64,000 nucleotides of DNA from Anaerovoracaceae bacterium (GTDB lineage Bacteria > Bacillota > Clostridia > Peptostreptococcales > Anaerovoracaceae). A program made the translations under genes and the position numbers. The notes under the pieces are model-generated. The model saw only the letters and a program-made list of their open reading frames with translations. It searched no databases and had not been told where the DNA came from. How positions within the stretch are numbered: position 1 is the first letter of the stretch; the number at the start of each line of letters is the position of its first letter. This document shows, piece after piece, positions 1 through 64,000 of this stretch. The stretch lies in assembly GCA_045546135.1 (NCBI GenBank), contig JAZQCD010000010.1, positions 1,766 to 65,765 of the forward strand, given 5' to 3'.

Positions 1-1
1 C

Positions 2-73
2 CTGCTTGCAGATACTCTTCGCGCTCATATGGATATGAAAAAGGTCTACGAGATCATAAACGAAGGACTTTAA
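2..73 (+). CDS. 3' end of an upstream gene truncated by the window edge (product unidentified)
   Basis: Frame 2 is open from the window edge to TAA at 71-73 (...LLADTLRAHMDMKKVYEIINEGL*), 45 nt before the cbiC start. It is too short to identify. Frame 1 is also open to about 99, so the frame choice is uncertain. Confidence 0.25.
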   Translation: MLADTLRAHMDMKKVYEIINEGL

Positions 74-118
74 GATTTAAAAAGTTTTTGCTCATTTAGA
101 AAGATTGGAGTAATATCA

Positions 119-757
119 ATGATAAAAATAGACAATGTTGCGCCGGCAGATATTGAAAGAGAAAGCTTTGCGACCATCACAAGAGAGCTTGGAGACAAGC
201 AGCCACCGGAAGAACTTGCTCCCATAGTCAAGAGAGTCATCCATACTACAGCTGATTTTGAATATGCAGATACTCTTTACTTTTCACCTGATGTAGTTGA
301 AAAGGCCAAGGCTGCCATAAGAGGCGGTGCTACCATAGTTACGGACACTCAGATGGCTTATTCAGGCATCAACAAAAGGTCCGCTGCTAAGTTCGGCTGC
401 GAAGTACATTGCTTCATGTCTGATGAAGATGTAGCAAAAAGAGCAAAGGCAGAGGGAGTTACTCGCGCCCGCATGAGCATGGACAAGGCATCAGAACTTG
501 GCGACAATGTGATCTTTGCCATAGGCAATGCTCCCACAGCACTGATCAGGCTTCGAGAACTCATCGATGACGGCTACAGACCAAAGCTCATCATAGGAGT
601 CCCGGTTGGTTTCGTAAATGTAGTTCCTTCAAAGGAACTCATAATAGAGACTGATATACCATGCATCGTTGCAAGGGGACGCAAGGGCGGCAGCAATGTT
701 GCTGCATGCATTGTCAATGCGCTTCTCTATGTAATGGATGAAAAAAGAGGAGACTGA
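119..757 (+). CDS. cbiC: precorrin-8X / cobalt-precorrin-8 methylmutase
   Basis: The 212-aa ORF has the family-typical motifs VIHTTADFEYA and IGNAPTAL. The RBS TTGGAG lies upstream of the ATG. Confidence 0.85.
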   Translation: MIKIDNVAPADIERESFATITRELGDKQPPEELAPIVKRVIHTTADFEYADTLYFSPDVVEKAKAAIRGGATIVTDTQMAYSGINKRSAAKFGCEVHCFMSDEDVAKRAKAEGVTRARMSMDKASELGDNVIFAIGNAPTALIRLRELIDDGYRPKLIIGVPVGFVNVVPSKELIIETDIPCIVARGRKGGSNVAACIVNALLYVMDEKRGD

Positions 758-772
758 TCAAGGAGATCTCAT

Positions 773-1654
773 ATGGAGAACAGTTCTAAGTTTTTTTGCA
801 ACAAAGAATGCCAATACTTCCCTTGTCACGAAACAAAGGACCCGGACAGCTTCAACTGCATGTTCTGCTACTGTCCTTTGTATTCCTATGGAGACAAGTG
901 CGGAGGGCATTTCCATTATACGAAAAAAGGTGTAAAGAGCTGCATAGACTGCACTATTCCCCATCATGCCAACTCCGCTGAATATATAAATGCAAAACTT
1001 AAGGAGTTCAATGCATCAAAGCCTGACCAAAGGGATCAGCTCATGGTATGTTTGGATATGGAAGGCACCATATTCCCGGAGATCTGGGAGGCGGTAGCTG
1101 ATACTTTTGGTGTCCCGGGTCTTAGGCGTACGACAAAAGATGAACCATCCTATGAAAAGCTCATGGAATACAGGATTAAGACTGTCAATGAGAACGGCAT
1201 AGATCTTCCGAAGATACAAAAGGTCATAGAAGGTATGGAGCCTTTTGAAGGGACCGTAGGATTCCTTGAAAAGATAAAGACCTTCGGTCATGTGATCATA
1301 GTGAGTGATACTTTCGAGGAGTTCGCAAGACCGGTAGAGAAAAAGCTTGGGGTAAGTGTCATATGTAACCGCCTTCTTACCGATGAAGAGGGACATTTAG
1401 TGGGTTATGAAATGAGGACGAGAGAGACTAAGGCCTCTGCGGTCAGGGGTTTTCAGTCTATGGGATATCATGTCATAGCTGCAGGTGACGGCTTTAACGA
1501 CATAGCAATGATCAGAGTGGCTGACGGCGGCTGCCTTATCTGTCCTTCAGATGCAGTAAAAGAAAAAGCCGAAGGCATAGACATCGTAAACAGCCTTGAC
1601 GATCTTTACCAACATATCTGCAAAGAAGTAGAAAATATGGGGTCAAAAGACTAA
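773..1654 (+). CDS. fusion of an N-terminal cysteine-rich small (zf-like) domain to a ThrH-like HAD phosphatase/phosphotransferase
   Basis: The N-terminal 60 aa read CNKECQYFPCH..FNCMFCYCPLY..CGG..CIDCTIPH. The remainder aligns by eye along its whole length with P. aeruginosa ThrH (LDMEGTIFPEIW, IIVSDTFEEFARP, VIAAGDGFNDIAM). RBS AAGGAG. Confidence 0.75.
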   Translation: MENSSKFFCNKECQYFPCHETKDPDSFNCMFCYCPLYSYGDKCGGHFHYTKKGVKSCIDCTIPHHANSAEYINAKLKEFNASKPDQRDQLMVCLDMEGTIFPEIWEAVADTFGVPGLRRTTKDEPSYEKLMEYRIKTVNENGIDLPKIQKVIEGMEPFEGTVGFLEKIKTFGHVIIVSDTFEEFARPVEKKLGVSVICNRLLTDEEGHLVGYEMRTRETKASAVRGFQSMGYHVIAAGDGFNDIAMIRVADGGCLICPSDAVKEKAEGIDIVNSLDDLYQHICKEVENMGSKD

Positions 1655-1741
1655 GCATATTAAGATAAACGATACAAAGGAAAGCAATACAAAACCTCCC
1701 AGATTTTTCTCCGGGAGGTTCCTTTTTTTCTTCGGTATATT

Positions 1742-2113
1742 CTACTTCTTGCACTTGGCAAGATGATCTTTTATAGCTTTGAAAGTTGTATCACTTATGT
1801 AGTGCTCTATCCTGCAGGCATCGTCAGTCGCAGTCTTTTCATCTACACCGAGCTCCATGAATATGGCTGTAAGGATAGTGTGCCTTTCATAGATCTTTTT
1901 TGCCTGAGCAAGGCCCTCCTTCGTGAGGCTTATGTTTCCCGCAGGGTCTGTCGTGGCAAGTCCTCTTTTTTTAAGTATTCCAAGACCTCTGCTCACTGAA
2001 GGCTTTGAATAGCCCATTTCAGCTGCAACATCTATACTTCTTACATTGCTCATCCTTTGGGACAGCACATATATGGTCTCCAGGTACATCTCGCCAGACT
2101 CATGAATATCCAT
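1742..2113 (-). CDS. DtxR/MntR-family metal-dependent transcriptional repressor
   Basis: 123 aa: MYLETIYVL, a winged-helix segment (VAAEMGYSKPSVSRGL), then a dimerisation-helix region (ERHTILTAIFMELGVDE). RBS AGAGGAGG. Confidence 0.85.
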   Translation of the reverse strand: MDIHESGEMYLETIYVLSQRMSNVRSIDVAAEMGYSKPSVSRGLGILKKRGLATTDPAGNISLTKEGLAQAKKIYERHTILTAIFMELGVDEKTATDDACRIEHYISDTTFKAIKDHLAKCKK

Positions 2114-2182
2114 AACAATACGCCTCCTCTATTTTCACCACTGAATAAACCATAGCACAGATATTGGAAAAAAGCAATGTAC

Positions 2183-2767
2183 CTATTCTTCGCCAAAGAA
2201 ATGGTCGCATCTGAAATATACGTCTGAAAGGCCGTCTTCAAGGTCCAGATGCTTAAGGACGCTGACTGTGCTCAGCACATCTGCAAGGGCGTTATGGGCT
2301 CCGTTTGGCTTTTCATCGAAATAGAAGAGAGCATAATTAAGAGGCCACTGCCTTCCTTCGCCCTTTTCCATATCATCGAACATGAGCTGTCCGTCAAAGG
2401 TCCGAGGGAGCCATGATGAGTCAAAGCCGAAATATAGAAGGTTGTTTTCCAGCATGCGTATATCGTCCGGTCCCCATGATATGAGCACTGCATCATCGCC
2501 GAGCCAGGCTCTGAAGCCTTCGTATGCTTCCTTAAACCCTATGCCTTTTTCAAGGTCCTGATCCTTTATGAGGGTAAGCTCGGAAACATGCCGGTTCATC
2601 TTTTTGTATACGACCGGTTTTATGAGTCTGTCAAAGGTCGAAAGGATGCTTCCTTCAAGGTCGATCTTTGCTGCGCCTATTTGTATTATTTCTCCTCCGA
2701 GGCCTTCGATGGGCTTTCTCCCGTCTAAGGCCTGGTTCCACTCTAGATCGAAAACTGCTATATTCAT
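2183..2767 (-). CDS. DEDDh-type 3'-5' exonuclease (DnaQ/KapD-like)
   Basis: 194 aa with exo motif I (VFDLEWN), motif II (WGPDDIRML) and motif III (HNALADV). Confidence 0.7.
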   Translation of the reverse strand: MNIAVFDLEWNQALDGRKPIEGLGGEIIQIGAAKIDLEGSILSTFDRLIKPVVYKKMNRHVSELTLIKDQDLEKGIGFKEAYEGFRAWLGDDAVLISWGPDDIRMLENNLLYFGFDSSWLPRTFDGQLMFDDMEKGEGRQWPLNYALFYFDEKPNGAHNALADVLSTVSVLKHLDLEDGLSDVYFRCDHFFGEE

Positions 2768-2813
2768 ATCCCTATTATATCACATCTAAAATAACACAAA
2801 AACGTCTTGACAA

Positions 2814-2859
2814 ATTAGCGTTAACTAACTATACTATAGGAACGTTAGCGAGGACTAAC
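2814..2859. promoter_or_regulatory. pair of 16-bp palindromic operator-like boxes upstream of feoA (candidate DtxR-family sites)
   Basis: ATTAGCGTTAACTAAC (2814-2829) and GTTAGCGAGGACTAAC (2844-2859), 30 bp apart. They share GTTAG/CTAAC half-sites with two further boxes at 3196 and 3251. Confidence 0.5.
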
Positions 2860-2898
2860 TTTGTTCTCGAAAAAAGAAGTAGAAAAAAGGTGATCAAG

Positions 2899-3114
2899 AT
2901 GATGACTTTAGCAGATGCAAACGAAGGTCAGGAATACAGGATCGAAAAGATAGATACAGACGATGATGAACTTGATGAGTTCCTCTTCAGGCTCGGATGT
3001 TACAGCGGAGAACCTATCACGGTCGTTCAACGCGTTCACGGCGGATGCGTCGTAGCTATCAAGGACGGAAGATATAACATAGACAACGAGCTTGCAAAAG
3101 CGATAATCATCTAG
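2899..3114 (+). CDS. feoA: ferrous iron transport protein A
   Basis: The internal ATG of ORF 2668-3114 gives a 71-aa FeoA-like protein (GQEYRIEKI..LGCYSGEPITVV..AIKDGRYNIDNELAKAIII). The upstream part of the ORF lies over the promoter region. Confidence 0.85.
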   Translation: MMTLADANEGQEYRIEKIDTDDDELDEFLFRLGCYSGEPITVVQRVHGGCVVAIKDGRYNIDNELAKAIII

Positions 3115-3195
3115 TTTAAAAGCAAGGCCGTTTTTTGGTCTTTGCAAAATATAGTATCAAAGGGGCGTATAGAGCCCCTGTTAAAAAGTTCAGAA

Positions 3196-3266
3196 GTTAG
3201 CATTTACTAACTAACAAAGGCCGGATATCCGGTTTTTAAACAGGCCCGAGGTTAGCATCGGGTAAC
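3196..3266. promoter_or_regulatory. second pair of the same palindromic boxes, in the feoA-feoB spacer
   Basis: GTTAGCATTTACTAAC (3196-3211) and GTTAGCATCGGGTAAC (3251-3266). A short CCGGATATCCGG hairpin plus T-run (3221-3237) lies between them. Confidence 0.45.
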
Positions 3267-3327
3267 CAAACAGTCTAAAGGGATCCACAGGATCGTTTAT
3301 CGTAATCATACAAGGAGGAAAGTCCAA

Positions 3328-5322
3328 ATGAGAATTGCTCTGACAGGCAACCCAAACTCAGGTAAGACCACAATGTACAATGCCCTTACCGGTCGTAATG
3401 AAAAGATCGGAAACTGGGCCGGTGTTACTGTAGACAGAAAAGAACACCCAATCAAGAAGGTATATGCAGGAGACAAACAGCTGGTAGCTGTAGACCTCCC
3501 GGGCGCATATTCCATGTCACCTTTTACAAGTGAAGAAAGCATCACAAGTTCCTATGTAAGGAATGAGCATCCTGATGTCATCATTAACATAGTAGATGCT
3601 ACTAACCTTTCAAGGAGCCTCTTCTTCACCACCCAGCTCCTAGAGCTCGGTATCCCCGTAGTCGTAGCACTGAATAAGCACGACATCAATGAAAAGAAGG
3701 AAACTAAGATCGACGTAGCTAAGCTCTCAAAGACTTTGGGATGCCCCGTAGTTGATACAGTATCCACATCAGGAGACGGACTCAAAGCTGTAGTAGAAGC
3801 AGCAGTCGAAGCTGCAGGAAAGGATCAGAAAGCTCCTTATGTTCAGGGAGATATAGATCTTACGGACAAGAACGTAGTAGAAGAAGCAGACCGTAAGCGT
3901 TTTGAGTATGTTAACTCAGTAGTCAAAGAAGTCGAGAACAGAAAAGTCCTCACAAAGGACAAGACCTTCGGAGACAAGATCGACGCAGTGCTCACAAACA
4001 AGTGGCTCGGTATCCCTATCTTTGCAGTCGTTATGTTCCTCGTGTTCCAGATCTCTCAGAACTGGATAGGAACTCCTCTGGCAGACCTGCTCGTTGGCTG
4101 GCTCGAAGCCTTCCAGGGCTGGGTAGGAGAGCTCATGGCAGATGCAAGCCCGCTGCTTCAGGCTATAGTAGTTGACGGTATCATTGGTGGCGTATCTGCA
4201 GTAGTAGGATTCCTCCCACTGGTCATGGTCCTTTACTTCCTCCTGGCTCTCCTTGAAGACTGCGGATATATGTCAAGAGTTGCAGTAGTTCTTGACCCGA
4301 TCTTCAAGAAAGTAGGACTTTCCGGAAAGTCTGTTATTCCTTTCGTTATAGGAATAGGATGCGCAGTCCCCGGTATCATGGCAAGCCGTACTATCAGAAA
4401 CGAGCGTGAAAAAAGAGCAACAGCAATGCTCACACCTTTCATGCCCTGCGGCGCAAAGATCCCTGTCATAAGCCTTTTTGCAGGCGCTTTCTTTGAAGAT
4501 TCAGGCTGGGTAAGCACCATTGCATATTTCACAGGTATAGTGCTCATCTTCGTCATGGCCTATGTAGTAAACAGGATAGCAGGATGGAAAGCAAAGAAGT
4601 CCTTCTTCATCATAGAGCTTCCTGAATACAAGGTCCCGTCCCTTTGGTTCGCATTCAAATCCATGTGCAGCAGAGGCTGGGCATACATCGTAAAGGCAGC
4701 TACCATAATCCTTCTTTGCAACATGGCAGTTCAGATCATGCAGACCTTCACATGGCAGTTCACAGTAGCAGAATCTGCAGATCAGTCCATACTCGCATCC
4801 ATAGCAGCTCCATTTGCATATATACTCCTCCCCTTCGTAGGAGTCCTCTCATGGCAGCTTGCTGCAGCAGCAGTTACAGGATTCATCGCAAAGGAAAACG
4901 TTGTAGGAACACTTGCAGTATGCTTCGTAGGTCTTGAGAACCTCATCGATACAGAAGAACTTGCTATGATGGAGGGTGCCGGCGCAGAAGTTGCAGGCAT
5001 CATAGCTATCACAAAGGTCGCAGCTCTTGCATATCTCATGTTCAACCTTTATACACCTCCTTGCTTTGCAGCTATAGGTGCTATGAACTCTGAGATGAAC
5101 AGCGGCAAGTGGCTCTGGAGCGGCATTTGCCTCCAGCTCTTCACAGGATTCAGCGTTGCATATCTCGTATACACCATAGGTACACTCGTAACAGGAGGAG
5201 ATCTTGCAGCAGTTCCTGCGATCATAGGACTTGCAGTGGTAGTACTCTTTGTATGCACTCTCATCTATCTCATTAAGAAGACAGACAGAGAGCTTGCAAA
5301 GGAATATGCTCTTGAAAAGTAA
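3328..5322 (+). CDS. feoB: ferrous iron transport protein B
   Basis: 664 aa with an N-terminal G domain (GNPNSGKTT, DLPG, NKHD) followed by a polytopic membrane domain. RBS AAGGAGG. Confidence 0.95.
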   Translation: MRIALTGNPNSGKTTMYNALTGRNEKIGNWAGVTVDRKEHPIKKVYAGDKQLVAVDLPGAYSMSPFTSEESITSSYVRNEHPDVIINIVDATNLSRSLFFTTQLLELGIPVVVALNKHDINEKKETKIDVAKLSKTLGCPVVDTVSTSGDGLKAVVEAAVEAAGKDQKAPYVQGDIDLTDKNVVEEADRKRFEYVNSVVKEVENRKVLTKDKTFGDKIDAVLTNKWLGIPIFAVVMFLVFQISQNWIGTPLADLLVGWLEAFQGWVGELMADASPLLQAIVVDGIIGGVSAVVGFLPLVMVLYFLLALLEDCGYMSRVAVVLDPIFKKVGLSGKSVIPFVIGIGCAVPGIMASRTIRNEREKRATAMLTPFMPCGAKIPVISLFAGAFFEDSGWVSTIAYFTGIVLIFVMAYVVNRIAGWKAKKSFFIIELPEYKVPSLWFAFKSMCSRGWAYIVKAATIILLCNMAVQIMQTFTWQFTVAESADQSILASIAAPFAYILLPFVGVLSWQLAAAAVTGFIAKENVVGTLAVCFVGLENLIDTEELAMMEGAGAEVAGIIAITKVAALAYLMFNLYTPPCFAAIGAMNSEMNSGKWLWSGICLQLFTGFSVAYLVYTIGTLVTGGDLAAVPAIIGLAVVVLFVCTLIYLIKKTDRELAKEYALEK

Positions 5323-5406
5323 TTAAAAGGTGAAGATTTCCTTCGATTTTACATTTAAGGGCTGATATAATTGGGAAAAGAGATATAGATCAAAAAGGTA
5401 AAATCA

Positions 5407-5580
5407 ATGGAAAATGTCATAGTAATATTGATCTTGGTGGCTATCACAGGACTCATAGTTCGCTACCTCATAAACGAAAAAAAGAAAGGAAAAGCCTGCG
5501 TTGGCTGTCCGTATTCAGGAGGGTGTACAAAAGCATCCTGCGAAAGTCTTGACGGCGTTAAGATCAAGGTTGATGAATAA
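5407..5580 (+). CDS. FeoB-associated Cys-rich small membrane protein
   Basis: This 57-aa ORF is below the track cutoff: MENVIVILILVAITGLIVRYLINEKKKGKACVGCPYSGGCTKASCESLDGVKIKVDE. It has one TM helix plus a Cys cluster and sits directly after feoB. Confidence 0.7.
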   Translation: MENVIVILILVAITGLIVRYLINEKKKGKACVGCPYSGGCTKASCESLDGVKIKVDE

Positions 5581-5590
5581 AGCTAAGCTA

Positions 5591-5616
5591 GGGGGGATGC
5601 TTTAAAGCATCCCCCC
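5591..5616 (+). terminator. GC-rich perfect hairpin after the small Feo-associated gene
   Basis: GGGGGGATGCTTTAAAGCATCCCCCC. Only a short TT follows, so termination may be partial. Confidence 0.5.
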
Positions 5617-5638
5617 TTCGGTACGAAAGGCATAAGAT

Positions 5639-5986
5639 ATGGAGAACGTGATCATAGTATTAGTCATAGCAGTGCTTGCATTCTTTGGCATCAGAGAGAC
5701 GGTAAAACACATGAAGGGCCAGGGAGAGTGCTGCGGAGGCGGTGGATATACGCCGAAGAAGAAAAAACTTAAACACATAGCATTTCAAAAGGACTTCAAA
5801 GTAGACGGCATGAAGTGTGATAATTGCAAAAACAGAGTCATGGAAACTGTGAACGATATAGATCATGTTTCAGCAAAAGTCGACTTAAAGAAGGGTATGA
5901 TGACCGTTTCTTACGAAGAAGATGTAGCTGATGAAGTCATCATAGCCAAATTGAAAAGAGTAGGCTATGATGCAGCAGTCATTTAA
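5639..5986 (+). CDS. membrane-anchored Cys-rich / heavy-metal-associated (HMA) domain protein
   Basis: The N-terminus (MENVIIVLVIAVLAFFG..GECCGGGG) is paralogous to the preceding small protein. The C-terminal 65 aa form an HMA fold with the GMKCDNC metal-binding motif. Confidence 0.75.
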   Translation: MENVIIVLVIAVLAFFGIRETVKHMKGQGECCGGGGYTPKKKKLKHIAFQKDFKVDGMKCDNCKNRVMETVNDIDHVSAKVDLKKGMMTVSYEEDVADEVIIAKLKRVGYDAAVI

Positions 5987-6051
5987 CAGTCTTTTGCCAT
6001 AAGTCTGGCGGAAGTACTATTGATATAAAAAAGAGGTATTTGTAATAAGGA

Positions 6052-6093
6052 ACACTGCAGGAGATAAAAGCTTCCTTCTGCAGTGTTTTTTTG
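6052..6093 (+). terminator. intrinsic terminator
   Basis: ACACTGCAG...CTGCAGTGT stem followed by TTTTTTT. Confidence 0.6.
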
Positions 6094-6151
6094 CAAAGAA
6101 AAATGCCCGGCAGTGCCGGGCATAGCTGTCTTTAAATATTATCTTCGAAGT

Positions 6152-6886
6152 TTATTCTTCGACCTCTCCTGCTTCTCTTGCGCAGAAGGAGCAAAGCTTT
6201 GTATATCCGTGGTTGATAGCTTCTTCTATTTCGATTCCGCCTTCATACCACTGTGCTTCCTTTACGAGGTAAGGATTGCTTCTTGTAAGTGACTGGCAGT
6301 CAGCATAGTAGTGATAGCAGTGACCGTAAGGTGTTACATAGATAGTGTCTGTTCCGTGGTTTGCGATAGCGGCGGTCTTTTCTTCTGAAGAGATAGGATC
6401 CCAGTCAACAGAGAGGAGTCCGCCGAGAAGGAGCGCTACTACTGCGACTACAAGAACGATAGTCTTGTGCTTCTTTCCTATAGCGAGTGAACCTTCCTTG
6501 TCTGTCTTGAGGAGCATGACTATGAACGGTACGAAGCAGATGATTGACATGATGAGTCCCATCTGGTTCTGAAGGAAGAATTTTACCTTGTTCTCCTTTG
6601 ATGCAGGATCGATGTGGTTTGCTTTCTTCCAGAACTGTGATCCGATGATGAGGAATATAAGGTCCAGTACCAGGAAAGCGATGAGGTAAATGATAGGATT
6701 GTCAGGAAGTCCTGCGATGAGCGTAGGAAGATACCACTTACCTGTCAGGTTCATTATAGCTACCAGCTCGCAAGCTACTGCAAGTACCCAGAAGCAAACA
6801 GCAGCAACTCTTTTTCCTGTTGCGCCTTCTGTTGAGTAGTTCTTTGGAGCTTCAGCAGCTTTTTTTGTTGTTTTCTTTTCTGCCAT
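6152..6886 (-). CDS. polytopic membrane protein with a C-terminal Cys/His zinc-ribbon-like motif
   Basis: 244 aa with about four hydrophobic helices. The C-terminal part reads GHCYHYYADCQSL...GYTKLCSFCA, a YH..C...CxxC pattern. No confident family assignment. Confidence 0.55.
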   Translation of the reverse strand: MAEKKTTKKAAEAPKNYSTEGATGKRVAAVCFWVLAVACELVAIMNLTGKWYLPTLIAGLPDNPIIYLIAFLVLDLIFLIIGSQFWKKANHIDPASKENKVKFFLQNQMGLIMSIICFVPFIVMLLKTDKEGSLAIGKKHKTIVLVVAVVALLLGGLLSVDWDPISSEEKTAAIANHGTDTIYVTPYGHCYHYYADCQSLTRSNPYLVKEAQWYEGGIEIEEAINHGYTKLCSFCAREAGEVEE

Positions 6887-6926
6887 TTGATTTTCTCCTT
6901 AAAAAAATGCTTGGAATGATTTCACT

Positions 6927-7592
6927 TTATTTCTTTGAAAGAAGGCTCTGAAGGAGCGCGCCTGCAAGGTCTCCCATGAGGTCGTTTTCCTCTTCTTCTT
7001 TCTTTGAAGTCTTTTTCTTCTTCTTTGAGGATGATGGTTTTTCTTCCTCTTCTTCTGCTCCTAAGAGTCCGCCGAGGAGGCTGGAAAGAGCATCCTCAGA
7101 AGCGCTTTCTGTCTTCTTCTTTTTCTTCTTTGAAGATGATGTAGTTGTCTGCGCGCTTGTATCTGTACTGACAAGGCTCATGACCTTCTTGAGAAGGAAA
7201 GGCGCAGCTGCAATGAGTACTTTGCTTACAGTCTTTGCGTCAAGGCCGAGGCTTTGAGCTATCTGAGCAAGTCCATTGGTCGTATTCTTCTTTCCTCCAA
7301 AAAGGGCTGAAAGAACAGAGTTGTTTGCAGCGTCGGCTGCTTCTATCTCTTCCTCATCCTCTTCCTCTGCTGCCGTTCCCATAAGTCCTGAGAGAAGTCC
7401 AAGAGTATTGTTTTGGTTGGAACCTGAAAGGTTTCCGAGGAGCAGCGGGAGTGCTGCTGAAAGGATAGCGCTTGAATCTCTTGTGGAAACTCCTGCATAA
7501 CCTGCTATCTCTCTTGAAAGTTCTTCATCGATATCGGCTGCCGCCGGCTCTGTTTTAGTCAATTTAACGGTTTCGAGTTTAGATGTATCCAT
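6927..7592 (-). CDS. low-complexity protein, DUF937-like
   Basis: 221 aa with LSAALPLLLGNL and LIAAAPFLLKKV segments resembling DUF937, plus poly-K and poly-E tracts. The function call is weak. Confidence 0.45.
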   Translation of the reverse strand: MDTSKLETVKLTKTEPAAADIDEELSREIAGYAGVSTRDSSAILSAALPLLLGNLSGSNQNNTLGLLSGLMGTAAEEEDEEEIEAADAANNSVLSALFGGKKNTTNGLAQIAQSLGLDAKTVSKVLIAAAPFLLKKVMSLVSTDTSAQTTTSSSKKKKKKTESASEDALSSLLGGLLGAEEEEEKPSSSKKKKKTSKKEEEENDLMGDLAGALLQSLLSKK

Positions 7593-7757
7593 ATAATCCC
7601 TCCTAAAATCGATTTTTATTCATACATCAATATATTACCATATTATCAGATAGGAATAAAACATAAAATTAATGTTAAAAAAAAGGTCGAAATATGGTAC
7701 ATTATATGGTGAGACAAAAGTTGCTAAAGCACATCTATATGTAGGAGGTAAAAATAC

Positions 7758-8852
7758 ATGGCAGATGAGGAAAAATATTTAAAGAGCGACGAACTTACAA
7801 CAGAAGAGACAGCTCTCGTTGAGACCTATGCAAACACCATAGATCTTACAGACACAAGCACGATCCTTACTTACGGAGCAGAAGCTCAGAAAAAGATCGC
7901 TGCATTCTCTGACACAGCCCTTGAAGGTGTAAAGACAAAGGACCTCGGTGGAGTGAGCAATCTCATTACAGGACTCGTAACAGAGCTCAGAGGATTTTCT
8001 GTAGAAGAGGAAAAGAAGGGACTCTTCTCCTTCCTTAAGAAAAAGAGCAACAAGCTTGCAGAACTCACAGCAAAATTCGATTCCGCAGAGAACAATGTAA
8101 ACAAGGTAGTCACAGCTCTTGAAGCACATCAGGACACCCTTACAAAGGACGTAGTCATGCTCGACGAGATGTACGAAGCAAACCTTGATTACTTCAAGGA
8201 TCTGAGCATGTATGTCATTGCAGGAAAGAAAAAACTTGAAGAAGCAAGACAGACCACACTCGTAGAACTCCAGAAAAGAGCAGAGGAATCAGGTCTTGCA
8301 GAGGACGCACAAAGAGCATCCGACTATGCATCCATGTGCGAGAGATTCGAGAAAAGACTTGCTGACCTTGAGGTAACAAGGACCATCAGCGTACAGATGG
8401 CACCGCAGATCAGACTCATCCAGAACAGCGACAACCTGATGATCGAAAAGATCCAGACGACCATCAACAACACCATTCCTCTTTGGAAGAACCAGATGGT
8501 ACTCTCCCTTGGTCTTGCTCATTCCGAGCAGGCAGTTGCAGCTCAGCACGCTGTATCAGAAGCTACAAACGAGCTCCTCAAGAAGAACGCAGAAACTCTT
8601 CACACAGGCGCAGTTGAGATCGCAAAGGAAAGCGAGAGAGCTATCGTTGATCTTGAGACCGTAAAGTATACCAATGAACAGCTCATGGCAACTCTTGATG
8701 AAGTGCTCGCCATCCAGGAAGAGGGACATCAGAAGAGAATCGAGGCAGAGGCTGCTCTTGCCAAGATCGAGAACGAACTGAGAGAGAAGCTCCTCTCCAT
8801 GACAAAGACAGGCCAGAACTCCGGATACGTAGAAGAAGTTCAGGTCCAGTAA
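7758..8852 (+). CDS. telA: toxic anion resistance protein, TelA/YaaN family
   Basis: A 364-aa helical protein. Its N-terminus (IDLTDTSTILTYGAEAQKKIAAFSD) and length are typical of TelA. RBS GGAGG. Confidence 0.8.
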   Translation: MADEEKYLKSDELTTEETALVETYANTIDLTDTSTILTYGAEAQKKIAAFSDTALEGVKTKDLGGVSNLITGLVTELRGFSVEEEKKGLFSFLKKKSNKLAELTAKFDSAENNVNKVVTALEAHQDTLTKDVVMLDEMYEANLDYFKDLSMYVIAGKKKLEEARQTTLVELQKRAEESGLAEDAQRASDYASMCERFEKRLADLEVTRTISVQMAPQIRLIQNSDNLMIEKIQTTINNTIPLWKNQMVLSLGLAHSEQAVAAQHAVSEATNELLKKNAETLHTGAVEIAKESERAIVDLETVKYTNEQLMATLDEVLAIQEEGHQKRIEAEAALAKIENELREKLLSMTKTGQNSGYVEEVQVQ

Positions 8853-8863
8853 GGAGAACTTAA

Positions 8864-9718
8864 ATGGGAAGAAAAAGAGGCGGACTGGGAATGCTCCTTG
8901 CATGCCTGGTTGGATTCTGGATACTTAGGGCTTTGCTGCCCGCTCTTGCAGGAGTCTTCGGATTCTTACTTTGGGCTGCAGCCATAGGATTTGTCGTGCT
9001 CCTTGGAGCCATCATAATCTCAGGACTCAAATCAGGAGAAAAGGAAGCGCAGAAACCTGCAGAAGGCGAAACGAAAGCCCTGACCTTTGAACAGAAGAAA
9101 GCTGTAGATGATACCAAGGCGCTCCTCAACAAAATCAGGATCAATTCCGTAAGAGTGAACGATCCCCAGATCAGGAACGATTTTATCGATATCTGCAATG
9201 CGACAGAGAAGATAATAAACTACCTTAAGGACGATCCTACAGATTTCCAGACAGGAAGAAGAGTCATCAATTATTACACATCCAGCGTAGCAGAGATAGA
9301 GAGCAAGTACGTAAAGCTGCAAAACAGCGGTACGGACATGGGAAATACCTCTGAAAAGCTCAAAGGAAACCTTGAAGAGATCAAGGGAGCTCTTAACAAG
9401 CTTTATCAGAATCTCTTTGATGACGACAAACTCGACCTTACAGTTGAGATGAAGGCTCTTTCTATCGCTCTGAAAAGAGACGGTCTCGTTGACGACAGCT
9501 TTGCAAAGATCGCTCAGGACTTTGCTTCCGGCAAAGCAACTGAAGAGCAGATCCTTGCTCAGGCAGATGTCATAGAAGACGTGATCGCAAAGGCTGAAAG
9601 TTCTGCAGACGTTGCTCACGATGCAGCAGAGGACTATGCCAAGCAGACAGCTGCGGCTGCAGAAGCTGCTACAGGCGAAGCCATAGAGGAAGTAGGAGAG
9701 CTTCTCAGAAACGAATAG
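8864..9718 (+). CDS. XpaC-like (5-bromo-4-chloroindolyl phosphate hydrolysis family) membrane protein
   Basis: 284 aa with two N-terminal TM helices and then a helical domain. It sits immediately downstream of telA, as in the B. subtilis yaaN-xpaC arrangement. Confidence 0.6.
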   Translation: MGRKRGGLGMLLACLVGFWILRALLPALAGVFGFLLWAAAIGFVVLLGAIIISGLKSGEKEAQKPAEGETKALTFEQKKAVDDTKALLNKIRINSVRVNDPQIRNDFIDICNATEKIINYLKDDPTDFQTGRRVINYYTSSVAEIESKYVKLQNSGTDMGNTSEKLKGNLEEIKGALNKLYQNLFDDDKLDLTVEMKALSIALKRDGLVDDSFAKIAQDFASGKATEEQILAQADVIEDVIAKAESSADVAHDAAEDYAKQTAAAAEAATGEAIEEVGELLRNE

Positions 9719-9754
9719 GGCTATACACTAAAGTTTAGCCAAACAAGGACTTTG

Positions 9755-9786
9755 GAGGTCCCGCAAAAGCGGGGCCTCTTTTTTGT
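9755..9786 (+). terminator. intrinsic terminator
   Basis: GAGGTCCCGC-AAAA-GCGGGGCCTC followed by TTTTTTGT. Confidence 0.8.
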
Positions 9787-9884
9787 ATTCTTAACAACTG
9801 ACAGTTGTTGGCTCTGCATCCATATAATTGTTTTATTTTGCACCTTCTTGATTGTTAACATTAACATGTTAAGGAGGCATGACA

Positions 9885-10214
9885 ATGGTCCGCAATCTTA
9901 AATATTTAAGAGAAAAAAGAGGGCTCTCTCAAAGTCAATTAGCAGATGAACTTGGCGTTACTCAGCAGTCAGTGAATAAATATGAGAATCATACGACAGA
10001 ACCCGATATAGAGATGCTCATAAGAATAGCAAAGTTTTTCGATACGTCCGTGGATTTTCTTGTAGGTAATACGAATATCGAGAGAAAGTACGAAGTGGTC
10101 TACAGGACCGATCTCAATGACAGAGAGATGCAGGTCATGGAAGATTTCAGAGGGATAGACGAAAGCAGCAAGACTGCTGTTGAGATCGTCCTAAACGAAC
10201 TAAAGAAAAAGTAG
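9885..10214 (+). CDS. XRE-family helix-turn-helix transcriptional regulator
   Basis: LREKRGLSQSQLADELGVTQQSVNKYE. The ATG at 9885 is preferred over 9879 because of its spacing from AAGGAGG (9871-9877). Confidence 0.85.
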   Translation: MVRNLKYLREKRGLSQSQLADELGVTQQSVNKYENHTTEPDIEMLIRIAKFFDTSVDFLVGNTNIERKYEVVYRTDLNDREMQVMEDFRGIDESSKTAVEIVLNELKKK

Positions 10215-10229
10215 TATGCATAAAAGCAA

Positions 10230-10272
10230 AAGAGCTGCTCTTCCTATTCATTTGGAAGAGCAGCTTATTTTT
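10230..10272 (+). terminator. intrinsic terminator
   Basis: AGAGCTGCTCTTCC...GGAAGAGCAGCTT followed by ATTTTT. Confidence 0.75.
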
Positions 10273-10352
10273 AGAAACATTCATTTGAAGATGGCACTTT
10301 TATGATATAGAATGTAAGCGGTCGATTACAAGCAAAAAACGAGGGAGAAAAA

Positions 10353-11300
10353 ATGAAGATAGAACCTATCATAGCTGAAATGAAGAAGGCAGTTTACGGC
10401 AAGGATGACGTACTTGAAAAGATACTCATGTGCATCCTTTCAGAAGGGCATGTCATACTCGAGGATAAACCGGGCGTTGGAAAAACTACTATAGCAAAGA
10501 CCATATCAAAGGTCCTTGGCCTTGCATCAAAGAGGATACAGTTCACAAGCGATGTAATGCCTTCAGATGTTACAGGATATATAACATACAATAAAAATAA
10601 AGGGACAGACGAATTTGTTCCGGGTCCCATATTCGATACGAACATACTTCTTGCTGACGAGATCAACAGAGCAAGTTCAAAATGCCAGGCAGCTCTTCTT
10701 GAAGTAATGCAGGAAAGGCAGGCAACCATCAGTTCCGTCACAAAGAAAGTAGAGGACCCCTTCGTTGTCATCGCTACTATGAACCCCTATATTTCTTCTC
10801 TTTACGGAGTCAGCGTCCTGCCTCAGTCAGAACTTGACAGGTTCTCAATGGCTCTTTCAGTAGGATATCCTGAAAGAAAAGATGAACTTGAGCTCCTTGC
10901 ATCAAGAGACAAAGGAGACCCTGTAGACAGCCTTTCTGAAGTTGCGACCAAGGAAGAGATCCTTGCCTGCAGGAGGGAAATAGACGATGTCTATGTGGAT
11001 CTTGCCATATATACCTACGTATACGACCTTGCGTCTGCAACGAGAAAGCATCCTGATATCGAGGTCGGTATGTCTCCAAGAGGAGAACTCGTCCTCCTTC
11101 GCATGGCAAAGGCAGCTGCATATTTTGCAGGAAGAGACTATGTTACACCGGAAGACATAAAGAAGGTCTTTACGGATGTTTGCGTACACAGGATCAGCAT
11201 GAAGGAACAGGAACTTACTGTCATATCCGAAAGAAGAGTAAACCTTCTTAAAAAGATACTTTCAGACACTCCTGAACCACCTCTTTTAAGAGCAAGATGA
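10353..11300 (+). CDS. MoxR-family AAA+ ATPase
   Basis: 315 aa with Walker A (EDKPGVGKT), Walker B (LLADEINR) and overall MoxR length and layout. Confidence 0.9.
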   Translation: MKIEPIIAEMKKAVYGKDDVLEKILMCILSEGHVILEDKPGVGKTTIAKTISKVLGLASKRIQFTSDVMPSDVTGYITYNKNKGTDEFVPGPIFDTNILLADEINRASSKCQAALLEVMQERQATISSVTKKVEDPFVVIATMNPYISSLYGVSVLPQSELDRFSMALSVGYPERKDELELLASRDKGDPVDSLSEVATKEEILACRREIDDVYVDLAIYTYVYDLASATRKHPDIEVGMSPRGELVLLRMAKAAAYFAGRDYVTPEDIKKVFTDVCVHRISMKEQELTVISERRVNLLKKILSDTPEPPLLRAR

Positions 11301-12175
11301 CCATAATATTTATCCTCATTCTTTTGTTTGCTCTAAAGTTCAATTACCAGGTGACATACATAGATTATCTCATCGGGTTCGTTTTGCTTGCCCTTTTTGT
11401 ATCCTTTGCTTTATGTTTTTATGTTAAAAAAGCATTGCTTCTTAACATAGAAGCAGACGACAGGTGGTACAAGGAAGGAGACAGCATAAAGCTTAAGATG
11501 CTCATCGACGCTCCCTCCTTTCATCCTGACATAGTGCCACAGGTGACTTTAGAAAACCTTCAGACAGGAGAGATAAAGACACTTTCCGGCATATGCGAGG
11601 ATCAGGGAACAGTATATGAATTTAAGGACCTGTCTCCCGGCACCTTGAGACTGTCTGCAAAAAGAGTGATGATAAGCGGTTTCTTTGGAATTATCAAGCT
11701 TTCAAAAAAGACTGACTTTGAAAAGGTCTTCAATGTTTATCCAAAGAAGGCCCCAGTCAATTACAGATATGTAAGAAAGAGCTATATCCCGGGCGAAGGC
11801 GAGATACTGAATGCTAAAGGAGACGACTATACAGAAATCTTCGAAGTAAGGCCTCTTCAGGAAGGCGACGACCTAAAGCATGTCCACAAAGCTTTATCGG
11901 CTAAATACGATGAATATATAGTAAAGGTAGGATCGGACTCAAGGAAGTCCTTCTATACCTACTACCTAAATGACGGAGAAACTTTCAGCGTGATGCTGAA
12001 CCTTTTAGGGCAGCTCGCGCAGCTAAGAGAGACTGTCATAAAGGATGAAGGAGCCTTCATCATGGCAGTATACAAAGGAAAGCAAAGAGAACTTGTCTTT
12101 GATTCGCAGCTTTACAGCCTTGTTGACGAAGTCTACAAGGATTATGTGATACCAAGAGAAAAGAAAGCCAAATGA
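11297..12175 (+). CDS. DUF58-family protein (MoxR partner)
   Basis: The 4-nt ATGA overlap with moxR indicates coupling. There are N-terminal TM helices and a DUF58-like motif (VRPLQEGDDLKHVHKALSAKYDEYIVK). Confidence 0.7.
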   Translation: MTIIFILILLFALKFNYQVTYIDYLIGFVLLALFVSFALCFYVKKALLLNIEADDRWYKEGDSIKLKMLIDAPSFHPDIVPQVTLENLQTGEIKTLSGICEDQGTVYEFKDLSPGTLRLSAKRVMISGFFGIIKLSKKTDFEKVFNVYPKKAPVNYRYVRKSYIPGEGEILNAKGDDYTEIFEVRPLQEGDDLKHVHKALSAKYDEYIVKVGSDSRKSFYTYYLNDGETFSVMLNLLGQLAQLRETVIKDEGAFIMAVYKGKQRELVFDSQLYSLVDEVYKDYVIPREKKAK

Positions 12176-14028
12176 CATTTAAGGATATATCAAAAAGGCT
12201 TCCGGCCCTCACAGCGTATGTATGCAGCATCATCCTGGTACTAACTATCTACCGGGAGTTTTCCTATGCCGTTCCGAAAATGAAAGTCATAGGAAGTCTT
12301 TATGCGCCCATCCTTGGGATAGCTTTTCTTACTGCAGCATTCATTTTTGCTCTCATCAAGGAAAAGAAACTGATTTTCAGGTTCCTTTCCTTTGCAGCAA
12401 TGTTTGTTTGCAATGTGTTTTGCTACGGAGGCATAGAAGCTCAGGTAGTTCTCATCATAGCCTTGGTCCTTGACCTTGCTCTTGAGCACATAGACATAAG
12501 CCGCTTTATAAATCTTGCTGTCTTTATAATAGCTTTTATCATATGCGGCGCCATGGCATCTCTTACTGTTCCTGCCATAGAAAAGATAAAGACTCCTAAA
12601 ATGATCACAGACCTTCAGGAGTCATGGTTTTCGATAATAGAAGATGAAGGCGAGCCGGAACCTTCCCACGAACCGGTAACAGACCCACAGGACGCTATAG
12701 AAGTAGACCTTGGAAGGCTCCTTGGCAATGTCATAACCAACGAAGCCTTCGATCCCTCCGATCCTACGATGAGCATGGGCATAACCTCATCCTATCCTTT
12801 GGAAAAGATGATGGTATTTGCATGCTATGACTACGATCCTGTGGAGACCAAGTTCGATCTTGCTGTTGCAATGCCCTTTTCAGAGGACAGCGCTGATAAA
12901 TATTTTGGCAAAATATATACAGAGCACACTGTGCCTGCGCCTCTTCCATACTGGATAGAGATAGAAGACAACAGCATATACAAGGATATGAGATTCATTC
13001 CTTACTGCGATTTCAGGACAGAAGACCTTCTCCTTGTATGCAAGGATTCCTATGTATTCCTTGGAGAAGAGGGCCATCCTCAAAAGTACACCTATTACAT
13101 AGATCCTGACAGCTATTACGAAACTTCTGCTCCCGGGTACGGAGAATATGTAACGAACAACTACATAAGGATACCGGGAGAATTCAGAGAGACTCTGACA
13201 AACTTCCTTTTGTCTCACGGCATAGACGTTTATCCGGAAGACAGATATGAAGCAGTCTCAAAGCTTTGCGAAGTATTCGACAAAGAGTATATTTACAATG
13301 ATATACCTCCTGAACTTCCTCAGGGAGAAGATCCTGTTCTTTGGTTCCTTAATGTGAGCAAGACAGGCTACAGTAAGCACTTTGCAGCAGCTCAGGTTCT
13401 CCTTTTAAGAGCAGCAGGAATCCCTGCAAGATATACCTACGGCTACAAAATGAAAACAGAAGCAGGCCAGCCTGCCATCATTACGGAAGGCGATGCCTAT
13501 GCCTTTTGCCAGGTATATATAGACGGACGCTGGCAGATAGCGACTGAGCTGAAAAAACCTGTAGAAAAAGAAGATGAAGAAAAGGAACCCATCCTTCCAA
13601 TAGATCCCGTAGATCCGGAACCCACCCCAACAGACCCTGCTGAGCTTCCGGAAGAAAAGGGACCTAAGATCCCGTGGAAACTGATCGGCATCATAGGAGG
13701 AGCGATAGCATTAATAGCTTGTCTTACACTTCTTTGGAGGCACCTTGCAAGGAAATTTAGACCAAAAGCGCTTCAGATCATAAACGGCGATTACAAAGCT
13801 TTGAAAAAGTTCTACTTCATAAGGCAGGACATAGGGGACAGGATGCTTAAGGTCAGGTACTCAAAGGAAGGCCCCGAAGATGATGATGCAAGGCTCCTTG
13901 AAAGAGAGATAAGCGCTGCAAAAGCGCAATTCAAATACAGAAAAAAATATCTCACTGTGCTGAGGCTTTTGATCTTTACAAAATGGCAAAAGACTAAATC
14001 TGTAATATCAAATATGTTTCAGCATTAA
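12172..14028 (+). CDS. membrane protein with a transglutaminase-like core (catalytic residues apparently substituted)
   Basis: It overlaps the DUF58 gene by 4 nt and has multi-TM N-terminal and C-terminal TM segments. The core reads GYSKHFAAAQVLLLRAAGIPARYTYGY...DAYAFCQVYIDGRWQ. Confidence 0.7.
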   Translation: MTFKDISKRLPALTAYVCSIILVLTIYREFSYAVPKMKVIGSLYAPILGIAFLTAAFIFALIKEKKLIFRFLSFAAMFVCNVFCYGGIEAQVVLIIALVLDLALEHIDISRFINLAVFIIAFIICGAMASLTVPAIEKIKTPKMITDLQESWFSIIEDEGEPEPSHEPVTDPQDAIEVDLGRLLGNVITNEAFDPSDPTMSMGITSSYPLEKMMVFACYDYDPVETKFDLAVAMPFSEDSADKYFGKIYTEHTVPAPLPYWIEIEDNSIYKDMRFIPYCDFRTEDLLLVCKDSYVFLGEEGHPQKYTYYIDPDSYYETSAPGYGEYVTNNYIRIPGEFRETLTNFLLSHGIDVYPEDRYEAVSKLCEVFDKEYIYNDIPPELPQGEDPVLWFLNVSKTGYSKHFAAAQVLLLRAAGIPARYTYGYKMKTEAGQPAIITEGDAYAFCQVYIDGRWQIATELKKPVEKEDEEKEPILPIDPVDPEPTPTDPAELPEEKGPKIPWKLIGIIGGAIALIACLTLLWRHLARKFRPKALQIINGDYKALKKFYFIRQDIGDRMLKVRYSKEGPEDDDARLLEREISAAKAQFKYRKKYLTVLRLLIFTKWQKTKSVISNMFQH

Positions 14029-14046
14029 GAAGAAAGAGGGAAAGAA

Positions 14047-15465
14047 ATGATAGATAACAAAACTAAGATCATTTGCACCATGGGTCCGGCTACAGAGGAC
14101 GAAGCCGTACTTCGCCAGATGATAGAAAACGGCATGGACGTTGCAAGGCTAAACTTTTCTCATGGCACTCACGAAAGCCATGGAAAGACCATAGAGATGA
14201 TAAAAAGAGTGAGAAAGGATATGGGCGTGCCCCTTCCCATCATGCTCGATACCAAAGGCCCTGAGTATCGTATAAGGACCTTTGAGGGCAGCTCGATAGT
14301 CCTTGCAGACGGAGATCCCTTTGAGTTTTGGTGCGTAGAAAAACAAGGTTCAAAGGCGGGCGTCAGCGTATCCTATCCAAAGCTTTGCGAAGAACTGAGT
14401 GAAGGAGATACCATCCTCGTCAACGACGGCCTTGTATCCTTAAGAGTAGATTCCATTGAAGGTACTACCATAAAGTGCACGACTCTCATAGGAGGAAAGC
14501 TTTCAGACAGAAAGTCCATGAGTTTCCCCGGAAAAGTCCTTCACCAGGATTACTTAAGCGAGCAGGACAAAGAAGACCTTCTCTTTGGTATAGAGCAGGA
14601 TGTAGATTTCGTTGCATGCTCCTTTGTTTCAAACAGCCGGGATATCATAGACCTTAGGACCTTCCTCACAGAGCACGGAGGAAAGGACATACAGCTGATC
14701 GCAAAGATAGAGAACCGCTCCGGAGTAGATAATGCAGCAGATATACTTAGTTACTGCGAAGGACTCATGGTAGCAAGAGGAGACCTTGGCGTTGAGATCC
14801 CATATACAGAACTTCCTGCAATTCAAAAGAACCTCATAAAGCTTTGCCAAAGGAAGGGTGCTGTATGCATCACTGCAACTGAGATGCTCGAATCCATGAT
14901 AGAAAAACCACGTCCCACAAGGGCTGAGATCTCTGACGTTGCAAATGCAGTATTTGACGGATCCTCTTGCATAATGCTCTCAGGAGAGACTGCATCAGGA
15001 AAATATCCTGTCCAGGCAGTAAGAGCAATGGCACTCATCGCCATAGATGCAGAAGCGCACATAGATTATGTAAAAAGATTCGAGACCACAAGCTTTGATA
15101 TAGAGGACCTCACGGATGCTCTTTCTCATTCTGCAGGAAGGCTTGCCATCGACACTAATGCTTCTTGCATCGTTTCAAGCACCATGGGCGGAGAGACAGC
15201 AAGGATGGTATCAAGGAACCGTACTCCAATGAGGATAGTGGGCATGACCTGCGTAGAAAAGACCTACAGGCAGATGGGTATGTATTGGAACGTGACTCCT
15301 GTCATGGTCGATGAATTCGACGGGCTCGAGGAGCTCATCCTAAGCGCAAGAGAAATGGTCAAAAAGGAAGGCTTTGCAAAGAGCGGCGACGTAGTCGTAG
15401 TGACGGGCGGCCTTACAAACACAGCAGGCGGAACGAAGCTCATTCACGCAGATACTATAGATTAG
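14047..15465 (+). CDS. pyk: pyruvate kinase
   Basis: 472 aa: KTKIICTMGPA, ARLNFSHG, MLDTKGPEYR, MVARGDLGVEIP. Confidence 0.95.
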   Translation: MIDNKTKIICTMGPATEDEAVLRQMIENGMDVARLNFSHGTHESHGKTIEMIKRVRKDMGVPLPIMLDTKGPEYRIRTFEGSSIVLADGDPFEFWCVEKQGSKAGVSVSYPKLCEELSEGDTILVNDGLVSLRVDSIEGTTIKCTTLIGGKLSDRKSMSFPGKVLHQDYLSEQDKEDLLFGIEQDVDFVACSFVSNSRDIIDLRTFLTEHGGKDIQLIAKIENRSGVDNAADILSYCEGLMVARGDLGVEIPYTELPAIQKNLIKLCQRKGAVCITATEMLESMIEKPRPTRAEISDVANAVFDGSSCIMLSGETASGKYPVQAVRAMALIAIDAEAHIDYVKRFETTSFDIEDLTDALSHSAGRLAIDTNASCIVSSTMGGETARMVSRNRTPMRIVGMTCVEKTYRQMGMYWNVTPVMVDEFDGLEELILSAREMVKKEGFAKSGDVVVVTGGLTNTAGGTKLIHADTID

Positions 15466-15467
15466 AT

Positions 15468-16529
15468 ATGGAAAGACAAGATAAAGACTTAGCTTTCATG
15501 CTAAGATATGACAACATAGCAAGATTTGAGGATGGAGAAGTCCTCATACTTGACAGGCGCATATATCCTTCAAAGACAGAGTTCGTAAGGTGCAAGGACT
15601 ATACTGAAGTCGCAAAAGCTCTTACAGACATGGTGACCCAGTCTGCAGGACCATATACTGCAGGTCCCATGGGCATGGCTCTTGCTGCATGGCAGTGCAG
15701 GGATATGAAGGAAGCTGAGCAAAAAGAGTTTTTAAAGAAAGCTGCAGACGTCATCTCTACTGCAAGGCCTACTACGACAAAGCGCATGAGGCTCCTTTGC
15801 AATGAGTGCCTCGATGCGGCCTTTGGCGCTCTTGAAAATGGAGAGGATACCTATGCCTCAGTAATAGACAGGACTATAGAGCTCAATAATGTAAGGTACG
15901 CTCAGATAGGCGAGATCGCAAAGCATCTTGTGAGCACCTTCCCTAAAGGCGGCCATGTCATGACATACTGCTTTGCAGAGACCATAGTCGGCATGATGCT
16001 CAAAGAATGCAGGAATGAAGGAAAGGATATAAAGCTGTTTTGCCCAGAGACAAGGCCATATTTTCAGGGAGCAAGGCTCACTGCCACTGTTTGCAATGAC
16101 ATGGGATTTGACGTTACGGTCATAACGGACGGCATGCCTGCTTTCGTCATGAAAAAGGAAGGCATAGACGTATTCACTACAGCAGCGGATGCTATATGCG
16201 GTGACGGTCATGTAGTAAACAAGGTGGGTACCTGCAATACTGCCATAGTAGCAAAATATTTCGGAGTTCCATACTATGCTACAGGAGCTCCTGACGGAGG
16301 CCATCCCACTGTAGATACCATAGACTTAGAGCTAAGAGACGGAGAATTCACTCTTCAGGCCATGGGCGTAAGGACAGCAGCAAAAGGAGTCAAGGGATAT
16401 TATCCTGCTTTTGACATAACGCCTCCCGAGCTTGTCACGGGAATTGTCACTGACAAAGGCATATATTCGCCTTACGAACTTGATAAATATATAAAGGCAA
16501 CAGATGGGAAGGTAAGAGTGGTAGTATAG
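15468..16529 (+). CDS. divergent eIF-2B alpha/beta/delta-family sugar-phosphate isomerase (MtnA / ribose-1,5-bisphosphate isomerase-like)
   Basis: 353 aa: ETRPYFQGARLTA, AADAICGDGHVVNKVGT, YPAFDITPPELVTGIVTDKG. It starts 2 nt after the pyk stop. Confidence 0.75.
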   Translation: MERQDKDLAFMLRYDNIARFEDGEVLILDRRIYPSKTEFVRCKDYTEVAKALTDMVTQSAGPYTAGPMGMALAAWQCRDMKEAEQKEFLKKAADVISTARPTTTKRMRLLCNECLDAAFGALENGEDTYASVIDRTIELNNVRYAQIGEIAKHLVSTFPKGGHVMTYCFAETIVGMMLKECRNEGKDIKLFCPETRPYFQGARLTATVCNDMGFDVTVITDGMPAFVMKKEGIDVFTTAADAICGDGHVVNKVGTCNTAIVAKYFGVPYYATGAPDGGHPTVDTIDLELRDGEFTLQAMGVRTAAKGVKGYYPAFDITPPELVTGIVTDKGIYSPYELDKYIKATDGKVRVVV

Positions 16530-16560
16530 GGGGCTCGATTGCAGCGAAAGGAGCATTGAT

Positions 16561-16986
16561 ATGGATCAAAAGAAAAGAAAAGAACTTTTAAAAGAAGCTA
16601 TAGAAGCAAGGAAGAACGCCTATGTACCCTATTCACATTTCATGGTAGGCGCTGCGCTCCTTGCAAAGGACGGCAGGATATACAGAGGCTGCAACATTGA
16701 AAATGCAGCTTTTGGTTCCACCATGTGCGGCGAGAGGACTGCGTTTTTTAAGGCTGTATCTGAAGGCCAAAGAGAATTTGAAGCAATAGCAATAGTAGGC
16801 GGCCCTGAAGGGGGGAACCTCCTTCCCGTATGCGATCCCTGCGGCAATTGCCGCCAGGTCATGGCAGAGTTTTGCAAAGGTGATTTTGAGATAATCTTTG
16901 GCTCTTGCGAAGACGATATCTCCGTATATACGCTGGAGCAGCTCCTGCCCTTAAGGTTTGATTATGATGAGGCTATGAAGGCTTAG
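16561..16986 (+). CDS. cdd: cytidine deaminase
   Basis: 141 aa with the zinc motifs CGERTA and PCGNCRQ. Confidence 0.9.
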   Translation: MDQKKRKELLKEAIEARKNAYVPYSHFMVGAALLAKDGRIYRGCNIENAAFGSTMCGERTAFFKAVSEGQREFEAIAIVGGPEGGNLLPVCDPCGNCRQVMAEFCKGDFEIIFGSCEDDISVYTLEQLLPLRFDYDEAMKA

Positions 16987-17094
16987 TTAAGTATAGTATT
17001 TCCTCTCTTTTTTAAGAGAGGCCTGCATTTTAAGATCAATGTCCGAGACATGCTCCGGGCGGAAAGGCACCGCATATTGCGGTAGTATGATGAT

Positions 17095-17781
17095 ATGGAA
17101 GTAAAAGAAATTTTGAGTCGCTGCGACCACACGCTTCTTGCAGTGGACAGCACCTGGGAACAGATCAAGGGCATTTGCGATGACGGTATAAAGTACGGTA
17201 CGGCATCTGTGTGCATACCTCCAAGCTTTGTCAAAAGGGCAAAGGAATATGTAGGAGACAAGCTCGCCATATGCACGGTCATCGGTTTTCCAAACGGGTA
17301 TAACACGACAGCTGCAAAAGCATTCGAAGCAAAGGATGCCATAGAATGCGGAGCTGATGAGATCGATATGGTCATAAACATCGGAGATGTAAAGGATCAA
17401 AGATTCGGAGAGATCCTTGACGAGATCAAAGCTTTAAAGACTGTGTGCGGAGATCACATCCTCAAAGTCATAATCGAAGCATGCCTTCTTACAGAAGAAG
17501 AAAAGCTCATTATGTGCAAGATAGTAAGTGAAGCCGGCGCTGACTATATCAAGACATCTACAGGTTTCTCAACAGGAGGAGCAACAAGAGAAGATGTTGC
17601 GCTTTTAAGAGCAAACGTAGGAGAGAATGTAAAGGTCAAGGCTGCAGGCGGCATAAAGGATCTAAAGGACGCTGAGGACTTCATAAAGCTTGGTGCAGAC
17701 CGCCTCGGAACTAGCCGCGTAGTAAAGGCAGCAAAGGCTCTTGAGGAATCAAAGCCTCTTGACAATAAAGAAGAGTATTAA
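17095..17781 (+). CDS. deoC: deoxyribose-phosphate aldolase
   Basis: 228 aa: [14 protein letters not shown], the Schiff-base region [10 protein letters not shown], and VKAAGGI. Confidence 0.9.
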
Positions 17782-17796
17782 GTTTTGGTGAGAAAA

Positions 17797-18960
17797 ATGG
17801 GTAAGAAAAGAGTATTTGTCATAGTTCTTGACAGCTACGGCATAGGAGAGATGCCCGACGCATACAAGTGGGGAGACGAGGGGAGCAATACTTTAGGAGC
17901 GATCAGAGATCTTCCTGAGTTCGACTGCCCCAATTTAAAGGACCTCGGACTTTTCAATATCGAAGGAGTCGGCGGAGGAATAAAGGACCCAAAAGGATCC
18001 TTTGCAAGGATGACAGAGCTTTCCGCAGGAAAAGATACTACAACCGGCCATTGGGAAATGGCAGGCCTTATCTCAAGAGAGCCTTTTCCCACCTTCCCTG
18101 AGGGTTTCCCAAAGGAGATAGTAGGTAAGCTTGAAGCAGCCTGGGGAAGAGGGACTCTTTGCAACAAGCCATATTCCGGCACCGACGTCATAAGGGACTA
18201 TGGAAAAGAGCATGTGGAAACAGGAAAGCTCATCATATACACATCGGCTGATTCTGTCCTTCAGATAGCAGCTCATGAGGACGTAGTTCCCATAGATGAA
18301 CTTTACAGATATTGCGAACAGGCAAGAGAAATAATGCAGGGCGAGTTTGGAGTCGGCAGGATCATAGCAAGGCCTTTTGAAGGCGAGTGGCCCTACAAAA
18401 GGACAGTAAGGCGTCATGACTTTTCACTTGAACCGTCAAGGACCATGCTGGACGTCCTTAAGGAAAAGGGACTTGACGTCATATCCGTAGGAAAGATCTA
18501 CGATATATTTGCAGGAAAGGGTCTTACTGAGAGCAATCGGACCGTAAGCAACATGGACGGCATGGACAAAACTATGCTCATCGCGCAAAGGGATTTTGAA
18601 GGTCTTTGCTTTGTCAACCTTGTGGAGTTCGACATGACCTACGGCCACAGAAACGATGCGCCTGGTTACGCGCAGGCTTCTACTACCTTTGACATGCAGC
18701 TTGGACTTCTAAAGCCGCTTTTAAGAGAAGACGACCTTCTCTTTATAACCGCAGATCACGGATGCGATCCTTCAACGCCGTCAACGGACCACAGCAGAGA
18801 ATATGTGCCCATGCTTGCATACGGCAAAAAGGTAAAGGAAGGTGTAGATCTTGGTACTCTTTCCACTTTTGCGGATCTGTCTGCTACCATACTCGAGTAT
18901 TTCGGAGAAGAGCCTCTTTGCCCTGAATCAAAGAGTTTTCTTAAAGAGATACTGAAATAA
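17797..18960 (+). CDS. deoB: phosphopentomutase
   Basis: KRVFVIVLDSYGIGEMPDA and ADHGCDP motifs. The ATG at 17797 is preferred to the TTG at 17785 (RBS GGTGAG). Confidence 0.9.
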   Translation: MGKKRVFVIVLDSYGIGEMPDAYKWGDEGSNTLGAIRDLPEFDCPNLKDLGLFNIEGVGGGIKDPKGSFARMTELSAGKDTTTGHWEMAGLISREPFPTFPEGFPKEIVGKLEAAWGRGTLCNKPYSGTDVIRDYGKEHVETGKLIIYTSADSVLQIAAHEDVVPIDELYRYCEQAREIMQGEFGVGRIIARPFEGEWPYKRTVRRHDFSLEPSRTMLDVLKEKGLDVISVGKIYDIFAGKGLTESNRTVSNMDGMDKTMLIAQRDFEGLCFVNLVEFDMTYGHRNDAPGYAQASTTFDMQLGLLKPLLREDDLLFITADHGCDPSTPSTDHSREYVPMLAYGKKVKEGVDLGTLSTFADLSATILEYFGEEPLCPESKSFLKEILK

Positions 18961-19002
18961 AGTCGAAAAGAGATATCATCCAGAACATATGGATACAAAA
19001 AA

Positions 19003-19036
19003 GGCTTCAACGAGGACGTTGAGGCCTTTGATTTTT
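19003..19036. terminator. bidirectional terminator between deoB and the convergent MATE gene
   Basis: GGCTTCAACG-AGGA-CGTTGAGGCC, flanked by an A-run upstream and a T-run downstream. Confidence 0.7.
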
Positions 19037-20441
19037 AATTCGTATTTTCGCCTACCAGGTTGTTTACCCAGACCCTCTTCTTTACAAGAGTCACTCCTAT
19101 GACGAACTTTATGATATTTGATCCGAAAATTATGGCGTACATGTATATGATATTGAGATCTGTAAGCTTGAGAAGAGCAAATGCTATTGGTATGGTTATC
19201 GCCCAGGCATAGCAGCAGTCAAAGAGGAAGGTGAGCATGGTCTTTCCTCCGCATCTCATTGTAAAGTAGCATCCTGTCACCGTCGCATCCATTGGCATGA
19301 GCACAGCTGAGATCCTTATGAACGTAGTAGCAAGGTGCTTTACCTGATCTGTCGTATTGTAGATATTTGCTATGGCAGGAGCTGATATGAAGGTGATGAC
19401 CGCAAGTATCATGGTCATGCCGCTTATGAGAGCTATTATCTTCCTGTCTGTATCCACAGCCTCTTCCATGTCGCCCTTTCCAAGAGCATGACCTACTATG
19501 ATGCCGAGAGAATTGCCCATGGCCATATACAGAGTCAAAAAGAGGTTTATGGCAGTCGATGATATATTTACGGAAGGTACTACTTCTATGCCCCTTTGAG
19601 ACATGATCTGGTTGAGCACTGTCTGGCTCGAGGACCAGAGTATCTCATTTGCAAAGAGAGGAGCTGCCGTAATGAAGACCTGCTTCAGCATCTCGCCTTT
19701 TATATCAAGCCTTGAGAACATGTCCTTTGTAAAGGGCGCAAGCTCTTTATGGCTGTGGGCCCATATCATATTCATGAGGCATTCTGCGGCTCTCGATATA
19801 TTGGTCGCAATGGCTGCTCCGATAACCCCTAAAGCAGGAAATCCAAGTTTACCGTATATGAGTATGTAGTTTAGTACAAGGTTTAAAAACACTGCGATGA
19901 TGCCTGCTCTCATTGGAGGCTTCGCATGCCCTGTCTCTCTTAATGTTGATGCGTAGGCTTGGCTAAGGCCAAAGAAGGGAAGTCCTATGACTATGACAGA
20001 AAGGTAGCTTTTTGCATATTCAAAGGTCATATTGAGGTCAAGGCCCGATTCTCCTTCGTGAAGGTAAAGCCAGATGAGTCTGTCTCCAAAGGAAAGGAGC
20101 ACAAAGATGGCAATGGTTATGAATACGGTCACGCAAATGAGCTTTATCCTGAAAGTCTTTCTTTCTCCTGTTTCGTCTCCCTTGCCGTGGTATTGGGCAG
20201 TGAATATGCCTATTCCTGCCACCATGCCAAAGAGTCCGAGGTTGACTACGAAAAGGAGCTGGTTCACTATGGCAACTCCGGACATGGGTTCTGTGCCCGT
20301 CTGTCCTACCATTATATTGTCAAGTAAGTTCACGAAAGTGGTGATGACGTTTTGCACCATTATGGGCAAAGCAACCGCAAAGACCCTTGCGTAAAAGTCC
20401 TTTGATCCTATGAATTTTTCTCTGAATGTAAGTTTTTCCAT
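19035..20441 (-). CDS. MATE-family efflux transporter
   Basis: 468 aa with 12 predicted TM segments. The N-terminus (FARVFAVALPIMVQNVITTFVNLLDNIMVGQ) is typical of MATE. Confidence 0.9.
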   Translation of the reverse strand: MEKLTFREKFIGSKDFYARVFAVALPIMVQNVITTFVNLLDNIMVGQTGTEPMSGVAIVNQLLFVVNLGLFGMVAGIGIFTAQYHGKGDETGERKTFRIKLICVTVFITIAIFVLLSFGDRLIWLYLHEGESGLDLNMTFEYAKSYLSVIVIGLPFFGLSQAYASTLRETGHAKPPMRAGIIAVFLNLVLNYILIYGKLGFPALGVIGAAIATNISRAAECLMNMIWAHSHKELAPFTKDMFSRLDIKGEMLKQVFITAAPLFANEILWSSSQTVLNQIMSQRGIEVVPSVNISSTAINLFLTLYMAMGNSLGIIVGHALGKGDMEEAVDTDRKIIALISGMTMILAVITFISAPAIANIYNTTDQVKHLATTFIRISAVLMPMDATVTGCYFTMRCGGKTMLTFLFDCCYAWAITIPIAFALLKLTDLNIIYMYAIIFGSNIIKFVIGVTLVKKRVWVNNLVGENTN

Positions 20442-20732
20442 CGCGCATGGATTGTATCATTATTGATATATGCAGTCAACGAAAAGGATGGCTTTGCACC
20501 TTCTAAGGAACATCGAGGGAAAATAAAAGGTGCTGCTCTCAGGGGACAGGAGAAAAAAAAGTTTTAAAAAAATACACAAATGTACCGCTAAGACCCCATA
20601 TCTTTGAGAATATAGGCCTATTCTTTGAATTAGTATTGTTGTGTAAAAAAAATGTCTTTGATATAATATTAAAGGTTACGATGTATATAACGTAACGATA
20701 TATATAATCTTTATTAAAAGGAGAGAAACAAA

Positions 20733-21818
20733 ATGAAGAAAGTATTGGCAGTTCTTCTCGCACTTGCAATGGTATTCTGCCTTGCAGCATGCGGAAAAGG
20801 CGGCGAAAAAGAACCGACTCAGGAAACATATGAGATCGCGTTCGTAACAGACGTAGGCCAGCTCATGGACGGTTCCTTCAACCAGGGAACATGGGAAGGC
20901 GTTGAGAACTACGCTAAGGCAAACAACAAGACCTACAAGTACTATCAGCCGGCAAACGGTTCTGAAGCAACAGACGATGACCGTTATGAGGCAATGAAGG
21001 CAGCTGTTGACAACGGCGCAAAGATTGTTGTCTGCGCAGGATTCCTTCAGGATGCAGCACTTGAGAAGATCGCAGCTGAAGCAACAGACGTTTCCTTCGT
21101 ATTCATCGATGGTTGGCCCACAGGACTTGCAAACATCGCAGGTATCGCATTCAAAGAAGAACAGTGCGGATATCTTGCAGGTTATGCAGTAGTTAAAGAA
21201 GGCTACACCAAGCTCGGATATTCCGGCGGCGGCGGCGGAGACAATGCAGCATGCTGCAGATACGGCTATGGATTCGTTCAGGGCGCAAACGATGCAGCAA
21301 AGGAACTCGGAAAGACAGTTGACATCAACTACACATGGCAGTATGGCGCAACATTCAGCCCATCCACAGAGCTCAAGACTCTCATGGACGGTTGGTATTC
21401 CGGCGGAACTGAGATCGTATTCGCAGCAGGCGGAAAGATCTCCGATTCCATCTTCCAGGCAGCAGAAGAGCACGACGGCAAGGGTATCGGCGTTGACGTA
21501 GACCAGAGCGCACAGTATCCAGGCGTTGTTATCACATCTGCACTCAAGGGACTTTCTGCAGCTGTAGAATGGGCTCTTGACAAGTTCTATGCAGGCAACT
21601 TCTCTGAGATCGCTAACGTTCCTATCAGCCTTGGTGCTGCAGAAGGATCCGTTGGACTCCCGACAGAGACATGGATGCTCAAGAACTACACAGTTGAAGA
21701 ATATCAGGCACTTCTTGCAAAGATCGTTGACGGTTCACTCGTTGTCGACAACACTCTCTATGCAGGAGACTCCATCACAGGCGTAAGCTTCTCCAACGTA
21801 AACGTTCACTACTATTAA
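20733..21818 (+). CDS. BMP-family (PnrA/Med-like) nucleoside-binding lipoprotein, ABC substrate-binding component
   Basis: Signal peptide with lipobox LAAC-G, followed by IAFVTDVGQLMDGSFNQ, which is typical of the basic membrane protein family. Confidence 0.9.
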   Translation: MKKVLAVLLALAMVFCLAACGKGGEKEPTQETYEIAFVTDVGQLMDGSFNQGTWEGVENYAKANNKTYKYYQPANGSEATDDDRYEAMKAAVDNGAKIVVCAGFLQDAALEKIAAEATDVSFVFIDGWPTGLANIAGIAFKEEQCGYLAGYAVVKEGYTKLGYSGGGGGDNAACCRYGYGFVQGANDAAKELGKTVDINYTWQYGATFSPSTELKTLMDGWYSGGTEIVFAAGGKISDSIFQAAEEHDGKGIGVDVDQSAQYPGVVITSALKGLSAAVEWALDKFYAGNFSEIANVPISLGAAEGSVGLPTETWMLKNYTVEEYQALLAKIVDGSLVVDNTLYAGDSITGVSFSNVNVHYY

Positions 21819-21834
21819 AGAATACTGAACCTAT

Positions 21835-21885
21835 AGAGGGTGTCCCCTCGGTCTTTATGAGGCTAAAAGGGACACCCTCTTTTTT
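21835..21885 (+). terminator. intra-operon hairpin terminator/attenuator between the binding-protein gene and the ABC ATPase gene
   Basis: AGAGGGTGTCCC (21835-21846) pairs with GGGACACCCTCT (21869-21880) and is followed by TTTTTT. Confidence 0.7.
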
Positions 21886-21911
21886 AAAGATGAAAGGAAG
21901 GAGAATTACAT

Positions 21912-23492
21912 ATGGCAGAGAATGAATATGTCATTGAGATGCTCCATATTACGAAAAGGTTCCCCGGTATCGTAGCAAACGATGATATCACCCTGCAGCT
22001 CAAAAAAGGCGAGATACATGCACTCCTTGGTGAAAACGGGGCAGGAAAATCGACTCTCATGTCGGTACTTTTCGGTCTCTATCAGCCGGAAGAAGGCGAG
22101 ATAAAGAAAAACGGTGAAGTAGTCAAGATAAACAGCCCAAACGATGCTACGGCGCTTCACATAGGGATGGTCCATCAGCACTTCAAGCTGGTGGAAGTCT
22201 TTACTGTTCTTGATAATATAATCTTAGGCGCAGAGGATACCAAACTCGGTTTCCTCCAAAAGAAGACCGCAAGGAAGAAAGTAAAAGAGCTTTCTGAAAA
22301 ATACGGACTTCATGTCGATCTGGATGCCAAGGTCGAGAATATCACCGTCGGCATGCAGCAAAGAACGGAAATACTCAAGATGCTCTACAGAGATAATGAG
22401 ATCCTCATCTTCGACGAACCTACGGCGGTACTTACTCCGCAGGAGATAGATGAGCTCATGATCATCATGAAGAACCTGGCCGCAGAAGGCAAGAGCATCC
22501 TGTTCATATCGCATAAATTAAACGAGATCATGGCCGTTGCAGACAGAGTCACAGTGCTTCGTAAAGGAAAGTACATAGGCACTGTCAATACGAAGGATAC
22601 AAACAAGCAGGAACTTTCCAACATGATGGTAGGCCGTCCCGTTCAGCTTCAGGTCGTAAAGGATGAAGCAAAACCGGGCGAAAAGGTCCTTGAGGTAGAG
22701 GACTTTACAGTTCCTTCTGATGTCCACAAAGGAGATGCAGTAAAGCACATATCCTTCGATGCAAGAAGCGGCGAGATACTCTGCATAGCCGGTATAGACG
22801 GTAACGGACAGACAGAGTTTATACACGGTCTTACAGGACTTTCAAAGTCATCAGGAAAGGTAACTCTTTGCGGAGAGGATATCTCAAAGTACAGCATCAG
22901 AAAACGCTCTGCAAACATGAGCCATATACCGGAAGACAGGCACAAGCACGGCCTTGTCCTTGACTTCAGCCTTGAAGACAATATGGTCCTTCAGCGCTTT
23001 AGAGAAACTCCCTTCCAAAAGGGCGGCTTCATAGACAGAGCGGAAGTCAGAAAATACTCCGACAAACTGATCGAAGAATACGACGTGCGTTCAGGCCAGG
23101 GTTCCATCACCCAGGCAAGATCCATGTCGGGAGGCAACCAGCAAAAAGCTATCATAGCAAGAGAGCTTGACAGAGACAAAAAGCTGGTCGTTGCCGTACA
23201 GCCCACAAGAGGCCTTGACGTAGGAGCCATAGAATTCATCCATGCTCAGCTAGTCAAGGAAAGAGACGAGGGCAAAGCCATACTTCTCGTATCCTTAGAG
23301 CTCGACGAGGTACTCAGCCTTTCAGACAGGATACTGGTCATGTACGAAGGCGAGATCGTAGGAGAATTCCTCTCAAAGGATGTAACTGCTCAGGAACTCG
23401 GACTCTACATGTCAGGAGCTAAGAGGATGGGCGAAGAAGAGATGGAAAAAGTAGAAGAAAAGGAACTGGAAGGAGGAAGAAAAGATGCCTAA
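21912..23492 (+). CDS. ABC transporter ATP-binding protein with duplicated ATPase domains (nucleoside/sugar importer type)
   Basis: 526 aa with two ATPase domains: GENGAGKST with LSGGNQQK-type signatures, and FDEPT. Confidence 0.9.
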   Translation: MAENEYVIEMLHITKRFPGIVANDDITLQLKKGEIHALLGENGAGKSTLMSVLFGLYQPEEGEIKKNGEVVKINSPNDATALHIGMVHQHFKLVEVFTVLDNIILGAEDTKLGFLQKKTARKKVKELSEKYGLHVDLDAKVENITVGMQQRTEILKMLYRDNEILIFDEPTAVLTPQEIDELMIIMKNLAAEGKSILFISHKLNEIMAVADRVTVLRKGKYIGTVNTKDTNKQELSNMMVGRPVQLQVVKDEAKPGEKVLEVEDFTVPSDVHKGDAVKHISFDARSGEILCIAGIDGNGQTEFIHGLTGLSKSSGKVTLCGEDISKYSIRKRSANMSHIPEDRHKHGLVLDFSLEDNMVLQRFRETPFQKGGFIDRAEVRKYSDKLIEEYDVRSGQGSITQARSMSGGNQQKAIIARELDRDKKLVVAVQPTRGLDVGAIEFIHAQLVKERDEGKAILLVSLELDEVLSLSDRILVMYEGEIVGEFLSKDVTAQELGLYMSGAKRMGEEEMEKVEEKELEGGRKDA

Positions 23493-24735
23493 GACAGATA
23501 AAAAAGGCCTGATGAAACAGGAAAAACAAGGCTCAAAGACCCTCCTTGCATCCCTTATTTCCATAGTAATAGGAATGCTCGTAGGAGCCATAGTAGTTCT
23601 CATCGTAGGAAGCGCTTCTCCTGATATAAGCGGCAAGGGTACACTAGACGGCATCAAGCTCATACTCTTTGGACTCTTCAATACAGGAAGGGATTCTGCA
23701 GGAACTCTTACATTTGGATTCAACGGAGTCAATATAGGAAACATGCTCTTTAGAGCAACTCCCATCATCCTTACAGGACTTTCCGTTGCCATAGCAAACC
23801 AGACAGGACTTTTCAATATAGGAGCACCGGGTCAGTACCTTGTGGGTACCTGCGTCAGCCTCTATACTGCATTGTCAATTCCTTCTGACAAAGTTCCGCC
23901 TGCGCTCATCTGGCTCATTGCATTCGTTGCAGCGATCCTGGCAGGAGCTCTTTGGGGAGCTATCCCGGGGATGCTAAAAGCCTTCCTCAACATTAACGAG
24001 GTCATCGCATGCATCATGTGCAACTGGATCGCAGCAAACCTTGTCACATGGATATTCGATGAGAGCAATCTCAAGAATACAGTAGAAGGAACAAAGACAG
24101 CATATATCTACAAGACTACATACAACAACGTGGCAACAGCCAAGATGGGTCTTGACAAGATATTCCCGGGATCTCAGGTAAACGGAGGATTCATCATCGC
24201 AGTAATCTTTTGTATCCTTGGCTGGGTAGTCATGTCAAAGACCACCTTCGGATATCAGCTCAAAGCCTGCGGCGCAAACAGACATGCCGCAAAATACGCT
24301 GGTATACCGGACAGAAGGAACATAGTTCTTTCCATGGCCATAGCAGGAGGCCTCGCATCCTCTGCAGGAGCTCTTTACTACCTTGCAGGTAATACAGAAT
24401 TCTTCTGGTCTACATACCAGAGCCTTCCGGCAGCAGGATTCACAGGAATAGCCGTTGCTCTCCTTGCAGTGAACAATCCAATCGGAGTCATATTTGCAGG
24501 AAGCTTCATGTCCATGCTCAATGTATGCGGATCGCAGCTTACCTTCCTTACGCCTTTCAATGAATACATCACGGACGTTATCATAGCCGTTATCGTATAT
24601 ATCTCAGCATTCTCCCTGCTCATCAGAATGCTGCTCACCTCAAGGAAGGCAAAGCAGTACGACAAGCGTGACGGCGGAGAGCTGAAGGCGGAACCTGCCA
24701 AAGCAGAGCCCGCTGCAGAAGGAAAGGAGGCTTAG
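23485..24735 (+). CDS. ABC transporter permease
   Basis: A 416-aa polytopic protein that overlaps the ATPase gene by 8 nt. Confidence 0.85.
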   Translation: MPKTDKKGLMKQEKQGSKTLLASLISIVIGMLVGAIVVLIVGSASPDISGKGTLDGIKLILFGLFNTGRDSAGTLTFGFNGVNIGNMLFRATPIILTGLSVAIANQTGLFNIGAPGQYLVGTCVSLYTALSIPSDKVPPALIWLIAFVAAILAGALWGAIPGMLKAFLNINEVIACIMCNWIAANLVTWIFDESNLKNTVEGTKTAYIYKTTYNNVATAKMGLDKIFPGSQVNGGFIIAVIFCILGWVVMSKTTFGYQLKACGANRHAAKYAGIPDRRNIVLSMAIAGGLASSAGALYYLAGNTEFFWSTYQSLPAAGFTGIAVALLAVNNPIGVIFAGSFMSMLNVCGSQLTFLTPFNEYITDVIIAVIVYISAFSLLIRMLLTSRKAKQYDKRDGGELKAEPAKAEPAAEGKEA

Positions 24736-24737
24736 GG

Positions 24738-25760
24738 ATGTCATTTCTTATCAGACAAACTTTGATGTTCGCCATTCCTCTTATGATCGTTGCTCTTGCA
24801 GGAGTATTCGCAGAGAGGAGCGGTGTCATAAACCTGGCTCTCGAAGGTACCATGATATTCGGAGCCTTCATGGGCGTAATATTCTGCCGCATACTTCAAA
24901 AGGGCGGTCTCTTTGAAGCAGCAAGAGCTGCTGAGAAATGGCAGGCACTCCAGGGATATCTCCTCCTGGCGCTTCTCTTTGTAGCATTGTCGGGAGCCGT
25001 GTTCTCGCTATTGCTTGCGGTGGCGGCCATAAACTTCTCAGGTAACCAGACCATCATCGGTACAGCTATGAACATGCTGGCGCCTGCCCTTGTACTTTTC
25101 CTTGTCAGGATCATAGCAAACCAGAATGCTCTCGGACTTCTCAACGGAGGTTCAGCTACATTCTTCATGATCAGGAAAGCAAACCTTGGAATAGAATCGG
25201 AAAGCTTCTTTGTTGAGACTTTCATAAACAGAGCATACCTTACGACTTACTTCTGCATATTGGTATTCGTGGTACTGTCCATAATACTTTACAAGACAAG
25301 ATTCGGACTCAGGCTCAGAGCCTGCGGTGAGAACCCTCAGGCAGCAGCTTCCCTTGGTATCAATGTCTTCAAGATGAGATACATAGGTACCATGATCTCA
25401 GGCGCGCTGGCAGGCATAGGCGGATTCGTATTTGCAGTAACTAGCGCTAATACCACTTCTAACGGTGATGTTGCAGGAACAGGATTCCTTGCTCTGGCTG
25501 TTATGATCTTCGGTAACTGGAAGCCCTTGAATATAGCATTCGATTCACTTCTCTTTGGACTTTTCAAGTGCATAGGCGCAAGCTACGCTACACTTGATAT
25601 AAACGGAGACGGTATCTATAAACTGGCTGAGATAGGCATCAGCCCACACTTCTACAGGATGATGCCATATATAATCACACTCATAGTATTGATGCTGACG
25701 TCAAAGAACTCCAGAGCTCCGAAGGCCGAAGGTATTCCTTACGATAAGGGAATGAGATAA
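24738..25760 (+). CDS. ABC transporter permease
   Basis: A 340-aa polytopic protein that starts 2 nt after the previous stop. Confidence 0.85.
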   Translation: MSFLIRQTLMFAIPLMIVALAGVFAERSGVINLALEGTMIFGAFMGVIFCRILQKGGLFEAARAAEKWQALQGYLLLALLFVALSGAVFSLLLAVAAINFSGNQTIIGTAMNMLAPALVLFLVRIIANQNALGLLNGGSATFFMIRKANLGIESESFFVETFINRAYLTTYFCILVFVVLSIILYKTRFGLRLRACGENPQAAASLGINVFKMRYIGTMISGALAGIGGFVFAVTSANTTSNGDVAGTGFLALAVMIFGNWKPLNIAFDSLLFGLFKCIGASYATLDINGDGIYKLAEIGISPHFYRMMPYIITLIVLMLTSKNSRAPKAEGIPYDKGMR

Positions 25761-25872
25761 ACCAAAGATAAGCAGGGCAGGCCAAAAAAGACCTGCCCTG
25801 TAGTGTCATTGATCAAAGAACAGTATTTTCTTAGCGCGAAAAGTAGAGAAAGAGCACATTTAGGAGAGTTTT

Positions 25873-26649
25873 ATGAACTACAAAAGTGATTATCAATATC
25901 ACATACAATGCAAGCCCGGTGACGTAGGAAGATACGTCATCATGCCGGGAGACCCCGGCCGCTGCGAATCCATAGCCAAGCTTTTTGATGACTATCATTT
26001 CGTAGCATACAACAGAGAATTCAAAACATATACAGGTACCCTGGACGGAGTAAAGGTAAGCGTATGCTCAACAGGCATAGGCGGACCTTCTGCATCCATA
26101 GCCATGGAGGAACTCCACGACCTTGGCGCAGACACCTTCATAAGGACAGGTACCTGCGGAGGCATCAACTTAGACGTTCAGGCAGACGATATAGTCGTTG
26201 CATCTGCTGCTGTGAGATTCGAACATACTTCCCTAGAGTATGCTCCCATAGAATATCCTGCAGTAGCTAACTTCGACATAACGGCATGCCTAAAACAGGC
26301 TTCTGAAGCCCTTGGTCACAGGACTCATGTAGGAGTCGTTCAGTGCAAGGATGCTTTCTACGGACAGCATTTCCCCGAAAGATCGCCTAATTCCTATGAA
26401 CTACTTCAGAAATGGGAAGCGTGGAAAAAACTCGGAGTCCTGGCATCGGAAATGGAGTCTGCAGCCATGTTCGTCGTAGCAGATGCTCTTGGCTGCCGCT
26501 GCGGATCTTGTTTCCACGTTGTATGGAACCAGGAAAGAGAGAATGCAGGTCTCGATCAGAAGATGACTGAAGATACATCTTCATCCGTAAAGACTGCAGT
26601 CGAGGGCTTAAGGCTCCTCATTGCAGAGGATAAAAAGTACGGACGCTGA
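25873..26649 (+). CDS. udp: uridine phosphorylase (PNP/UDP-1 family)
   Basis: It aligns by eye with E. coli Udp over its whole length ([31 protein letters not shown]). Confidence 0.85.
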
Positions 26650-26709
26650 TCTAAAAAATATAGATATCGTCTGTTTGCGATATTTTGGTCATTAAGTGAG
26701 GTGAAAATA

Positions 26710-27306
26710 ATGGCTGCAAAGCTATATTTCAAATACGGAGCCATGGGCAGTTCAAAAACAGCGCAGGCTCTCATAACCAAATTCAATTATGAGGAAAGGA
26801 ACATGAAGGTCCTCTTCCTTAAACCGTCCACTGATACAAGAGACGGAGCTGATATAGTAAGGTCAAGGATAGGTCTTGAATCAAAGGCTGTCGTAGTACC
26901 TCCCGAGCAAAACATCTGGGAACTTTTCAACGAGAAGTACACAGACTGCGATGCTGTCATAGTGGATGAGTGCCAGTTCCTTACTCCCGAGCAGGTAGAC
27001 CAGCTTGCTGACATAACCATAGACTTCGATGTAGCAGTCCTTTGCTTTGGACTTCGTACAGATGCATTCACTCACTTCTTCCCGGGAGCTCAAAGGCTCA
27101 TGGAGATAGCAGAGTCCATTACGGAGATCAAGATGGTCTGCGACTGCGGAGCAAAGGCATCCATCAACGCCAGATTCGACGGTGACGGAAATATAGTATT
27201 CGAAGGTGAACAGATAGCCTTAGGTGGAAACGACCGCTACAGAGCCATGTGCCGCAAATGCTGGACAAAGGCAAGAAGAGAATATCTAAAGAATAAAAGT
27301 AAATAA
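26710..27306 (+). CDS. tdk: thymidine kinase
   Basis: GAMGSSKT P-loop, VIVDECQFL, and a C-terminal zinc ribbon (CDCG...CRKC). The ATG at 26710 follows the RBS GAGGTG. Confidence 0.9.
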   Translation: MAAKLYFKYGAMGSSKTAQALITKFNYEERNMKVLFLKPSTDTRDGADIVRSRIGLESKAVVVPPEQNIWELFNEKYTDCDAVIVDECQFLTPEQVDQLADITIDFDVAVLCFGLRTDAFTHFFPGAQRLMEIAESITEIKMVCDCGAKASINARFDGDGNIVFEGEQIALGGNDRYRAMCRKCWTKARREYLKNKSK

Positions 27307-27315
27307 ACAAAGTAT

Positions 27316-27423
27316 CTCAAGCAGCGGTCATACCCCGTGACAAATGTTCCGAGGAGGCAGCCGAGACTACAGGCTCGGCGTCGGCTCCGAGACATTTGGA
27401 ATGGGCGTATGGCCGTGCTTGAG
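27316..27423 (+). other. long (about 108 nt) imperfect extended hairpin in the tdk-punA spacer
   Basis: Hand pairing gives 27316-27323/27416-27423, 27325-27336/27404-27415, 27341-27353/27385-27398 and an apical GCCGAG/CTCGGC (27360-27365/27374-27379). No T-run follows. Confidence 0.6.
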
Positions 27424-27457
27424 CAAATTGCAGTATTAAGGATCAGGAGGTTTTGAG

Positions 27458-28282
27458 ATGAGTTATGAGTACAAAGATTACGTAAAAAGCGCAGAAATCG
27501 TAAGAGAAAAACTCTCAGGCTTTCAGCCTGAAGTCCTCATGATCATGGGATCGGGACTTGGATTCATGGGTAATCTTGTTGAGGATCCCATTTATGTAGA
27601 TTACAAAGACATACCCGGATTTAAAGTCTCTACAGCTCCGGGTCACGCAGGAAGATTCGTCTTCGGCAAACTTTACGGAAAGAATGTGGCCGTCATGCAG
27701 GGCCGTATGCATACCTATGAAGGATATTCGCCTCAGGATGTGGTATACCCTGTTAGAGTTTCAAAGCTCCTTGGTATAGAAAAGATGATAGTCACCAATG
27801 CAGCAGGCGCTATCAACACAAGCTTTAGACCCGGAGACATCATGCTCATTACGGACCACATAAAGCTTGCTCTTGTGAGCCCCCTTTCCGGTGACAACAT
27901 AGAAGAGTTCGGAACAAGGTTCCCTGACATGAGCACCGTATATGACAGAGAACTCCAGGAAAAGGCAAGGGATGCTGCAAAGTCCCTAGGTATAGATCTG
28001 AAGGAAGGCGTATATATGTTCTTCCCGGGTCCTCAGTTTGAGACGCCTGCCGAGATAAGGGCAGCCAGAGTCCTTGGAGCTGATGCAGCCGGCATGAGCA
28101 CAGTGCCGGAAGCTATAACAGCAAACCATTGCGGGATGAAGATCATAGGACTTACTCTTTGCTCCAATATGGCTGCAGGAGTCTTAGACCAGCCTCTGTC
28201 AGGAGCAGAAGTAAATGAGGCAGCAGAAGCATCTGCGCCAAAGTTCTCTTCATTGGTCGCAGAGATCCTGAAAAGGATATAA
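27458..28282 (+). CDS. punA: purine nucleoside phosphorylase (trimeric PNP-I type)
   Basis: 274 aa: IMGSGLG, GHAGRFVFG, VMQGRMHTYEGY, GPQFETPAE, GMSTVPE. Confidence 0.9.
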   Translation: MSYEYKDYVKSAEIVREKLSGFQPEVLMIMGSGLGFMGNLVEDPIYVDYKDIPGFKVSTAPGHAGRFVFGKLYGKNVAVMQGRMHTYEGYSPQDVVYPVRVSKLLGIEKMIVTNAAGAINTSFRPGDIMLITDHIKLALVSPLSGDNIEEFGTRFPDMSTVYDRELQEKARDAAKSLGIDLKEGVYMFFPGPQFETPAEIRAARVLGADAAGMSTVPEAITANHCGMKIIGLTLCSNMAAGVLDQPLSGAEVNEAAEASAPKFSSLVAEILKRI

Positions 28283-28305
28283 ACCTGATTGCGATACGCA
28301 TCCAT

Positions 28306-28337
28306 GCCGGGCCAAAAAAGGCCCGGCTTTTGTTTTT
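28306..28337 (+). terminator. intrinsic terminator
   Basis: GCCGGGCC-AAAAAA-GGCCCGGC followed by TTTTGTTTTT. Confidence 0.85.
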
Positions 28338-28511
28338 AAATTAATTCCTCTTTGCATCTTCATTGTATATTAATCCTCGCTTGTACCAAAAAAATGTGGA
28401 CTTTTTTCATACATGTGAGTACAATATGAAAAAAGGAAAGAATATGCATGAGAAGGATATATATGCATATCCAATGGACGCAGTTTTTGCGCCGTGTATG
28501 AGAGGAACAAA

Positions 28512-29369
28512 ATGAGAAAGAAAAGAAGAGACGGAGTCCGTATAGACGGACTTGACGGATACCACAATATACTTCCGTATATAATGCCCAAAAGAACGGA
28601 AGCAGAAGTCAGCCTTACAGAGACCTTCGATGTTACCGAGCTTCTTGAGTATATGAAGGAAAGAAATGAAAAAGAGGGACTTAACCTTAAGTTCTTCCAT
28701 GCTTTCTGCACATCAGTAGCAAGGACCATTTACCTTCGCCCTGTCATGAATACATTCATTTCCGGCAGGAAGTTTTGGCAAAGGCAGGAGGTTAGTCTTT
28801 CCTTTGTCGTAAAGCAGGCCTTTGCAGATGACGGCGAAGAGACGCTCATGTTCCTCGTCGTAAAACCCGATATGAACCTTGATTCTGTATCAAAGCTGAT
28901 CCTTGGTGATGTTCAAAAGGTAAGGAAAGAGCATACCAACGATCTTGACAAGCTCATGAACTTCGTCGGAAGCCTTCCAAGGTGGTTCCTTGAAATATTC
29001 TTCTGGACACTCAGGAAACTTGAATATCACGGCTGTATGCCAAAGGGCCTTACTGCAGGCGATCCTAACTACTCCACAGCTTTATTATCGAACCTTGGCT
29101 CCATCAAGTCAGGAGCTCCCTATCATCACTTAAGCGAGTATGGCACATGCTCCCTTATGATAACCATAGGAACGGTCCACAAGGAAAACTATATAAAGGA
29201 CGACGGAACTGTAGGTTCAAAGGACATAGTTGAGGCCACCTTTACTCTTGACGAAAGGCTTGCAGACGGTTTCTATTACGCAAAGTCCTTAAGGATCACC
29301 AAGTATCTCCTTGAGCATCCTGAGCATTTGACAGAGACCATGGAGACACCGGTCCCAGTGGAGCTTTAA
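28512..29369 (+). CDS. stand-alone 2-oxoacid dehydrogenase E2 / CAT-like acyltransferase-fold protein (paralog 1)
   Basis: The C-terminal DERLADGFYY aligns with the E2 DHRxxDG motif. About 285 aa from the ATG at 28512 (RBS GAGAGG); the track start at 28494 is a GTG. It is a paralog of 50748-51611. Confidence 0.65.
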   Translation: MRKKRRDGVRIDGLDGYHNILPYIMPKRTEAEVSLTETFDVTELLEYMKERNEKEGLNLKFFHAFCTSVARTIYLRPVMNTFISGRKFWQRQEVSLSFVVKQAFADDGEETLMFLVVKPDMNLDSVSKLILGDVQKVRKEHTNDLDKLMNFVGSLPRWFLEIFFWTLRKLEYHGCMPKGLTAGDPNYSTALLSNLGSIKSGAPYHHLSEYGTCSLMITIGTVHKENYIKDDGTVGSKDIVEATFTLDERLADGFYYAKSLRITKYLLEHPEHLTETMETPVPVEL

Positions 29370-29372
29370 AGA

Positions 29373-31922
29373 ATGAAAAGAATTTCGAAAAAAATTTCAT
29401 TGATGAAACTGATCATCATGGCGGCAATAATTGCCGCCATGTTTCCTTGCAAAGCCTTTGCAGAAAGCACAAGTCTTGATACGGGCATAGAAGGACTTTA
29501 TGCAGAATATGATGGAGGCTCATGGACAAGTTCCGGCAATATGATCACCGGTTCTGCTACGGGGACCGCAGAGGATATATGGGACTATGCAAAGAGCGCT
29601 GAAGGGACATTGGTCTTAAAGAATTCTCTCAATGAAGATGCAGTTTTGTCCTTTTCATATTCAGTTACTTTGGCGCAGGGCGGAAAAGTGACCATAGATG
29701 ATGCAGAAGTTTTGGAGAGCGGCAGCTTTTCAAAAAGGCTCGCTCCAAATGAAACTGTTGAAATAACCATTTTTTCAGGAGATCCGGGAGCAAGGACCTC
29801 TGCTGCTGAACTTAAAGGCATCACCTTTACAAAGAAAGTCCACGCCAACGTGACTTTCATGCCTTCAGAATCTGGCGGCTACTATACAGTAGACGGAGAA
29901 ACTGTCACAGAAAAGCTTGTCATAGGGCGCGATGCAGAAGATGGTTTTGATCTCCAAGCCTTCCCAAGTGAAGGATACAAGCTCCTTGGCTGGTATTCAG
30001 ATGCGATCGGTGGATACTTAGGAGACTCAATAGCATTTACGGCATTTTTTGACAGGGACCAGACTGTCTATCCTGTATTTGCAGATGAAGACCTTCCCAT
30101 ATGGCAAGCAGGTGTATATAGATCTTCAGATCTTAATGATGCTGTCCTTTACGCAGCTGAAAATGATATAGAGACCATAGTCCTTGCATCAAGCGGTACT
30201 ATTCCTGCAGGGACATATACTATTCCTTTTGGGCATACTCTCCTGATCCCTTATGACAATGCGGGCACTGTAAACAGGGAAACTCCTGATATATATAAGG
30301 CTTTGGATGCCTTTGCTCCCTATCCGTTCAGGACCCTCACCATGGAGGGAGGAGCTGTGCTTGATATAAAGGGCGCTCTCAATGTAAACGGCAAGATAAA
30401 CTCTGACAATACAGGCTATACGGGAGTAACATCGGGTCCTTACGGATATATATCTATGGAAGAGGGCAGCTCCATAAACCTTAGCAGCGGCGCTTCTTTA
30501 TACTGCTGGGGATATATAGCTGGAGACGGCAGCATCACTGCGGCAAGAGGGTCTTCTGTATTTGAACCATTCCAGATAGCAGACCTAAGAGGCGGTACTG
30601 CTACATCTGCAATGAACAACAATGCAGCAAGGGTCCTTCCTTTCCAGCAGTACTATATACAAAACATCGAAGTTCTCACTGTATACGAGTATGGTTCAAG
30701 AGGACTTGCTGTAGGCTCAACAACCATAGACGGAGACGTGGCAGTTCCTACTCTTAACTTTGCAGGACCTGAAGACGGAAGCCTGTTTAGACTCTCTGCA
30801 GGTTCTTCCTTTTCAAAGAGGTATGACCCAAAAGAAGACAGAGTATATTACGAGATAGACGGGGATGCGAACTTGTCTCCTGTGTCCATACATGCATATA
30901 TAAATGTATATTCAGATAAATATACCCTTCCTTTAATGGAGAATACGACTGTCATCATAAAGTCAGGAACTGTTACTCTTGATCAGGACCTTTGCCTTCT
31001 TCCCGGCAATGAGACAGTAATTGAAAGAGGAGCAGCCCTAAAAGTATCTTCAGGAAACAAACTGTATATATATGACAGGGATGACTACATGGGCAAAGGC
31101 TTTCTCTTTGAAGGCGCTGACATGATGCCCAGCTTCTATCAGCCGGACAGAAAGCCGTCCGATGTATTTGATGAAAGCAAGATGGTCGATGCCATTCTTG
31201 ATGTCTGCGGCAGGCTCGAGGCAGAAGGCAGTGTCTTTACTACTAAGGGCGGAGCAAACATCACCAGCTCAAACGGTCTTGGAAGAGTGGTCTTCATTTC
31301 TGCTGCTTCGGGTCCTGAACTTACCTATCAGACAGTCCAGACAGGTACAGAGGTCGAGTACCAAGGCATAGAGGCAGTACCTCCCATGCTGAAGAACGGA
31401 GTCTTTGGACAAGAGGATGGGTATACACTCACCACCGGCAGCGAAGGGGGTTCATATTTCAGCTATTGCAAAAAAGAGGACAAATGGCATACAGGAGATC
31501 CATGCCAGGATGCAGCTATAACGGTCATTCCTTATCCGCAGGATGCATTTACGGAGTGGACAGACTATGTGGCCCGCGAGAGGACAGTGAATGTCTTTTA
31601 CGACATTCCGTGCAGAGCAGGCTATCTTAAGGACGGAAGGTATGTAAAGCTTGAGCCAAGGAAAGAGGCAGACGGAAGCTATAGTTTCGATGCTCCTGAA
31701 GGTGTAGATGAACTCATACTTGTGATACTTGGCGATGTGAATCTTGACGGCAGGATATCCAATGCAGATTCGACAAAACTCAAGGCCTCAGTAAAGGGAA
31801 TGGCAGCCTTGGATCTTGTTCAGGAATTCGCTGCTGATGTCAACGGAGATAAAAAGATATCCAATGCAGATTCAACGAAATTAAAGGCTGTCGTAAAGGG
31901 TATGACGACCCTTGGCTGGTAG
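29373..31922 (+). CDS. secreted protein of unknown function with a C-terminal dockerin
   Basis: 849 aa with a signal peptide (..MFPCKAFA-ES), one GYKLLGWYSD Listeria-Bacteroides-type repeat, and a long Gly/Ser/Thr-rich, possibly beta-helical, middle. A dockerin sits at the C-terminus. It starts 3 nt after the previous stop. Confidence 0.8.
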   Translation: MKRISKKISLMKLIIMAAIIAAMFPCKAFAESTSLDTGIEGLYAEYDGGSWTSSGNMITGSATGTAEDIWDYAKSAEGTLVLKNSLNEDAVLSFSYSVTLAQGGKVTIDDAEVLESGSFSKRLAPNETVEITIFSGDPGARTSAAELKGITFTKKVHANVTFMPSESGGYYTVDGETVTEKLVIGRDAEDGFDLQAFPSEGYKLLGWYSDAIGGYLGDSIAFTAFFDRDQTVYPVFADEDLPIWQAGVYRSSDLNDAVLYAAENDIETIVLASSGTIPAGTYTIPFGHTLLIPYDNAGTVNRETPDIYKALDAFAPYPFRTLTMEGGAVLDIKGALNVNGKINSDNTGYTGVTSGPYGYISMEEGSSINLSSGASLYCWGYIAGDGSITAARGSSVFEPFQIADLRGGTATSAMNNNAARVLPFQQYYIQNIEVLTVYEYGSRGLAVGSTTIDGDVAVPTLNFAGPEDGSLFRLSAGSSFSKRYDPKEDRVYYEIDGDANLSPVSIHAYINVYSDKYTLPLMENTTVIIKSGTVTLDQDLCLLPGNETVIERGAALKVSSGNKLYIYDRDDYMGKGFLFEGADMMPSFYQPDRKPSDVFDESKMVDAILDVCGRLEAEGSVFTTKGGANITSSNGLGRVVFISAASGPELTYQTVQTGTEVEYQGIEAVPPMLKNGVFGQEDGYTLTTGSEGGSYFSYCKKEDKWHTGDPCQDAAITVIPYPQDAFTEWTDYVARERTVNVFYDIPCRAGYLKDGRYVKLEPRKEADGSYSFDAPEGVDELILVILGDVNLDGRISNADSTKLKASVKGMAALDLVQEFAADVNGDKKISNADSTKLKAVVKGMTTLGW
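31731..31919 (+). other. dockerin module (two Ca-binding loop + helix segments)
   Basis: GDVNLDGRISNADSTKLKASVKG ... ADVNGDKKISNADSTKLKAVVKG. Both loops fit D-x-N-x-D-x(6)-D. Confidence 0.8.
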
Positions 31923-31954
31923 TAAGAAAATGACATATGATAAAGATATAACGG

Positions 31955-31983
31955 CATCCCCGCATCGGCGGGGATGTTTTTGT
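31955..31983 (+). terminator. intrinsic terminator
   Basis: CATCCCCGC-ATCG-GCGGGGATG followed by TTTTTGT. Confidence 0.85.
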
Positions 31984-32156
31984 GTTATCCGTATCCTAAT
32001 ATTTTTTTATTATACAAACATAAAAATATCAAAAATTATTTGTATCCAAGAACTAAAATTATATTGCATCTGAGTTTTAAGAATAGTAAAATACCAAGGT
32101 ATACATAACTAATATTCTTAATGTTATTCCATTTAAGAAGAGAAAGAGGAAATATT

Positions 32157-35100
32157 ATGAAGGGATTCAAAAAAATCACGAGTTTGCTGCTCGTATTTGC
32201 TCTCCTTCTCACCTCAGGTCTTGTCACAAAGTTCTCCTTTGCTGACGAAGACGAGTCCAAGGGACAGGAAGTCTCCTGGCAGGTGGTAGAGAACGATGCA
32301 GACAGAATAGCAGACAGGCTCAACAGCAATGTGCCTTTCGATGATGTCACCGGAATGGAGACTCTGACAGGTACAGTGCGTGTATCCATCCTTCTGGATC
32401 AGCCCTCCACTCTGGATCAGGGATACGAAGCAGCATCCATAGCTTCCAACAGGAGCGCTATGAACTACAGAGCTTCTCTTGAGAAAGCTCAGGACGAACT
32501 TGCTGCCAAGATCTCAAAGAATATCCTCGGCGGAGAAGAGCTGGATGTTGTCTGGAACCTGACATTGGCAGCAAATATCATTTCTGCCTATGTTCCGGCA
32601 GAGAAGATCCCGGCTATCAAGGCTATGAAGGGCGTTAAGGACGTAGTTGTTGAAAACACCTACGAACCTATGGATGACGTAGAGACATCCGATGAACCTA
32701 ACATGGCAGTTGCCTCCGGAATGACTGGTGCCCAGTACGGCTGGGGAGCAGGCTACACCGGTGCAGGCAGTCTCATCGCCATCGTCGATACAGGACTTGA
32801 TGTTGACCATCAGTCATTCAGTTCTGTAGCATACGATATGGCTATAGCAAGACTCAAAGCCACAACAGGAAAAGAAGTAGACCAGCTCACAGCAGAAGAA
32901 GTTGCATCAGTATGGTCACAGCTCAATGCATCCAAGAGGACGAGAGGAACAGTCGATCAGACATATTTCGGTTCCAAGGTCCCTTACGGATTCAACTATG
33001 TTGACAGAAACTTCAACATCATCCACATCAACGATACCCAGGGCGAGCACGGTTCTCACGTTGCAGGTATCGCTGCAGGAAACAGGTTCATATATGAAGA
33101 ATCTGAAGACGGCAGCTTCACACTGAAGAATGCTATTTCCGCAGTAGGAACACAGGGCAACGCTCCTGATGCTCAGCTCCTCATCATGAAGGTATTCGGA
33201 CGCGGCGGCGGAGCTTCCGATTCCGACTACTTTGCAGCCATCGAGGACGCAATAGTTCTCGGAGCAGATGCAGTCAACCTTTCACTTGGTTCTGCAAGCA
33301 AGGGCTTTGCATACAATGCAACTTATGCAGATCTTATAAACAGACTGACAAACACCAATATCATCTGGGCTAACTCCGCAGGAAACAGCGGAGCATGGGC
33401 AGACGCCACCTTTGCAGGCTATACCTACAGCGACCATGTAAACATGGGCACAGGCGGATCCCCTGCAACCTATTCCAACACTCTGTCAACAGCATCTGTT
33501 GACAATGACGGATCTATCGGTGCATATATGCTTGTGGGCGAGGATATGATCTACTATACAGAGACTTCCGGATACGGAAATGCTCCTATGAAGACCATCC
33601 CCGGCACATATCAGTATGTATATATCGACAGCGCAGGACTTCAGGAAGAGTTCGATGCACTCGGACAGGAAATAATCGGCGGAAAGATCGGTATCGCAAA
33701 CCGTGGAACAACATCCTTCTTCCAGAAGGCAAACGGTGCTATGTCCAACGGAGCTATAGCCGGTATCATCGTCAACAACCAGCCGGGAACCATCAGCATG
33801 AACCTGACAGGTTACGAGTATAGTGCTCCTGTAGTATCCATACTCCAGACAGATGGAGCGATCTTGAAGGCGGCAGCTGAAGAGACAGTAGAATATGATG
33901 ACGGAACACTTTCCTTCACATACTATATAGGAACCATCACAGTTGATGACAAGCTCGGTATAAACAACTACAACAGCGAATACTATACAATGAGCTCCTT
34001 CTCAAGCTGGGGCGTTCCTGAAGATCTGTCCTTAAAGCCTGAGATCACAACTCCCGGCGGAAACATCTATTCCGTAAACGGTTATGCAAATTCAGACAGC
34101 GGAATCACTGGCGGACACGATCAGTATGAGCTCATGTCAGGTACATCCATGGCATCTCCTCAGACAGCAGGTATAGTCGGTATCATGTCCCAGTTCTACA
34201 GAGAGTCAGGACTCAAAGAAAGAGCAGATGCTTATGGCCTTACACAGCGCCACATCCTCCAGAGTCTCCTTATGTCCACAGCAAGACCTCTTTACGACAA
34301 GGATTCCGGTAACTACTACAGCGTAATGAAGCAGGGCGCAGGTCTTGCGGATGTCAACGCTGCCATGAACGCAAACGTATTCGTTCTCATGAATGGAACG
34401 ACTGTCGGCGGTGAAGTCAGAAAAGACATTTCTGCATATGCAGCTGACGGAAAAGTCAAGGCAGAACTTGGTGATGACCCGCACAGATCCGGTTTCTATA
34501 CAGTTGAGTTCACGCTCAACAACCTTACAGACGAAGATCGTTTCTATGATCTTGAAGCTGAATTCTTCACTCAGGATGTATTCGGATACTATACATTTGA
34601 TTCCAACGGAGAGCCTATCGCTGATGAGGAAGGAAACCCGGTAGTATCCACATACCTTGATGAGTGGACAGCACCTCTTAGTGCAAATGTCAGGTGGTTC
34701 CTCGACGGAAGAGAATGCATTCCTGATTTCTTCATCGATCCTAACATGGACGGTGAGTTCAATGAGGAAGATGCAGATGCAATACTCGACTTTGTTCTTA
34801 TGGACGGAACAGAAAACCCTGTAGAGATCAATGAAGATGACGCTGATCTCGACGGAGACGGCGCTGTCACCACATACGATGCATATCTTGCACTCAAGTA
34901 TGCAAATATGGGAACAACAGTAGTTCCAGCAAACGGAACAACAACTGTTAAGGTCGAATTCGAACTTACAGACATTGCAGATTACGATGACCACGGCGCA
35001 TTCGTAGAAGGATATATCTCTGCTACAGAAAAAGATTCCGAAGACGGCGAACTCGGAGTAAGACACTCCATCCCGGTACTCGGATACTACGGCAGCTGGA

Positions 35101-38100
35101 GCGAACCATCCTTCATAGATGTCGGATCCGTACGTGAATATGAATACGGTCTTGAGCAGAGAGCTCCGTATATGGCATATCCTCTCGGAACGGCTGCTGA
35201 AGACATCACCGCATTCTTAGGTACTCACGCAACACTCGGAGTCACCTATGTTCTCGGAGGCAACCCTGTCCTTACAGACAGCCAGTACTTCCCTGAAAGA
35301 AATGCTGTAAACAGCAACACAGCCCTTGCAGGTGCATCCTATACACTTATAAGGAACACCGTAGGACTGAAATATCAGCTCTTCGATGAGAGCGGAAAGC
35401 TCATAAATGAATCAACAGGCGGATCAAACACTTACTCCTCTTACTATCACGTGAACCAGGCTAAGTGGATGAACACCAGCACATCTTCTTCCTATGGCTA
35501 CAGGCCATCTTCTGTAAAGGAAGGAGAAGAGGTAACTCTTGCACTGAGCTTTGCTTCCGAATATTATCGCAACAATGAAACAGGCGAGATAGCATGGGAT
35601 GAGATCCAGCCCACAAAGCAGCTCTCATTCGTTATCGACAACACAGCTCCTACAGTATCTTCCGTATTTGGAAAGAGAATGACAACTGAGGACTCCGATA
35701 CAGTCATACTTACACTCGCTGCAACAGACAACGAGTACATAGCAGGCGTATTCGTCTATGACGAAGCAGGCAACCAGCTCTATGGCGAAGGTTCAAGAAC
35801 AGACGCCAAGAAGGAAGGCGCCCGTGACAGAGGAGACTATGCTATCGTTCTCGACGGAGCAAATGTACCTGATCATCTCGAATTCGAGATCTGGGACTAT
35901 GCAGCCAACGTAACTACAGTCATGGTCAACCTCAACAAGGATGAACTCAGCGATCCTGTATCTGTAGTACTCGACACTGAAGAAGCTATGAGCGTTGTCG
36001 GCAATACTATCAAGATCAACGCAACAGTATATCCTTGGGGAACTGAGGATCAGAGAGTCACATGGACAAGCAGCGATGAAACAGTTGCAACAGTTGAGGA
36101 CGGTCTCGTACTCGGTGTTGGAGCAGGAACTGCAACCATTACAGCTACATCAGTTCTCGATCCTAACGCATCCGCAACATGCGAAGTCAAGTTCATAACC
36201 ATCGACAGAGACTTAAACGGAATCGTTTGGGATGAAAACGGTCAGGTATGGTTCTCAGAATTCAACCTGAACACACTTCCTGAATACACAAGACTTACAG
36301 ATGAAAGCTCAATAGTTCCTCTTACATCAACGGCATACGGTGCAGACGGAACTCTCTACGCTGTGACTTTCGATACAGAAGGATTCCTTTCTGACCTCTA
36401 TACAGTAGATGAAGGGACATTCGAGGCGACATTTGTAGGTTCCAATACTGAGATAGGATATATGGATCTGGCTCCTGCACCGAGCCTTGGAGAGAATATC
36501 CTCATGGGCGTATACGGACCTTATGCAGTCATCGTAGACGCAACAACAGGCGGATATGTCGGTGTATTCGATCTCAGCGCTTATATGACCGGAAGCTACC
36601 TTGTAGGTATCGCATACGAGGAACAGTACTATCATCCGCTCTACGGCAATACAGATTGGTACTTCTTCATTGATGACGCAGGTAATCTCTACAACTGTGG
36701 ATTCCTTCCATACAACGGATCTTACAGCAGATTCGGAGTATCTGCTGTCGGAAACCTCGGATCAACAGCAGATGTTCCTTACTTCCAGTCACTCTACTAT
36801 GACGGAACAGATCTTTACTGGTCCAACTACTCTGAAAGCAAGGGCGTTGTAGATGTCATATTCGTAAACGATCTCTATAACGACGGAGCCATCTTCAAGG
36901 CTGGTTCCTTCGCTCCGGACGTATGGCCTGTAGGAGGACTTTGGAACGAGAACATCAAGTCCATGATCGGCATAGCAGCAGAAGGCGGAGATAAGGCAGC
37001 TGCAGTTATTGACGAAAGTGGCGAACTCCTTGCAAAGGCAGAACCTATCAACTTCAGAAAAGTAAGCGCAGACGGCGGCCTCAATGCAGCAAATGTTCAG
37101 AGTGTTGTTTCCGGAGCAGGCCTCCTCGGAATAGAAACAGAAGTCAATGTTCCTGACAAGACGACCACAGCTACCATCACCATCGATGCAGCAGGCGACG
37201 TCCTCGGTGAAGACGGAGTTACTTATGTAACACACAACGGTCTTTACGAAGTTATCTACGATGCAGAGGTACTTGAAGTCGAAAGCTGCACATCAACTCT
37301 CGATCACTTCCGTGCATACGGAGTTGACGGCAGGGTCAAGGTCGTATTTGCAGACCTTGAAGGTGTAGCAGAAGGCGAAACAGTAGCAACCATCGTATTC
37401 AAGACGATTGAAAATGTTGATACTACAGTATACGTAGACACTATTGAATCCGAAGACAACTTCGAATCTTCTGAAGAAGAATACGAGATCCCGAAAGTAA
37501 AAGGCCATCTCGTTGTAACAGCATCTGATGCAAGCAAGGAATACGGTGAAGAGGATCCTGAACTCGAGTGGAGTGCAGAAGGATTTGTCGGAGATGACAC
37601 CGAAGAACTCCTCGAAGGTCTTGTAACAGTAACAAGAGAAGAGGGCGAAGATGTCGGCACATATGTGATCACTGTCGCAGGTCCTGAAGAGATCGATGAC
37701 TACACCATTGAATATGTAGAAGGTGAGTTTGAGATCACTAAGGCACACCTCGTGGTAACAGCATCCGATGCAAGCAAGGAATACGGCGAAGATGATCCTG
37801 AACTCGAGTGGAGTGCAGAAGGATTTGTCGGAGATGACACCGAAGAACTCCTCGAAGGTCTTGTAACAGTAACAAGAGAAGAAGGCGAAGATGTCGGAAC
37901 ATATGAGATCACAGTTACCGGTCCTGAAGAGATCGACAATTACACCATCGAATATGTAAACGGCACATTCGAGATCGAACAGAGCCTCACAGTCGTCGCT
38001 TACCCGCAGGATTCCTTCGTAGAGGATGAACAGTACCATGTTGAAGGCAATATACTTTGGGTCTCATACCCACAGGCATGCAAGGTTGGATACCTTGTAA

Positions 38101-38390
38101 ACGGAGAGTATGTAGCACTTCCTTACCACAATCTGACTCAGAACAGTTACATCTACCTCGTACCGGCTGATGTAAAGGAAGTCATCATCGTTGTAAAGGG
38201 CGATGTAAACCTTGACGGAAGTCTTTCAAATGCAGATGCTACAAAACTCAAGGCAGCTGTAAAGGGAGCAGCAGAACTTGATGCAGTTCAGGCATTCGCA
38301 GCAGATGTCAACGGTGACGGAAGCCTTTCTAACGCAGATGCTACAAAACTCAAAGCAGTTGTTAAGGGTGCAGCATCTCTTGACTGGTAA
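32157..38390 (+). CDS. giant secreted S8 subtilisin-family peptidase (cell-envelope-protease-like, with PA insert) ending in a dockerin
   Basis: Signal peptide, then an I9-like propeptide. The catalytic triad is in context: IAIVDTGLD, HGSHVAGIAAG, SGTSMASPQTAG. The PA-domain insert reads GKIGIANRGTTSFFQKA. There is a Big_2-like domain, two 80-aa repeats and a C-terminal dockerin. The ATG at 32157 follows the RBS AGAGGA. Confidence 0.9.
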   Translation: MKGFKKITSLLLVFALLLTSGLVTKFSFADEDESKGQEVSWQVVENDADRIADRLNSNVPFDDVTGMETLTGTVRVSILLDQPSTLDQGYEAASIASNRSAMNYRASLEKAQDELAAKISKNILGGEELDVVWNLTLAANIISAYVPAEKIPAIKAMKGVKDVVVENTYEPMDDVETSDEPNMAVASGMTGAQYGWGAGYTGAGSLIAIVDTGLDVDHQSFSSVAYDMAIARLKATTGKEVDQLTAEEVASVWSQLNASKRTRGTVDQTYFGSKVPYGFNYVDRNFNIIHINDTQGEHGSHVAGIAAGNRFIYEESEDGSFTLKNAISAVGTQGNAPDAQLLIMKVFGRGGGASDSDYFAAIEDAIVLGADAVNLSLGSASKGFAYNATYADLINRLTNTNIIWANSAGNSGAWADATFAGYTYSDHVNMGTGGSPATYSNTLSTASVDNDGSIGAYMLVGEDMIYYTETSGYGNAPMKTIPGTYQYVYIDSAGLQEEFDALGQEIIGGKIGIANRGTTSFFQKANGAMSNGAIAGIIVNNQPGTISMNLTGYEYSAPVVSILQTDGAILKAAAEETVEYDDGTLSFTYYIGTITVDDKLGINNYNSEYYTMSSFSSWGVPEDLSLKPEITTPGGNIYSVNGYANSDSGITGGHDQYELMSGTSMASPQTAGIVGIMSQFYRESGLKERADAYGLTQRHILQSLLMSTARPLYDKDSGNYYSVMKQGAGLADVNAAMNANVFVLMNGTTVGGEVRKDISAYAADGKVKAELGDDPHRSGFYTVEFTLNNLTDEDRFYDLEAEFFTQDVFGYYTFDSNGEPIADEEGNPVVSTYLDEWTAPLSANVRWFLDGRECIPDFFIDPNMDGEFNEEDADAILDFVLMDGTENPVEINEDDADLDGDGAVTTYDAYLALKYANMGTTVVPANGTTTVKVEFELTDIADYDDHGAFVEGYISATEKDSEDGELGVRHSIPVLGYYGSWSEPSFIDVGSVREYEYGLEQRAPYMAYPLGTAAEDITAFLGTHATLGVTYVLGGNPVLTDSQYFPERNAVNSNTALAGASYTLIRNTVGLKYQLFDESGKLINESTGGSNTYSSYYHVNQAKWMNTSTSSSYGYRPSSVKEGEEVTLALSFASEYYRNNETGEIAWDEIQPTKQLSFVIDNTAPTVSSVFGKRMTTEDSDTVILTLAATDNEYIAGVFVYDEAGNQLYGEGSRTDAKKEGARDRGDYAIVLDGANVPDHLEFEIWDYAANVTTVMVNLNKDELSDPVSVVLDTEEAMSVVGNTIKINATVYPWGTEDQRVTWTSSDETVATVEDGLVLGVGAGTATITATSVLDPNASATCEVKFITIDRDLNGIVWDENGQVWFSEFNLNTLPEYTRLTDESSIVPLTSTAYGADGTLYAVTFDTEGFLSDLYTVDEGTFEATFVGSNTEIGYMDLAPAPSLGENILMGVYGPYAVIVDATTGGYVGVFDLSAYMTGSYLVGIAYEEQYYHPLYGNTDWYFFIDDAGNLYNCGFLPYNGSYSRFGVSAVGNLGSTADVPYFQSLYYDGTDLYWSNYSESKGVVDVIFVNDLYNDGAIFKAGSFAPDVWPVGGLWNENIKSMIGIAAEGGDKAAAVIDESGELLAKAEPINFRKVSADGGLNAANVQSVVSGAGLLGIETEVNVPDKTTTATITIDAAGDVLGEDGVTYVTHNGLYEVIYDAEVLEVESCTSTLDHFRAYGVDGRVKVVFADLEGVAEGETVATIVFKTIENVDTTVYVDTIESEDNFESSEEEYEIPKVKGHLVVTASDASKEYGEEDPELEWSAEGFVGDDTEELLEGLVTVTREEGEDVGTYVITVAGPEEIDDYTIEYVEGEFEITKAHLVVTASDASKEYGEDDPELEWSAEGFVGDDTEELLEGLVTVTREEGEDVGTYEITVTGPEEIDNYTIEYVNGTFEIEQSLTVVAYPQDSFVEDEQYHVEGNILWVSYPQACKVGYLVNGEYVALPYHNLTQNSYIYLVPADVKEVIIVVKGDVNLDGSLSNADATKLKAAVKGAAELDAVQAFAADVNGDGSLSNADATKLKAVVKGAASLDW
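34737..34912 (+). other. internal dockerin-like double EF-hand module inside the subtilase
   Basis: DPNMDGEFNEEDADAILDFVL ... DLDGDGAVTTYDAYLALKYA. Both segments fit the dockerin loop-helix pattern. Confidence 0.6.
37500..37979 (+). repeat. tandem direct duplication, 2 x 240 bp (2 x 80 aa, YG-type Ig-like/MBG-like repeat)
   Basis: Copies at 37500-37739 and 37740-37979. By hand count there are about 30 mismatches in 240, with an 89-nt perfectly identical core (37554-37642 = 37794-37882). Confidence 0.9.
38199..38387 (+). other. dockerin module of the subtilase
   Basis: GDVNLDGSLSNADATKLKAAVKG ... ADVNGDGSLSNADATKLKAVVKG. Confidence 0.8.
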
Positions 38391-38432
38391 AAACGATCAG
38401 ACGTAACTTTTCGTAAAGTTTATGTTATCTAG

Positions 38433-38465
38433 CGGCGAGGTCTATGTGCCTCGCCGTTTCTTTTG
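38433..38465 (+). terminator. intrinsic terminator
   Basis: CGGCGAGG-TCTATGTG-CCTCGCCG followed by TTTCTTTTG. Confidence 0.8.
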
Positions 38466-38577
38466 TACGATTTTTCCAAAAATAACGGAACAAATGTCGA
38501 AAAATACTTGAATGTTGCGCTGGAAATCTGATACAATTATCGGTAAATCGTTATGCCCAAAAATAGGAGGTTCGGCT

Positions 38578-40236
38578 ATGAAAAAAAGTAAATTTATTTT
38601 ATGCTTTATCTTAGCTGTTGCAATGTTAGTAAGCGTCGTCCCCTTTGGGGACATGGTCTTTGCTGCGGACAAGGATTACAAATTTAAATACAGCGTATCC
38701 TCGAATGCGAACAACGGCACTGTAGGTAATGTTACAGGTACAGTATATGATGACTATTCTGCAGACATCGTCTTTACAGGCAGCGCAGTCAACAGAAGCA
38801 ATGCTAAGGTAGAGATCTGGATGAAGAATGTTGCAAGTCTTGGCGTATCAGATCCTAAGTACTATGTGAGAAATGTAGAAACGGGTCTTACGGGCGAAGA
38901 CACTTCCATGGATAACGTCAAAGCGAGATTCAATGGATTTAACGAGGAAACCACATTCAATGTGACCGTAAACGGTGACAAAAAGATGTCCTATAAGGTC
39001 AAGAACGAGATCGGCAGCGACATGAAGGTCGTTAAGGTCAACGCAACTCCGAGCAGCTTCGAGGAAGCTCATGATGTCTGGTATGCCATTACGGCTGAAG
39101 AAAACATCAAGACGACACATGACGGAGAAAGAGACAGCTTCTTCCTTATCAAAAACGGTTCATGGCTTCAGGTAGGAGACCAAAAGGTCGAATTCGAAGG
39201 AAGCGATGATCTTAAGATCGACAATGTAGGACAGCTCAAATACATCTATGATTCCATCAAGGCGGCTCTTGCTCTCAATACAGTTGAAGCAGGAGAAGAA
39301 GCAGAAGGCATAGTCCTTTACTTTGAACCCCACACTGTCTTCTCAGTAGGAGCAAGCAGCGTAGAACTGTTAAAGGATGCCAGAGTCACAGTAAAGATGG
39401 AGACCGAAGATCTCATCGATTCCATAAAGGCTCTTCAGGAAAGCGAAGATTCTGAAGCTCTGATCAAGGATATGCTTGCGTTCATCGAGAATGTGATCAC
39501 TGAAGTAGGCGGAAAGTCAAACGATATCGACATAGAGTTCGGCCACAAGTATCCTGCACAGGGTGAAGATGAAAACAACCCCACCTGGGAATGGGCAGAG
39601 GATTACTCCTGGGCAAAGGCAACCTTCACCTGCACAAACAACGATACACACGAAAAAGAGACCTTTGATGCAACTGTTACATCAAAAACAGAAGGCGGAA
39701 AGACCATCTATACTGCAACCGTTACAGTAAACGGAGAAGAGTATACGGATACAAAGGAAGTGCAGAACGACATAATCGTTGAACCGCATGCAGAAAATGA
39801 ACGCTTTTTCGAAAATGAGGACGATAAGGATGTAACTAACGATGCGTTTGATTCATATACGATCAACGGACATGTAGTAACGGTCAAGTGTAAGCTTCCA
39901 TGCAGGATCGGATATCTCGAGGAAGGCGCAAAAGTATATACGCCTGTAAAGGCAGTTTTGCTCGAAGGCACTACCGATCAGTATACATATACGGTTCCTG
40001 ACCATATCAACAAGGTAATACTCGTATTGGTCGGAGATGCAAATCTTACAGGAAACCATTCTAACGCTGATTCAACTGCCACCAAGGCACATATCAAGGG
40101 CATCAATTATCTTGATGTTATCGAGCAGTTTGCAGCGGATGCCAACTTCAGCAATTCAATTTCAAATGCAGACTCTACATCCATAAAGGCGCATATCAAA
40201 GGCATCAGATACTTTAAGTGGGAAGTGCAAGAATAA
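38578..40236 (+). CDS. secreted protein of unknown function with a divergent C-terminal dockerin-like module
   Basis: The ATG at 38578 follows AGGAGG. The signal peptide is MKKSKFILCFILAVAMLVSVVPFGDMVFA. The C-terminus reads GDANLTGNHSNADSTATKAHIKG ... ADANFSNSISNADSTSIKAHIKG. Confidence 0.75.
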   Translation: MKKSKFILCFILAVAMLVSVVPFGDMVFAADKDYKFKYSVSSNANNGTVGNVTGTVYDDYSADIVFTGSAVNRSNAKVEIWMKNVASLGVSDPKYYVRNVETGLTGEDTSMDNVKARFNGFNEETTFNVTVNGDKKMSYKVKNEIGSDMKVVKVNATPSSFEEAHDVWYAITAEENIKTTHDGERDSFFLIKNGSWLQVGDQKVEFEGSDDLKIDNVGQLKYIYDSIKAALALNTVEAGEEAEGIVLYFEPHTVFSVGASSVELLKDARVTVKMETEDLIDSIKALQESEDSEALIKDMLAFIENVITEVGGKSNDIDIEFGHKYPAQGEDENNPTWEWAEDYSWAKATFTCTNNDTHEKETFDATVTSKTEGGKTIYTATVTVNGEEYTDTKEVQNDIIVEPHAENERFFENEDDKDVTNDAFDSYTINGHVVTVKCKLPCRIGYLEEGAKVYTPVKAVLLEGTTDQYTYTVPDHINKVILVLVGDANLTGNHSNADSTATKAHIKGINYLDVIEQFAADANFSNSISNADSTSIKAHIKGIRYFKWEVQE

Positions 40237-40411
40237 TTCATATTTATGTAAAAAAAATGTAGAGTTTTGAACGTTATTGGATTATAATTAATGAAAGAGA
40301 ATGGGTGGGTAGTCTTACTGTTCAAAACGATTTGGGAAGTAGGACTGTTCAGTCGATTCTTTAGATATTTTAGGTTTTTATTTTTCAAACTATAAAACGG
40401 AGGTCATGAGA

Positions 40412-42193
40412 ATGAAAAAGAAACTGATTGCAGTACTCCTCTGCATGGTGCTTGTCATAGCGGCTGTGCCGAGCGTATTTGCAGCAAACGACAGGGAGGT
40501 CACATTTACAGTAACACAGAGTCCTGTAAGCCTCACACAGAGTGCCAGCGAACAGACAGTCACTCTTTCAGTTGATGCTAACAAGACCGTAACTGTAGAC
40601 GGCATTCAGGCAATGCTCCCATATCCGAATGCAGACGGAGAAACAGGACCCTGGACAATAAGTGCTATTGGAAACAAGACACTTACATTCAGAGGTGCCC
40701 ACTATCAGGTAAAGAAGGCTGACGATCCTACAACAGGTCAGATCACATGGGATTCTGAAGATCCTGAAACAGGTGATATGCCTTCTCTCGAAACAACTAA
40801 TCTTTTCACTGTCACCTACAAGATTCCTGCAGGTACACCTGCCGGTGAGTATGTTGTTGAGATCAATGATTTTGAGCTCACAGACAACGGCGGAGACATT
40901 TGGGAATCAACAAGTCTCACATATACAGTTGTTATCGAAGAAGCTCCTACACCGCTTAACGGCGTAACAGTTGCTCCGGAAACAGCAACACTCTTCCCCG
41001 GAGATACTCAGGAACTCGTAGCTACATATGATCCTGAAAAGCCATCTATCCAAACAGCAACATGGACATCCAGCGACACAACAGTTGCAACAGTTGACGA
41101 AGACGGAGTTGTAAAAGCAGTTGCAGGCGGAACAGCAACTATTACTCACACAGTAACAGACGTTCTTGGCAACACAAAGACAGCTACAGCTACCATTACT
41201 GTTTACAAGACAGTTGACAAGCCGACAGCAGCAACAGGACTTAAGTATACAGGTTCTGAACAGACAGGCGTTGCAGCAGCAACAGGATACACAGTTGAAG
41301 GCGGCAAGGGAACAAATGCAGGCAACTACACAGCAACTGCAACACTTGCAGAAGGCTATGCATGGTCTGACAATACAACAGATCCTGTTCCGGTAGAATG
41401 GTCCATCGCTCCTAAGACAGTAGCAGCTCCGGCTCCGACTGAAACTGAGTTCGAATACAACGGCAAGGCTCAGACAGTTGCAGAAGGAACAAGCGAATAC
41501 ACAGTTGAGGGCGGAACACAGACAAACGCAGGCGAGTACACAGCAACAGCAACTCTCAAGGATGCAACAAACTATACTTGGGAAGACGGCAAAACAGCAC
41601 CTGTAACCATTGAATGGGTCATCACTCCAAAGGAAGTTGAACTTCCGGAGGCTAAGACAGGTCTTGTATATAACGGATCTGAGCAGACCGGTGTAGAAGG
41701 AACTGACGAATATACAGTCGAGGGCGGCAAGGAAACAAATGCCGGCACATATACAGCAACAGTAGCTCTCAAGGATAAGGCTAACTATGTTTGGGCGAAT
41801 AACGGACAGAGCGCAGATCAGACAGTAGATTGGGAGATCGAGCAGGCTGAACTTACAGCTGACAAACTCGAACTCGCAGTTGGCGGATCCAAGCAGCTTC
41901 CGGAAGAGGAAGGCGTATCCTATGAGCTCGTAGAGCCTGCAGAAGGTGAAGAGCCTGTTGTAGAACTCAGCGAAGACGGAACAGTCAAGGGTCTTAAGGA
42001 AGGTGAAGCAACCATCGTTGTAGTATCCAATGGACAAGGAAACTACAAGCGTGGTGATGCTGAGATCACAGTCACAGTGACCAAGCCTCCTGTAACCGGA
42101 GACAAGACAATGCTCTACATCGTTTCTGCAATAGCAGCACTCGTAGTTCTTGGTGCATATCTCATCGTATCCAAGAAGAAAGAGCAGAGATAA
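40412..42193 (+). CDS. cell-wall-anchored scaffoldin-like protein: cohesin-like domain + Big_2 + three repeats + PPVTG sorting signal
   Basis: Signal peptide (MKKKLIAVLLCMVLVIAAVPSVFA), then a beta-sandwich of about 155 aa with a cohesin-like pattern. A Big_2 domain follows (ATWTSSDTTVATVDEDGVVKAVAGGTATIT), then three repeats of about 65-72 aa. The C-terminus is PPVTG + hydrophobic helix + KKKEQR. An alternative ATG exists at 40406. Confidence 0.75.
   Translation: MKKKLIAVLLCMVLVIAAVPSVFAANDREVTFTVTQSPVSLTQSASEQTVTLSVDANKTVTVDGIQAMLPYPNADGETGPWTISAIGNKTLTFRGAHYQVKKADDPTTGQITWDSEDPETGDMPSLETTNLFTVTYKIPAGTPAGEYVVEINDFELTDNGGDIWESTSLTYTVVIEEAPTPLNGVTVAPETATLFPGDTQELVATYDPEKPSIQTATWTSSDTTVATVDEDGVVKAVAGGTATITHTVTDVLGNTKTATATITVYKTVDKPTAATGLKYTGSEQTGVAAATGYTVEGGKGTNAGNYTATATLAEGYAWSDNTTDPVPVEWSIAPKTVAAPAPTETEFEYNGKAQTVAEGTSEYTVEGGTQTNAGEYTATATLKDATNYTWEDGKTAPVTIEWVITPKEVELPEAKTGLVYNGSEQTGVEGTDEYTVEGGKETNAGTYTATVALKDKANYVWANNGQSADQTVDWEIEQAELTADKLELAVGGSKQLPEEEGVSYELVEPAEGEEPVVELSEDGTVKGLKEGEATIVVVSNGQGNYKRGDAEITVTVTKPPVTGDKTMLYIVSAIAALVVLGAYLIVSKKKEQR
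40490..40945 (+). other. cohesin-like domain (candidate dockerin receptor)
   Basis: EVTFTVTQSPVSL..TVTLSVDANKTVTVDGIQAMLPYP...GQITWDSE...LFTVTYKIPAGTPAGEYVVEINDFELTD. This matches the general cohesin strand pattern by eye and has not been HMM-verified. Confidence 0.5.
41219..41848 (+). repeat. three tandem protein repeats of about 65-72 aa (Y-x-G-x-x-Q ... TNAG-x-YTAT type)
   Basis: GLKYTGSEQTGV..GKGTNAGNYTATATL / EFEYNGKAQTV..GTQTNAGEYTATATL / GLVYNGSEQTGV..GKETNAGTYTATVAL. Confidence 0.75.
42086..42193 (+). other. sortase-type tripartite cell-wall sorting signal
   Basis: PPVTG (42086-42100), then DKTM, a hydrophobic stretch (LYIVSAIAALVVLGAYLIV) and a basic tail (SKKKEQR). Confidence 0.6.
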
Positions 42194-42230
42194 TTAAGAA
42201 GTAATCGATATTAATTATCATGACCATACG

Positions 42231-42265
42231 GGGGTCGGAGTTAAATGCTCCGGCCCCTGTTTTGT
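42231..42265 (+). terminator. intrinsic terminator
   Basis: GGGGTCGGAG-TTAAATG-CTCCGGCCCC followed by TGTTTTGTGTT. Confidence 0.8.
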
Positions 42266-42351
42266 GTTATGGACATAATCAAAGGTAAATCAAAGCTGCT
42301 GAAGGTCTTCCTTGAGGTGAATGTGAAGAAAATGTGAAAGAAGTAAAATTG

Positions 42352-42378
42352 TTAGCACTCATACTTGACGAGTGCTAA
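42352..42378. promoter_or_regulatory. CIRCE element (HrcA operator)
   Basis: TTAGCACTC-ATACTTGAC-GAGTGCTAA is a perfect match to the consensus TTAGCACTC-N9-GAGTGCTAA. Confidence 0.9.
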
Positions 42379-42393
42379 CAATAGTGATATAAC
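42365..42393 (+). promoter_or_regulatory. candidate sigma-A promoter of hsp20, overlapping CIRCE
   Basis: TTGACG (42365-42370), a 17-nt spacer, then TATAAC (42388-42393). Confidence 0.5.
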
Positions 42394-42477
42394 ATAATTG
42401 TCCCAAGGAGATAGGGACAAAGATAAATAAAATAAAAGGCTCTGAAAAAGAGTCCAAGACATATAGGAGGCAAAATT

Positions 42478-42918
42478 ATGTTATATCCAAGTATTTTTAG
42501 AAACGATCTATTTGACGACATGTTCAATGATTTTATGAAACCGGCAGTAAGCCAGAGAAACAATTTCTTCAGCCAGTCCAATATCATGAAAACTGATATC
42601 AAGGAATATGAAAAGGCTTATGAACTCGATGTAGAGCTCCCCGGTGTAAAGAAAGAAAACGTCAGCGTAGAACTTAAGGATGGCGCTCTTGAGATCAAAG
42701 TAGTATCCCAGTCAGAAAATGATGACAAGGATGAAAAGGGCAAATACCTAAGAAGAGAGAGATTCTACGGAAGCTGCAGCAGATCCTTCTATGTAGGAGA
42801 GGATGTAAAGCAGGAAGACATCAAAGCTAAGTTTGAAAACGGTGTTCTTGCAATAACTGTTCCTAAGGTAGAAGCTCAGCCGAAGGTCGAACAGAAGCAG
42901 CTCATTAATATTGAATAA
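42478..42918 (+). CDS. Hsp20/alpha-crystallin small heat-shock protein
   Basis: 146 aa with an alpha-crystallin core (YELDVELPGVKKENVSVELKDGALEI ... FENGVLAITVPK). Confidence 0.9.
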   Translation: MLYPSIFRNDLFDDMFNDFMKPAVSQRNNFFSQSNIMKTDIKEYEKAYELDVELPGVKKENVSVELKDGALEIKVVSQSENDDKDEKGKYLRRERFYGSCSRSFYVGEDVKQEDIKAKFENGVLAITVPKVEAQPKVEQKQLINIE

Positions 42919-42966
42919 AAAAGGGGTATACGGAATGATCTCCGTGAATACCAGAGGATAAAGGAA

Positions 42967-42990
42967 GGCCGATCGCATGATCGGCCTTTT
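42967..42990. terminator. bidirectional terminator between hsp20 and the convergent flavin reductase gene
   Basis: GGCCGATC-GCAT-GATCGGCC followed by TTTT. Confidence 0.75.
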
Positions 42991-42997
42991 CATTACA

Positions 42998-43636
42998 TCA
43001 CTTGTTTTTTGTCTCAAAATGGGCTTTTTTGCCCCCGTAGGATAGGCCTTTGGCCTTTCTCTTCTTTGCGGTGCTTTTCTTCATCACAGAGTATCCGTAG
43101 GTACCAAGCCTTCTTGACTTCAGACCGTAATACTCGCCATGTACTGACGCTACCAGGTTTGCTTCGTTTAGAGCAAGTCTTCCGCTTTCCTTCATGAGAT
43201 TATCAGATGCGTGGATTGCAACTATTTCTGCAAGGAACATATCGTGAGAACCAAGATGCTTCTTTTCGACGACCTTGCATTCTATATTCACAGGGCATTC
43301 TGCTATCATTGGGCAGGATACCTTGTCTCCTTTCATCTTTGTAAGGTGCATTTCATTGAATTTGTCTTCATTCTTGCCGCTGGTTTGGCCGCAATGATCC
43401 ATAGCAAAGGTCAGGTCTTCATTAACAAGGTTTATGATGAATTCTCTTGTTTCATCTATTATGTGATGAGAATACCTTTCCGGTTTGATGCTCACATAGG
43501 TCATTGGAGGTTTTGAGTTGATCGTTCCCGTCCATGCTATTGTTATTATGTTGCTTTCTTCCATCGTGCCGCAGCTTACCATGACTGCAGGTATGGGAGC
43601 GAGAAGTTCTCCCGGTCTTAGTGTCACTTTGTTCAT
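42998..43636 (-). CDS. flavin reductase-like (flavoredoxin family) protein with a Lys-rich tail
   Basis: The internal ATG at 43636 (RBS GAGGAT) gives 212 aa starting MNKVTLRPGELLAPIPAVMVSCG..NIITIAWTG, which is typical of the FMN-binding split barrel. The 111-aa upstream extension of the ORF looks non-coding. Confidence 0.8.
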   Translation of the reverse strand: MNKVTLRPGELLAPIPAVMVSCGTMEESNIITIAWTGTINSKPPMTYVSIKPERYSHHIIDETREFIINLVNEDLTFAMDHCGQTSGKNEDKFNEMHLTKMKGDKVSCPMIAECPVNIECKVVEKKHLGSHDMFLAEIVAIHASDNLMKESGRLALNEANLVASVHGEYYGLKSRRLGTYGYSVMKKSTAKKRKAKGLSYGGKKAHFETKNK

Positions 43637-43967
43637 ATTATCCTCGATAAAAAAGCCTTGCATTGGCAAAGAGCAAGTATCTAGTCCGTTAAAAACGTAA
43701 AGACCCGGAGAAAGTGTCTTTGCTTTTCCTATCCCATGGACAGGTGGGTTTTCTGCTCCGTGCCTTCTGTCTTCCACTGATATTTGATGAGGCCTGACAT
43801 AATGACATGGTAGACGTCCGAAATCCCGTATAGCAAATGTAGGAAAATAAATAACACCATCCCCAGGCGCCTTAAGTATATCATGAGACAATGTAAAAAG
43901 TAAATGACTCCATGTGATATCTGAGCATATGTGCCGTTTTTTTGCATTTTGTCGATAAAAAATAGGC

Positions 43968-44010
43968 AAATGTGTTTAAATCCATAAACTTTATGGACTT
44001 AAGCACATTT
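43968..44010. promoter_or_regulatory. 43-bp near-perfect palindrome (candidate operator) in the divergent intergenic region
   Basis: AAATGTGTTTAAATCCATAAA-C-TTTATGGACTTAAGCACATTT has 21-nt arms with 2 mismatches. A TTGACT-17-TAGAAT promoter follows at about 44045. Confidence 0.5.
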
Positions 44011-44115
44011 TAAACAAAAATATTCGAAATGTCCAAATCATCATTGACTAATGACTAAATACAATTTAGAATAAAGCGACTTAAATTGTTTGAATAAGTC
44101 ATGAGGTAATGAAAC

Positions 44116-45540
44116 ATGGAACAAAAAAGAAATTTCCTTAAGGAACAGGGAAAGTACTATGGTTATGGACTCGGAGAATTTGGATTCACATTTTTCCTGA
44201 TGTTCATAGCATATCATCTTCTGTATTTCCTTACGGATGTACTTCAGTGGCCTGCAGCACCGGCAGCTGTCGTTTACACAGTGATTCAGTGGTTCGAAAG
44301 CTCTACCAACATACTCATGGGTATATTCGTAGAGAAGGTCAATGTCAAATGGGGAAAATATCGTCCCTGGATGGTAATAGGCGCCGTAGGGTGCGCCATA
44401 TTCACAGTCCTTTTCTTCGTGGACTGGAATACAGCTCTTTGGCTTGAGATAACCCTATTCTGTCTGTTCTACCTGCTGTCATATACCTGCTATAACCTCA
44501 TGTGGGTCTCCTACAGAGCAATGGTCGGTGTAGCAGCTCTTACTGCAAAGGAGAATGTAAGCTATACTGCGAGTTCTGCCCAGCTCGGCGGTGTGTCATC
44601 TCTTCTTTATGCTCATACACTGGCGCTTCTTGTTAGAGCCTTTGTGACCATGCAGACCGGTTATATCGTATGCGCAGTTTTGTGCGGCATAGCAATGGTC
44701 GGGGGAAATCTCGTATCAGCTCGTGTTACGAGACGCTATGATAACGCTGCAACAAGAGCAAAGGATTCAAAGAGCAAGGAACAGAAGCTTTCCCTTAAGA
44801 CAGTCCTTACCTGCCTTAACAAGCCAATGGTCATATTCTTCATAGGAAATTCTCTCAGAGGATCCAACTCAGTTATCCTGCAGTCACTCCTCATATATTA
44901 CTGCACATACGTACTTCAAAAGCCTGCAGCCCTTTCAATGTACGTGACCTTGTATTCACTTACAGTTATGCTTGGGCAGACTCCTGCAGCCTTCCTTCAG
45001 AGGAAGTTCGGAAAGACCGTCATGTATCCTGTATCGGGGATCTTTTCGGTATTGTCCATACTGGCTCTCAACTATATAGGATCAAATATCATCCTTTTCT
45101 ACATATTGGTCGTAGCAAATTCCTTCTGCTGCATATTCTCAGGTTCAATGATCCCTGCATATCTCAATGAGATCGCAGACTATACAGAATTTGAAAGAGG
45201 AGTCGAAGCAAGAAGCTTCATCATCTCTATTGGAGGAACATCAAACAAGATAGCATCCAGCATAGGAGGCGCCTTTGCATCATTCGGACTTGCTCTCATA
45301 GGATATCAGGCCGGTGCAGAAGTAACTCCTGCTCTTGCGACAAGCATAGCCAGACTTATGACATACAGCTCCGCCATATGCGTAGGACTCGGTACTATAG
45401 CATTCCTCTTCTATCCTCTTACAGATAAAAAGATGGAAGCTATCTATGCAATGAAGGAAGCAAAACTCAAAGAAGCCGAAAAAGAAGCAGGTTTAGTCGT
45501 GGAGGACTCTTTGGATGAAGCAGAAGAGTCTTTGGAATAG
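44116..45540 (+). CDS. GPH-family (MelB-like glycoside-pentoside-hexuronide:cation) MFS symporter
   Basis: 474 aa with about 12 TM segments: YGYGLGEFGFTFF..LYFLTDVL and KWGKYRPWMVIGAV. Confidence 0.8.
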   Translation: MEQKRNFLKEQGKYYGYGLGEFGFTFFLMFIAYHLLYFLTDVLQWPAAPAAVVYTVIQWFESSTNILMGIFVEKVNVKWGKYRPWMVIGAVGCAIFTVLFFVDWNTALWLEITLFCLFYLLSYTCYNLMWVSYRAMVGVAALTAKENVSYTASSAQLGGVSSLLYAHTLALLVRAFVTMQTGYIVCAVLCGIAMVGGNLVSARVTRRYDNAATRAKDSKSKEQKLSLKTVLTCLNKPMVIFFIGNSLRGSNSVILQSLLIYYCTYVLQKPAALSMYVTLYSLTVMLGQTPAAFLQRKFGKTVMYPVSGIFSVLSILALNYIGSNIILFYILVVANSFCCIFSGSMIPAYLNEIADYTEFERGVEARSFIISIGGTSNKIASSIGGAFASFGLALIGYQAGAEVTPALATSIARLMTYSSAICVGLGTIAFLFYPLTDKKMEAIYAMKEAKLKEAEKEAGLVVEDSLDEAEESLE

Positions 45541-45596
45541 GTAGAAGAAAAGTAGATAAGTAGTAAAAAAGAAGTAAAGGAATGAGGGTTACAAAA

Positions 45597-46178
45597 ATGA
45601 CAAAGACACAGAACAAGATCTGTAAAGCGATGAAGGAGCTCCTAAAAGAAATGCCTTACGAGAAGATCACGGTACAGGAGATCGTAGGAAAAGCAAAGGT
45701 AAGTCGTTCGTCTTTCTATAACCACTTTGAAAGAAAGGAGGATGTCATCAGCCTCATGATCGAGCAGCTCTGCGACAATCTTGCAGGGGTCGAGGATTTT
45801 GCAGCTGTTGATACAATGGACGACGATACACTGTCCTCTGTAAGGACAAAGATCCTTGATTATTACAAAGAGCACAGAGACACGATATTACTCCTATTCA
45901 AGGCAGGGTTCGGCGGAGAATTCAGCAGGACCATAAAGATGAAGATCTACGAGATAAGACAAAGCTTTGCCTATGAGTTCGAAGATGAAAAGGGCAACAA
46001 ACAGATGCTCTCTGACGGCATACTCTATGATCTCAAGACATGGTCAGATGTAAATGATACAGTCTCTGCCTTTGAGCTCTATTACGAGAAGTATTCCGAC
46101 ATGACCAGCGCAGAATACGACAAGATGGTCAAAAAAGCAGCTCACATGACCATGACAGGGAAGTTTTACAAGAAGTAA
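45597..46178 (+). CDS. TetR-family transcriptional regulator
   Basis: N-terminal HTH (YEKITVQEIVGKAKVSRSSFYNHFERKEDV). The start at 45597 is favoured over 45582 by RBS spacing. Confidence 0.85.
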   Translation: MTKTQNKICKAMKELLKEMPYEKITVQEIVGKAKVSRSSFYNHFERKEDVISLMIEQLCDNLAGVEDFAAVDTMDDDTLSSVRTKILDYYKEHRDTILLLFKAGFGGEFSRTIKMKIYEIRQSFAYEFEDEKGNKQMLSDGILYDLKTWSDVNDTVSAFELYYEKYSDMTSAEYDKMVKKAAHMTMTGKFYKK

Positions 46179-46240
46179 AGCCTCGTATAAAACTTAGATG
46201 CATTTCATTCGCAAAAGAAATGCAAAAGATATTTAAATAT

Positions 46241-46285
46241 AAAATGGCTGTAGCCCTTTATTTTCAAGGGTCACAGCCATTTTTA
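46241..46285. terminator. bidirectional terminator
   Basis: AAAATGGCTGTAGCCCTT...AAGGGTCACAGCCATTTT. Confidence 0.75.
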
Positions 46286-46334
46286 CAAGCTCTTTTTGTC
46301 CTATATAAACCTTTTTAACTTTTCTCTTTATATA

Positions 46335-47267
46335 CTAGCCCATTGCTGCGAGTTCTTTTGCTATCTTTGCTGCGCATCTTGCATTGTTTAAAGCAAGCTG
46401 TACATTGGATTTGAAGGATTCGCCGCCTGTGAGTTCCTTTATTGTCGCAAGAAGGAACGGAGTTATGTCTTTTCCGTGTACGCCCTTTTCATCTGCCATT
46501 TCAAGAGCTTTTGTAATGATGCCTTCCATATAGTCGTAATCCTGAGCATATTCTTCCGGAACAGGATTTCCTATGAGAAGGCCGCCTTTGAGTCCAAGGT
46601 CCCAGGTGGTCTTGATTATAACTGCAACGTCCTTTGGAGAATCAGCTCTATAGTCGACTCCGAATCCGCTGTTCCTGCAGAAGAAAGCAGGGAACTGGTC
46701 TGTGCCCATTCCTATGACTGGAACTCCCATGGTCTCAAGATACTCAAGGGTCCTTCCTATATCGAGTATCTGCTTTGCTCCTGCGCATACTACAGCGACT
46801 CTAGTGTTACCGAGCTCCTGAAGGTCTGCTGAGATGTCCATAGTGTTCTGACCGTTCCTGTGGACTCCGCCTATGCCTCCTGTTGCAAATACCTTTATGC
46901 CTGCAAAGGATGCGCACATCATAGTAGATGCAACAGTCGTAGCTCCTGTTCTTTTGGTTGCAAGGTAAGCTGCAAAATCTCTTCTTGATACCTTTCCGAC
47001 ATTCTGAGCTTTGCACATGATCTCAAGTTCTTCAGGCTCAAGACCAAGTTTGATCTTTCCGTCTATTAAAGCTGCTGTAGCCGGGATGCAGCCTTCTTCT
47101 CTTATGACTTCTTCAACTTTTGCTGCAAAGTCAAGGTTCTCGGGATAGGGCATGCCGTGGCTAAGTATAGTGCTTTCAAGAGCAACGATAGGTTTGTTTT
47201 GATCAAGCGCTTCTCTTACTTCTTCTTTGATATCGAGATATTTTTCAAGTTCCATGTTCTTTTCCAT
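46335..47267 (-). CDS. psuG: pseudouridine-5'-phosphate glycosidase
   Basis: 310 aa: PIVALESTILSHGMPYPEN, VFATGGIGGVHR. No psuK-like kinase gene is adjacent in this window. Confidence 0.9.
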   Translation of the reverse strand: MEKNMELEKYLDIKEEVREALDQNKPIVALESTILSHGMPYPENLDFAAKVEEVIREEGCIPATAALIDGKIKLGLEPEELEIMCKAQNVGKVSRRDFAAYLATKRTGATTVASTMMCASFAGIKVFATGGIGGVHRNGQNTMDISADLQELGNTRVAVVCAGAKQILDIGRTLEYLETMGVPVIGMGTDQFPAFFCRNSGFGVDYRADSPKDVAVIIKTTWDLGLKGGLLIGNPVPEEYAQDYDYMEGIITKALEMADEKGVHGKDITPFLLATIKELTGGESFKSNVQLALNNARCAAKIAKELAAMG

Positions 47268-47455
47268 ATATATCGTTCTTAGACGATATATGCCTTTCTT
47301 TCAATACTTTTCGTCTTATTGTGTGCATAATAAATGCAGCATCTGCATTTTATCACGGACAATAGATATTCTCAATGAAATGGATAAATATTATGAACAG
47401 ATGGCCTCTATTTGTGCTATACTGTAAAAAAATTGTAAGTGGAGGGATCCTGAAT

Positions 47456-48859
47456 ATGGAAAACAAAAACGCATGGAACAAGTATAAAGCAAAGGACCTT
47501 AAGGACCTTAACAGAGTCTGCGAAGGATACAAGGACTTCATATCAAAGGGAAAGATCGAGCGCGAATGCGTAGAACTTACCATTGACCTTGTAAAGAAGG
47601 CAGGCTACAAGGACATAATCGAATATATAAAAAGCGGAAAAAAGCTTAAAAAAGGCGACAAGATATACGCTAACTGCATGGGAAAGACACTTGCCCTTTT
47701 CCAGATAGGTGAGGAGCCTCTTGAGCAGGGAATGAATATACTTGGCGCTCATATAGACAGCCCAAGGGCCGACATCAAGCTCAATCCTCTTTATGAAGCA
47801 GAGAACATGGCATATCTTGATACTCATTACTACGGCGGCATCAAGAAGTATCTTTGGGTAACTCAGCCCATGGCTCTTCACGGAGTCGTATGCTTAAAGG
47901 ACGGCACCACAGTAAAGGTAACGGTGGGAGACGATCCAAAGGATCCGGTATTCTGCTTTACAGACCTTCTCGTACACCTTTCCCGTCAGCAGATGTCAAA
48001 ACCTGCAAACGAAGTTGTTACAGGCGAAAACCTTGACCTTCTCGTAGGAGGACAGCCTCTTGCAAAGAGCAAGCTGGAAAAAGATCAAAAAGAAGCCGTT
48101 AAGGCAAATGTTCTTGCTATCTTAAAGAAGCAGTACGGAATAGAAGAATCTGACTTCCTCTCTGCAGAACTTACAGTAGTACCTGCAGGCGCTGCAAGAG
48201 ATTTAGGATTTGACCGCAGCATGATACTTGCATACGGACAGGACGACAAGGTATGCGCATATACATCTCTTCTTGCCATGCTCGATGAGGATAAACCTTT
48301 AAAGAGAACGTCCTGCTGCCTCATAGTAGACAAGGAGGAGATAGGATCCGTAGGCGCTACAGGTATGAGCTCACTCTTCTTTGAGAATACTGTAGCAAGA
48401 CTTGTTGCTCTTCAGGGCGGAGACGCATATGTAGGAGGACATGATGCTCTTGCTCACTCCTTCATGCTCTCATCTGACGTAAGCGCAGGCTACGATCCTC
48501 TTTACGGAGAAGCCTTCGAAAGAAAGAATGCAGCATTCCTCGGAAACGGAATGACCTACAACAAATTCACAGGTTCAGGCGGAAAGAGCGGAAGCAATGA
48601 TGCTAATGCTGAATTCGTCGCAAAGGTCAGAAAGATCATGGACGATAACGATATCTCATATCAGTTCTGCGAGCTTGGAAGAGTAGACGTCGGCGGAGGC
48701 GGTACCATAGCATATATCATGGCAAAGTACTGCATGAACGTAATAGACAGCGGCGTTGCAGTTCTTTCCATGCATGCTCCCTATGAAGTCACATCAAAGG
48801 CTGATGTTTACGAGGCATACAAGGGATACAGAGCATTTTTAAGAGATGCACAATTCTAA
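47456..48859 (+). CDS. M18-family aminopeptidase
   Basis: GAHIDSPRADIK, VDKEEIGSVGATG, LSMHAPYE. The ATG at 47456 follows GGAGGGA. Confidence 0.85.
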   Translation: MENKNAWNKYKAKDLKDLNRVCEGYKDFISKGKIERECVELTIDLVKKAGYKDIIEYIKSGKKLKKGDKIYANCMGKTLALFQIGEEPLEQGMNILGAHIDSPRADIKLNPLYEAENMAYLDTHYYGGIKKYLWVTQPMALHGVVCLKDGTTVKVTVGDDPKDPVFCFTDLLVHLSRQQMSKPANEVVTGENLDLLVGGQPLAKSKLEKDQKEAVKANVLAILKKQYGIEESDFLSAELTVVPAGAARDLGFDRSMILAYGQDDKVCAYTSLLAMLDEDKPLKRTSCCLIVDKEEIGSVGATGMSSLFFENTVARLVALQGGDAYVGGHDALAHSFMLSSDVSAGYDPLYGEAFERKNAAFLGNGMTYNKFTGSGGKSGSNDANAEFVAKVRKIMDDNDISYQFCELGRVDVGGGGTIAYIMAKYCMNVIDSGVAVLSMHAPYEVTSKADVYEAYKGYRAFLRDAQF

Positions 48860-48972
48860 GTCTTATGATATAATCGAAATAGAGTATTTTCATTGATGCT
48901 GTTTTTAGCACCGGTGATATATGTATAAGCACAATATTTATATGATAGTATCTTTTATTGGAGGATCTAGTT

Positions 48973-49347
48973 ATGGGCAAATTTGTGATCAGTGACGCAA
49001 AGAACGGCGTTAAATTCAACCTCAAAGCAGGAAACGGCGAGACCATCGCTCACTCCGAAGTCTATTCTTCTCTTGCAGCATGCAAGAAGGGCATTGCCAG
49101 CGTTATAAAGAACGCTCCTATAGCTCCTGTTGAGGATCAGACAAAGGAAGGCTACAAGGCAGAGCGCAACCCGAAGTTCGAAGTATATCAGGACAAGAAG
49201 GGTGAATTCCGCTTCCGTCTTAAAGCAAGAAACGGACAGATCATTGCAACAGGCGAAGGCTATACAACAATGAAGGCCTGCGAGAATGGTATCGCTTCTG
49301 TAAAGAAGAATGCTGCCGAGGGAAAAGTAGAGAGAGTTACTGAATAA
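48973..49347 (+). CDS. YegP-family (tandem DUF1508) protein
   Basis: Two repeats: F.LKAGNGETIAHSEVYSSLAACKKGIASV and FRLKARNGQIIATGEGYTTMKACENGIASV. Confidence 0.8.
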   Translation: MGKFVISDAKNGVKFNLKAGNGETIAHSEVYSSLAACKKGIASVIKNAPIAPVEDQTKEGYKAERNPKFEVYQDKKGEFRFRLKARNGQIIATGEGYTTMKACENGIASVKKNAAEGKVERVTE

Positions 49348-49368
49348 TCTCCCAATAATAAGTTTGAT

Positions 49369-49402
49369 ATCTGCCGGGCCGTTTTCGCCTGGCAGATTTT
49401 TT
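49369..49402 (+). terminator. intrinsic terminator
   Basis: ATCTGCCGGGC...GCCTGGCAGAT followed by TTTTTT. Confidence 0.8.
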
Positions 49403-49415
49403 GTAGGAAACAAAG

Positions 49416-50165
49416 ATGAATGAAGCATTAAAAAAGATAATAGACAGTTCAAAGAACATAGTATTCTTTGGAGGGGCCGGCGTATCCACTGAAAGCGGTA
49501 TACCTGATTTCAGATCGGAAAAGGGTCTTTACCACGCAAAGACCGAGTATGGCAGGTCTCCTGAAGATATGCTCTCCGTAGATTTCTTTGAAGAAGACCC
49601 TGTGACCTTCTTTGACTATTACAAGAAGAATCTCATAGCTACATGGGCAAAACCAAACGACGCGCACATAGCTTTGGCAAAGCTCGAGGAAACGGGAAAG
49701 CTCAAAGCTGTCATCACTCAAAATATAGACGGTCTTCACCAGATGGCAGGAAGCAAGGCTGTTTACGAACTTCACGGATCTGTTCACAGGAACCGCTGCA
49801 GATGGTGCGGCAAGAAATATGGTCTAGATTACATACTTGATGAAAAGAACTGCGTAAATGCAAAAGGTGAGATGGACGGAGTTCCAAGGTGCAGCTGCGG
49901 AGGCATCGTAAAACCTGAGGTGGTCCTTTACGGAGAGATGCTGGACGAAGACTGTATAAGGCGCTCTGTAGAGGCAATATCGAGTGCCGATACGCTCATC
50001 ATAGGAGGAACATCCCTTGCAGTATATCCGGCTGCAGGTTTTGTTCACTACTTTAGAGGAAATAACCTGGTCGTCATCAATATGTCAGCAACAGCCATGG
50101 ATCATAATGCGGATCTTGTCATCAGAGACCCCATAGGTGAAGTTTTAAAGGATATATGGATGTAA
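49416..50165 (+). CDS. cobB: NAD-dependent protein deacylase (Sir2 family)
   Basis: GAGVSTESGIPDFRS, TQNIDGLH, and a zinc ribbon (CRWCG...CSCGG). Confidence 0.9.
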   Translation: MNEALKKIIDSSKNIVFFGGAGVSTESGIPDFRSEKGLYHAKTEYGRSPEDMLSVDFFEEDPVTFFDYYKKNLIATWAKPNDAHIALAKLEETGKLKAVITQNIDGLHQMAGSKAVYELHGSVHRNRCRWCGKKYGLDYILDEKNCVNAKGEMDGVPRCSCGGIVKPEVVLYGEMLDEDCIRRSVEAISSADTLIIGGTSLAVYPAAGFVHYFRGNNLVVINMSATAMDHNADLVIRDPIGEVLKDIWM

Positions 50166-50171
50166 CAGTTC

Positions 50172-50621
50172 TTATTTATGATAAGTCTCCCCGGCATTTA
50201 TCTTGAATGCTCTGTAGACTTGCTCGAGGAGTATCACTCTCATAAGCTGGTGAGGGAAGGTAAGATCAGAAAATGAAAGCCTAAAGTCTGATGCGTTTCT
50301 GACTGTATCGTCAAAGCCGTTGGACCCGCCTATTATAAAGGTTATATCGGATCTGCCCGAAAGGCCGAGATCCGATATTTTTTGTGCAAGACCTTCCGAA
50401 GAAAGGCTTTTTCCATTTACATCCAGGGCTATGACATAAGCCCCTTTTTGTAAATGCTCAAGTATACTTTTGCTTTCTTCTTCCTTAGAATCAGACTTGC
50501 TTTCCGGAAGCTCTGTTACTTTTAGTTTGCAAAATCTCGACAGTCTCTTTATGTATTCACTTGCAGCGTCCTGCCAATACTTTTCCTTCAGTTTTCCTAT
50601 GCATATTATGTTTATATTCAT
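50172..50621 (-). CDS. rlmH: 23S rRNA (pseudouridine1915-N3)-methyltransferase
   Basis: A 149-aa SPOUT protein: IGKLKEKY..EYIKRL, IIGGSNGF, SDLTFPHQLMRVILLEQVYRA. Confidence 0.9.
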   Translation of the reverse strand: MNINIICIGKLKEKYWQDAASEYIKRLSRFCKLKVTELPESKSDSKEEESKSILEHLQKGAYVIALDVNGKSLSSEGLAQKISDLGLSGRSDITFIIGGSNGFDDTVRNASDFRLSFSDLTFPHQLMRVILLEQVYRAFKINAGETYHK

Positions 50622-50747
50622 ATGATCATCTCCTCATATATATTAACATGTCCCCATAGTCAAAAGAAAGTTATATAATTAATAACACAGTTGTGGTATA
50701 ATTCATGACTGTAAATATACCTAAGTCATTAAGGAGAAATACAAGAA

Positions 50748-51611
50748 ATGGCTAAAAGAAGATTCGGTGACCGCAGAGACGGCACCCTCATTAGAGATCT
50801 TGATTCCATGCATTACATCATGCCGCTCATGTATCCTAACAGATGCGACAACGAGGCATATATATCCGAGACCCTGGACCTTACCAACGCTATGGCATTC
50901 CTTGAAAAGAAAAATGCTGAAAAGCCGGAGTATAAATACAATGTATTTCAGCTCATAGTCACGGCCATAGTAAAGACCATAACACTAAGGCCAAAGATGA
51001 ACACTTTCATCGCTAATTACAATATGTATCAGAGGAATGAAGTTTCTGCGTCCTTCACCATAAAAAAGATATTTTCTGACAAAGGTGAAGAGGCTCTTGC
51101 ATTCATACATACAAAACCCACGGACAACCTGGAAAGCATCCATAACGAGATCTACAGGCAGGTATCCTATGTAAGGACCGGCGACAACAAGGATCAGTCT
51201 ACAGAGAGTATGGACTTTATACAAAAGCTTCCTTTCAAGAAATTCATAGGCAGAGTCGCAAGATGGCTGGAAAGACACGGCTGGATGCCAAAGGCTGTCA
51301 TCGCTACGGATCCTTACCAGTCAAGCGTTATACTTTCAAACTTAGGGTCCATAAAGCTCCATGCAGGATATCATCATCTGACAAACTGGGGCACGACTTC
51401 TGTCATGTGCATAATAGGAGAGATCAAGGACAGGAACTTTGAACTTGAAGACGGTTCTGTTGAAAGGCGCAAGAGCGTAGACATAGGTCTTACCATAGAT
51501 GAAAGACTGGCTGACGGTTACTATTATTCAGGTACTGTCAGACTCTTTAAGCATCTCGTAGAGAATCCTGAGCTTTTGGAAAGACCTCTTTGCGAGGAGG
51601 TGCAGCTGTAA
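50748..51611 (+). CDS. stand-alone E2/CAT-like acyltransferase-fold protein (paralog 2)
   Basis: 287 aa, collinear with 28512-29369 (RRDG.., GYHHLTNWGT, DERLADGYYY). Confidence 0.65.
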   Translation: MAKRRFGDRRDGTLIRDLDSMHYIMPLMYPNRCDNEAYISETLDLTNAMAFLEKKNAEKPEYKYNVFQLIVTAIVKTITLRPKMNTFIANYNMYQRNEVSASFTIKKIFSDKGEEALAFIHTKPTDNLESIHNEIYRQVSYVRTGDNKDQSTESMDFIQKLPFKKFIGRVARWLERHGWMPKAVIATDPYQSSVILSNLGSIKLHAGYHHLTNWGTTSVMCIIGEIKDRNFELEDGSVERRKSVDIGLTIDERLADGYYYSGTVRLFKHLVENPELLERPLCEEVQL

Positions 51612-52012
51612 TGAAAGAATCTTTAAGAGCTCTCAAATTCACCCTTTTCTCAATCAGTGCAGGGCTCATTGAGATAGGTACCTTTACTCTTTTAAATGAA
51701 CTTCTTCATCTTAAGTATTGGGTCAGCTACCTGATCGCTTTGACACTTTCCGTTCTTTGGAACTTTACTTTGAACAGAAAGTACACCTTCAGGTCTGCTG
51801 CAAACGTACCTGTCGCCATGCTTAAAGTAGCCCTGTTCTATGTGGTATTCACACCCCTTTCGACATGGCTTGAGCATACGCTTACAGGTATAGGCTGGAA
51901 CGAATATCTTGTTACAGCCATAAACATGGTGATAAATTTTGTGACAGAATATCTTTACCAGAGATTCTTCGTCTTTAAGGATTCGATAGATACCAATGTA
52001 AAAGAAAAATAA
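51611..52012 (+). CDS. GtrA-family membrane protein
   Basis: Four TM helices: KFTLFSISAGLIEIGTF and NFVTEYLYQRFFVF. The start overlaps the previous stop (TAATG). Confidence 0.8.
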   Translation: MKESLRALKFTLFSISAGLIEIGTFTLLNELLHLKYWVSYLIALTLSVLWNFTLNRKYTFRSAANVPVAMLKVALFYVVFTPLSTWLEHTLTGIGWNEYLVTAINMVINFVTEYLYQRFFVFKDSIDTNVKEK

Positions 52013-52063
52013 CGATCAAGCTTGATCGTTATCTCTGAATCTGCTATAGATGTTCTAAAGTGA

Positions 52064-52648
52064 TCATATCAAAGCTGTTTCTCCGTAGGCTTTTACGAGG
52101 AGCAGCTTTTTTCTTTCTTCATCTGTAAGCTTTTCAACAAAGTCTTCTGCAGTTCCGACTGCTTCGAGTCCCTTATCTTCATCTCTGTAGTGCATTGGAA
52201 TTATATATTTTGGATCTAAAACGCGAAGGATCTTAGCGGCCTGATCCGCATCTATCGTAAAGAATCCTCCTACGGGTATCATTATCAGGTCAAGTCCTTT
52301 AAGTTTTGCTGACTGCTCGTTATTTAAAAGGTGGCCGAGGTCTCCGAGATGAGCTACCTTCTTGCCTTCTGCTTCCAAAATGGTGATCCTGTTTTCGCCT
52401 CTTTTTGCTCCGTTTTCATCGTCATGAAAAGTCTCTATGAATTCTACTGTAAAAGGACTTTTTCCTCCATCTGTTATCTTTACTCCGTCCACATAGGCGT
52501 GATCGAAATGGGAATGAGAGCAAAGGACTTCGTTTGCTTCAAGATTTACATCACCAAAGCCTCTGACTCCTTTGTAAGGATCCAGTACTATGCTGTATCC
52601 ATCAGATTCAACGGTAAAACATGCATGTCCATTGTAAGTGATCTTCAT
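52064..52648 (-). CDS. metallo-beta-lactamase-fold hydrolase (UPF0173-like)
   Basis: MKITYNGHACF.., and HSHFDH as the metal motif. Confidence 0.8.
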   Translation of the reverse strand: MKITYNGHACFTVESDGYSIVLDPYKGVRGFGDVNLEANEVLCSHSHFDHAYVDGVKITDGGKSPFTVEFIETFHDDENGAKRGENRITILEAEGKKVAHLGDLGHLLNNEQSAKLKGLDLIMIPVGGFFTIDADQAAKILRVLDPKYIIPMHYRDEDKGLEAVGTAEDFVEKLTDEERKKLLLVKAYGETALI

Positions 52649-52663
52649 TACTTTTCTCTCCTT

Positions 52664-53236
52664 TTAGCAAAATGTCTTTAAGAAAGCAGGGAAGACTTCG
52701 CCTGCATATTGGCAAAGAGAATAACTGCCGCTTGAAAGGCACCAATCGTACATAAGAGCCCTTTCAAACATGGCATATCCTTTAGTTATATCGTTGGTAG
52801 TGAACTCTTTCCTGAAGATGCCCATATTCTGTGCTTCTATGGTTATCCTGCGAAGAAGCTTGTAATAGGTCCGCCCGGCATCTAGAAGGCTTCTGTCAGA
52901 GCTGGATACCAGCTGACTTGCAAGAAGCCTTCCGAGGATGTCGACGGAAACGGTATTTTCGATCATGAGAAAGAGTTCGTGGTTCATAAAGATGAGCTTA
53001 TCAAGAGGCGACAGGGACGGATCCATGGTGCTCTCAAGCTCGGCATATTTTTCATCAAAAAGATAAGAAAGAGATGCAGGAAGCGCATCTTTACCTTCAA
53101 AGTAGTGATAGAAAGAGCCTTTTGATGTTCCTGACAGCTCTACTATTTCGTCTATAGTTGTATTTTCAAAGCCCTGTGTATAGAAAAGCTGCCATGCAGC
53201 ATTGACTATGCGGCTCTTTGTATCAGATCTTTTCAA
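52664..53236 (-). CDS. TetR-family transcriptional regulator
   Basis: GFENTTIDEIVELSGTSKGSFYHYFEGKD. Confidence 0.85.
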   Translation of the reverse strand: MKRSDTKSRIVNAAWQLFYTQGFENTTIDEIVELSGTSKGSFYHYFEGKDALPASLSYLFDEKYAELESTMDPSLSPLDKLIFMNHELFLMIENTVSVDILGRLLASQLVSSSDRSLLDAGRTYYKLLRRITIEAQNMGIFRKEFTTNDITKGYAMFERALMYDWCLSSGSYSLCQYAGEVFPAFLKTFC

Positions 53237-53419
53237 AGTATATTTTTTACTCCATATTTAAGTATATACTTTAGTCTAATCTAAAATGCTTGAAATTTCA
53301 AGGGATATTTCTATTTTATCTAATATATATTCTACATTTTAATACTAACTAAATTCTGTATTTTATTCTTCTTTGTTTTTTGCTATCATCATGGAAATAC
53401 TTTTTAGGAGATCATCAAA

Positions 53420-54874
53420 ATGAAAAACACCGAAGTCATCATATTCATACTCTACCTGGCAGTAATGCTCGGCGTAGGAGTTTTCTTCTTTTTAAGATCG
53501 AAGGGCTCTGGGGAAAAGGACTATTTCCTCGGCGGCAGGAAGATGGGTCCTTGGGTCTCTGCTCTTTCCGCAGGAGCATCAGACATGAGTGCGTGGTCTC
53601 TTATGGGACTTCCGGCTTCTGTTTATGCTCTTGGCATGGGAAAGACATGGATAGCCATAGGACTCCTCATAGGATATGCCTTAAGCTGGATCATAGAAGC
53701 TCCAAGGCTCAGAAGATTTACAATAACGGCAGGGGACTCCATAACCATACCCCAGTACCTGACCAACCGCTTCCTTGCAAAGAGCAAAACCATAAGGATA
53801 CTGTGCGCTATACTCTTCCTCATAGCATATACAGTATATGCAGCATCGAGCATGAAGGCCTGCGGGACTCTCTTTAATACGGTCACGGGTATAGATGCAA
53901 AGTTTGCAATGTATCTGTCTGCAGCCATAATAGTCGCATACACATTTATGGGAGGATATTCCGCAGTATGCTGGACAGACTTTTTCCAAGGACTTCTGAT
54001 GCTGGGAGCCCTGATGCTGGCGCCGCTTTTTGCTCTTTCAGCTGTAAGAAACGGAAATGCTGTCATCACTGCAGATCAGCTTCCCGGTGGATACTGGAAC
54101 TTCTTTACTGCAAGTTACAGGGATATAATATCAGGACTTGGCTGGGGGATAGGATACTTCGGAATGCCTCATATCATAGTCAGGTTCATGTCTGTAAGGT
54201 CAGACAAGGACCTGAAGAGGTCCAGGGTAATAGGTATAGGCTGGACTGCTCTCATCCTTGGTTTCGGCGTCCTTGCAGGCGCTGTTGCAAGGCTCTTTTT
54301 AGGCGATATAGACGATTCTTCCATCATTTTTATATTGATGGTCAGAAAGCTGTTTCCTTCCGTCATATCGGGGATATTGCTCTCTGCAATATTGGCTGCT
54401 GCCATGAGTTCTGCAGACTCTCAGCTCCTTGCAGCATCATCAGCATTTTCAAGCGACATATACAAACCTATATTCAGAAAGGATGCCAAGGATAAGGAGA
54501 TGCTCTGGGCAGGAAGGCTCATAGTAGTCGTCATCGCAGTCGCTGCAGTTATAATTGCATCCAGTCCAAACAGCGGAACTGTAATGTCTCTTGTTGAATA
54601 TGCATGGGGACTTTTCGGAGCAGCATTTGGTCCGGTCATAGTTCTCTCTCTATTTTGGAAGAGACTTACCTTTGCAGGCGCTGCAGCCGGCATAGCAGCA
54701 GGAGGAGCTGTAGACATACTCTGGGCCATGTTCCTTTCGGGTACCGGAATATATGAGATAGTACCGGCATCCATAGCTGCAATTGCAGTCACAGTTTTAG
54801 TGACCTTCCTTACAAAGGAACCCTCAAAAGAAGTTTATGAATTGTTTGAAAAGGCTGAAAACAGCGAAGTCTAG
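53420..54874 (+). CDS. putP: sodium:proline symporter (SSS family)
   Basis: DYFLGGRKMGPWVSALSAGASDMSAWSLMGLP; 484 aa, about 13 TM segments. Confidence 0.85.
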   Translation: MKNTEVIIFILYLAVMLGVGVFFFLRSKGSGEKDYFLGGRKMGPWVSALSAGASDMSAWSLMGLPASVYALGMGKTWIAIGLLIGYALSWIIEAPRLRRFTITAGDSITIPQYLTNRFLAKSKTIRILCAILFLIAYTVYAASSMKACGTLFNTVTGIDAKFAMYLSAAIIVAYTFMGGYSAVCWTDFFQGLLMLGALMLAPLFALSAVRNGNAVITADQLPGGYWNFFTASYRDIISGLGWGIGYFGMPHIIVRFMSVRSDKDLKRSRVIGIGWTALILGFGVLAGAVARLFLGDIDDSSIIFILMVRKLFPSVISGILLSAILAAAMSSADSQLLAASSAFSSDIYKPIFRKDAKDKEMLWAGRLIVVVIAVAAVIIASSPNSGTVMSLVEYAWGLFGAAFGPVIVLSLFWKRLTFAGAAAGIAAGGAVDILWAMFLSGTGIYEIVPASIAAIAVTVLVTFLTKEPSKEVYELFEKAENSEV

Positions 54875-54907
54875 ATCACTTTGATGCCAAAAAGCCTGTT
54901 AACTAAA

Positions 54908-54949
54908 AAAGAGCATTACCCAAAACCTTCTTGGGTATGCTCTTTTTTA
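54908..54949. terminator. bidirectional terminator
   Basis: AAAAAAGAGCATTACCCAA...TTGGGTATGCTCTTTTTT. Confidence 0.8.
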
Positions 54950-54973
54950 TGAAACGCCTTTTTTATAGTCTCT

Positions 54974-55567
54974 TTAGAACTTTTCAAGTCCTGCTTTTCT
55001 TAGGATGATGCATCCAAGGAACAGGAGAGCCTGTCCTAAAATGTTGATCCCTTCTGCAGCCCAGTTCATGTAGGCCTTATCGAAATTCTTTGAGGACAGA
55101 TATCCCATCATCATGCAAAGGAAGAAGGATACGACGAAGCATGCAAGAGCGGAACCTTTCTTCATCTTTGATGAGACAAAAGCAAGGGATGCATTGGATG
55201 CTCCCAGGCCCACTACCATGATGCCGACCAAAGCCATGGTGGGTATGAAGCCGTTGACTGTTTTTCTCTTCTTTCCCATGACGACTGTTGTAAGGGTGAT
55301 ACCTGCGATGAGGAAACCGAATGCCTGGTTGGAGAACATCTGGTTCGACATCCACTGGAAATCTCCTACGCCTGCAGCATAGAGGAGCTTGTAAAGAGCC
55401 TTGAGGCCTCCTGCTGCTACTACCATGAGAGTGCCCACTCTGTAGAGGACGGACTGAGCTGTGCTCATTTTGTGTTTCAGGTCTTTTGCGACTATATTCG
55501 TGGCCAGGAAATAGAGTATGACCGGAATAAAGTCGACTATGGCCATTGGAATGCTGAATTCTTTCAT
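54974..55567 (-). CDS. integral membrane protein, unknown function
   Basis: 197 aa with about six hydrophobic helices. It is the last gene of a four-gene minus-strand operon. Confidence 0.5.
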   Translation of the reverse strand: MKEFSIPMAIVDFIPVILYFLATNIVAKDLKHKMSTAQSVLYRVGTLMVVAAGGLKALYKLLYAAGVGDFQWMSNQMFSNQAFGFLIAGITLTTVVMGKKRKTVNGFIPTMALVGIMVVGLGASNASLAFVSSKMKKGSALACFVVSFFLCMMMGYLSSKNFDKAYMNWAAEGINILGQALLFLGCIILRKAGLEKF

Positions 55568-55571
55568 ATGA

Positions 55572-56399
55572 TCAGTCCCTGTAAACTTTCATTGAATGAT
55601 ACTGCTTTGTGAATGGGAAGAGAAGCGGTGTCGTATCTGAATATTTCTGATATTCAGGATCGAGGCCGTAGTTCTTTTCCTGCCTGAGTTCAAGCCTTTG
55701 CGCTGAATTGTACATTACGAAGGTGATGAGGCAAAGAGCGATAGCAGCGATTATCCACTGCTTGCCCCGGATGGCTCCGATGCCTGATACTGTGACTCCT
55801 ACCCAGAACATGATCTCTGAGAAATAGTTGGGGCACCTTACATACTTGTAAAGGCCTGTGTCACAGAAGCGCTTTGGATTGATCTTTTTTGCTGCGGACT
55901 TCTGGCTGTCAGCTGTTGCTTCTCCTATGATGGCAAGGATCATGATGACTATACCTATCCATGCGAATACGTTGTCGGGAGCTCTGTTGATGACTCTGTA
56001 GGAAAGGGCTGATGTCTCTGCTGTATACATGAGCATGGAATAGACCCACATGAAGAGAGATACAGGGATAGGCATTGCCTTTGTAGAACCTGTCGACTCA
56101 AGAGTCTTCTTGTAGTGAGCATTGGTCAGCTCACGCTTTAGGATATATCCGCCGAGCCTGTATCCGTAGATGATGAAAAGTACGGACATGACGCCTGTTG
56201 CTATGGTAAGGGTTCCGTTTATGAGTCCGAATGCAAGATGGAATATACCTATGCACATTACAGCAAAGCCGTAACCAACGGACATGAACCATACGAATTC
56301 CTTAAATCCCATGCAGCAGCCAAGAGCTGCAACAAGTGTTACTCCCCACATGAAGAGGGGCCATACCTGCCCGATATATGAAGGATCCAATGTGAACAT
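55572..56399 (-). CDS. DUF1295 / steroid-5-alpha-reductase-like membrane protein
   Basis: A polytopic protein with YKYVRCPNYFSEIMFWVG, which resembles the RHPNYFGE motif of the family. Confidence 0.65.
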   Translation of the reverse strand: MFTLDPSYIGQVWPLFMWGVTLVAALGCCMGFKEFVWFMSVGYGFAVMCIGIFHLAFGLINGTLTIATGVMSVLFIIYGYRLGGYILKRELTNAHYKKTLESTGSTKAMPIPVSLFMWVYSMLMYTAETSALSYRVINRAPDNVFAWIGIVIMILAIIGEATADSQKSAAKKINPKRFCDTGLYKYVRCPNYFSEIMFWVGVTVSGIGAIRGKQWIIAAIALCLITFVMYNSAQRLELRQEKNYGLDPEYQKYSDTTPLLFPFTKQYHSMKVYRD

Positions 56400-57262
56400 T
56401 ACTTGTCACCTCCGAAATATTCTTTTATATATTCTGCAAATGATGCATCTCCTGTCACATCCTTACCGACAAGGTCGTGGGAGAGTGTCCACTTGGAGAA
56501 GAGGATTATGTCGTGCTTTCCTTCCTTTTTGATCTTCGGAAGGTTTGCAAGGATACCGAACATCCATACAGGAGAATCCTTGATGATGACTGGCTTTCCT
56601 GCTGCTCTAAAGCACATCTTTGCCATCTCTTCGTAGGTGTAGGTCTCTTTTCCGCCTACTTCGTAGATCTTGTTGTCGTCGCACATATGCTCTACTATGA
56701 ACTTTGCAAAGTCAGGGCAGTCGATGACGTTTGCTTTGATGTCGTGATAACCTTTGAGGAGCTGCATCTCGCCCTTGTCTACATAAGGCTTAAAGACCTT
56801 TGCTATGTCATAGAAATATCCTGTCGGTCTGTAGATGACATAGGGCATGTCTCCCTTGAAGATCTCGTCTTCGAACATTGCTTTTGCGTGGAGCATAGGT
56901 ACCTTTTCAGCGCCGGGCTCTCTGCAAGCGATAACTGAGATATAGTTGAATTTCTTTACTCCTGCCTTTACTGCTTCTTTGTAAAGGTTAAGGTTTCCCT
57001 GATAGTCAACATCATAGGATGTGAGTTTTGTGGATGCTCCTGTAAGTCCCATGGTGGTGATGACAAGGTCTGCTCCGTCGCAGACGCCTTCGAGGGTCTT
57101 TGGATCTGTAGCATCGATGGATTTGAATACATATTTGCCTTCAAGTCCGTTGTTTTCCTTTTCCTTAAGGTCTAAAGCGGCTACCTCGTGTCCCTGTTCG
57201 ATGAGGACCTTCAGTATTTCGAATCCAAGATTTCCGAAGGCTCCTGCCAGTAATACTTTCAT
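56399..57262 (-). CDS. NAD(P)-binding atypical SDR (NmrA-like) protein
   Basis: MKVLLAGAFGNLGFEILKVL Rossmann motif. It overlaps the downstream gene by 1 nt. Confidence 0.75.
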   Translation of the reverse strand: MKVLLAGAFGNLGFEILKVLIEQGHEVAALDLKEKENNGLEGKYVFKSIDATDPKTLEGVCDGADLVITTMGLTGASTKLTSYDVDYQGNLNLYKEAVKAGVKKFNYISVIACREPGAEKVPMLHAKAMFEDEIFKGDMPYVIYRPTGYFYDIAKVFKPYVDKGEMQLLKGYHDIKANVIDCPDFAKFIVEHMCDDNKIYEVGGKETYTYEEMAKMCFRAAGKPVIIKDSPVWMFGILANLPKIKKEGKHDIILFSKWTLSHDLVGKDVTGDASFAEYIKEYFGGDK

Positions 57263-57306
57263 TTCATAATACCTGCTTTCTTTAAAACATTTATGTCAAT
57301 TAATGA

Positions 57307-57951
57307 TCATCCGAAAAGAATAGTGTCGAAGAATTCTCTTGTTTTATCCTTGCCCCAGTTTTTGATGAAGTTGTCTGTTGAAGTGCCGCCTTCTTCTATG
57401 AGGCGGTGAGAATAGGCCCTTGCTTTTTCTTTCTTTTCTTCCTTGCTGCAGGGGACTGCAGTCTTTAAAAGTTTTAGGAATGCATCAGAATATTCGTCTT
57501 CAAGAGCATCGACTTTGTCGCTTTCTTCAAGGCCTACGCTTTTTGCAAGGGTGCCCTTTAACTGAAGCTCATCATACCAGCGGGACTGCATGGGCATGTC
57601 TGAAAGGCCTTTATATTTTGAGCAAATATCCTCGAAGCTTTTTGTGTCTATTCCCTTTTGAAGGAGAGTGTCATAAAGTTCAAAGATCACCATGTCCTTT
57701 CCTCCTGCGACTATCCTGTCTGAAGAAAGGAGCGGTGCGTCTATTTCAAGAGGATCTATGACCAAAGTCTCCATTTTCATGGCGCCTCCCATGCCGGAAG
57801 CTTTCATGAAACCAACATGCCCAAGGCCTTTTATATAAAAGCCTTGGGTCTCAAAATCCATGCCTGTCATTTCAAAGGATGAAAACCTTTGGTCTGCGAC
57901 TTTTTCAAGCTCATATTCTTTATTCAGTTTCTCTAGTATCTTTTCAAGCAT
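57307..57951 (-). CDS. hypothetical cytoplasmic protein
   Basis: A 214-aa ORF with no motif I recognise. It is the first gene of the operon. Confidence 0.45.
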   Translation of the reverse strand: MLEKILEKLNKEYELEKVADQRFSSFEMTGMDFETQGFYIKGLGHVGFMKASGMGGAMKMETLVIDPLEIDAPLLSSDRIVAGGKDMVIFELYDTLLQKGIDTKSFEDICSKYKGLSDMPMQSRWYDELQLKGTLAKSVGLEESDKVDALEDEYSDAFLKLLKTAVPCSKEEKKEKARAYSHRLIEEGGTSTDNFIKNWGKDKTREFFDTILFG

Positions 57952-58105
57952 AATGTCTCCCTTATATTTATTGAACCTATGTGCTAAGGCCTGTGGATAT
58001 GTAAGATATTTTTTGATACAATTACCAAAAGGCTTCGTCCAAGGTGATATAATTAGGATAAATATATATTACTATATATGTATTATATCTTAAAAAGGAT
58101 AAATT

Positions 58106-58960
58106 ATGTACAGAATTGTAAGGAAAAAAGTGCTTAATCCGTCTGTCGTTCAGATGGAGATCGAAGCCCCTCTTGTTGCAAGAAAGGCAAGACCGGGTCA
58201 GTTCATAATCCTGAGGGCTTCAGAGGAAGGCGAGAGGATACCTCTCACAGTAGCAGGAACAAACAAAGACGAAGGAACAGTAAAGATCATATTTCAGATA
58301 GTTGGAGGGACGACAAAAGAACTCTCCTGTAAAAACGAAGGAGATCATTTGCCGGACTTCGTAGGACCCCTTGGAGAGCCTACAAAGACAGAAGGGCTAA
58401 AAAGGGTATGCATAGTAGGCGGCGGCGTAGGCTGCGCCATTGCAATGCCAATTGCAAAGGAACTCCATGACCTTGGAGCAAAGGTCACTTCCATCATAGG
58501 TTTTAGGAGCAAGGACATAGTCATACTCGAAGATGAGTTCAGCAAGTGCTCAGATGAGCTCATAGTGATGACTGATGACGGAAGCTACGGAAAGAAGGGT
58601 AATGTAACCCTTCCTTTAAAGGATATGCTTGAAAAGGGAGAAAACTTTGACGAGATCATAGCCATAGGACCCATCATCATGATGAAATTCGTAGTAGAGA
58701 CTGCAAGGCCCTACGGCATACCTGTAACTGTCTCCATGAACCCAATTATGATAGACGGTACAGGAATGTGCGGAGGCTGCAGACTGACCCTTGTAAAGGA
58801 CGGCAAGAGAGTCATGAAGTTTGCATGCGTGGACGGACCTGATTTTGACGGCTACGAAGTAGATTTTGACGAAGCAATGTCAAGAAACAGGATGTATTCT
58901 GATTTTGAAAGGCATGCATACGATAAGGCATGCAATCTTTTCGGCAAGGAGGCAAAGTGA
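58106..58960 (+). CDS. nfnA: NADH-dependent reduced ferredoxin:NADP+ oxidoreductase small subunit (FAD/NAD-binding, PyrK-like)
   Basis: 284 aa: RPGQFIILR, GGGVGCA, and a C-terminal Cys cluster (GTGMCGGCR). Confidence 0.8.
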   Translation: MYRIVRKKVLNPSVVQMEIEAPLVARKARPGQFIILRASEEGERIPLTVAGTNKDEGTVKIIFQIVGGTTKELSCKNEGDHLPDFVGPLGEPTKTEGLKRVCIVGGGVGCAIAMPIAKELHDLGAKVTSIIGFRSKDIVILEDEFSKCSDELIVMTDDGSYGKKGNVTLPLKDMLEKGENFDEIIAIGPIIMMKFVVETARPYGIPVTVSMNPIMIDGTGMCGGCRLTLVKDGKRVMKFACVDGPDFDGYEVDFDEAMSRNRMYSDFERHAYDKACNLFGKEAK

Positions 58961-60372
58961 TGGCAAATATCAAAGACAGGAATCCTATGCCCTCCCAATC
59001 ACCAAAGATAAGGGCTCATAATTTCATGGAAGTAGCTCTCGGATACGATGAAGAGACTGCTCTTTCAGAAGCTTCAAGATGCCTTGGATGCAAAAACAGG
59101 CCCTGCGTTACAGGCTGCCCTGTAAATATCAAGATACCCGATTTCATAAAAAAGATAACAGAAAAAGATTACGAAGGCGCATTTAAGATCATCAGCAAAG
59201 ATTCATCTCTTCCTGCAGTTTGCGGCAGAGTTTGTCCTCAGGAAAGCCAGTGCGAATCAAAGTGCACTCTTGGCATAAAGTATGAGCCTGTTGCCATAGG
59301 AAGGCTCGAAAGATTCGTTGCTGACTATCACAGGGAGCACAGTGAAGAAAAGCCTTTAGCGTCTGCTTCAAACGGACACAAGGTGGCAGTAGTAGGTTCA
59401 GGACCTTCAGGCCTTACATGCGCTGGAGACCTCGCAAAGAAGGGTTACAAAGTCACTGTATATGAAGCGCTTCATACAGCAGGCGGAGTCCTTGTTTACG
59501 GTATCCCTGAATTCAGGCTACCAAAATCCATAGTAGCTGCAGAAGTAGACGGTCTTAAAGCGCTTGGAGTAGATGTTGAGACCAACGTCGTCATAGGAAA
59601 GACACTGACTGTAGACGAGCTCTTTGACATGGGCTTTGAAGCTGTCTTCATAGGTTCCGGAGCAGGGCTTCCCAATTTCATGGGGATCCCCGGAGAATCT
59701 TTAAAGGGTGTATATTCTGCAAATGAGTTTTTGACAAGATCGAACCTCATGAAAGCATATTCAGATGACCCTGCTACTCCTATCATGAAGGGCGGAAGGG
59801 TCGCTGTAGTAGGCGGCGGAAATGTAGCTATGGATGCTGCAAGGACAGCTTTAAGGCTTGGGGCAGAGAAGGTCTACATAGTATACAGAAGGTCCATGGA
59901 AGAACTTCCTGCAAGAAAGGAAGAAGTGGAGCATGCCATCGAAGAGGGCATAGACTTCAGGCTCCTCAACAATCCTGTAGAGATCATAGGATATGAAAAT
60001 ACAGAGGATGCAAGGGACCCAAAGAACGGTTTTGTCTGCGGCATGAAATGTATCAGGATGGAACTTGGAGAACCTGACGCATCAGGCAGGAGAAGACCTG
60101 TTGAGATCGAAGGGTCTGAATTCGTCCTCGATGTAGATACAGTCATCATGGCCATAGGCACATCTCCTAATCCTCTCATCAAAAATACGACAAAGGGACT
60201 CGAAGTAGGAAGAAAGGGCGGCATCATAGTAAATGAAGACGGCCTTACATCAAGAGAGGCTGTCTATGCAGGCGGCGACGCTGTAACAGGTTCTGCGACC
60301 GTTATATCGGCCATGGGAGCAGGAAAGCTTGCAGCAAAGTCCATAGATGAGTACCTGAGCAAGAAACAATAG
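58960..60372 (+). CDS. nfnB: NfnB / homotetrameric glutamate-synthase-small-chain-like subunit
   Basis: The start overlaps the nfnA stop (TGATG). Two Fe-S Cys clusters (CLGCKNRPC..GCP; CGRVCP..C) and two dinucleotide folds (VVGSGPSG, VVGGGNVAMD). Confidence 0.85.
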   Translation: MANIKDRNPMPSQSPKIRAHNFMEVALGYDEETALSEASRCLGCKNRPCVTGCPVNIKIPDFIKKITEKDYEGAFKIISKDSSLPAVCGRVCPQESQCESKCTLGIKYEPVAIGRLERFVADYHREHSEEKPLASASNGHKVAVVGSGPSGLTCAGDLAKKGYKVTVYEALHTAGGVLVYGIPEFRLPKSIVAAEVDGLKALGVDVETNVVIGKTLTVDELFDMGFEAVFIGSGAGLPNFMGIPGESLKGVYSANEFLTRSNLMKAYSDDPATPIMKGGRVAVVGGGNVAMDAARTALRLGAEKVYIVYRRSMEELPARKEEVEHAIEEGIDFRLLNNPVEIIGYENTEDARDPKNGFVCGMKCIRMELGEPDASGRRRPVEIEGSEFVLDVDTVIMAIGTSPNPLIKNTTKGLEVGRKGGIIVNEDGLTSREAVYAGGDAVTGSATVISAMGAGKLAAKSIDEYLSKKQ

Positions 60373-61086
60373 ATGAACATATTTCTTTCAGCAAATGAAT
60401 ATACAAAAGAGCAGCAGGAAGAAAGAGACCTTGTCATAGCATCCCTTGAAAGGCAGGGCTTTAAACTTGTTTCTGATATTTCCTCCTGCGACCTTGCTGT
60501 GTCTTTAGGAGGAGACGGAGCGCTTCTTAGGGCTGCTGCTTTAGCTTTGAGAGACGATAGGCCTATCATCGGTATCAATGCGGGTATGCTTGGCTTTCTT
60601 TGCGCTTTGAAGCTTTGCGATATAGAGGACTTTGGAAAAGTTCTTAATGATTCTTTGGTCAGCGAAAGGCTGGTCCTTGAAACGAGCACAAGCAAAGGAA
60701 AGCTCTTTGCAGTAAACGATATAGTCTTTGGCAAAAGGTATTTCGGAAGACCTGTTGATATATATGCAGCTGCAGGCGAAAAAGAACTCCTCTCCTTTAA
60801 AGGAGACGGACTAATAGTTTCTACGCCTACAGGATCTACTGCATACAGCAAAAATGCGGGAGGCCCTGTCCTTGAGGCAGGCAGTTCTTCTTTTGTCCTT
60901 ACTCCTATCTGCGCTCCGGCAAAGCCTGTGATACTTGATGAAAAAGAAAATGTGACAGTGTCTCTTAAAAAAGGAGAATGGGATATATTCATCGACGGAG
61001 AAAAGCTTGATGAAAGCTGCAGTAAGCTTTCTTTGCAGCCATCATCAAAGAGCCTTAAGCTCCTTCTTCCAAAAGGCAGGTTCTGA
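60373..61086 (+). CDS. nadK: NAD kinase
   Basis: GGDGALL, INAGMLGFL, GDGLIVSTPTGSTAYS. It starts directly after the nfnB stop. Confidence 0.85.
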   Translation: MNIFLSANEYTKEQQEERDLVIASLERQGFKLVSDISSCDLAVSLGGDGALLRAAALALRDDRPIIGINAGMLGFLCALKLCDIEDFGKVLNDSLVSERLVLETSTSKGKLFAVNDIVFGKRYFGRPVDIYAAAGEKELLSFKGDGLIVSTPTGSTAYSKNAGGPVLEAGSSSFVLTPICAPAKPVILDEKENVTVSLKKGEWDIFIDGEKLDESCSKLSLQPSSKSLKLLLPKGRF

Positions 61087-61162
61087 ATATATCAGCACAA
61101 AAAAATGGGCGATTTCGCCCACACGATAGTTTACAGATCACCAAAGCAATAGATCATGGCAT

Positions 61163-61191
61163 AAAAAAGTTCCCATCAAGGGAACTTTTTT
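61163..61191. terminator. bidirectional terminator
   Basis: AAAAAAGTTCCC-ATCAA-GGGAACTTTTTT. Confidence 0.8.
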
Positions 61192-61834
61192 ATCTAAGAA
61201 GCTGAATGTCGCTTACATCTATCTTGTCTGCTATCTCCTTTGACCTTTCGGCAAGGGTATTGAGAGCATCCGAGTTGATGCCAAGAAGCAGAGCAAAGAC
61301 CTTTGAAGGGTCGAGGCTTATGCTGTCCTCTGACAGATCCGAGTAGGTGCCTTCGTAGTATCTTTGCCAGACCATATAGAAGGCGGCGAGGGACATGTCT
61401 GTGTAGAATTCGATCTCTTCCTTGCTCTTCTCTATGCCGTAGTACTTTGCTATCTCCGCGACAGAAAGCTCGAGCCTCTCCCTTGTGACTTTGACAAAAT
61501 CATCTATGGAAGCCATCTCCGAGATGAATCTTACATTGGCCTTATCCTTTACTATGATCTTGTAATGAAGTCTCATATGAACGAATCTTCTAAGGAGAGG
61601 GTTTTCTATGTCTCCTGCAGCGCTGTCCATACGTTTGTAGATATGCTCTACGGCCTCTATTATGATCTCGTTAGCGATGTTTGATTTTTGTTTGAAGTAA
61701 TAGGAAATCCAGGATGGCTGCAGATCGAGGGCCTGCGTGACCTCCCTCATGGTGGTGCCTTTATATCCTTTTTCGGCAAAAAGCTCTTTAGCTTTGTTGT
61801 AAATTGCCAGTTTTGTGCGATCACCTTTTTCCAT
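61190..61834 (-). CDS. TetR-family transcriptional regulator
   Basis: AKELFAEKGYKGTTMREVTQALDLQPSWISYYFKQK. Confidence 0.8.
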   Translation of the reverse strand: MEKGDRTKLAIYNKAKELFAEKGYKGTTMREVTQALDLQPSWISYYFKQKSNIANEIIIEAVEHIYKRMDSAAGDIENPLLRRFVHMRLHYKIIVKDKANVRFISEMASIDDFVKVTRERLELSVAEIAKYYGIEKSKEEIEFYTDMSLAAFYMVWQRYYEGTYSDLSEDSISLDPSKVFALLLGINSDALNTLAERSKEIADKIDVSDIQLLR

Positions 61835-61943
61835 ACCTTGATTTTAGTTCCGAAATGGACAATAGTCAATAATATGATCAATAAAAAAAAGTGATTTTTA
61901 AAGCATTTTTTTAAAAACAGCTTAATATTTCTGATGTTGTAAA

Positions 61944-61988
61944 AAATGCAATTTTGCATTTGACTTTAAAAATGAAATAATATATATT
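61944..61988 (+). promoter_or_regulatory. candidate promoter with an overlapping 18-bp palindrome (possible TetR operator)
   Basis: AAATGCAA-TT-TTGCATTT (61944-61961) overlaps TTGACT (61960-61965). A 17-nt spacer precedes TATATT (61983-61988). Confidence 0.45.
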
Positions 61989-61994
61989 CATTTT

Positions 61995-62171
61995 AGGTTT
62001 TTGGATGATCTTAAATCTAAAGGACCATAAATAGACATTTGGACAGGATATGGTCAAACATATAACCACGCTACAATAGCCAAAAGCTATTGCATATAGT
62101 AATGGCTTACTTAACGGGCAAGCCAATTTACTACCTCCCCATCCCCCGCTCGCCGCGGGGGATAATTTTTT
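61995..62171 (+). ncRNA. candidate structured leader or small RNA ending in an intrinsic terminator
   Basis: It lies downstream of the promoter above. Hairpins: GGACCATA..TATGGTC, CAATAGC-CAAAA-GCTATTG, TGGCTT..AAGCCA, then CCCCCGC-TCGCC-GCGGGGG + ATAATTTTTT (62143-62171). I could not match it to a known riboswitch class. Confidence 0.35.
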
Positions 62172-62293
62172 AGCATTAACCACCATTGTATGATAAAATA
62201 AAAAATAGTTTCTGTGAATAATATGCTTGGCCATTCACTTTTTCGGCTGAATGGATGGCAGCATGAATGATATAGGTAAGGAGAAATATTATC

Positions 62294-63664
62294 ATGAAGA
62301 GTCCTCTGATCAAAAGGGTTGCAGTACTGTTGATTGCTCTTCTTGTTTGCTTTGTACCCTTTGATCTTGTCTTTGGGTCTTCGGACAATTCCTACGGGAA
62401 ATGCCCGGGCTGCGGAGGAGATCTCGTATTTACAGGATGGACGACAGAACCTACCTGCACTGAAAACGGATACGGATGGGTCACTTGCGTAAACGGTGAT
62501 TACCGCACTCAGATAGAGGAAGCTGCATACGGTCACGATTTTCATTCTGAGACTTTCAAAGAAGCCAGCTGCGTAGAGAATGGCCTTGTAGTCTATACCT
62601 GCTATAACTGCTGGTACAGCTTTGAAGAAACTACAGAAGCTTTAGGTCACGATCTTTCATACACTGATATCGAACCGACCTGTACCGAAGAAGGTCACCA
62701 CGACGGTCACTGCTCGAGATGCGGAGCCGATTTCAAGGAGACCATTCCTGCAAAGGGACATAAATATCCTTACCTTTGGACCGTAGAACAAGAAGCCGGA
62801 TTCTTTAGAGAAGGCCTTGAGACAAAGACCTGCGAAGTATGCGGCGAAAAGATGAGCAGGAGCATACCAAAGAAGGACAAGTCGCCTTTGGTATTTGCAG
62901 CCATAGGAACTGTTGCAGCTATCCTTCTCATCATCGTTCTTGTGATCAAGCCGAAGAAAAAGAAAGAAAAGCCTGTTTCGAATGCAAAACAGGTGCGGTC
63001 AGTAAAACCTGAAGTATTGCCTTTAGAAAAGGAAATGATCCCGGCAGCAAAAGAAGATGCTCCGGTTTCCTTAGCAAAGGAAGGACAGCTCTCAGAAAAA
63101 GAAGAAGCAAAAGAATTTCCAAAGGTAGTCATATGGCCTCCTAAAAATAAGGAGGAACCAAAGCCTGATGTAGTAATATGGCCTCCTTCGCTTGCTGAAA
63201 AAGAGGAAGTAATGCCGCAGGTCATCAAATGGCCGCCTGAGCTGTTTGAAGAGGTCCTTGTATGCACTAAGAACGAAAAGCTTCTTGGCATACTTAAAAG
63301 AAAGCATTTCCTCGGAGTAAAGACCTGCGAAAAAGAAGAACTTTTTAAGACTCTTGAGGATTCAGCTCCTGATCTTCTCATTGCAGACATATCCGATAAC
63401 TATACCTTCGAGACTCTCCTTGAAAAGAAAAAGGATGAGCTGAAAAATACTGCCCTTGGCCTCATCATATGCGGAGAACCTAGTGACGAAGGAAGAGAAG
63501 AACTCGATCAATTCAAAAAGGACGGATCGGTCCTAGAATACTTCTTTGAAGGCGACGATCCTTATGAGATGGCAATAGGTTTCGAGCTTCCTGTGCTGAA
63601 ACCCGATCTTAATTCTGATGCTACCTTAAAGAATGAAGGCAAAATAGCCGGACCTGATGAATAA
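62294..63664 (+). CDS. single-pass membrane protein: extracellular Cys-rich GH...C.E.G....C..C repeats, intracellular WPP repeats and an alpha/beta (receiver-like) domain
   Basis: 456 aa with a signal/anchor and about four Cys-rich units. The TM helix (LVFAAIGTVAAILLIIVLVI) is followed by KPKKKK and three repeats of about 17 aa containing V(V/I)(I/K)WPP. A C-terminal alternating beta/alpha pattern follows. Confidence 0.6.
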   Translation: MKSPLIKRVAVLLIALLVCFVPFDLVFGSSDNSYGKCPGCGGDLVFTGWTTEPTCTENGYGWVTCVNGDYRTQIEEAAYGHDFHSETFKEASCVENGLVVYTCYNCWYSFEETTEALGHDLSYTDIEPTCTEEGHHDGHCSRCGADFKETIPAKGHKYPYLWTVEQEAGFFREGLETKTCEVCGEKMSRSIPKKDKSPLVFAAIGTVAAILLIIVLVIKPKKKKEKPVSNAKQVRSVKPEVLPLEKEMIPAAKEDAPVSLAKEGQLSEKEEAKEFPKVVIWPPKNKEEPKPDVVIWPPSLAEKEEVMPQVIKWPPELFEEVLVCTKNEKLLGILKRKHFLGVKTCEKEELFKTLEDSAPDLLIADISDNYTFETLLEKKKDELKNTALGLIICGEPSDEGREELDQFKKDGSVLEYFFEGDDPYEMAIGFELPVLKPDLNSDATLKNEGKIAGPDE

Positions 63665-63687
63665 TACAAAAAAAGGGGGAGAAATGA

Positions 63688-64000
63688 ATGATCTGCCGTA
63701 ACTGTCACAAAAATATTCCTTCAGACAGCGAGATCTGCCCGGAGTGCGGCGTGCGAATCAAAAAATCTGAGGGCAAGTTTTATGATGCTGCTTCGAAAGC
63801 GGGTTTTGAGAGCAAAGGAAAGGAAACGAGTTCCTCCGGTTTTACAAGTTCTGTTTTCGATACGCCTGTATCAACGCAGAAAAAAAGAAAAAATCCAAGA
63901 GGCGTGGTATTCCTGGTGATCGCTCTCATCATGATGGTAGTCATAGCTGTCACTTCCTTGATCTTTGTGAACATGTCAAGGATGAGAAAGCGCGGACAGG
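63688..64000 (+). CDS. zinc-ribbon membrane protein, truncated by the window end
   Basis: MICRNCHKNIPSDSEICPECG... followed later by a TM helix (VVFLVIALIMMVVIAVTSLIFV). The RBS GGGGGAG lies upstream. It is absent from the ORF track because no stop falls inside the window. Confidence 0.6.
   Translation, partial: MICRNCHKNIPSDSEICPECGVRIKKSEGKFYDAASKAGFESKGKETSSSGFTSSVFDTPVSTQKKRKNPRGVVFLVIALIMMVVIAVTSLIFVNMSRMRKRGQ

Follow-up and report, generated by a model that had tools for sequence, protein, structure and literature searches.

A four-gene Clostridia locus with the makings of a cohesin-dockerin surface-display system built around a large subtilase

The locus at positions 28512-42265 of the window analysed here (64,000 nucleotides from an Anaerovoracaceae bacterium) raises the question of what purpose dockerin-bearing proteins would serve beside a putative wall-anchored receptor and in the company of no enzyme of cellulose breakdown. 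The reading favoured here, to which a probability of about 0.7 is given, is that genes 2-5 form a small system for surface display, built in the style of a cellulosome but with proteolytic or adhesive instead of carbohydrate-active cargo. Sequence and model evidence support a putative wall-anchored single-cohesin receptor with three dockerin ligands, of which a subtilase would be the main cargo. No CAZymes were found in the cluster, in agreement with the original prediction of a proteolytic or adhesive assembly distinct from a cellulosome. Its likely role is extracellular protein degradation and/or adhesion in an uncultured gut or rumen-type Clostridia bacterium.

Table 1. Features of the locus, in window coordinates.
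Feature	Position	Strand	Description
Terminator-like hairpin	28306-28327		Before the cluster
Gene 1	28512..29369	+	285 aa; stand-alone 2-oxoacid_dh-acyltransferase-like; cytoplasmic, without signal peptide
Gene 2	29373..31922	+	849-aa secreted protein; C-terminal X-module plus dockerin
Gene 2 X-module plus dockerin dyad	31518..31919	+	aa 716-849; Ca loops DVNLDGRISNAD and DVNGDKKISNAD
Terminator-like hairpin	31953-31978		After gene 2
Gene 3	32157..38390	+	2077-aa secreted subtilase, cell-envelope-proteinase/C5a-peptidase type; C-terminal X-module plus dockerin
S8 catalytic domain	32760..34313	+	aa 202-719
PA domain	33672-33863	+	aa 506-569; inserted in S8 domain
Internal dockerin-like pair of EF-hand Ca loops	34737..34916	+	aa 861-920; DPNMDGEFNEED and DLDGDGAVTTYD
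Repeat-like beta-rich region	36195..37076	+	aa 1347-1640, about 290 aa; no family
Probable divergent cohesin module	37077..37526	+	aa 1641-1790
Two MBG_2 (YGX-type) repeats	37503..37970	+	PF18676, E 6.7e-42, 2 stretches
Subtilase X-module plus dockerin dyad	37980..38387	+	aa 1942-2077
Terminator-like hairpin	38431-38458		After gene 3
Promoter-like site	38508-38537		Upstream of gene 4
Gene 4	38578..40236	+	552-aa secreted protein; X-module plus putative degenerate dockerin (dyad nt 39766-40221)
Gene 5	40412..42193	+	593-aa anchoring scaffoldin-like protein
Divergent cohesin domain, gene 5 (by profile and model)	40484..40951	+	aa 25-180, 156 aa
Cell-wall sorting signal, gene 5	42086..42190	+	PPVTG, hydrophobic helix, KKKEQR
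Terminator-like hairpin	42228..42260	+	Strong; closes the cluster

All five co-directional genes originally described are present as ORFs at the predicted positions (Table 1), and ribosome-binding sites favour the start codons at 32157, 38578 (preceded by AGGAGG) and 40412. The cluster is nevertheless a unit of four genes (29373-42193) and not of five. Gene 1 matches PF00198 in Pfam (E 2e-10), has a paralogue of 42% identity at 50748-51611 in the same window, and is probably an unrelated acyltransferase-like gene outside the display system. Its stop codon lies only 3 nt upstream of the gene 2 start and in L009, a close relative, a homologue adjoins the gene-2 orthologue; none occupies the corresponding position in L005, L006 or L008. 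Pfam finds no GH, CBM or sortase family in the cluster, as anticipated, nor among the scanned ORFs of at least 120 aa in the whole 64-kb window, and the lack of a sortase gene there counts against the favoured reading.

The products of genes 2, 3 and 4 begin with a signal peptide, and all three share at the C-terminus a conserved dyad of X-module plus dockerin. Of the three dockerins proposed, those of gene 2 (25.7 bits) and gene 3 (39.8 bits) pass the Pfam Dockerin_1 gathering score of 22.9 bits, whereas that of gene 4 falls short of it (16.4 bits, E 0.011), and its degenerate Ca loops, DANLTGNHSNAD and DANFSNSISNAD, weigh against the favoured reading. Homology of the gene 4 module to those of genes 2 and 3 extends over an alignment of 136 columns that takes in X-module and dockerin, and the profile of the gene 4 family matches the PDB dockerins 8x39 (E 5.5e-4) and 2ccl_B (E 2.8e-3), so that the module can be regarded as a putative degenerate dockerin, recognisable at the profile level only. 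The two segments of the C-terminal dockerin of the subtilase, DVNLDGSLSNADATKLKAAVKG and DVNGDGSLSNADATKLKAVVKG, are nearly identical, and the helix residues of the gene 2 and gene 3 dockerins hardly differ. The dockerin half of the dyad matches solved dockerins in PDB (E 1.6e-9), the best being the double dockerin of a C. thermocellum S8 protease (8x39), and a PDB profile search with the X module gave no sequence match to solved X modules.

Gene 5 encodes a signal peptide, one cohesin, a Big_2 domain, three MBG-like repeats, a second Big_2-like region and a sorting signal, which bears out the predicted succession of Ig-like repeats, PPVTG, hydrophobic stretch and KKK; orthologues share 93% (P0079), 75% (P0012), 48% (P0002) and 40% (P0082) identity. 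The proposal that its beta-sandwich of about 155 aa is a cohesin holds at the level of the family profile and of AF2/Foldseek but not by Pfam threshold, as the domain alone reaches 13.9 bits against a gathering score of 24.1 for Cohesin, a deficit that speaks against the favoured reading. An exhaustive HMMER search assembled a family of 78 representatives, and a 48-member profile matches the R. flavefaciens cohesins 5m2o, 5aoz, 5n5p and 5m2s in PDB (E 9e-7 to 1e-5), every PDB match with E <=0.02 being a cohesin. Pfam Cohesin matches 21 of the 48 members at E 0.1 or better; the short NPCBM_assoc/NEW3 model matches more of them (29 of 48) via the motif VPANTPAGxY, which is a further point against. 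The AF2 model of the domain (pLDDT 94.2) retrieves mostly cohesins as best Foldseek matches (E 4.5e-5 to 3e-4), with C. perfringens cohesins among the top ones; the moderate TM-scores (0.5-0.65; rmsd 4.5-5.8 A) count on the opposite side, and non-cohesin beta-sandwiches (PsaA, YwEA, pilins) are listed with similar E-values. Judged by profile and model, the N-terminal domain of gene 5 is a divergent cohesin. Architectures in the family are scaffoldin-like: members carry a sortase-type tail, a membrane helix or a C-terminal dockerin, and some have the domain in tandem; tails of xPxTG, transmembrane segment and basic residues recur with PPVTG, APATG, TPATG, TPPTG, NPQTG and SPGTG, and the L002 anchor has an equivalent tail with PTPTG, so that orthologues of gene 5 keep this feature. 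The PPVTG of gene 5 fits the Clostridioides difficile sortase B motif (S/P)PxTG.

For the 2077-aa protein, Pfam confirmed the predicted Peptidase_S8 (E 5.5e-35), PA and Big_2 domains, together with two MBG_2 repeats and Dockerin_1, and PDB searches retrieved C5a peptidase, SpyCEP and cell-envelope-proteinase chains (E 3e-35 to 1e-25). The catalytic motifs AIVDTGLD, HGSHVAG, NSAGNSG and SGTSMASP are intact, and the protein would be an active protease, presumably acting on extracellular proteins. Its best NCBIfam match is the SGO_0316 LPXTG serine peptidase family, but at 164.6 bits, far under the cut-off of 1400, it does not belong to that subfamily, and no LPXTG signal is found in it. The subtilase had been cast as cargo and would be the main one; it is not cargo only, as its chain also includes a probable cohesin and, internally, a dockerin-like module. 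Scanned alone, the latter scores 23.2 bits against the Dockerin_1 gathering score of 22.9, and Ca loops recur near this position (aa 868-906) in 6/6 other subtilase homologues covering the region, the L003 homologue being left out as it is cut upstream. The L002 and L003 homologues closely preserve the beta-rich stretch at aa 1347-1640, which has no Pfam match, and patterns drawn from this stretch served to find L004-L008. In the module that follows the stretch, Cohesin is the sole Pfam family matched (18.1 bits, E 0.0032, below the gathering score); orthologous modules match it in five of seven cases (best E 1.8e-5), the best PDB match of the module profile is the cohesin 4ums (E 0.009), and alignment to the gene-5 cohesin family by hhalign yields E 3.7e-4 at 36% probability. 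A single-sequence AF2 model of the module is poor (pLDDT 60) and has no significant fold match, and the module is kept in all eight subtilase homologues examined, that of the window included. With a probable cohesin of its own the subtilase may serve as an adaptor, and together with the internal dockerin-like module this suggests that the assembly may be hierarchical.

The other two ligands were said to be of unknown fold, and so they have stayed. The body of gene 2 is beta-rich with a weak InlB B-repeat-like match, has otherwise no recognisable family and finds no match in PDB or NCBIfam, a three-sequence profile included; its orthologues share 48% (L008) and 92% (L009) identity. The body of gene 4 has no match in Pfam, NCBIfam or PDB, and its L002 orthologue shares 33% identity.

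The cluster is syntenic in other uncultured Clostridia. The order subtilase-dockerin, unknown-dockerin, cohesin anchor recurs in another MAG at 33-56% protein identity; both L002 and L008 show one or more dockerin proteins, subtilase-dockerin, gene-4-like-dockerin and cohesin anchor (56%, 33% and 40% identity, the L002 subtilase orthologue being at 56%), in L003 the subtilase adjoins the cohesin anchor, and L009 has the same upstream order. Three independent loci show the anchor gene in synteny with the protease. In L007 the 4.6 kb downstream contain no cohesin gene, which counts against the favoured reading and indicates that partners need not be neighbours. Ten dockerin-protein neighbours of the subtilase in L004-L008 are transglutaminase-like, combine DUF2436 with Cleaved_Adhesin (gingipain-adhesin-like) or belong to no known type, and no CAZymes were detected among them. 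Dockerin identity is 0.53 within loci and 0.36 between loci, a difference reached by 0/2000 label permutations, whereas for the X modules next to them the locus makes no difference (0.40 vs 0.41). The dockerins thus evolve in concert within each locus, as a shared, genome-specific binding partner would produce, and the lack of a corresponding effect in the X modules argues for a shared protein partner; gene conversion among neighbours could also homogenise them. Modules, synteny and concerted dockerins together uphold the predicted receptor-plus-ligands arrangement, but in view of L007 not its description as self-contained.

In the favoured reading, gene 5 would be exported and a sortase encoded elsewhere in the genome would probably join PPVTG to peptidoglycan; failing this, its C-terminal helix could keep the protein in the membrane. 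A single divergent cohesin would thereby be held atop a stalk made up of Ig-like (Big_2) repeats and MBG-like ones. The 849-aa protein, the subtilase and the 552-aa protein would be secreted, each with its C-terminal X-module plus Ca-binding dockerin, and would attach to the gene 5 cohesin non-covalently and presumably in a Ca-dependent manner, the dockerin taking the place of the LPXTG anchor used by related subtilases (C5a peptidase, lactocepin). The probable cohesin of the subtilase may in turn recruit another dockerin protein or a second subtilase, so that one anchor would bear a complex of two tiers.

Dockerin-like modules (three or four) outnumber cohesins (one or two) in the cluster, which counts against this reading and would be settled by a variant wiring in which only the X-dockerin of the subtilase plugs into gene 5, and the subtilase itself is the scaffold whose internal cohesin-like module holds the products of genes 2 and/or 4 by their X-dockerins, or another subtilase to give chains. 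Such an arrangement is tentative and rather unlikely. Cohesin and dockerin in one protein are the mark of classical adaptor scaffoldins (ScaA, ScaB, ScaH; PMC5301203), and the internal module is conserved throughout the homologues, with Pfam matches in most of them and a cohesin as best PDB match. The evidence for it is, however, sub-threshold throughout, its model is poor, and it spans only about 110-150 aa with unclear N-terminal strands; moreover, the near-identical helix residues of the gene 2 and gene 3 dockerins would lead one to expect one shared specificity, not a split one.

It is likewise doubtful, though conceivable, that the cluster forms part of a larger cohesin-dockerin network spread over the genome, possibly a cellulosome or amylosome with CAZymes, in which gene 5 mainly anchors scaffoldins or enzymes from elsewhere, the cluster dockerins may bind other scaffoldins, and the absence of CAZymes is a window effect. 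The data cover 64 kb of the genome, the R. flavefaciens anchor ScaE binds cellulosomal (ScaB XDoc) and peptidase dockerins alike (PMC5301203), adaptor-like members with C-terminal dockerins or tandem cohesins occur in the gene 5 family, and L007 has dockerin genes with no cohesin gene beside them. Against this stand the want of CAZymes and CBMs both in the scanned window ORFs and among the ten neighbours in L004-L008, and the recurrent synteny of anchor and protease. That gene 5 is an ordinary sortase-anchored adhesin, with an N-terminal sandwich binding a non-dockerin plant, host or microbial surface and with the modules of genes 2-4 as Ca-binding stabilising or carbohydrate-binding tails without a partner in the cluster, appears improbable. 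Its sub-threshold Cohesin score, the motif shared with NEW3/NPCBM_assoc Ig-like domains, Big_2 and MBG-like repeats typical of adhesins, and PsaA, YwEA and pilins in the Foldseek list would all suit an adhesin; they are outweighed by the exclusively cohesin PDB profile matches, the lead of cohesins in the Foldseek ranking, the repeated proximity of the anchor gene to genes for dockerin-bearing proteins, and the shared partner favoured by concerted dockerins beside non-concerted X modules.

The biology of such assemblies had been called largely uncharacterised, which overstates the case, as R. flavefaciens ScaE (PMC5301203, PMC3573020) and a C. thermocellum S8 protease (PMC12484212) are precedents. 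The sortase-anchored, single-cohesin ScaE binds XDoc and group-4 peptidase dockerins (PMC5301203, PMC3573020), its ligands including ScaB, CttA, a cysteine peptidase and a peptidase-Doc, and strain FD-1 has a head-to-tail transglutaminase-like-Doc operon in which the sequence preceding the dockerin is conserved (PMC5301203, PMC2930009, PMC3573020). In both systems the anchor combines a signal peptide, one cohesin and a sorting signal for sortase, the ligands bear an X module followed by a dockerin, or symmetrical dockerins, with peptidases and transglutaminase-like proteins among them, and R. flavefaciens cohesins are the best sequence matches of the gene 5 family. Unlike ScaE, gene 5 clusters with its presumed ligands, with no ScaA/ScaB/CttA-type genes or CBMs nearby, has a long Big_2/MBG stalk and PPVTG instead of LPXTG, and is accompanied by an X module that resembles no solved one in sequence and by a CEP-type subtilase of 2077 aa in place of a papain-like cysteine peptidase. 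The tandem double dockerin of the C. thermocellum S8 protease (dDoc_0689, PDB 8x39/8x3a) binds the cell-bound ScaD, read as surface anchoring (review PMC12484212). There, as predicted here, a subtilisin-family protease sits on a cell-bound scaffoldin, with two dockerin modules that are the closest in PDB to the cluster's dockerin profile, but the two form a tandem at one end and C. thermocellum is a classical cellulosome producer, whereas here one module is internal and the other follows an X module, a cohesin-like module is added, and the catalytic part is of the C5a-peptidase/CEP branch with a PA insert.

Cohesin-dockerin pairs outside cellulose degradation, as here, include those of the survey of Peer et al. 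2009, the Clostridium perfringens toxin and glycosidase complexes, the Ruminococcus bromii amylosome, the Cellulosilyticum lentocellum ClcC/ClcD pair and Cloacimonadota MAGs with S8- and C25-dockerin proteins. Some non-cellulosomal or minimal systems have the genes for cohesin and dockerin side by side (PMC13487519), and elsewhere S8 or gingipain-like peptidases bear dockerins (PMC8542988). The display principle is therefore already known; its protease-centred version, a conserved operon of a sortase-anchored mono-cohesin protein and a CEP-type subtilase with cohesin-like and dockerin modules, is not described in the literature searched.

With the cell-envelope proteinases (ScpA/ScpB, SpyCEP, lactocepin PrtP) the subtilase shares a large multidomain S8 build, a PA insert, downstream Fn3/Ig-like domains and, by prediction, display on a Gram-positive surface. 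C5a peptidase, SpyCEP and lactocepin are attached covalently via an LPXTG signal of their own, and LPXTG attachment of the Lactococcus CEP is likewise covalent (PMC7783315). The subtilase of the cluster differs in having no sorting signal and ending in an X-dockerin, which suggests that its anchoring is delegated to a separate cohesin protein.

The organization of the cluster is best explained by a model, to which we assign a probability of about 0.7, in which an anchored cohesin protein encoded by gene 5 would bind three secreted X-dockerin proteins (genes 2, 3 and 4, each ending in an X-module followed by a dockerin) and display a large protease. The gene 5 product would be attached to the wall or membrane and present one cohesin on a stalk, the X-dockerin proteins would bind this cohesin in a calcium-dependent manner, and the protease (gene 3) would be displayed with no covalent anchor of its own. 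The predicted cohesin within the subtilase may additionally recruit the gene 2 product, the gene 4 product or another subtilase molecule. This reading supports, with corrections, the original prediction of cohesin-dockerin surface display of a subtilase and two proteins of no recognized family without CAZymes.

Coordinates of genes and features in the window, and of dockerin (Doc) proteins in the related metagenomic loci L005 to L008
Feature	Coordinates	Description or position
Gene 1	28512-29369	
Gene 2	29373-31922	849 aa
Gene 3	32157-38390	subtilase, 2077 aa
Gene 4	38578-40236	552 aa
Gene 5	40412-42193	anchor, 593 aa
Internal dockerin-like EF-hand calcium-loop pair of gene 3	34737-34916 (residues 861-920)	between S8 catalytic domain and Fn3-like region
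Cohesin-like module of gene 3	37077-37526 (residues 1641-1790)	followed by two MBG repeats and the X-dockerin
Strong terminator-like hairpin	28306-28327	between cluster and upstream purine-nucleoside-phosphorylase gene
Strong terminator-like hairpin	42228-42260	closes cluster
Transglut_core-Doc or DUF2436 + Cleaved_Adhesin-Doc proteins	L005 1043-3406; L006 560-2815, 3018-5414	
Transglut_core-Doc or DUF2436 + Cleaved_Adhesin-Doc proteins	L007 3-1421, 7514-9379; L008 519-2573	

Cohesins are flattened beta-sandwiches (jelly rolls) of about 140-150 aa, with nine strands in the solved examples. The predicted cohesin of gene 5 falls below the Pfam threshold when taken alone, as residues 25-180 reach 13.9 bits (E 0.064) against a gathering score of 24.1 bits for Cohesin (PF00963), but its family profile and predicted fold both match cohesins. 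Residues 25-180 alone gave nothing significant against the PDB, and a word-indexed search with the 156-aa domain alone returned no relatives. An exhaustive HMMER search yielded a family with 78 representatives, of which 15 reach E <=1e-10, and in nearly all members the domain lies directly behind the signal peptide, with two copies in some. Used as a profile, a 48-sequence alignment of this family matches the R. flavefaciens cohesins 5m2o, 5aoz, 5n5p and 5m2s in the PDB (E 8.6e-7 to 1.2e-5) and the Acetivibrio cellulolyticus cohesin 4ums (E 0.019), with no non-cohesin at E 0.02 or better. With the same alignment as input, AF2 models the gene 5 domain as an all-beta fold (pLDDT 94.2, eight DSSP strand elements), for which cohesins make up 12 of the 17 top Foldseek chains in the PDB (E 4.5e-5 to 3e-4, TM 0.46-0.65). 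These include the non-cellulosomal Archaeoglobus cohesin 2xdh, CohA2 of C. acetobutylicum, cohesins of C. perfringens, type II cohesins of C. thermocellum, and ScaB and ScaC of R. flavefaciens. From profile and predicted fold we conclude that the N-terminal domain of gene 5 is a divergent cohesin. NPCBM_assoc matches are commoner in the family, and this identity was rejected because they span only about 25 residues around a VPANTPAGxY motif.

The gene 5 domain is the only match of its cohesin family in the window, and a scan of species-representative genomes gave a single distant match (27% identity over 152 residues) in a yak-rumen MAG; related sequences come from Firmicutes MAGs, and all ten family members checked are metagenomic proteins. 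The subfamily of 78 representative clusters is largely invisible to the curated Pfam threshold, which most tested members miss. PF00963 is matched singly by 21 of the 48 aligned members (best E 2.6e-6) and 27 fall short even of E 0.1, so that cohesins are probably undercounted in gut and rumen metagenomes.

Downstream of the cohesin, gene 5 continues with a Big_2 domain, three MBG-like repeats, each some 70 aa long, and another Big_2-like region, and it ends with the expected PPVTG, hydrophobic stretch and lysine tail (PPVTG-DKTMLYIVSAIAALVVLGAYLIVS-KKKEQR). The protein thus has the layout of a ScaE-type monovalent anchor, comprising a signal peptide, a single cohesin and a C-terminal sorting signal, the last being PPVTG and not LPXTG. 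PPVTG conforms to (S/P)PxTG, the motif that class-B-like sortases of clostridia recognize. Across the cohesin family the C-termini are scaffoldin-like and consist of xPxTG with a helix and basic tail, a plain membrane helix, or dockerins. No Sortase family match was found in the Pfam-scanned ORFs of at least 120 aa in the 64-kb window.

Type I dockerins are built from two segments in tandem, each about 22 aa long and made up of a 12-residue EF-hand-like calcium loop and the helix behind it. For the three C-terminal dockerins anticipated in the cluster, those of gene 2 (25.7 bits) and gene 3 (39.8 bits) exceed the Dockerin_1 (PF00404) gathering score of 22.9 bits, whereas that of gene 4 lies below it (16.4 bits, E 0.011) and is recognized only at the profile level. 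The calcium loops of genes 2 and 3 conform to D-x-N-x-D-G-x5-D, and the two loop-helix segments of gene 3, DVNLDGSLSNADATKLKAAVKG and DVNGDGSLSNADATKLKAVVKG, are near-duplicates, with those of gene 2 nearly identical. In studied dockerins such internal symmetry accompanies a dual binding mode (PMC5301203, for group-4 dockerins). The gene 4 dockerin is degenerate (DANLTGNHSNAD and DANFSNSISNAD), with T or S at position 5 of its loops and N at position 6 of the second segment. Its module is homologous to those of genes 2 and 3, with which it aligns over 136 columns, and its family profile matches solved dockerins in the PDB at E 5.5e-4. A conserved module of some 70 aa, marked by an invariant C-x-x-G-Y-L and absent from the original prediction, lies ahead of each dockerin, and the unit is therefore a dyad of X-module and dockerin. 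The dyads span residues 716-849 of gene 2, 1942-2077 of gene 3 and 397-552 of gene 4. Solved dockerins, more than 20 in all, are matched by the C-terminal half of the dyad profile; the top match (E 1.6e-9) is 8x39, the double dockerin from an S8 protease of C. thermocellum. The X half has no match in the PDB.

The giant subtilase of gene 3 was identified correctly. Its homologues in the PDB are C5a peptidase, SpyCEP and cell-envelope proteinases (CEPs) of lactococcal type (E 3e-35 to 1e-25), the motifs holding its Asp-His-Ser triad and oxyanion Asn are intact and lie at residues 208, 298, 406 and 661, and its PA insert exceeds the gathering score at 30.4 bits. Together with an Fn3-like region downstream, where fn3_5 is sub-threshold at 21.2 bits against 27.6, these are the features of the CEP/C5a-peptidase S8 group; the NF040553 model scores 164.6 bits against a cut-off of 1400. 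Gene 3 differs from C5a peptidase, SpyCEP and the CEPs in its C-terminus, which carries an X-dockerin ending in GAASLDW in place of a sorting signal, with no sorting motif and no membrane helix found there. Upstream of the cohesin-like module, about 290 aa (36195-37076) without a Pfam family match are strongly conserved in orthologues and contain recurring G-x-L-Y and Y-x-D motifs, a pattern that suggests a beta-propeller-like repeat.

Two further modules of the subtilase had been overlooked. The internal EF-hand pair, when residues 861-920 are scanned alone, scores 23.2 bits with Dockerin_1, just at the threshold, and recurs in every other subtilase homologue covering that region; it could be a structural calcium site or a second dockerin. 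The second module, residues 1641-1790, is a probable cohesin. PF00963 is its sole family match (18.1 bits, below the 24.1-bit gathering score), five of seven orthologous modules match the same family (best E 1.8e-5), and the top PDB match of the module profile is cohesin 4ums (E 0.009). The link to the gene 5 family by hhalign is weak (E 3.7e-4, probability 36%), a word-indexed search with the module found no homologues, and a single-sequence AF2 model is poor (pLDDT 60) with no significant Foldseek match. With a cohesin-like module and an X-dockerin, one chain would carry both halves of a cohesin-dockerin pair. An extension of the display model, which we consider rather unlikely, is a CAZyme-free proteolytic analogue of the cellulosome in which the CEP-type subtilase is both cargo and scaffold, joining cohesin, X-dockerin and internal dockerin-like module in one chain. 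Such a protein could bind further copies of itself, or bring in adhesin-like partners, on one sortase-anchored cohesin stalk. If this were true, uncultured gut and rumen Clostridia would own a modular, genome-specific and co-evolving machine for extracellular protein capture and degradation that is independent of fibre degradation.

The remaining cargo of the display model is less readily classified, as sequence and profile searches of Pfam, NCBIfam and the PDB gave no match for the bodies of genes 2 and 4. A mixed profile of proteins at the gene 2 position in other loci matched PrtH, the gingipain cleaved-adhesin domain and a transglutaminase-like protein; a gingipain-like identity for gene 2 was rejected because these matches belong to non-orthologous proteins of those loci. 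The absence of glycoside hydrolases, CBMs and sortases noted from the sequence is borne out by the Pfam matches of genes 2-5 and window ORFs. Scans revealed no GH, PL, CE or CBM family among genes 2-5, the remaining Pfam-scanned window ORFs or those dockerin proteins of related loci that were covered. For the DNA covered here, as distinct from the whole genome, there are thus neither the dockerin-borne CAZymes nor the CBM-containing scaffoldin that define a cellulosome or amylosome.

The predicted five-gene cluster does consist of five co-directional ORFs filling the interval, but gene 1 encodes an unrelated cytoplasmic protein resembling 2-oxoacid dehydrogenase acyltransferases and is treated as a neighbor, not a component of the display system. 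Its stop codon lies 3 nt ahead of the gene 2 start, it holds the same position in one close relative, and it is missing there in more distant loci. A paralogue (50748-51611, 42% identical) is found 21 kb downstream, followed by a GtrA-like membrane protein gene at 51590-52012; both acyltransferase-like proteins are stand-alone, of about 285 aa, and contain only the C-terminal part of the catalytic domain.

Related loci retain much of this arrangement. A MAG contig (L002, GCA_964444315.1) has the same order of gene-2-like dockerin protein, subtilase-dockerin, gene-4-like dockerin protein and cohesin anchor, with identities of 56% over 1811 aligned positions for the subtilase, 33% for the gene-4-like protein and 40% for the anchor, which ends in PTPTG, a helix and KRKENE. 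Another locus, L008, repeats this order with additional dockerin genes, and in L003 the subtilase adjoins the cohesin anchor with no gene-4 homologue between them. The L003 subtilase frame (1-1143) ends within the X-module, ahead of any dockerin; it may represent a pseudogene or a real variant, or result from a frameshift or an assembly error. In all five loci of one metagenome project, L008 included, the subtilase is flanked by dockerin proteins, which are transglutaminase-like, DUF2436 with Cleaved_Adhesin (gingipain-type), or of no recognized family; no CAZymes were found among those scanned. These neighbors share a protease/adhesin theme. L007 has the subtilase and dockerin proteins with no cohesin-family gene in the 4.6 kb downstream (9400-14008), and adjacency of the anchor is therefore common but not universal.

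Within a locus, dockerin segments are 53% identical as compared with 36% between loci, a difference reached in none of 2000 label permutations, whereas the adjacent X-modules show no locus effect (40% within vs 41% between). Between loci, the dockerins of orthologous subtilases share 42% identity, less than do dockerins on non-orthologous proteins of one locus. The helix positions that differ between loci read SNADxTKLKA here. Dockerin evolution is concerted and genome-specific, a pattern expected from a common cognate partner, although local gene conversion could also cause it. Conserved gene order and this concerted evolution lend indirect support to the predicted calcium-dependent, high-affinity binding of dockerins by the gene 5 cohesin.

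To our knowledge, cohesin-dockerin assembly is understood almost wholly through polysaccharide degradation, and the many dockerins of rumen Clostridia on peptidases, transglutaminase-like and unknown proteins have no assigned biology. The closest known system to the cluster is ScaE of R. flavefaciens, a sortase-anchored single-cohesin scaffoldin that binds the X-dockerin dyads of ScaB, CttA and a cysteine peptidase as well as group-4 dockerins, including a peptidase-dockerin (PMC5301203, PMC3573020). R. flavefaciens FD-1 also has a head-to-tail operon of transglutaminase-like dockerin genes (PMC2930009). The double dockerin of the C. thermocellum S8 protease binds cell-bound ScaD (PMC12484212), S8- and C25-dockerin proteins have been inferred in Cloacimonadota MAGs (PMC8542988), and a minimal adjacent cohesin/dockerin pair has been characterized in Cellulosilyticum lentocellum (PMC13487519). 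Given the ScaE, C. thermocellum, Cloacimonadota and C. lentocellum precedents, the principle is already established. What is new here is a conserved protease-centered operon with its own anchor, an apparent replacement of the LPXTG anchor of a CEP-type subtilase by an X-dockerin, a cohesin-like module within the subtilase itself, and a cohesin subfamily and X-module mostly missed by standard models. The literature searched contained no paper linking CEP/C5a-peptidase-type subtilases with cohesins or dockerins.

The cluster combines a single anchor cohesin, a probable internal cohesin and a closely related trio of X-dockerins, and could be used as a small, conserved system for testing. What non-CAZyme dockerin proteins do has long been an open question, and here it becomes directly testable with few constructs, even if the cluster holds little surprise for specialists. 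Testable questions include whether large CEPs can be anchored non-covalently via a separate scaffoldin instead of their own LPXTG and whether a protease can also act as an adaptor scaffoldin. The divergent pair might find use in synthetic surface display as an orthogonal cohesin/X-dockerin pair.

The originally assigned start codons at 32157, 38578 and 40412 are right, as the ribosome-binding sites AGAGGA, AGGAGG and GGAGG lie 7-9 nt upstream. Terminator-like hairpins are in excess at 28000-42800 (27 observed vs 10.4 +/- 3.1 in shuffles). They are clear after genes 2, 3 and 5, those 3′ of genes 2 and 3 being weaker, and none is clear after gene 4. Excess and placement together suggest transcripts that are terminated or attenuated separately rather than one plain operon. 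Chromosomal housekeeping genes flank the cluster, with a nucleoside ABC transporter, two PNP-family phosphorylases and thymidine kinase upstream and Hsp20, a flavin reductase and an MFS transporter downstream. Base composition is flat over the region and therefore gives no sign of recent insertion. No Rfam families or tRNAs were found in the 64-kb window.

Directly upstream, a nucleoside-salvage block (16561-28282) comprises cytidine deaminase, DeoC aldolase, a phosphopentomutase-like metalloenzyme, a four-gene Bmp-type ABC transporter, two PNP/UDP phosphorylases and thymidine kinase, and is broken at 19035-20441 by an opposite-strand gene of the MatE efflux family. The ORFs at 62294-63664 (456 aa), 6152-6886 (244 aa) and 54974-55567 (197 aa) have no Pfam family in the scan at E 1e-4, and that at 57307-57951 (214 aa) has none at E <=1e-3. 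A three-gene unit at 10353-14028, separate from and unrelated to the cluster and without dockerins, encodes a MoxR-type AAA ATPase, a 292-aa ORF product without family match and a 618-aa transglutaminase-like protein.

Follow-up and report, generated by a model that had tools for sequence, protein, structure and literature searches.

The three proteins A, B and C encoded in the window (the whole stretch of 64,000 nucleotides that was analysed) end in a common two-part tail, in which a conserved module of 65-88 aa lies immediately N-terminal to the C-terminal dockerin. Judged by sequence profiles and predicted structure, the module is a distinct, previously unnamed domain of about 65-72 aa with a seven-stranded all-beta fold. 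We lean, with slightly better than even confidence, towards a new X-module-like partner of a clade of type-I-like, symmetric dockerins: the two halves would form a fixed dyad with a stabilising module and a dockerin that sets specificity, and the dyad would have spread as a cassette. The tail is thus best read as a variant of the known XDoc idea that lies outside the known X-module families, and it would constitute a common cassette, unnamed until now, by which proteins of very different kinds are attached to cohesins on the cell surface.

A tail common to three cargo proteins

The genes and the two halves of each tail are located as follows.

29373-31922, + strand: gene A, 849 aa, secreted cargo protein ending in module and dockerin (ORF; signal-peptide-like N-terminus)
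31515-31733, + strand: module copy A, aa 715-787 (profile and BLASTP; AlphaFold2 puts seven strands here)
31734-31919, + strand: dockerin A, aa 788-849, type-I-like, two near-identical repeats (Dockerin_1, 25.7 bits; Foldseek 2ccl_B, TM 0.94)
32121-38390, + strand: gene B, 2089 aa, S8 subtilase with PA, Big_2 and two MBG_2 domains, ending in module and dockerin (ORF, domain matches)
37983-38198, + strand: module copy B, aa 1955-2026 (profile and BLASTP)
38199-38387, + strand: dockerin B, aa 2027-2089 (Pfam Dockerin_1, 39.7 bits)
38512-40236, + strand: gene C, 574 aa, secreted, ending in module and dockerin (ORF)
39769-40032, + strand: module copy C, aa 420-507, conserved core from about 39850 (profile and BLASTP)
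40033-40221, + strand: dockerin C, aa 508-570, degenerate Ca2+ loops DANLTG and DANFSN (window dockerin HMM, 126 bits; Dockerin_1, 16.3 bits)

The true start of gene B is likely Met13 at 32157 (the L018 orthologue begins MKGFKK), and that of gene C is likely Met23 at 38578. Dockerin_1 is the sole Pfam match of A, whose cargo part has homologues among the cargo regions of other module-dockerin proteins; Pfam gave no match for C. The original prediction held that A, B and C have a segment in common just before the dockerin and are unrelated elsewhere, and BLASTP agrees on both counts: the modules alone align at 37% identity for A and B (E = 9e-16) and at 29% for A and C (E = 4e-8), and no match with E < 1 was found outside module and dockerin. 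In these alignments, the similarity of the three modules exceeds chance by far. The predicted module coordinates coincide with the profile-defined positions to a few bases, and every predicted string is there, as is the pattern P-C-[RK]-x-G-Y-L ... Y-x-[FY] ... P ... [ILV]I[LIV]V..GD; module C contains an insertion of about 16-21 aa following the first strand. When an HMM of the three modules was run on all six frames of the window, only these three copies matched (next best E > 1). Long identical tracts are absent from the DNA of the three tails, which argues that their similarity was kept by selection rather than by recent gene conversion.

The dockerin half, 62-63 aa long and free of insertions, is type-I-like according to Dockerin_1, to the model match with 2ccl_B (TM 0.94) and to type I matches in the PDB; as a type I dockerin, it would be expected to bind a cognate cohesin in a Ca2+-dependent manner. 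With a Pfam cut-off of 22.9 bits for Dockerin_1, A and B score above and C (16.3) below; the domain was found in 110 of the 121 family members scanned. PDB profile matches of the dyad span dockerin positions only (8x39, E = 8e-18; 2ccl_B, E = 4e-12; R. bromii Amy16, E = 9e-9). The repeat helices of the dockerin are 65% identical within one protein versus 25% between proteins, and such two-fold repeat symmetry is shown by type I dual-binding dockerins (PMC5301203). The module precedes all three C-terminal dockerins, but in B a further dockerin-like insert, located internally at aa 873-931 (window 34737-34913; Dockerin_1 22.7 bits, cut-off 22.9), has no such module preceding it.

Module and dockerin travel together

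An exhaustive HMMER search of 1.84 billion proteins with a module-only profile, with 50% identity clusters as representatives, matched 423 representatives with the threshold at E <= 1e-3; at E <= 1e-10, 281 remained. Dockerin adjacency was read from the inspectable matches (n = 165), 273 of the 423 not being among the matches listed. The profile search for co-occurrence that had been proposed gave a clear outcome: among inspectable proteins with a complete module, a dockerin adjoins directly in 161 of 162 (161 of 165 inspectable matches overall). P0176, the sole exception among the 162, is an NCBI 'partial' record that ends exactly at the module-dockerin junction, and 3 of the 165 are giant repeat proteins with weak partial matches only. 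The gap between module and dockerin is 0 residues in 158 of the 161, the module ends 63-81 aa from the C-terminus in 158 of the 165, and all 161 inspectable pairs are C-terminal. No loss of the module was found among the 161 complete representatives, nor was it ever seen apart from a dockerin among the inspectable proteins.

The cargo of the family comprises dozens of unrelated, non-cellulolytic types, including cohesins, LRR_5, Flg_new, Cthe_2159, GDSL lipases, transglutaminase-like domains, GH25, CHAP and S8, and the hosts are gut Oscillospirales-type MAGs. Together with the adjacency and the C-terminal position, this variety bears out the suggestion that module and dockerin were shuffled as one cassette. 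The further proposal that the module always accompanies one dockerin subtype stands in part: the dockerins belong to one clade, with F-A-A-D before loop 2 (F-x-x-D in 134 of 161) and a C-terminal W (149 of 161), but their recognition helices differ widely. Related genomes also carry other dockerins without the module.

Conservation of the two halves

Across species, the module is the better conserved half, its core being 53.6% identical versus 35.0% for the dockerin (158 representatives), and it is ahead in 94.5% of representative pairs. Among the window paralogues the order is reversed, with 26-33% identity for the modules and 51-75% for the dockerins. A module that remains conserved while the dockerin varies across species, together with this reversal, suggests that the dockerin tracks the cohesin of its genome and that the module does not. 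The idea that the module extends the dockerin interface is not favoured by these data, the module being conserved while the recognition helices vary and the dockerin being two-fold symmetric; symmetry is the weaker point, since symmetric XDoc dockerins are known.

The same data bear on whether the module could be a passive passenger or spacer beside an ancestral dockerin, copied by cassette shuffling and with no role for the dockerin. Such a passenger would fit with the same tail on dozens of unrelated cargo proteins, with the quite divergent copies in the window and with the working-looking dockerins that lack the module in related genomes. We consider it very unlikely, however, as the module is kept in 161 of 161 complete representatives with a junction of 0 residues in 158 of them, is better conserved than the dockerin and, in close orthologues of A, reaches 96-97% identity versus 92-93% for the cargo, on small counts.

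Within the family, the window modules are unusually divergent (26-33% mutual identity); constraint on the module may have been relaxed in this lineage.

Domain identity and predicted structure of the module

The original prediction did not recognise a named domain in the module, and this assessment stands: Pfam-A and NCBIfam gave no match, a PDB sequence search found no relative, and Foldseek against the PDB found nothing significant (best E = 0.24, all TM <= 0.43). The best Foldseek match, a CBM21 (E = 0.24, TM 0.30), is non-significant, and the other weak top matches are C-terminal beta domains of sugar enzymes. A specific check for carbohydrate-binding modules likewise gave no CBM family match in Pfam and no significant CBM fold match in Foldseek. 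In the AlphaFold2 model, the module is a compact all-beta domain of seven strands without helix (pLDDT 93-95); several of its aromatic residues are invariant, and a Cys is conserved at 97%.

One named repeat deserves comparison, namely Flg_new_2 (PF18998, a divergent InlB B-repeat). The same surface proteins often contain it, and the module might be a degenerate copy of it. The two are of similar length and have the motif G-Y ... N-G-D-G-T-Y-S-F-x-x-P-x-G-V in common; the reverse HMM matches many modules at 12-27 bits, and the cargo of dyad proteins often includes Flg_new and Flg_new_2 repeats. Alignment by hhalign of the module profile with the repeats of P0105, confirmed as Flg_new_2 by Pfam, gave a suggestive probability of 94% (E = 1.4e-7, 49 columns), but P0105 had been picked by the module profile from 1.84 billion proteins, so that this E-value is inflated by selection. 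Moreover, most of what the two have in common comes down to the short motif NGDGTYSFxMP, the Pfam Flg_new_2 model matches 0 of 20 modules even at E <= 10 and none of the module regions of A, B and C, and comparison with canonical Flg_new repeats revealed no relation (hhalign probability 17%). Foldseek returned no InlB B-repeat structure among its matches, and the module model is helix-free. Flg_new_2 forms tandem repeats anywhere in a protein, whereas the module is a single copy fixed to a dockerin, and descent from this repeat appears highly improbable.

It is also conceivable that the module itself binds something, either a conserved ligand such as a cell-wall or host glycan or a conserved patch on the cohesin-bearing scaffoldins, and that the tail is a bipartite anchor in which it adds affinity or targeting. 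The better conservation of the module between species, which includes polar positions in the N-x-DGSYSFTAPEGV hairpin, the invariant aromatic residues and conserved Cys, and the nature of the weak Foldseek matches would all agree with this, and in C. thermocellum the stabilisation of the dockerin fold by the X-module is believed to bring cohesin affinity to its maximum (PMC5141474). We nevertheless regard a binding function as unlikely: no CBM or adhesin family matches at any threshold, none of the Foldseek matches reaches significance (E >= 0.24, TM <= 0.43), and a domain never found apart from its dockerin would be unusual for an autonomous binding domain. In addition, the cargo is too varied for a single common substrate, and the dockerin symmetry mildly opposes a fixed module-cohesin contact. 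Quite unlikely, too, is a second, species-independent recognition element, whose conserved surface, made up of the N-x-DGSYSFTAPEGV hairpin together with the invariant Cys/Tyr, would engage a conserved partner; candidates would be a constant part of the cohesin-bearing scaffoldins, a polymer of the cell wall, or a factor of export or quality control. If true, this would mean two-key attachment in the gut cohesin-dockerin network, with a variable dockerin key and a constant module key.

A candidate cohesin partner

Downstream of the three genes lies gene D, which encodes a surface-anchored protein.

40406-42193, + strand: gene D, surface-anchored, with N-terminal divergent cohesin, Big_2, MBG-like repeats and C-terminal sortase-like signal (profile matches)
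40481-40960, + strand: divergent cohesin of gene D, aa 26-185 (profile of the D N-terminus and homologues)
42086-42190, + strand: sortase-like signal of gene D, PPVTG followed by TM and KKKEQR (LPXTG_anchor 15.5, cut-off 15.9)

The profile built from the N-terminus of D and its homologues matches R. flavefaciens cohesins (5m2o_A, E = 5.4e-6; ScaE 4iu2, E = 0.03). A divergent cohesin gene of this kind often follows a module-dockerin gene immediately on its downstream side, as in L001, L002, L003, L009 and L011, and D-like cohesins form the N-terminus of 29 dyad proteins. From synteny and profile similarity, the cohesin of D is presumed to be a candidate partner of the A-C dockerins.

Proposed role and comparison with known systems

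In the AlphaFold2 model of module plus dockerin (pLDDT 94.8, pTM 0.87), the final module strand stops one residue short of the G-D of loop 1. Under the favoured X-module-like reading, this strand (..VILVVK) would run linker-free into the first dockerin Ca2+ loop (GDVNxDG), so that module and dockerin most likely fold as one rigid unit. The module would act as a built-in base or stalk, probably stabilising an otherwise marginally stable dockerin, and would keep the flexible cargo linker off the cohesin-binding face, as X-modules do in known XDoc dyads. We infer this stabilising role from its fit with the confident single-unit model and with the missing linker. Partner specificity would be set by the dockerin helices and not by the module, the likely partner being the divergent cohesin that D, with its sortase-type anchor, and related adaptor proteins carry, and the dyad would have spread as one cassette over many unrelated secreted proteins of gut Oscillospirales-type Clostridia.

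Apart from the divergence of the window modules, two observations run against a stabiliser. The cross-species identity of 54%, which includes the apparently exposed N-x-D-G-S-Y-S-F-T-A-P-E-G-V, is high for pure structural support and may indicate that a surface used for binding has been conserved. Known X-modules, for their part, go with type II/III scaffoldin dockerins and not with type-I-like cargo ones, which leaves the analogy here without direct precedent.

The XDoc architecture, that is, a folded beta module directly before a C-terminal dockerin, is present in all three window proteins. As here, the XDocs of C. thermocellum ScaA/CipA and CipB (type II; 2B59, 3KCP) have a seven-stranded beta module directly N-terminal to a C-terminal dockerin, and their X-module is thought to form one unit with the dockerin, to stabilise its fold and to maximise cohesin affinity (PMC5141474). 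Isolated dockerins are known for their instability, which X-modules are believed to counteract (PMC5141474, PMC5301203). However, the C. thermocellum X-module is about 98 aa long, has a small helix, is Ig-like and resembles carboxypeptidase D domain II, whereas the module here is about 65-72 aa and helix-free. The former occurs with type II scaffoldin dockerins and is absent from the type-I Docs of enzyme subunits (PMC5141474), whereas the dockerin here is type-I-like, symmetric and carried by cargo and adaptors.

The XDocs of R. flavefaciens ScaB, CttA and a cysteine peptidase (type III; 4IU3) bind the sortase-anchored ScaE cohesin, and the locus studied here follows a similar logic, several dyad proteins including a peptidase lying near a single-cohesin LPXTG-type anchored protein (PMC5301203). 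In R. flavefaciens, three dockerin insertions buttress a stalk-like X-module (PMC5301203), whereas the present dockerin lacks these insertions and the module has no detectable relation to that X-module. No known XDoc chain was among the top 50 Foldseek matches of the dyad or the module, and the XDoc chains 2b59_B, 3kcp_A, 4wi0_B and 4u3s_B aligned in the PDB profile search over dockerin positions only (E 0.01-0.8). Membership in the known X-module families of C. thermocellum and R. flavefaciens was rejected on the grounds of no sequence or Foldseek likeness, no helix, and a dockerin that is type-I-like rather than type II/III.

Ordinary type I dockerins (C. thermocellum Xyn10B, 1OHZ/2CCL; R. 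bromii Amy16, 9QF9) resemble those described here in their two Ca2+ loop-helix repeats and internal symmetry. In cellulosomal enzymes, they come after a flexible linker; here, in contrast, the linker is missing and a folded module stands before the dockerin in every case, and the clade has sequence marks of its own.

A module and dockerin shared by three secreted proteins

Cohesin-dockerin systems have been studied mostly in cellulose degraders, where X-modules are limited to a few scaffoldin anchors. Our main finding is that the all-beta segment preceding the C-terminal dockerins of proteins A, B and C is genuine: it is a conserved domain that has not yet been named, and together with a single clade of dockerins it makes up an obligatory cassette. 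The three proteins and D, a downstream cohesin-bearing protein, are encoded by four successive plus-strand genes at 29.4-42.2 kb of the window.

Genes and module copies in the window
29373-31922, plus strand: gene A, 849 aa; cargo without recognisable domain, C-terminal Dockerin_1 (Pfam)
31515-31733, plus strand: module A, aa 715-787, directly before the C-terminal dockerin
32121-38390, plus strand: gene B, 2089 aa; S8 subtilase, PA, Big_2, two MBG_2, C-terminal Dockerin_1 (Pfam)
37983-38198, plus strand: module B, aa 1955-2026, directly before the C-terminal dockerin
38512-40236, plus strand: gene C, 574 aa; no Pfam match, C-terminal degenerate dockerin
39769-40032, plus strand: module C, aa 420-507, directly before the C-terminal dockerin; insertion after the first strand
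40406-42193, plus strand: gene D, 595 aa; divergent N-terminal cohesin, Big_2, several MBG-like repeats, PPVTG, TM and KKKEQR tail

The original prediction was that A, B and C, otherwise unrelated, share a collinear segment just before their C-terminal dockerins, and both parts are confirmed: BLASTP with the modules alone aligned A with B at 37% identity (E=9e-16) and A with C at 29% (E=4e-8), while nothing beyond module and dockerin was similar among the three at E<1. No fourth copy was found in any frame of the window with an HMM built from the three modules.

All four proteins have signal-peptide-like N-termini, counted for B and C from a likely downstream start codon. The longest ORFs of these two (from 32121 and 38512) begin upstream of the signal peptides; the true start of B is likely Met13 (32157), as its orthologue in metagenomic locus L018 also starts MKGFKK, and that of C is likely Met23 (38578). 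Locus L018 (ENA ERZ27257205, contig k141_6373694) has the same gene order as the window, namely a nucleoside phosphorylase, a 2-oxoacid_dh-like gene, A and B; its A is about 93% identical to that of the window and its B 96%. Protein P0191, from an 80-kb NCBI contig, is identical to A across aa 30-849. Rfam gave no match anywhere in the window.

Size and architecture of the module family

A module-only search of a word-indexed protein database with the three window copies returned nothing, because these copies have diverged too far for its indexing; the first relatives were recovered by searching with module and dockerin together. A module-only profile built from 20 sequences was scored on 1.84 billion representative proteins, and matched 423 representatives (clusters at 50% identity) at E<=1e-3, of which 281 also pass E<=1e-10. 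The dockerin directly follows the module in 161 of the 165 inspectable matching proteins, with a gap of 0 residues in 158 of these 161, and the module ends 63 to 81 aa from the C-terminus in 158 of the 165. The four remaining proteins are P0176, an NCBI 'partial' record that stops exactly at the junction, and three giant repeat proteins that match no more than weakly and in part (10-18 bits per stretch). With at least 423 clusters, this new domain family is a candidate for domain libraries.

Four relatives (P0023, P0026, P0027 and P0029) carry, before dockerins of the same clade, a second and more divergent beta segment (..GDEYTVLKCTT..H.YT..V....E...AfKGDVNLDG). The module HMM missed it (E=0.15), which means that 'beta module + dockerin' proteins may form a superfamily larger than these 423 clusters. 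A short Cys/His knuckle, H-x-[FY]-x-x-G-x-C-x-C-G-A, often with a second C-x-C/H motif ahead of it, lies at most 40 aa upstream of the module in 57 of 142 relatives (for example, P0010, P0040, P0056 and P0064); it is possibly a small linker that binds metal, and window protein A possibly keeps a degenerate trace of it (YCKKEDKWHTGDPC).

Pfam domains were tallied in 121 family members: cohesins (14), Flg_new repeats (12), Cthe_2159 (10), BspA-type LRR (7), transglutaminase-like domains (4), GDSL lipases (3) and one each of GH25, CHAP and SASA, with no cellulases among the 121. Some members (P0005, P0012 and P0022) consist of a signal peptide, a short linker, module and dockerin, and nothing more. 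The loci belong to gut MAGs from human, roe deer and sheep, labelled Eubacteriales, Acutalibacteraceae, Oscillospiraceae or Clostridia, and further module loci come from human gut metagenomes; taxon breadth is under-sampled, as 12 related loci came from one narrow peptide pattern. In uncultured gut Clostridia of humans and ruminants, the module is an obligatory companion to type-I-like dockerins on cargo of all kinds, whether a protease, a lipase, an LRR or adhesin-like protein or an adaptor scaffoldin.

The module matches no named domain

The module had not been recognised as a named domain, and the searches bear this out. Its region in the full proteins had no match in Pfam-A or NCBIfam, and the module profile had none among PDB sequences. 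Twenty modules scanned singly against Pfam at E<=10 gave sub-threshold noise only, in which we include matches to Peptidase_M60_C (E=0.0011) and Chitin_bind_4 (E=0.0019). With the profile of module and dockerin together, PDB chains aligned at dockerin positions only, including those of known X-module-dockerin (XDoc) dyads (2b59_B, 3kcp_A, 4wi0_B and 4u3s_B).

AlphaFold2 predicts a module of seven beta strands and no helices, with a pLDDT of 92.8 for the module alone, and of 94.8 (pTM 0.87) for module plus dockerin. In protein A, the last module strand (ELILVI) stops one residue short of the G-D at the start of the first Ca2+ loop. In a Foldseek comparison with the PDB, type I dockerins matched the dockerin half (2ccl_B, TM 0.94) and generic beta-sandwiches the module, none of the latter significantly (best E=0.24, TM<=0.43) and with no X-module or InlB B-repeat among them. 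A distant relationship to Flg_new_2 (PF18998, a divergent InlB B-repeat) is possible but unlikely: hhalign scored the module profile against such repeats at 94% probability, although the target had itself been picked by the module profile, Pfam's own model finds none of the modules, and the canonical Listeria-Bacteroides repeats (Flg_new) are ruled out as homologues (hhalign probability 17%).

The module-linked dockerins form a clade

Dockerins without the module occur in related loci, in L003 and L009 ('GDVNxNGVVNTYDAVL' type) and also in L005 and L006. An F-x-x-D before loop 2 is present in 134 of the 161 module-linked dockerins versus none of nine module-less ones from the same search, and a W in the last eight residues in 149 of 161 versus two of nine, the control being small in both cases. 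By these sequence marks, the module-linked dockerins are a recognisable clade. Recognition helices differ widely inside it, so that the module is tied to a clade and not to a single specificity.

The dockerin of C (aa 508-570, 40033-40221) scores 16.3 bits with Dockerin_1, under the Pfam threshold. Its Ca2+ loops are degenerate (DANLTG and DANFSN instead of DxNxDG) and may have weak Ca2+ binding or none; the SNADST helix motif is nonetheless kept in both repeats.

A candidate partner cohesin

A profile of the N-terminus of D and its homologues matches R. flavefaciens cohesins (5m2o_A, E=5.4e-6; 5aoz; 5m2s; ScaE 4iu2, E=0.03). In five related loci (L001, L002, L003, L009 and L011), a D-like cohesin gene comes immediately after a module-dockerin gene, which is also the arrangement of C and D in the window, and human-gut contigs have a module-dockerin gene flanked by cohesin genes. 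Moreover, 29 representative dyad proteins themselves begin with a D-like cohesin and are therefore adaptor scaffoldins. We infer that the D cohesin binds module-linked dockerins. The module is a sequence marker for one non-cellulosomal gut surface-display network, together with a candidate cohesin family. D resembles a ScaE-like cell-surface socket with a sortase-like anchor, encoded right after three dockerin proteins; its C-terminal tail (PPVTG, hydrophobic stretch, KKKEQR) scores 15.5 as an LPXTG anchor, just below the cut-off of 15.9.

Role of the module

Among 158 representatives, mean pairwise identity is 53.6% for the module core and 35.0% for the dockerin, the module being the better conserved of the two in 94.5% of pairs. 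The window paralogues show the reverse, with modules 26-33% and dockerins 51-75% identical. Their shared tails did not arise by recent gene conversion or duplication, the DNA differences being scattered and largely synonymous; since long identical tracts are absent, it is selection that keeps the dockerins of the paralogues similar, presumably for one shared cohesin. The module would be under a separate, genome-independent constraint.

This conservation pattern is the main support for the view that the module is not a specificity determinant, to which the symmetry of the dockerin repeats adds: their helix positions are 65% identical within a protein versus 25% between proteins, as in type I dual-binding dockerins (PMC5301203). 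Symmetry also weakly suggests that the module imposes no single binding orientation, weakly because the XDoc dockerins of ScaB and CttA likewise keep duplicated recognition residues (PMC5301203).

Most likely, the module would be a built-in brace or stalk for its dockerin, like X-modules. The adjacency is obligate, a linker is absent and the model is a confident single unit; we infer the interface between the two domains and its consequences for stability or affinity. Type II dockerins have X-modules that 'provide the required stabilization' and share 'an intimate hydrophobic interface' with them, and dockerins in isolation are 'characteristically unstable' (PMC5141474; also PMC5301203). By analogy with the XDoc dyad, the present module would work alongside its dockerin in the same manner. 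Unlike known X-modules, it is smaller, helix-free and without sequence or fold match, and unlike known XDoc it joins a symmetric dockerin of type-I-like character, carried by cargo proteins. In cellulosomes, the enzyme subunits have type I dockerins that lack an X-module (PMC5141474). The cassette is a known design principle in a new form, outside the known X-module families. It concerns cohesin-dockerin and gut-microbiome specialists alike. It offers a natural test case for the question of why certain dockerins depend on a chaperoning neighbour, and a compact 130-aa 'stabilised dockerin' tag could serve protein engineering because isolated dockerins are notoriously unstable.

Other features of protein B

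Protein B contains an internal dockerin-like insert (aa 873-931, 34737-34913) of two EF-hand-like loop-helix repeats (DPNMDGEFNEEDADAILDF ... DADLDGDGAVTTYDAYLALKY), directly preceding an Fn3-like domain. It scores 22.7 bits with Pfam Dockerin_1 (cut-off 22.9), has no beta module in front and differs in subtype from the C-terminal dockerins. A segment of B (aa ~1685-1790, ~37173-37490) that is shared with P0002 and P0207 looks cohesin-like by eye (..YEVIYDAEVLEV..GRVKVVFADLEGVAEGETVATIVFK..), with no cohesin match in PDB sequences or Pfam. Directly upstream of module B, two tandem, near-identical MBG_2 (YGX-type) repeats (37506-37745 and 37746-37982) suggest a recent internal duplication.

Follow-up and report, generated by a model that had tools for sequence, protein, structure and literature searches.

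A single-cohesin protein with a PPVTG sorting signal as the probable surface anchor of neighbouring dockerin proteins in an Anaerovoracaceae bacterium

How secreted proteins that end in dockerins may be displayed by a protein that carries one cohesin and a sorting signal departing from LPxTG is the question raised by a locus of an Anaerovoracaceae bacterium, contained in the stretch of 64,000 nucleotides that was analysed here (the window). The central gene, like all the features described below, lies on the forward strand and was called as an open reading frame at 40406/40412-42193. The ATG at 40412, which had also been chosen in the first-pass annotation, is the preferred start because a GGAGG ribosome-binding site sits at 40399-40403; residue numbers of the anchoring protein are counted from 40406. 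From the N- to the C-terminus the product consists of a signal peptide, a cohesin, a Big_2 domain, three repeats of about 70 aa, a second Big_2 domain and a sorting signal, a domain map that combines one cohesin and a wall-anchoring signal in a single protein. By inspection, the segment encoded at 40412-40483 is a Sec-type signal peptide (MKKKLIAVLLCMVLVIAAVPSVFA/AND), which provides the secretion signal expected of a sortase substrate; in P0001 and P0002 it is matched with 89-93% identity.

The N-terminal domain (40484-40954, residues 27-183) is a cohesin and presumably acts as the dockerin receptor. Two observations weigh against the reading favoured below, since the domain stays under the gathering cutoff of Pfam Cohesin PF00963 (13.7 versus 24.1 bits) and its AF2 model is of moderate confidence (pLDDT 79.6, with loop residues 74-80 under 50). 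Despite the sub-cutoff Pfam score, the cohesin-like domain that had been proposed for this region is corroborated by profile search, fold comparison and the identity of its relatives. The top PDB matches of the cohesin profile are cohesins of R. flavefaciens (E 0.004), and solved cohesins make up most of the best Foldseek matches of the model (E 3e-5, TM <=0.65), as befits a cohesin beta-sandwich. At E<=1e-10 the profile retrieves 222 representative proteins; all five multi-cohesin relatives that were scanned are PF00963 proteins (E 1e-21 to 1e-73), and profile relatives bear the CttA_N X module of the ScaE system. A generic beta-sandwich adhesin, working on its own and adjoined by dockerin genes through chance, would agree with the low Pfam score and with the presence of the non-cohesin sandwiches YcnI, PsaA and BslA in the Foldseek listing (E about 1e-4), but the best matches in both sequence and fold are cohesins and the relatives recovered by the profile are multi-cohesin Pfam scaffoldins. 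Along with the distribution and the divergence of the dockerin genes described further on, this makes such an adhesin very improbable.

Between the cohesin and the anchor, the succession of a Big_2 domain, three tandem repeats and a second Ig-like domain that had been read from the letters alone was recovered with Pfam and with a repeat HMM. The first Big_2 domain (40961-41170, residues 186-255) matches PF02368 with E 1.2e-15 and has Big_2 matches in the PDB, and the second one (41846-42037, residues 481-544) just exceeds the PF02368 cutoff when the fragment is searched alone (23.0 versus 22.8 bits, E 7.5e-5). The three beta-rich stalk repeats (41219-41857) were delimited by HMM self-matches at 41219-41425, 41432-41641 and 41642-41857 (residues 272-340, 343-412 and 413-484, respectively); they are about 50% identical to one another, each matches the HMM with E 1e-36 to 1e-39, and three copies are present in all orthologs. 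In a peptide-pattern scan of GTDB representative genomes, a single, distant repeat-domain match came up. The repetition exists at the protein level only, and no DNA-level tandem repeats were found by TRF in the gene. Modelling of one repeat with AF2 gave a pLDDT of 97.7, and Foldseek of this model against the PDB returned no match (best E 0.43). Assignment to MBG_2 or MpPF1 was rejected, the Pfam matches being only at E about 0.01 and an hhalign comparison with the true MBG_2 copies of the neighbouring protease giving a probability of 8%. The repeat profile matches the Hoc Ig-like domain with E 5e-4, a weak Ig-like similarity. Because all these comparisons were weak or empty, the stalk repeats are left as an unclassified beta-rich repeat.

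At its C-terminus the anchoring protein reads ...TVTKPPVTGDKTMLYIVSAIAALVVLGAYLIVSKKKEQR. The cell-wall sorting signal (42086-42190) is composed of the pentapeptide PPVTG (42086-42100) followed by DKTM, a hydrophobic segment of 19 residues (42113-42169) and the basic tail SKKKEQR (42170-42190), so that the tripartite layout of a sortase substrate, namely a pentapeptide ending in TG, some 15-25 hydrophobic residues and a basic tail, is present as the first-pass annotation had described it. The tail exceeds the cutoff of NCBIfam TIGR01167 LPXTG_anchor (19.6-21.2 versus 15.9 bits) and stays below that of Pfam Gram_pos_anchor PF00746 (12.7 versus 20 bits). With the TIGR01167 match and the domain map, the combination of one cohesin, an Ig-like stalk and a tripartite signal of the LPXTG type is substantiated. 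Among the listed NCBIfam matches of the tail (E<=10), the top ones are of the LPXTG type and none corresponds to PEP-CTERM, GlyGly-CTERM or PGF-CTERM-like signals.

The class of the motif needs a more nuanced answer. The canonical Leu is missing from position 1 of the pentapeptide, which is Pro here and P, T, A or S in the orthologs (TPATG, TPQTG, TPPTG, AAPTG, SAPTG), and at position 2 the Pro is replaced by Ala in two orthologs, both of which count against the preferred explanation. In vitro, C. difficile SrtB cuts the T-G bond of both PPKTG and SPKTG, in substrates that likewise read ...TGD; it prefers PPKTG, its best substrate, and leaves LPETG uncut (PMC4155245). The proposed membership in the (S/P)PxTG class is upheld in the sense that PPVTGD fits [SP]-P-x-T-G followed by D, as do PPKTGD and SPKTGD of C. 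difficile, with a hydrophobic segment and a basic tail behind it. It fails for the clade, since [SP]-P is not conserved: positions 1-2 of the orthologs, unlike those of the C. difficile substrates, are also filled by TP, AA, SA and AP, and those of the cohesin relatives by NP, VP and KP. What is invariant across nine orthologs of 42-93% identity is T-G-D-x-T only. The local sorting rule is looser than (S/P)PxTG, roughly x[P/A]xTGD. Among the 29 tailed cohesin relatives, xPxTG[DE] occurs in about 20 and LPxTG in none; PPVTG is thus normal for the clade, and as non-LPxTG signals are the rule in the cohesin family the variant is not remarkable.

The same tails bear on whether the protein is cleaved at all. 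The C-terminal helix might instead be a permanent membrane anchor, leaving a type-I-like tethered cohesin protein in which PPVTG is never cut. In fact, 9 of the 29 tailed cohesin relatives have the hydrophobic segment and basic tail of a plain transmembrane anchor with no TG motif, which makes membrane retention an option in this family, and the absent Leu points in the same direction. Furthermore, no credible sortase was detected in the 64-kb window or in 88 related loci (0.98 Mb), a weak negative obtained with a TLxTC-type regex and with phmmer using an approximate S. aureus SrtA query. However, TGDxT stays fixed directly before a drifting helix in orthologs that are as little as 42% identical, and the motif recurs in unrelated surface proteins, with xxxTG[DEG] lying just upstream of the tail in 47 of the 52 homologs that have a hydrophobic-plus-basic tail. 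The TIGR01167 score and the in vitro preference of C. difficile SrtB also speak against an uncleaved helix, and permanent membrane retention is for these reasons considered unlikely.

As to what the cohesin would bind, three secreted proteins encoded upstream share a C-terminal dyad of X-module and dockerin (XDoc) of 135 aa and are the proposed ligands. The first one is an 849-aa protein with a signal peptide (gene 29373-31922), whose dyad at 31515-31919 is supported by Pfam Dockerin_1 PF00404 (E 1.3e-5) and by the XDoc alignment. The second one is a 2089-aa S8 subtilase (gene 32121-38390) with its dyad at 37983-38387 (Dockerin_1 E 5.5e-10; XDoc HMM), in which Pfam also recognises Peptidase_S8, PA, fn3_5, Big_2 and two MBG_2 copies. 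The third one, a 574-aa protein (gene 38512-40236), ends in an X-module and a probable, non-canonical dockerin at 39814-40233, recognised by its XDoc similarity. The first-pass annotation had called a dockerin in this gene, which ends right before the cohesin gene, and the call draws support from 40% identity over 124 aa to the XDoc of the S8 protease and by the alignment of 55 of the 57 Dockerin_1 model positions, at a Pfam score below the cutoff (16.7 versus 22.9 bits). Its calcium loops, DANLTGNHSNAD and DANFSNSISNAD, both carry T/S rather than D/N at the fifth position; this deviation and the sub-cutoff score argue against the favoured explanation. The dockerin half of the XDoc profile matches solved dockerins (E 5e-13), and a sequence search of the PDB gave nothing for the X module. 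No enzyme domain was found in the 849-aa and 574-aa proteins, and no glycoside hydrolase among the subset of window ORFs that was scanned. Judged by the ORFs scanned, the context is not that of a cellulosome with dockerin-bearing glycoside hydrolases, the linked dockerin proteins being an S8 protease and two others. A search of an index of 5.8 billion proteins with XDoc gave nine matches, mostly fragments, and did not reveal the cargo repertoire.

The fetched loci (0.98 Mb) contain no XDoc gene away from an ortholog of the cohesin gene, which is difficult to reconcile with a chance neighbourhood of adhesin and dockerin genes. The order S8-Doc, XDoc protein, cohesin anchor, HSP20, MFS and TetR is kept in a relative of 43% identity. 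The composition of the locus also bears on the idea that a class C sortase polymerises the protein into a pilus or fibre, in which it would be a subunit and not a wall-anchored monomer. A stalk of Ig-like repeats and a sortase-type signal would suit a subunit of this kind, but neither a sortase nor further pilin genes are seen in the locus, whose remainder consists of dockerin proteins and housekeeping genes, and a pilin is scarcely credible.

The spacer between the 574-aa gene and the cohesin gene (40237-40411) contains no canonical intrinsic terminator, so the earlier remark that no terminator is visible there holds for this type. Co-transcription of the two genes, suggested on that ground, is possible but is qualified by what the spacer does include: a -10-like TATAAT box (40283-40288), with TATAAT-like boxes in the same spacer of relatives, and a long, imperfect hairpin (40296-40362, -26.6 kcal/mol). 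Strong intrinsic terminators are located at 38431-38458 and at 42228-42260, the latter closing the anchoring-protein gene with a 14-bp stem of nine GC pairs followed by TTTGTGTT. No Rfam match was obtained in 38300-42600.

Comparison with a sister strain (L008), whose contig begins inside the XDoc and thus covers the DNA from there downstream, revealed an uneven pattern of divergence. Nucleotide identity is 42-62% in the cohesin and 48-61% in the adjacent XDoc. Between these divergent modules, the spacer and the signal peptide are 88-99% identical, and the stalk, the anchor and the downstream DNA 81-100%. The cohesin and the dockerin beside it thus show coupled divergence between strains, which is again at odds with a stand-alone adhesin. 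Moreover, the dockerins of one locus have the same helix signatures, which change from locus to locus. It is possible, though the odds are somewhat against it and the proposal is tentative, that the locus is a self-contained cassette for the surface display of the protease, that its binding specificity is switched from strain to strain by coupled replacement of cohesin and dockerin, and that the 574-aa neighbour, with its non-canonical calcium loops, is a dedicated partner and not one more cargo protein, for instance a competitor for or regulator of cohesin occupancy.

Taken as a whole, the gene probably encodes an anchoring scaffoldin of the ScaE/Sca2 type that displays the XDoc proteins encoded upstream and is linked by a sortase to the wall (probability of about 0.7). 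The protein would be exported through the Sec pathway, after which the hydrophobic segment and the basic tail at its C-terminus would retain it in the membrane for a time. A sortase may subsequently cut the T-G bond of PPVTG and join the protein to peptidoglycan. The stalk formed by the two Big_2 domains and the three intervening repeats would keep the N-terminal cohesin off the wall, where it is predicted to bind non-covalently the XDoc dyads of the 849-aa protein, of the 2089-aa S8/PA protease of the cell-envelope type and of the 574-aa protein, bringing them to surface display.

This arrangement has precedents. Both ScaE and Sca2 carry one cohesin and a sortase signal, and peptidase dockerins are among the ligands of Sca2 (PMC4611034, PMC5301203). 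ScaE of R. flavefaciens and R. champanellensis is built from the same parts as the present protein, with a signal peptide, one cohesin, a linker or stalk, and a sortase signal at the C-terminus; it binds the XDoc dyads of its partners, as would be expected here, and the divergence of both cohesins puts them beyond the reach of standard HMMs (PMC5301203, PMC11557425). The partners of ScaE, however, are the cellulosomal ScaB and CttA, whereas here they would be an S8 protease and two XDoc proteins of unassigned function; the stalk described here is made of Big_2 domains and a distinct 70-aa repeat, and the ScaE signal is described as LPXTG in place of PPVTG. Sca2, an anchor of the R. bromii amylosome of about 534 aa, likewise pairs one cohesin with a predicted sortase signal, and since its cohesin binds both peptidase and amylase dockerins it is a general surface-display anchor (PMC4611034). 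It belongs to another organism and gene context, no amylases being found here among the ORFs scanned, and the likeness described is one of domain content and predicted role. The neighbouring 2089-aa protease, with S8, PA and fn3_5 domains and predicted surface display, resembles cell-envelope proteinases of the lactocepin/C5a-peptidase type. Proteinases of that type generally bear an LPXTG or wall-binding anchor of their own, whereas the 2089-aa protease has a dockerin at its end, and its attachment would be indirect, by way of the cohesin protein.

The current understanding of sortases and cohesins is left unchanged by these results. At the practical level, annotation pipelines and substrate predictors based on LPxTG will overlook x[P/A]xTGD proteins of the cohesin family, and the co-diverged cohesin and dockerin constitute a natural allele pair for the study of how binding specificity evolves. 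The locus adds a case of non-cellulosomal surface display through cohesin and dockerin from an uncultured gut or rumen lineage of the Clostridia, in which an anchor of the sortase type would bear a giant subtilisin-like protease and not carbohydrate-active enzymes.

The best reading of the cohesin gene product is an anchoring scaffoldin of the ScaE/Sca2 type, which would be exported, cut by a sortase between the T and G of PPVTG and linked to the wall, so that an Ig-like stalk would hold its one cohesin away from the wall to capture a secreted S8 protease and two other secreted proteins encoded nearby, all ending in an X module-dockerin dyad (XDoc). The analysis shows the identities of the domains, the family of the sorting signal, the linkage to XDoc genes and the co-variation of cohesin and dockerin, and from these it infers cleavage, attachment to the wall and binding. 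Established examples of single-cohesin, sortase-anchored scaffoldins resembling the proposed anchor are ScaE of R. flavefaciens and R. champanellensis (PMC5301203) and Sca2 of R. bromii, for which binding to the dockerins of peptidases has already been described (PMC4611034). The present system differs from ScaE and Sca2 in its proposed non-cellulosomal cargo (a cell-envelope-type subtilase), in the X module and stalk repeat that it uses, in the looser rule for its sorting motif, and in its lineage. The window also encodes a pyruvate kinase whose best named matches, from Oscillospiraceae and Clostridiales MAGs, share no more than 62-65% identity with it, and the lineage is therefore uncultured.

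The open reading frame runs on the + strand from 40406 or 40412 to 42193. Translation likely starts at the ATG at 40412, the choice of the first-pass annotation, because the GGAGG at 40399-40403 lies 8 nt 5' of this codon and just 2 nt 5' of the ATG at 40406, and because the orthologs P0001-P0003 also begin with MKKKL. A typical Sec signal (MKKKLIAVLLCMVLVIAAVPSVFA/AND) precedes the domain previously described as cohesin-like, on which Pfam Cohesin scores 13.7 bits, under its cutoff of 24.1. Despite this score, profile, fold and relatives agree that the domain is a cohesin. The four best PDB matches of A1, a profile built from eight orthologous N-terminal domains, are R. flavefaciens cohesins (5m2o, 5m2s, 5aoz and 5n5p; E 0.004-0.015), and when the AF2 model of the domain (pLDDT 79.6, pTM 0.77) is searched with Foldseek, most of the top matches are solved cohesins (E ~3e-5, TM up to 0.65), CaCohA2, ScaC, an Archaeoglobus cohesin and CipA/SdbA cohesins among them. 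A search of 1.84 billion representative proteins with A1 yields 655 relatives at E<=1e-3, of which 222 reach E<=1e-10. Five multi-cohesin relatives were scanned, and Pfam accepts each of them as a cohesin protein (PF00963, E 1e-21 to 1e-73); some of the five also have dockerins or the CttA_N X module known from the R. flavefaciens system. Divergent ruminococcal cohesins likewise escape sequence models (PMC11557425; bioRxiv 2026.02.05.704116). In two related loci (L007, 3088-4062; L019, 3756-4718) a second small protein (~320 aa) with the same cohesin type is encoded directly downstream of the anchor ortholog, and two cohesin proteins are therefore encoded in some loci.

The predicted stalk (residues counted from 40406) has the layout anticipated from the sequence, with a Big_2 domain at residues 186-255 (Pfam, E 1.2e-15), three tandem repeats at 272-340, 343-412 and 413-484 (nt 41219-41857, + strand) and a second Big_2 domain at 481-544, which barely passes the Pfam cutoff when its fragment is scanned alone (23.0 vs 22.8 bits). 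The repeats are mutually ~50% identical, each matches the repeat HMM (E 1e-36 to 1e-39) and every ortholog has three copies; no DNA tandem repeats are registered in the cohesin gene, the protein-level repeats being too diverged. The AF2 model of a single repeat is very confident (pLDDT 97.7) and found no match in a Foldseek search of the PDB (best E 0.43). By sequence the repeat resembles Ig-like, MBG_2 and MpPF1 models only marginally, and it stays below threshold for every Pfam model. It is thus treated as an unclassified beta-rich unit and may represent a small domain of surface proteins that has yet to be described. This ~70-aa unit is widespread: of the 120 listed homologs of the full-length protein, 40 contain it, with 160 copies between them. 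On the minus strand, a 376-aa, Cys-rich, low-complexity ORF (40907-42037) overlaps the stalk-coding region and is most likely no gene, only a by-product of sense-strand codon bias.

The protein ends in ...TVTKPPVTGDKTMLYIVSAIAALVVLGAYLIVSKKKEQR, where the tripartite layout of a sortase substrate can be read directly: PPVTG (42086-42100), a hydrophobic segment of 19 residues (42113-42169) and a basic tail (42170-42190), all on the + strand. The tail alone scores 19.6-21.2 bits with NCBIfam TIGR01167 (LPXTG_anchor; cutoff 15.9), its top NCBIfam matches are LPXTG-type models only, and the matches listed at E<=10 include no other family of sorting domains. Orthologs (42-93% identical) carry PPVTGD, TPATGD, TPQTGD, TPPTGD, AAPTGD or SAPTGD; T, G, D and a T two residues on are invariant in a nine-sequence alignment. 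A hydrophobic-plus-basic tail is also found in 52 of the 120 homologs retrieved via the stalk domains, 47 of them with xxxTG[DEG] (commonest first two positions SV, TP, AV and SP; LP once), and in 29 of the best 150 cohesin relatives. About 20 of these 29 have xPxTG[DE] (e.g., NPQTGD, SPKTGD, VPKTGD, KPETGD) and none has LPxTG. This conservation in orthologs, homologs and cohesin relatives argues that PPVTG is a real recognition-type motif and the local norm, no oddity. The earlier contrast with canonical LPxTG thus stands insofar as PPVTG is a non-LPxTG signal, and loses its special status, non-LPxTG motifs being usual locally. PPVTG also fits the proposed (S/P)PxTG class, established for C. 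difficile SrtB, which cuts SPKTG, PPKTG, SPSTG and SPQTG between T and G, prefers PPKTG and SPQTG, leaves LPETG uncut and has native substrates in which a D likewise follows the motif (PMC4155245); the rule here is a looser x[P/A]xTGD. The remaining 9 of the 29 tailed cohesin relatives, including P0259, P0260, P0263, P0264 and P0277, have a plain hydrophobic helix and K/R tail without a TG motif, and sortase-type and simple membrane anchors both appear to be in use within one cohesin family. The main rival explanation, in which the C-terminal helix is a retained membrane anchor, draws on these plain tails and on the absence of any sortase-like ORF from the window and 88 related loci (0.98 Mb) in searches by regex and phmmer, whose sensitivity is limited; set beside the conserved motif, it is considered unlikely.

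Candidate partners of the anchor are encoded by three consecutive genes upstream, all for proteins with signal peptides and a common ~135-aa C-terminal dyad made of a ~70-aa X module (...PC[KR].GYL...) and a dockerin. The first (29373-31922) encodes an 849-aa protein with XDoc as its sole recognisable domain (Pfam Dockerin_1, E 1.3e-5). The second (32121-38390) encodes a 2089-aa subtilase (Peptidase_S8 with PA insert, fn3_5, Big_2, two MBG_2 and XDoc; Dockerin_1, E 5.5e-10) that resembles a cell-envelope proteinase and would be surface-anchored indirectly, via its dockerin instead of a wall anchor of its own. The third (38512-40236) encodes a 574-aa protein with no Pfam or NCBIfam match outside XDoc. 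Its dockerin (40021-40233) is sub-threshold for Dockerin_1 (16.7 vs 22.9 bits) and both calcium loops, DANLTGNHSNAD and DANFSNSISNAD, are non-canonical, with T/S at position 5 and, in the second, N for G at position 6; the loops of its counterpart in the related contig L008 are more canonical. The C-terminal half of a profile of eleven XDoc dyads matches many solved dockerins (E 5e-13 to 1e-3), and no sequence in the PDB matches the X half. XDoc genes adjoin the cohesin-gene ortholog in every contig with enough flanking sequence (L002/L003, L004, L005, L006, L007/L019, L008, L009/L010, L013 and L015), and none occurs in ~70 loci having only the stalk repeat in common. In L002/L003 the entire gene neighbourhood keeps the order found in the window (S8-Doc, XDoc protein, cohesin anchor, HSP20, MFS, TetR).

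Strong terminator-like hairpins lie at 31953-31978, closing the 849-aa gene as its own terminator, at 38431-38458 and at 42228-42260. None passes a scan of 40237-40411, as foreseen for the interval between the last dockerin gene and the cohesin gene. Within this spacer lie a perfect TATAAT (40283-40288), whose -35 is poor, and a long imperfect hairpin (40296-40362; 29 pairs, -26.6 kcal/mol) with a run rich in T after it. Rfam gives no match, and the hairpin could stabilise a 5' UTR, serve as a processing site or terminate transcription weakly. Equivalent spacers in relatives have TATAAT or TGTATAAT boxes, and that of L004 also a GC-rich hairpin. The cohesin gene may be transcribed by read-through from the 574-aa gene or from a promoter of its own.

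Divergence between close relatives is concentrated in the two putative binding modules. The ortholog P0002, 75% identical overall, retains 89% identity in the signal peptide, 79% in Big_2, 93% in the repeats, 86% in the second Big_2 and 95% in the sorting signal, and 40% in the cohesin. When L008, whose positions 1-1051 correspond to window 39877-40956, was compared with the window in 90-nt bins, nucleotide identity was 48-61% in the upstream-gene XDoc (39877-40236), 88-99% in the hairpin-bearing spacer and signal peptide (40237-40506), whose flanking coding modules are replaced, and 42-62% in the cohesin (40507-40956), rising to 81-100% in the stalk, anchor and downstream DNA (40957 onwards); the L008 contig starts within XDoc, so the comparison bounds the divergent patch on its downstream side only. 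L009, which encodes P0001, is ~95% identical to the window all along. Dockerin helix signatures are common to the XDoc genes within a locus and different between loci. Such a pattern is expected of a cohesin and a dockerin that are cognate and co-evolve, and no other indirect evidence for binding of the neighbours' dockerins by the cohesin is as strong. The coupled divergence suggests that a cognate pair has been replaced or diversified in coupled fashion between near-identical strains, and this strain-level co-replacement of cohesin and dockerin would be the most interesting by-product of the analysis.
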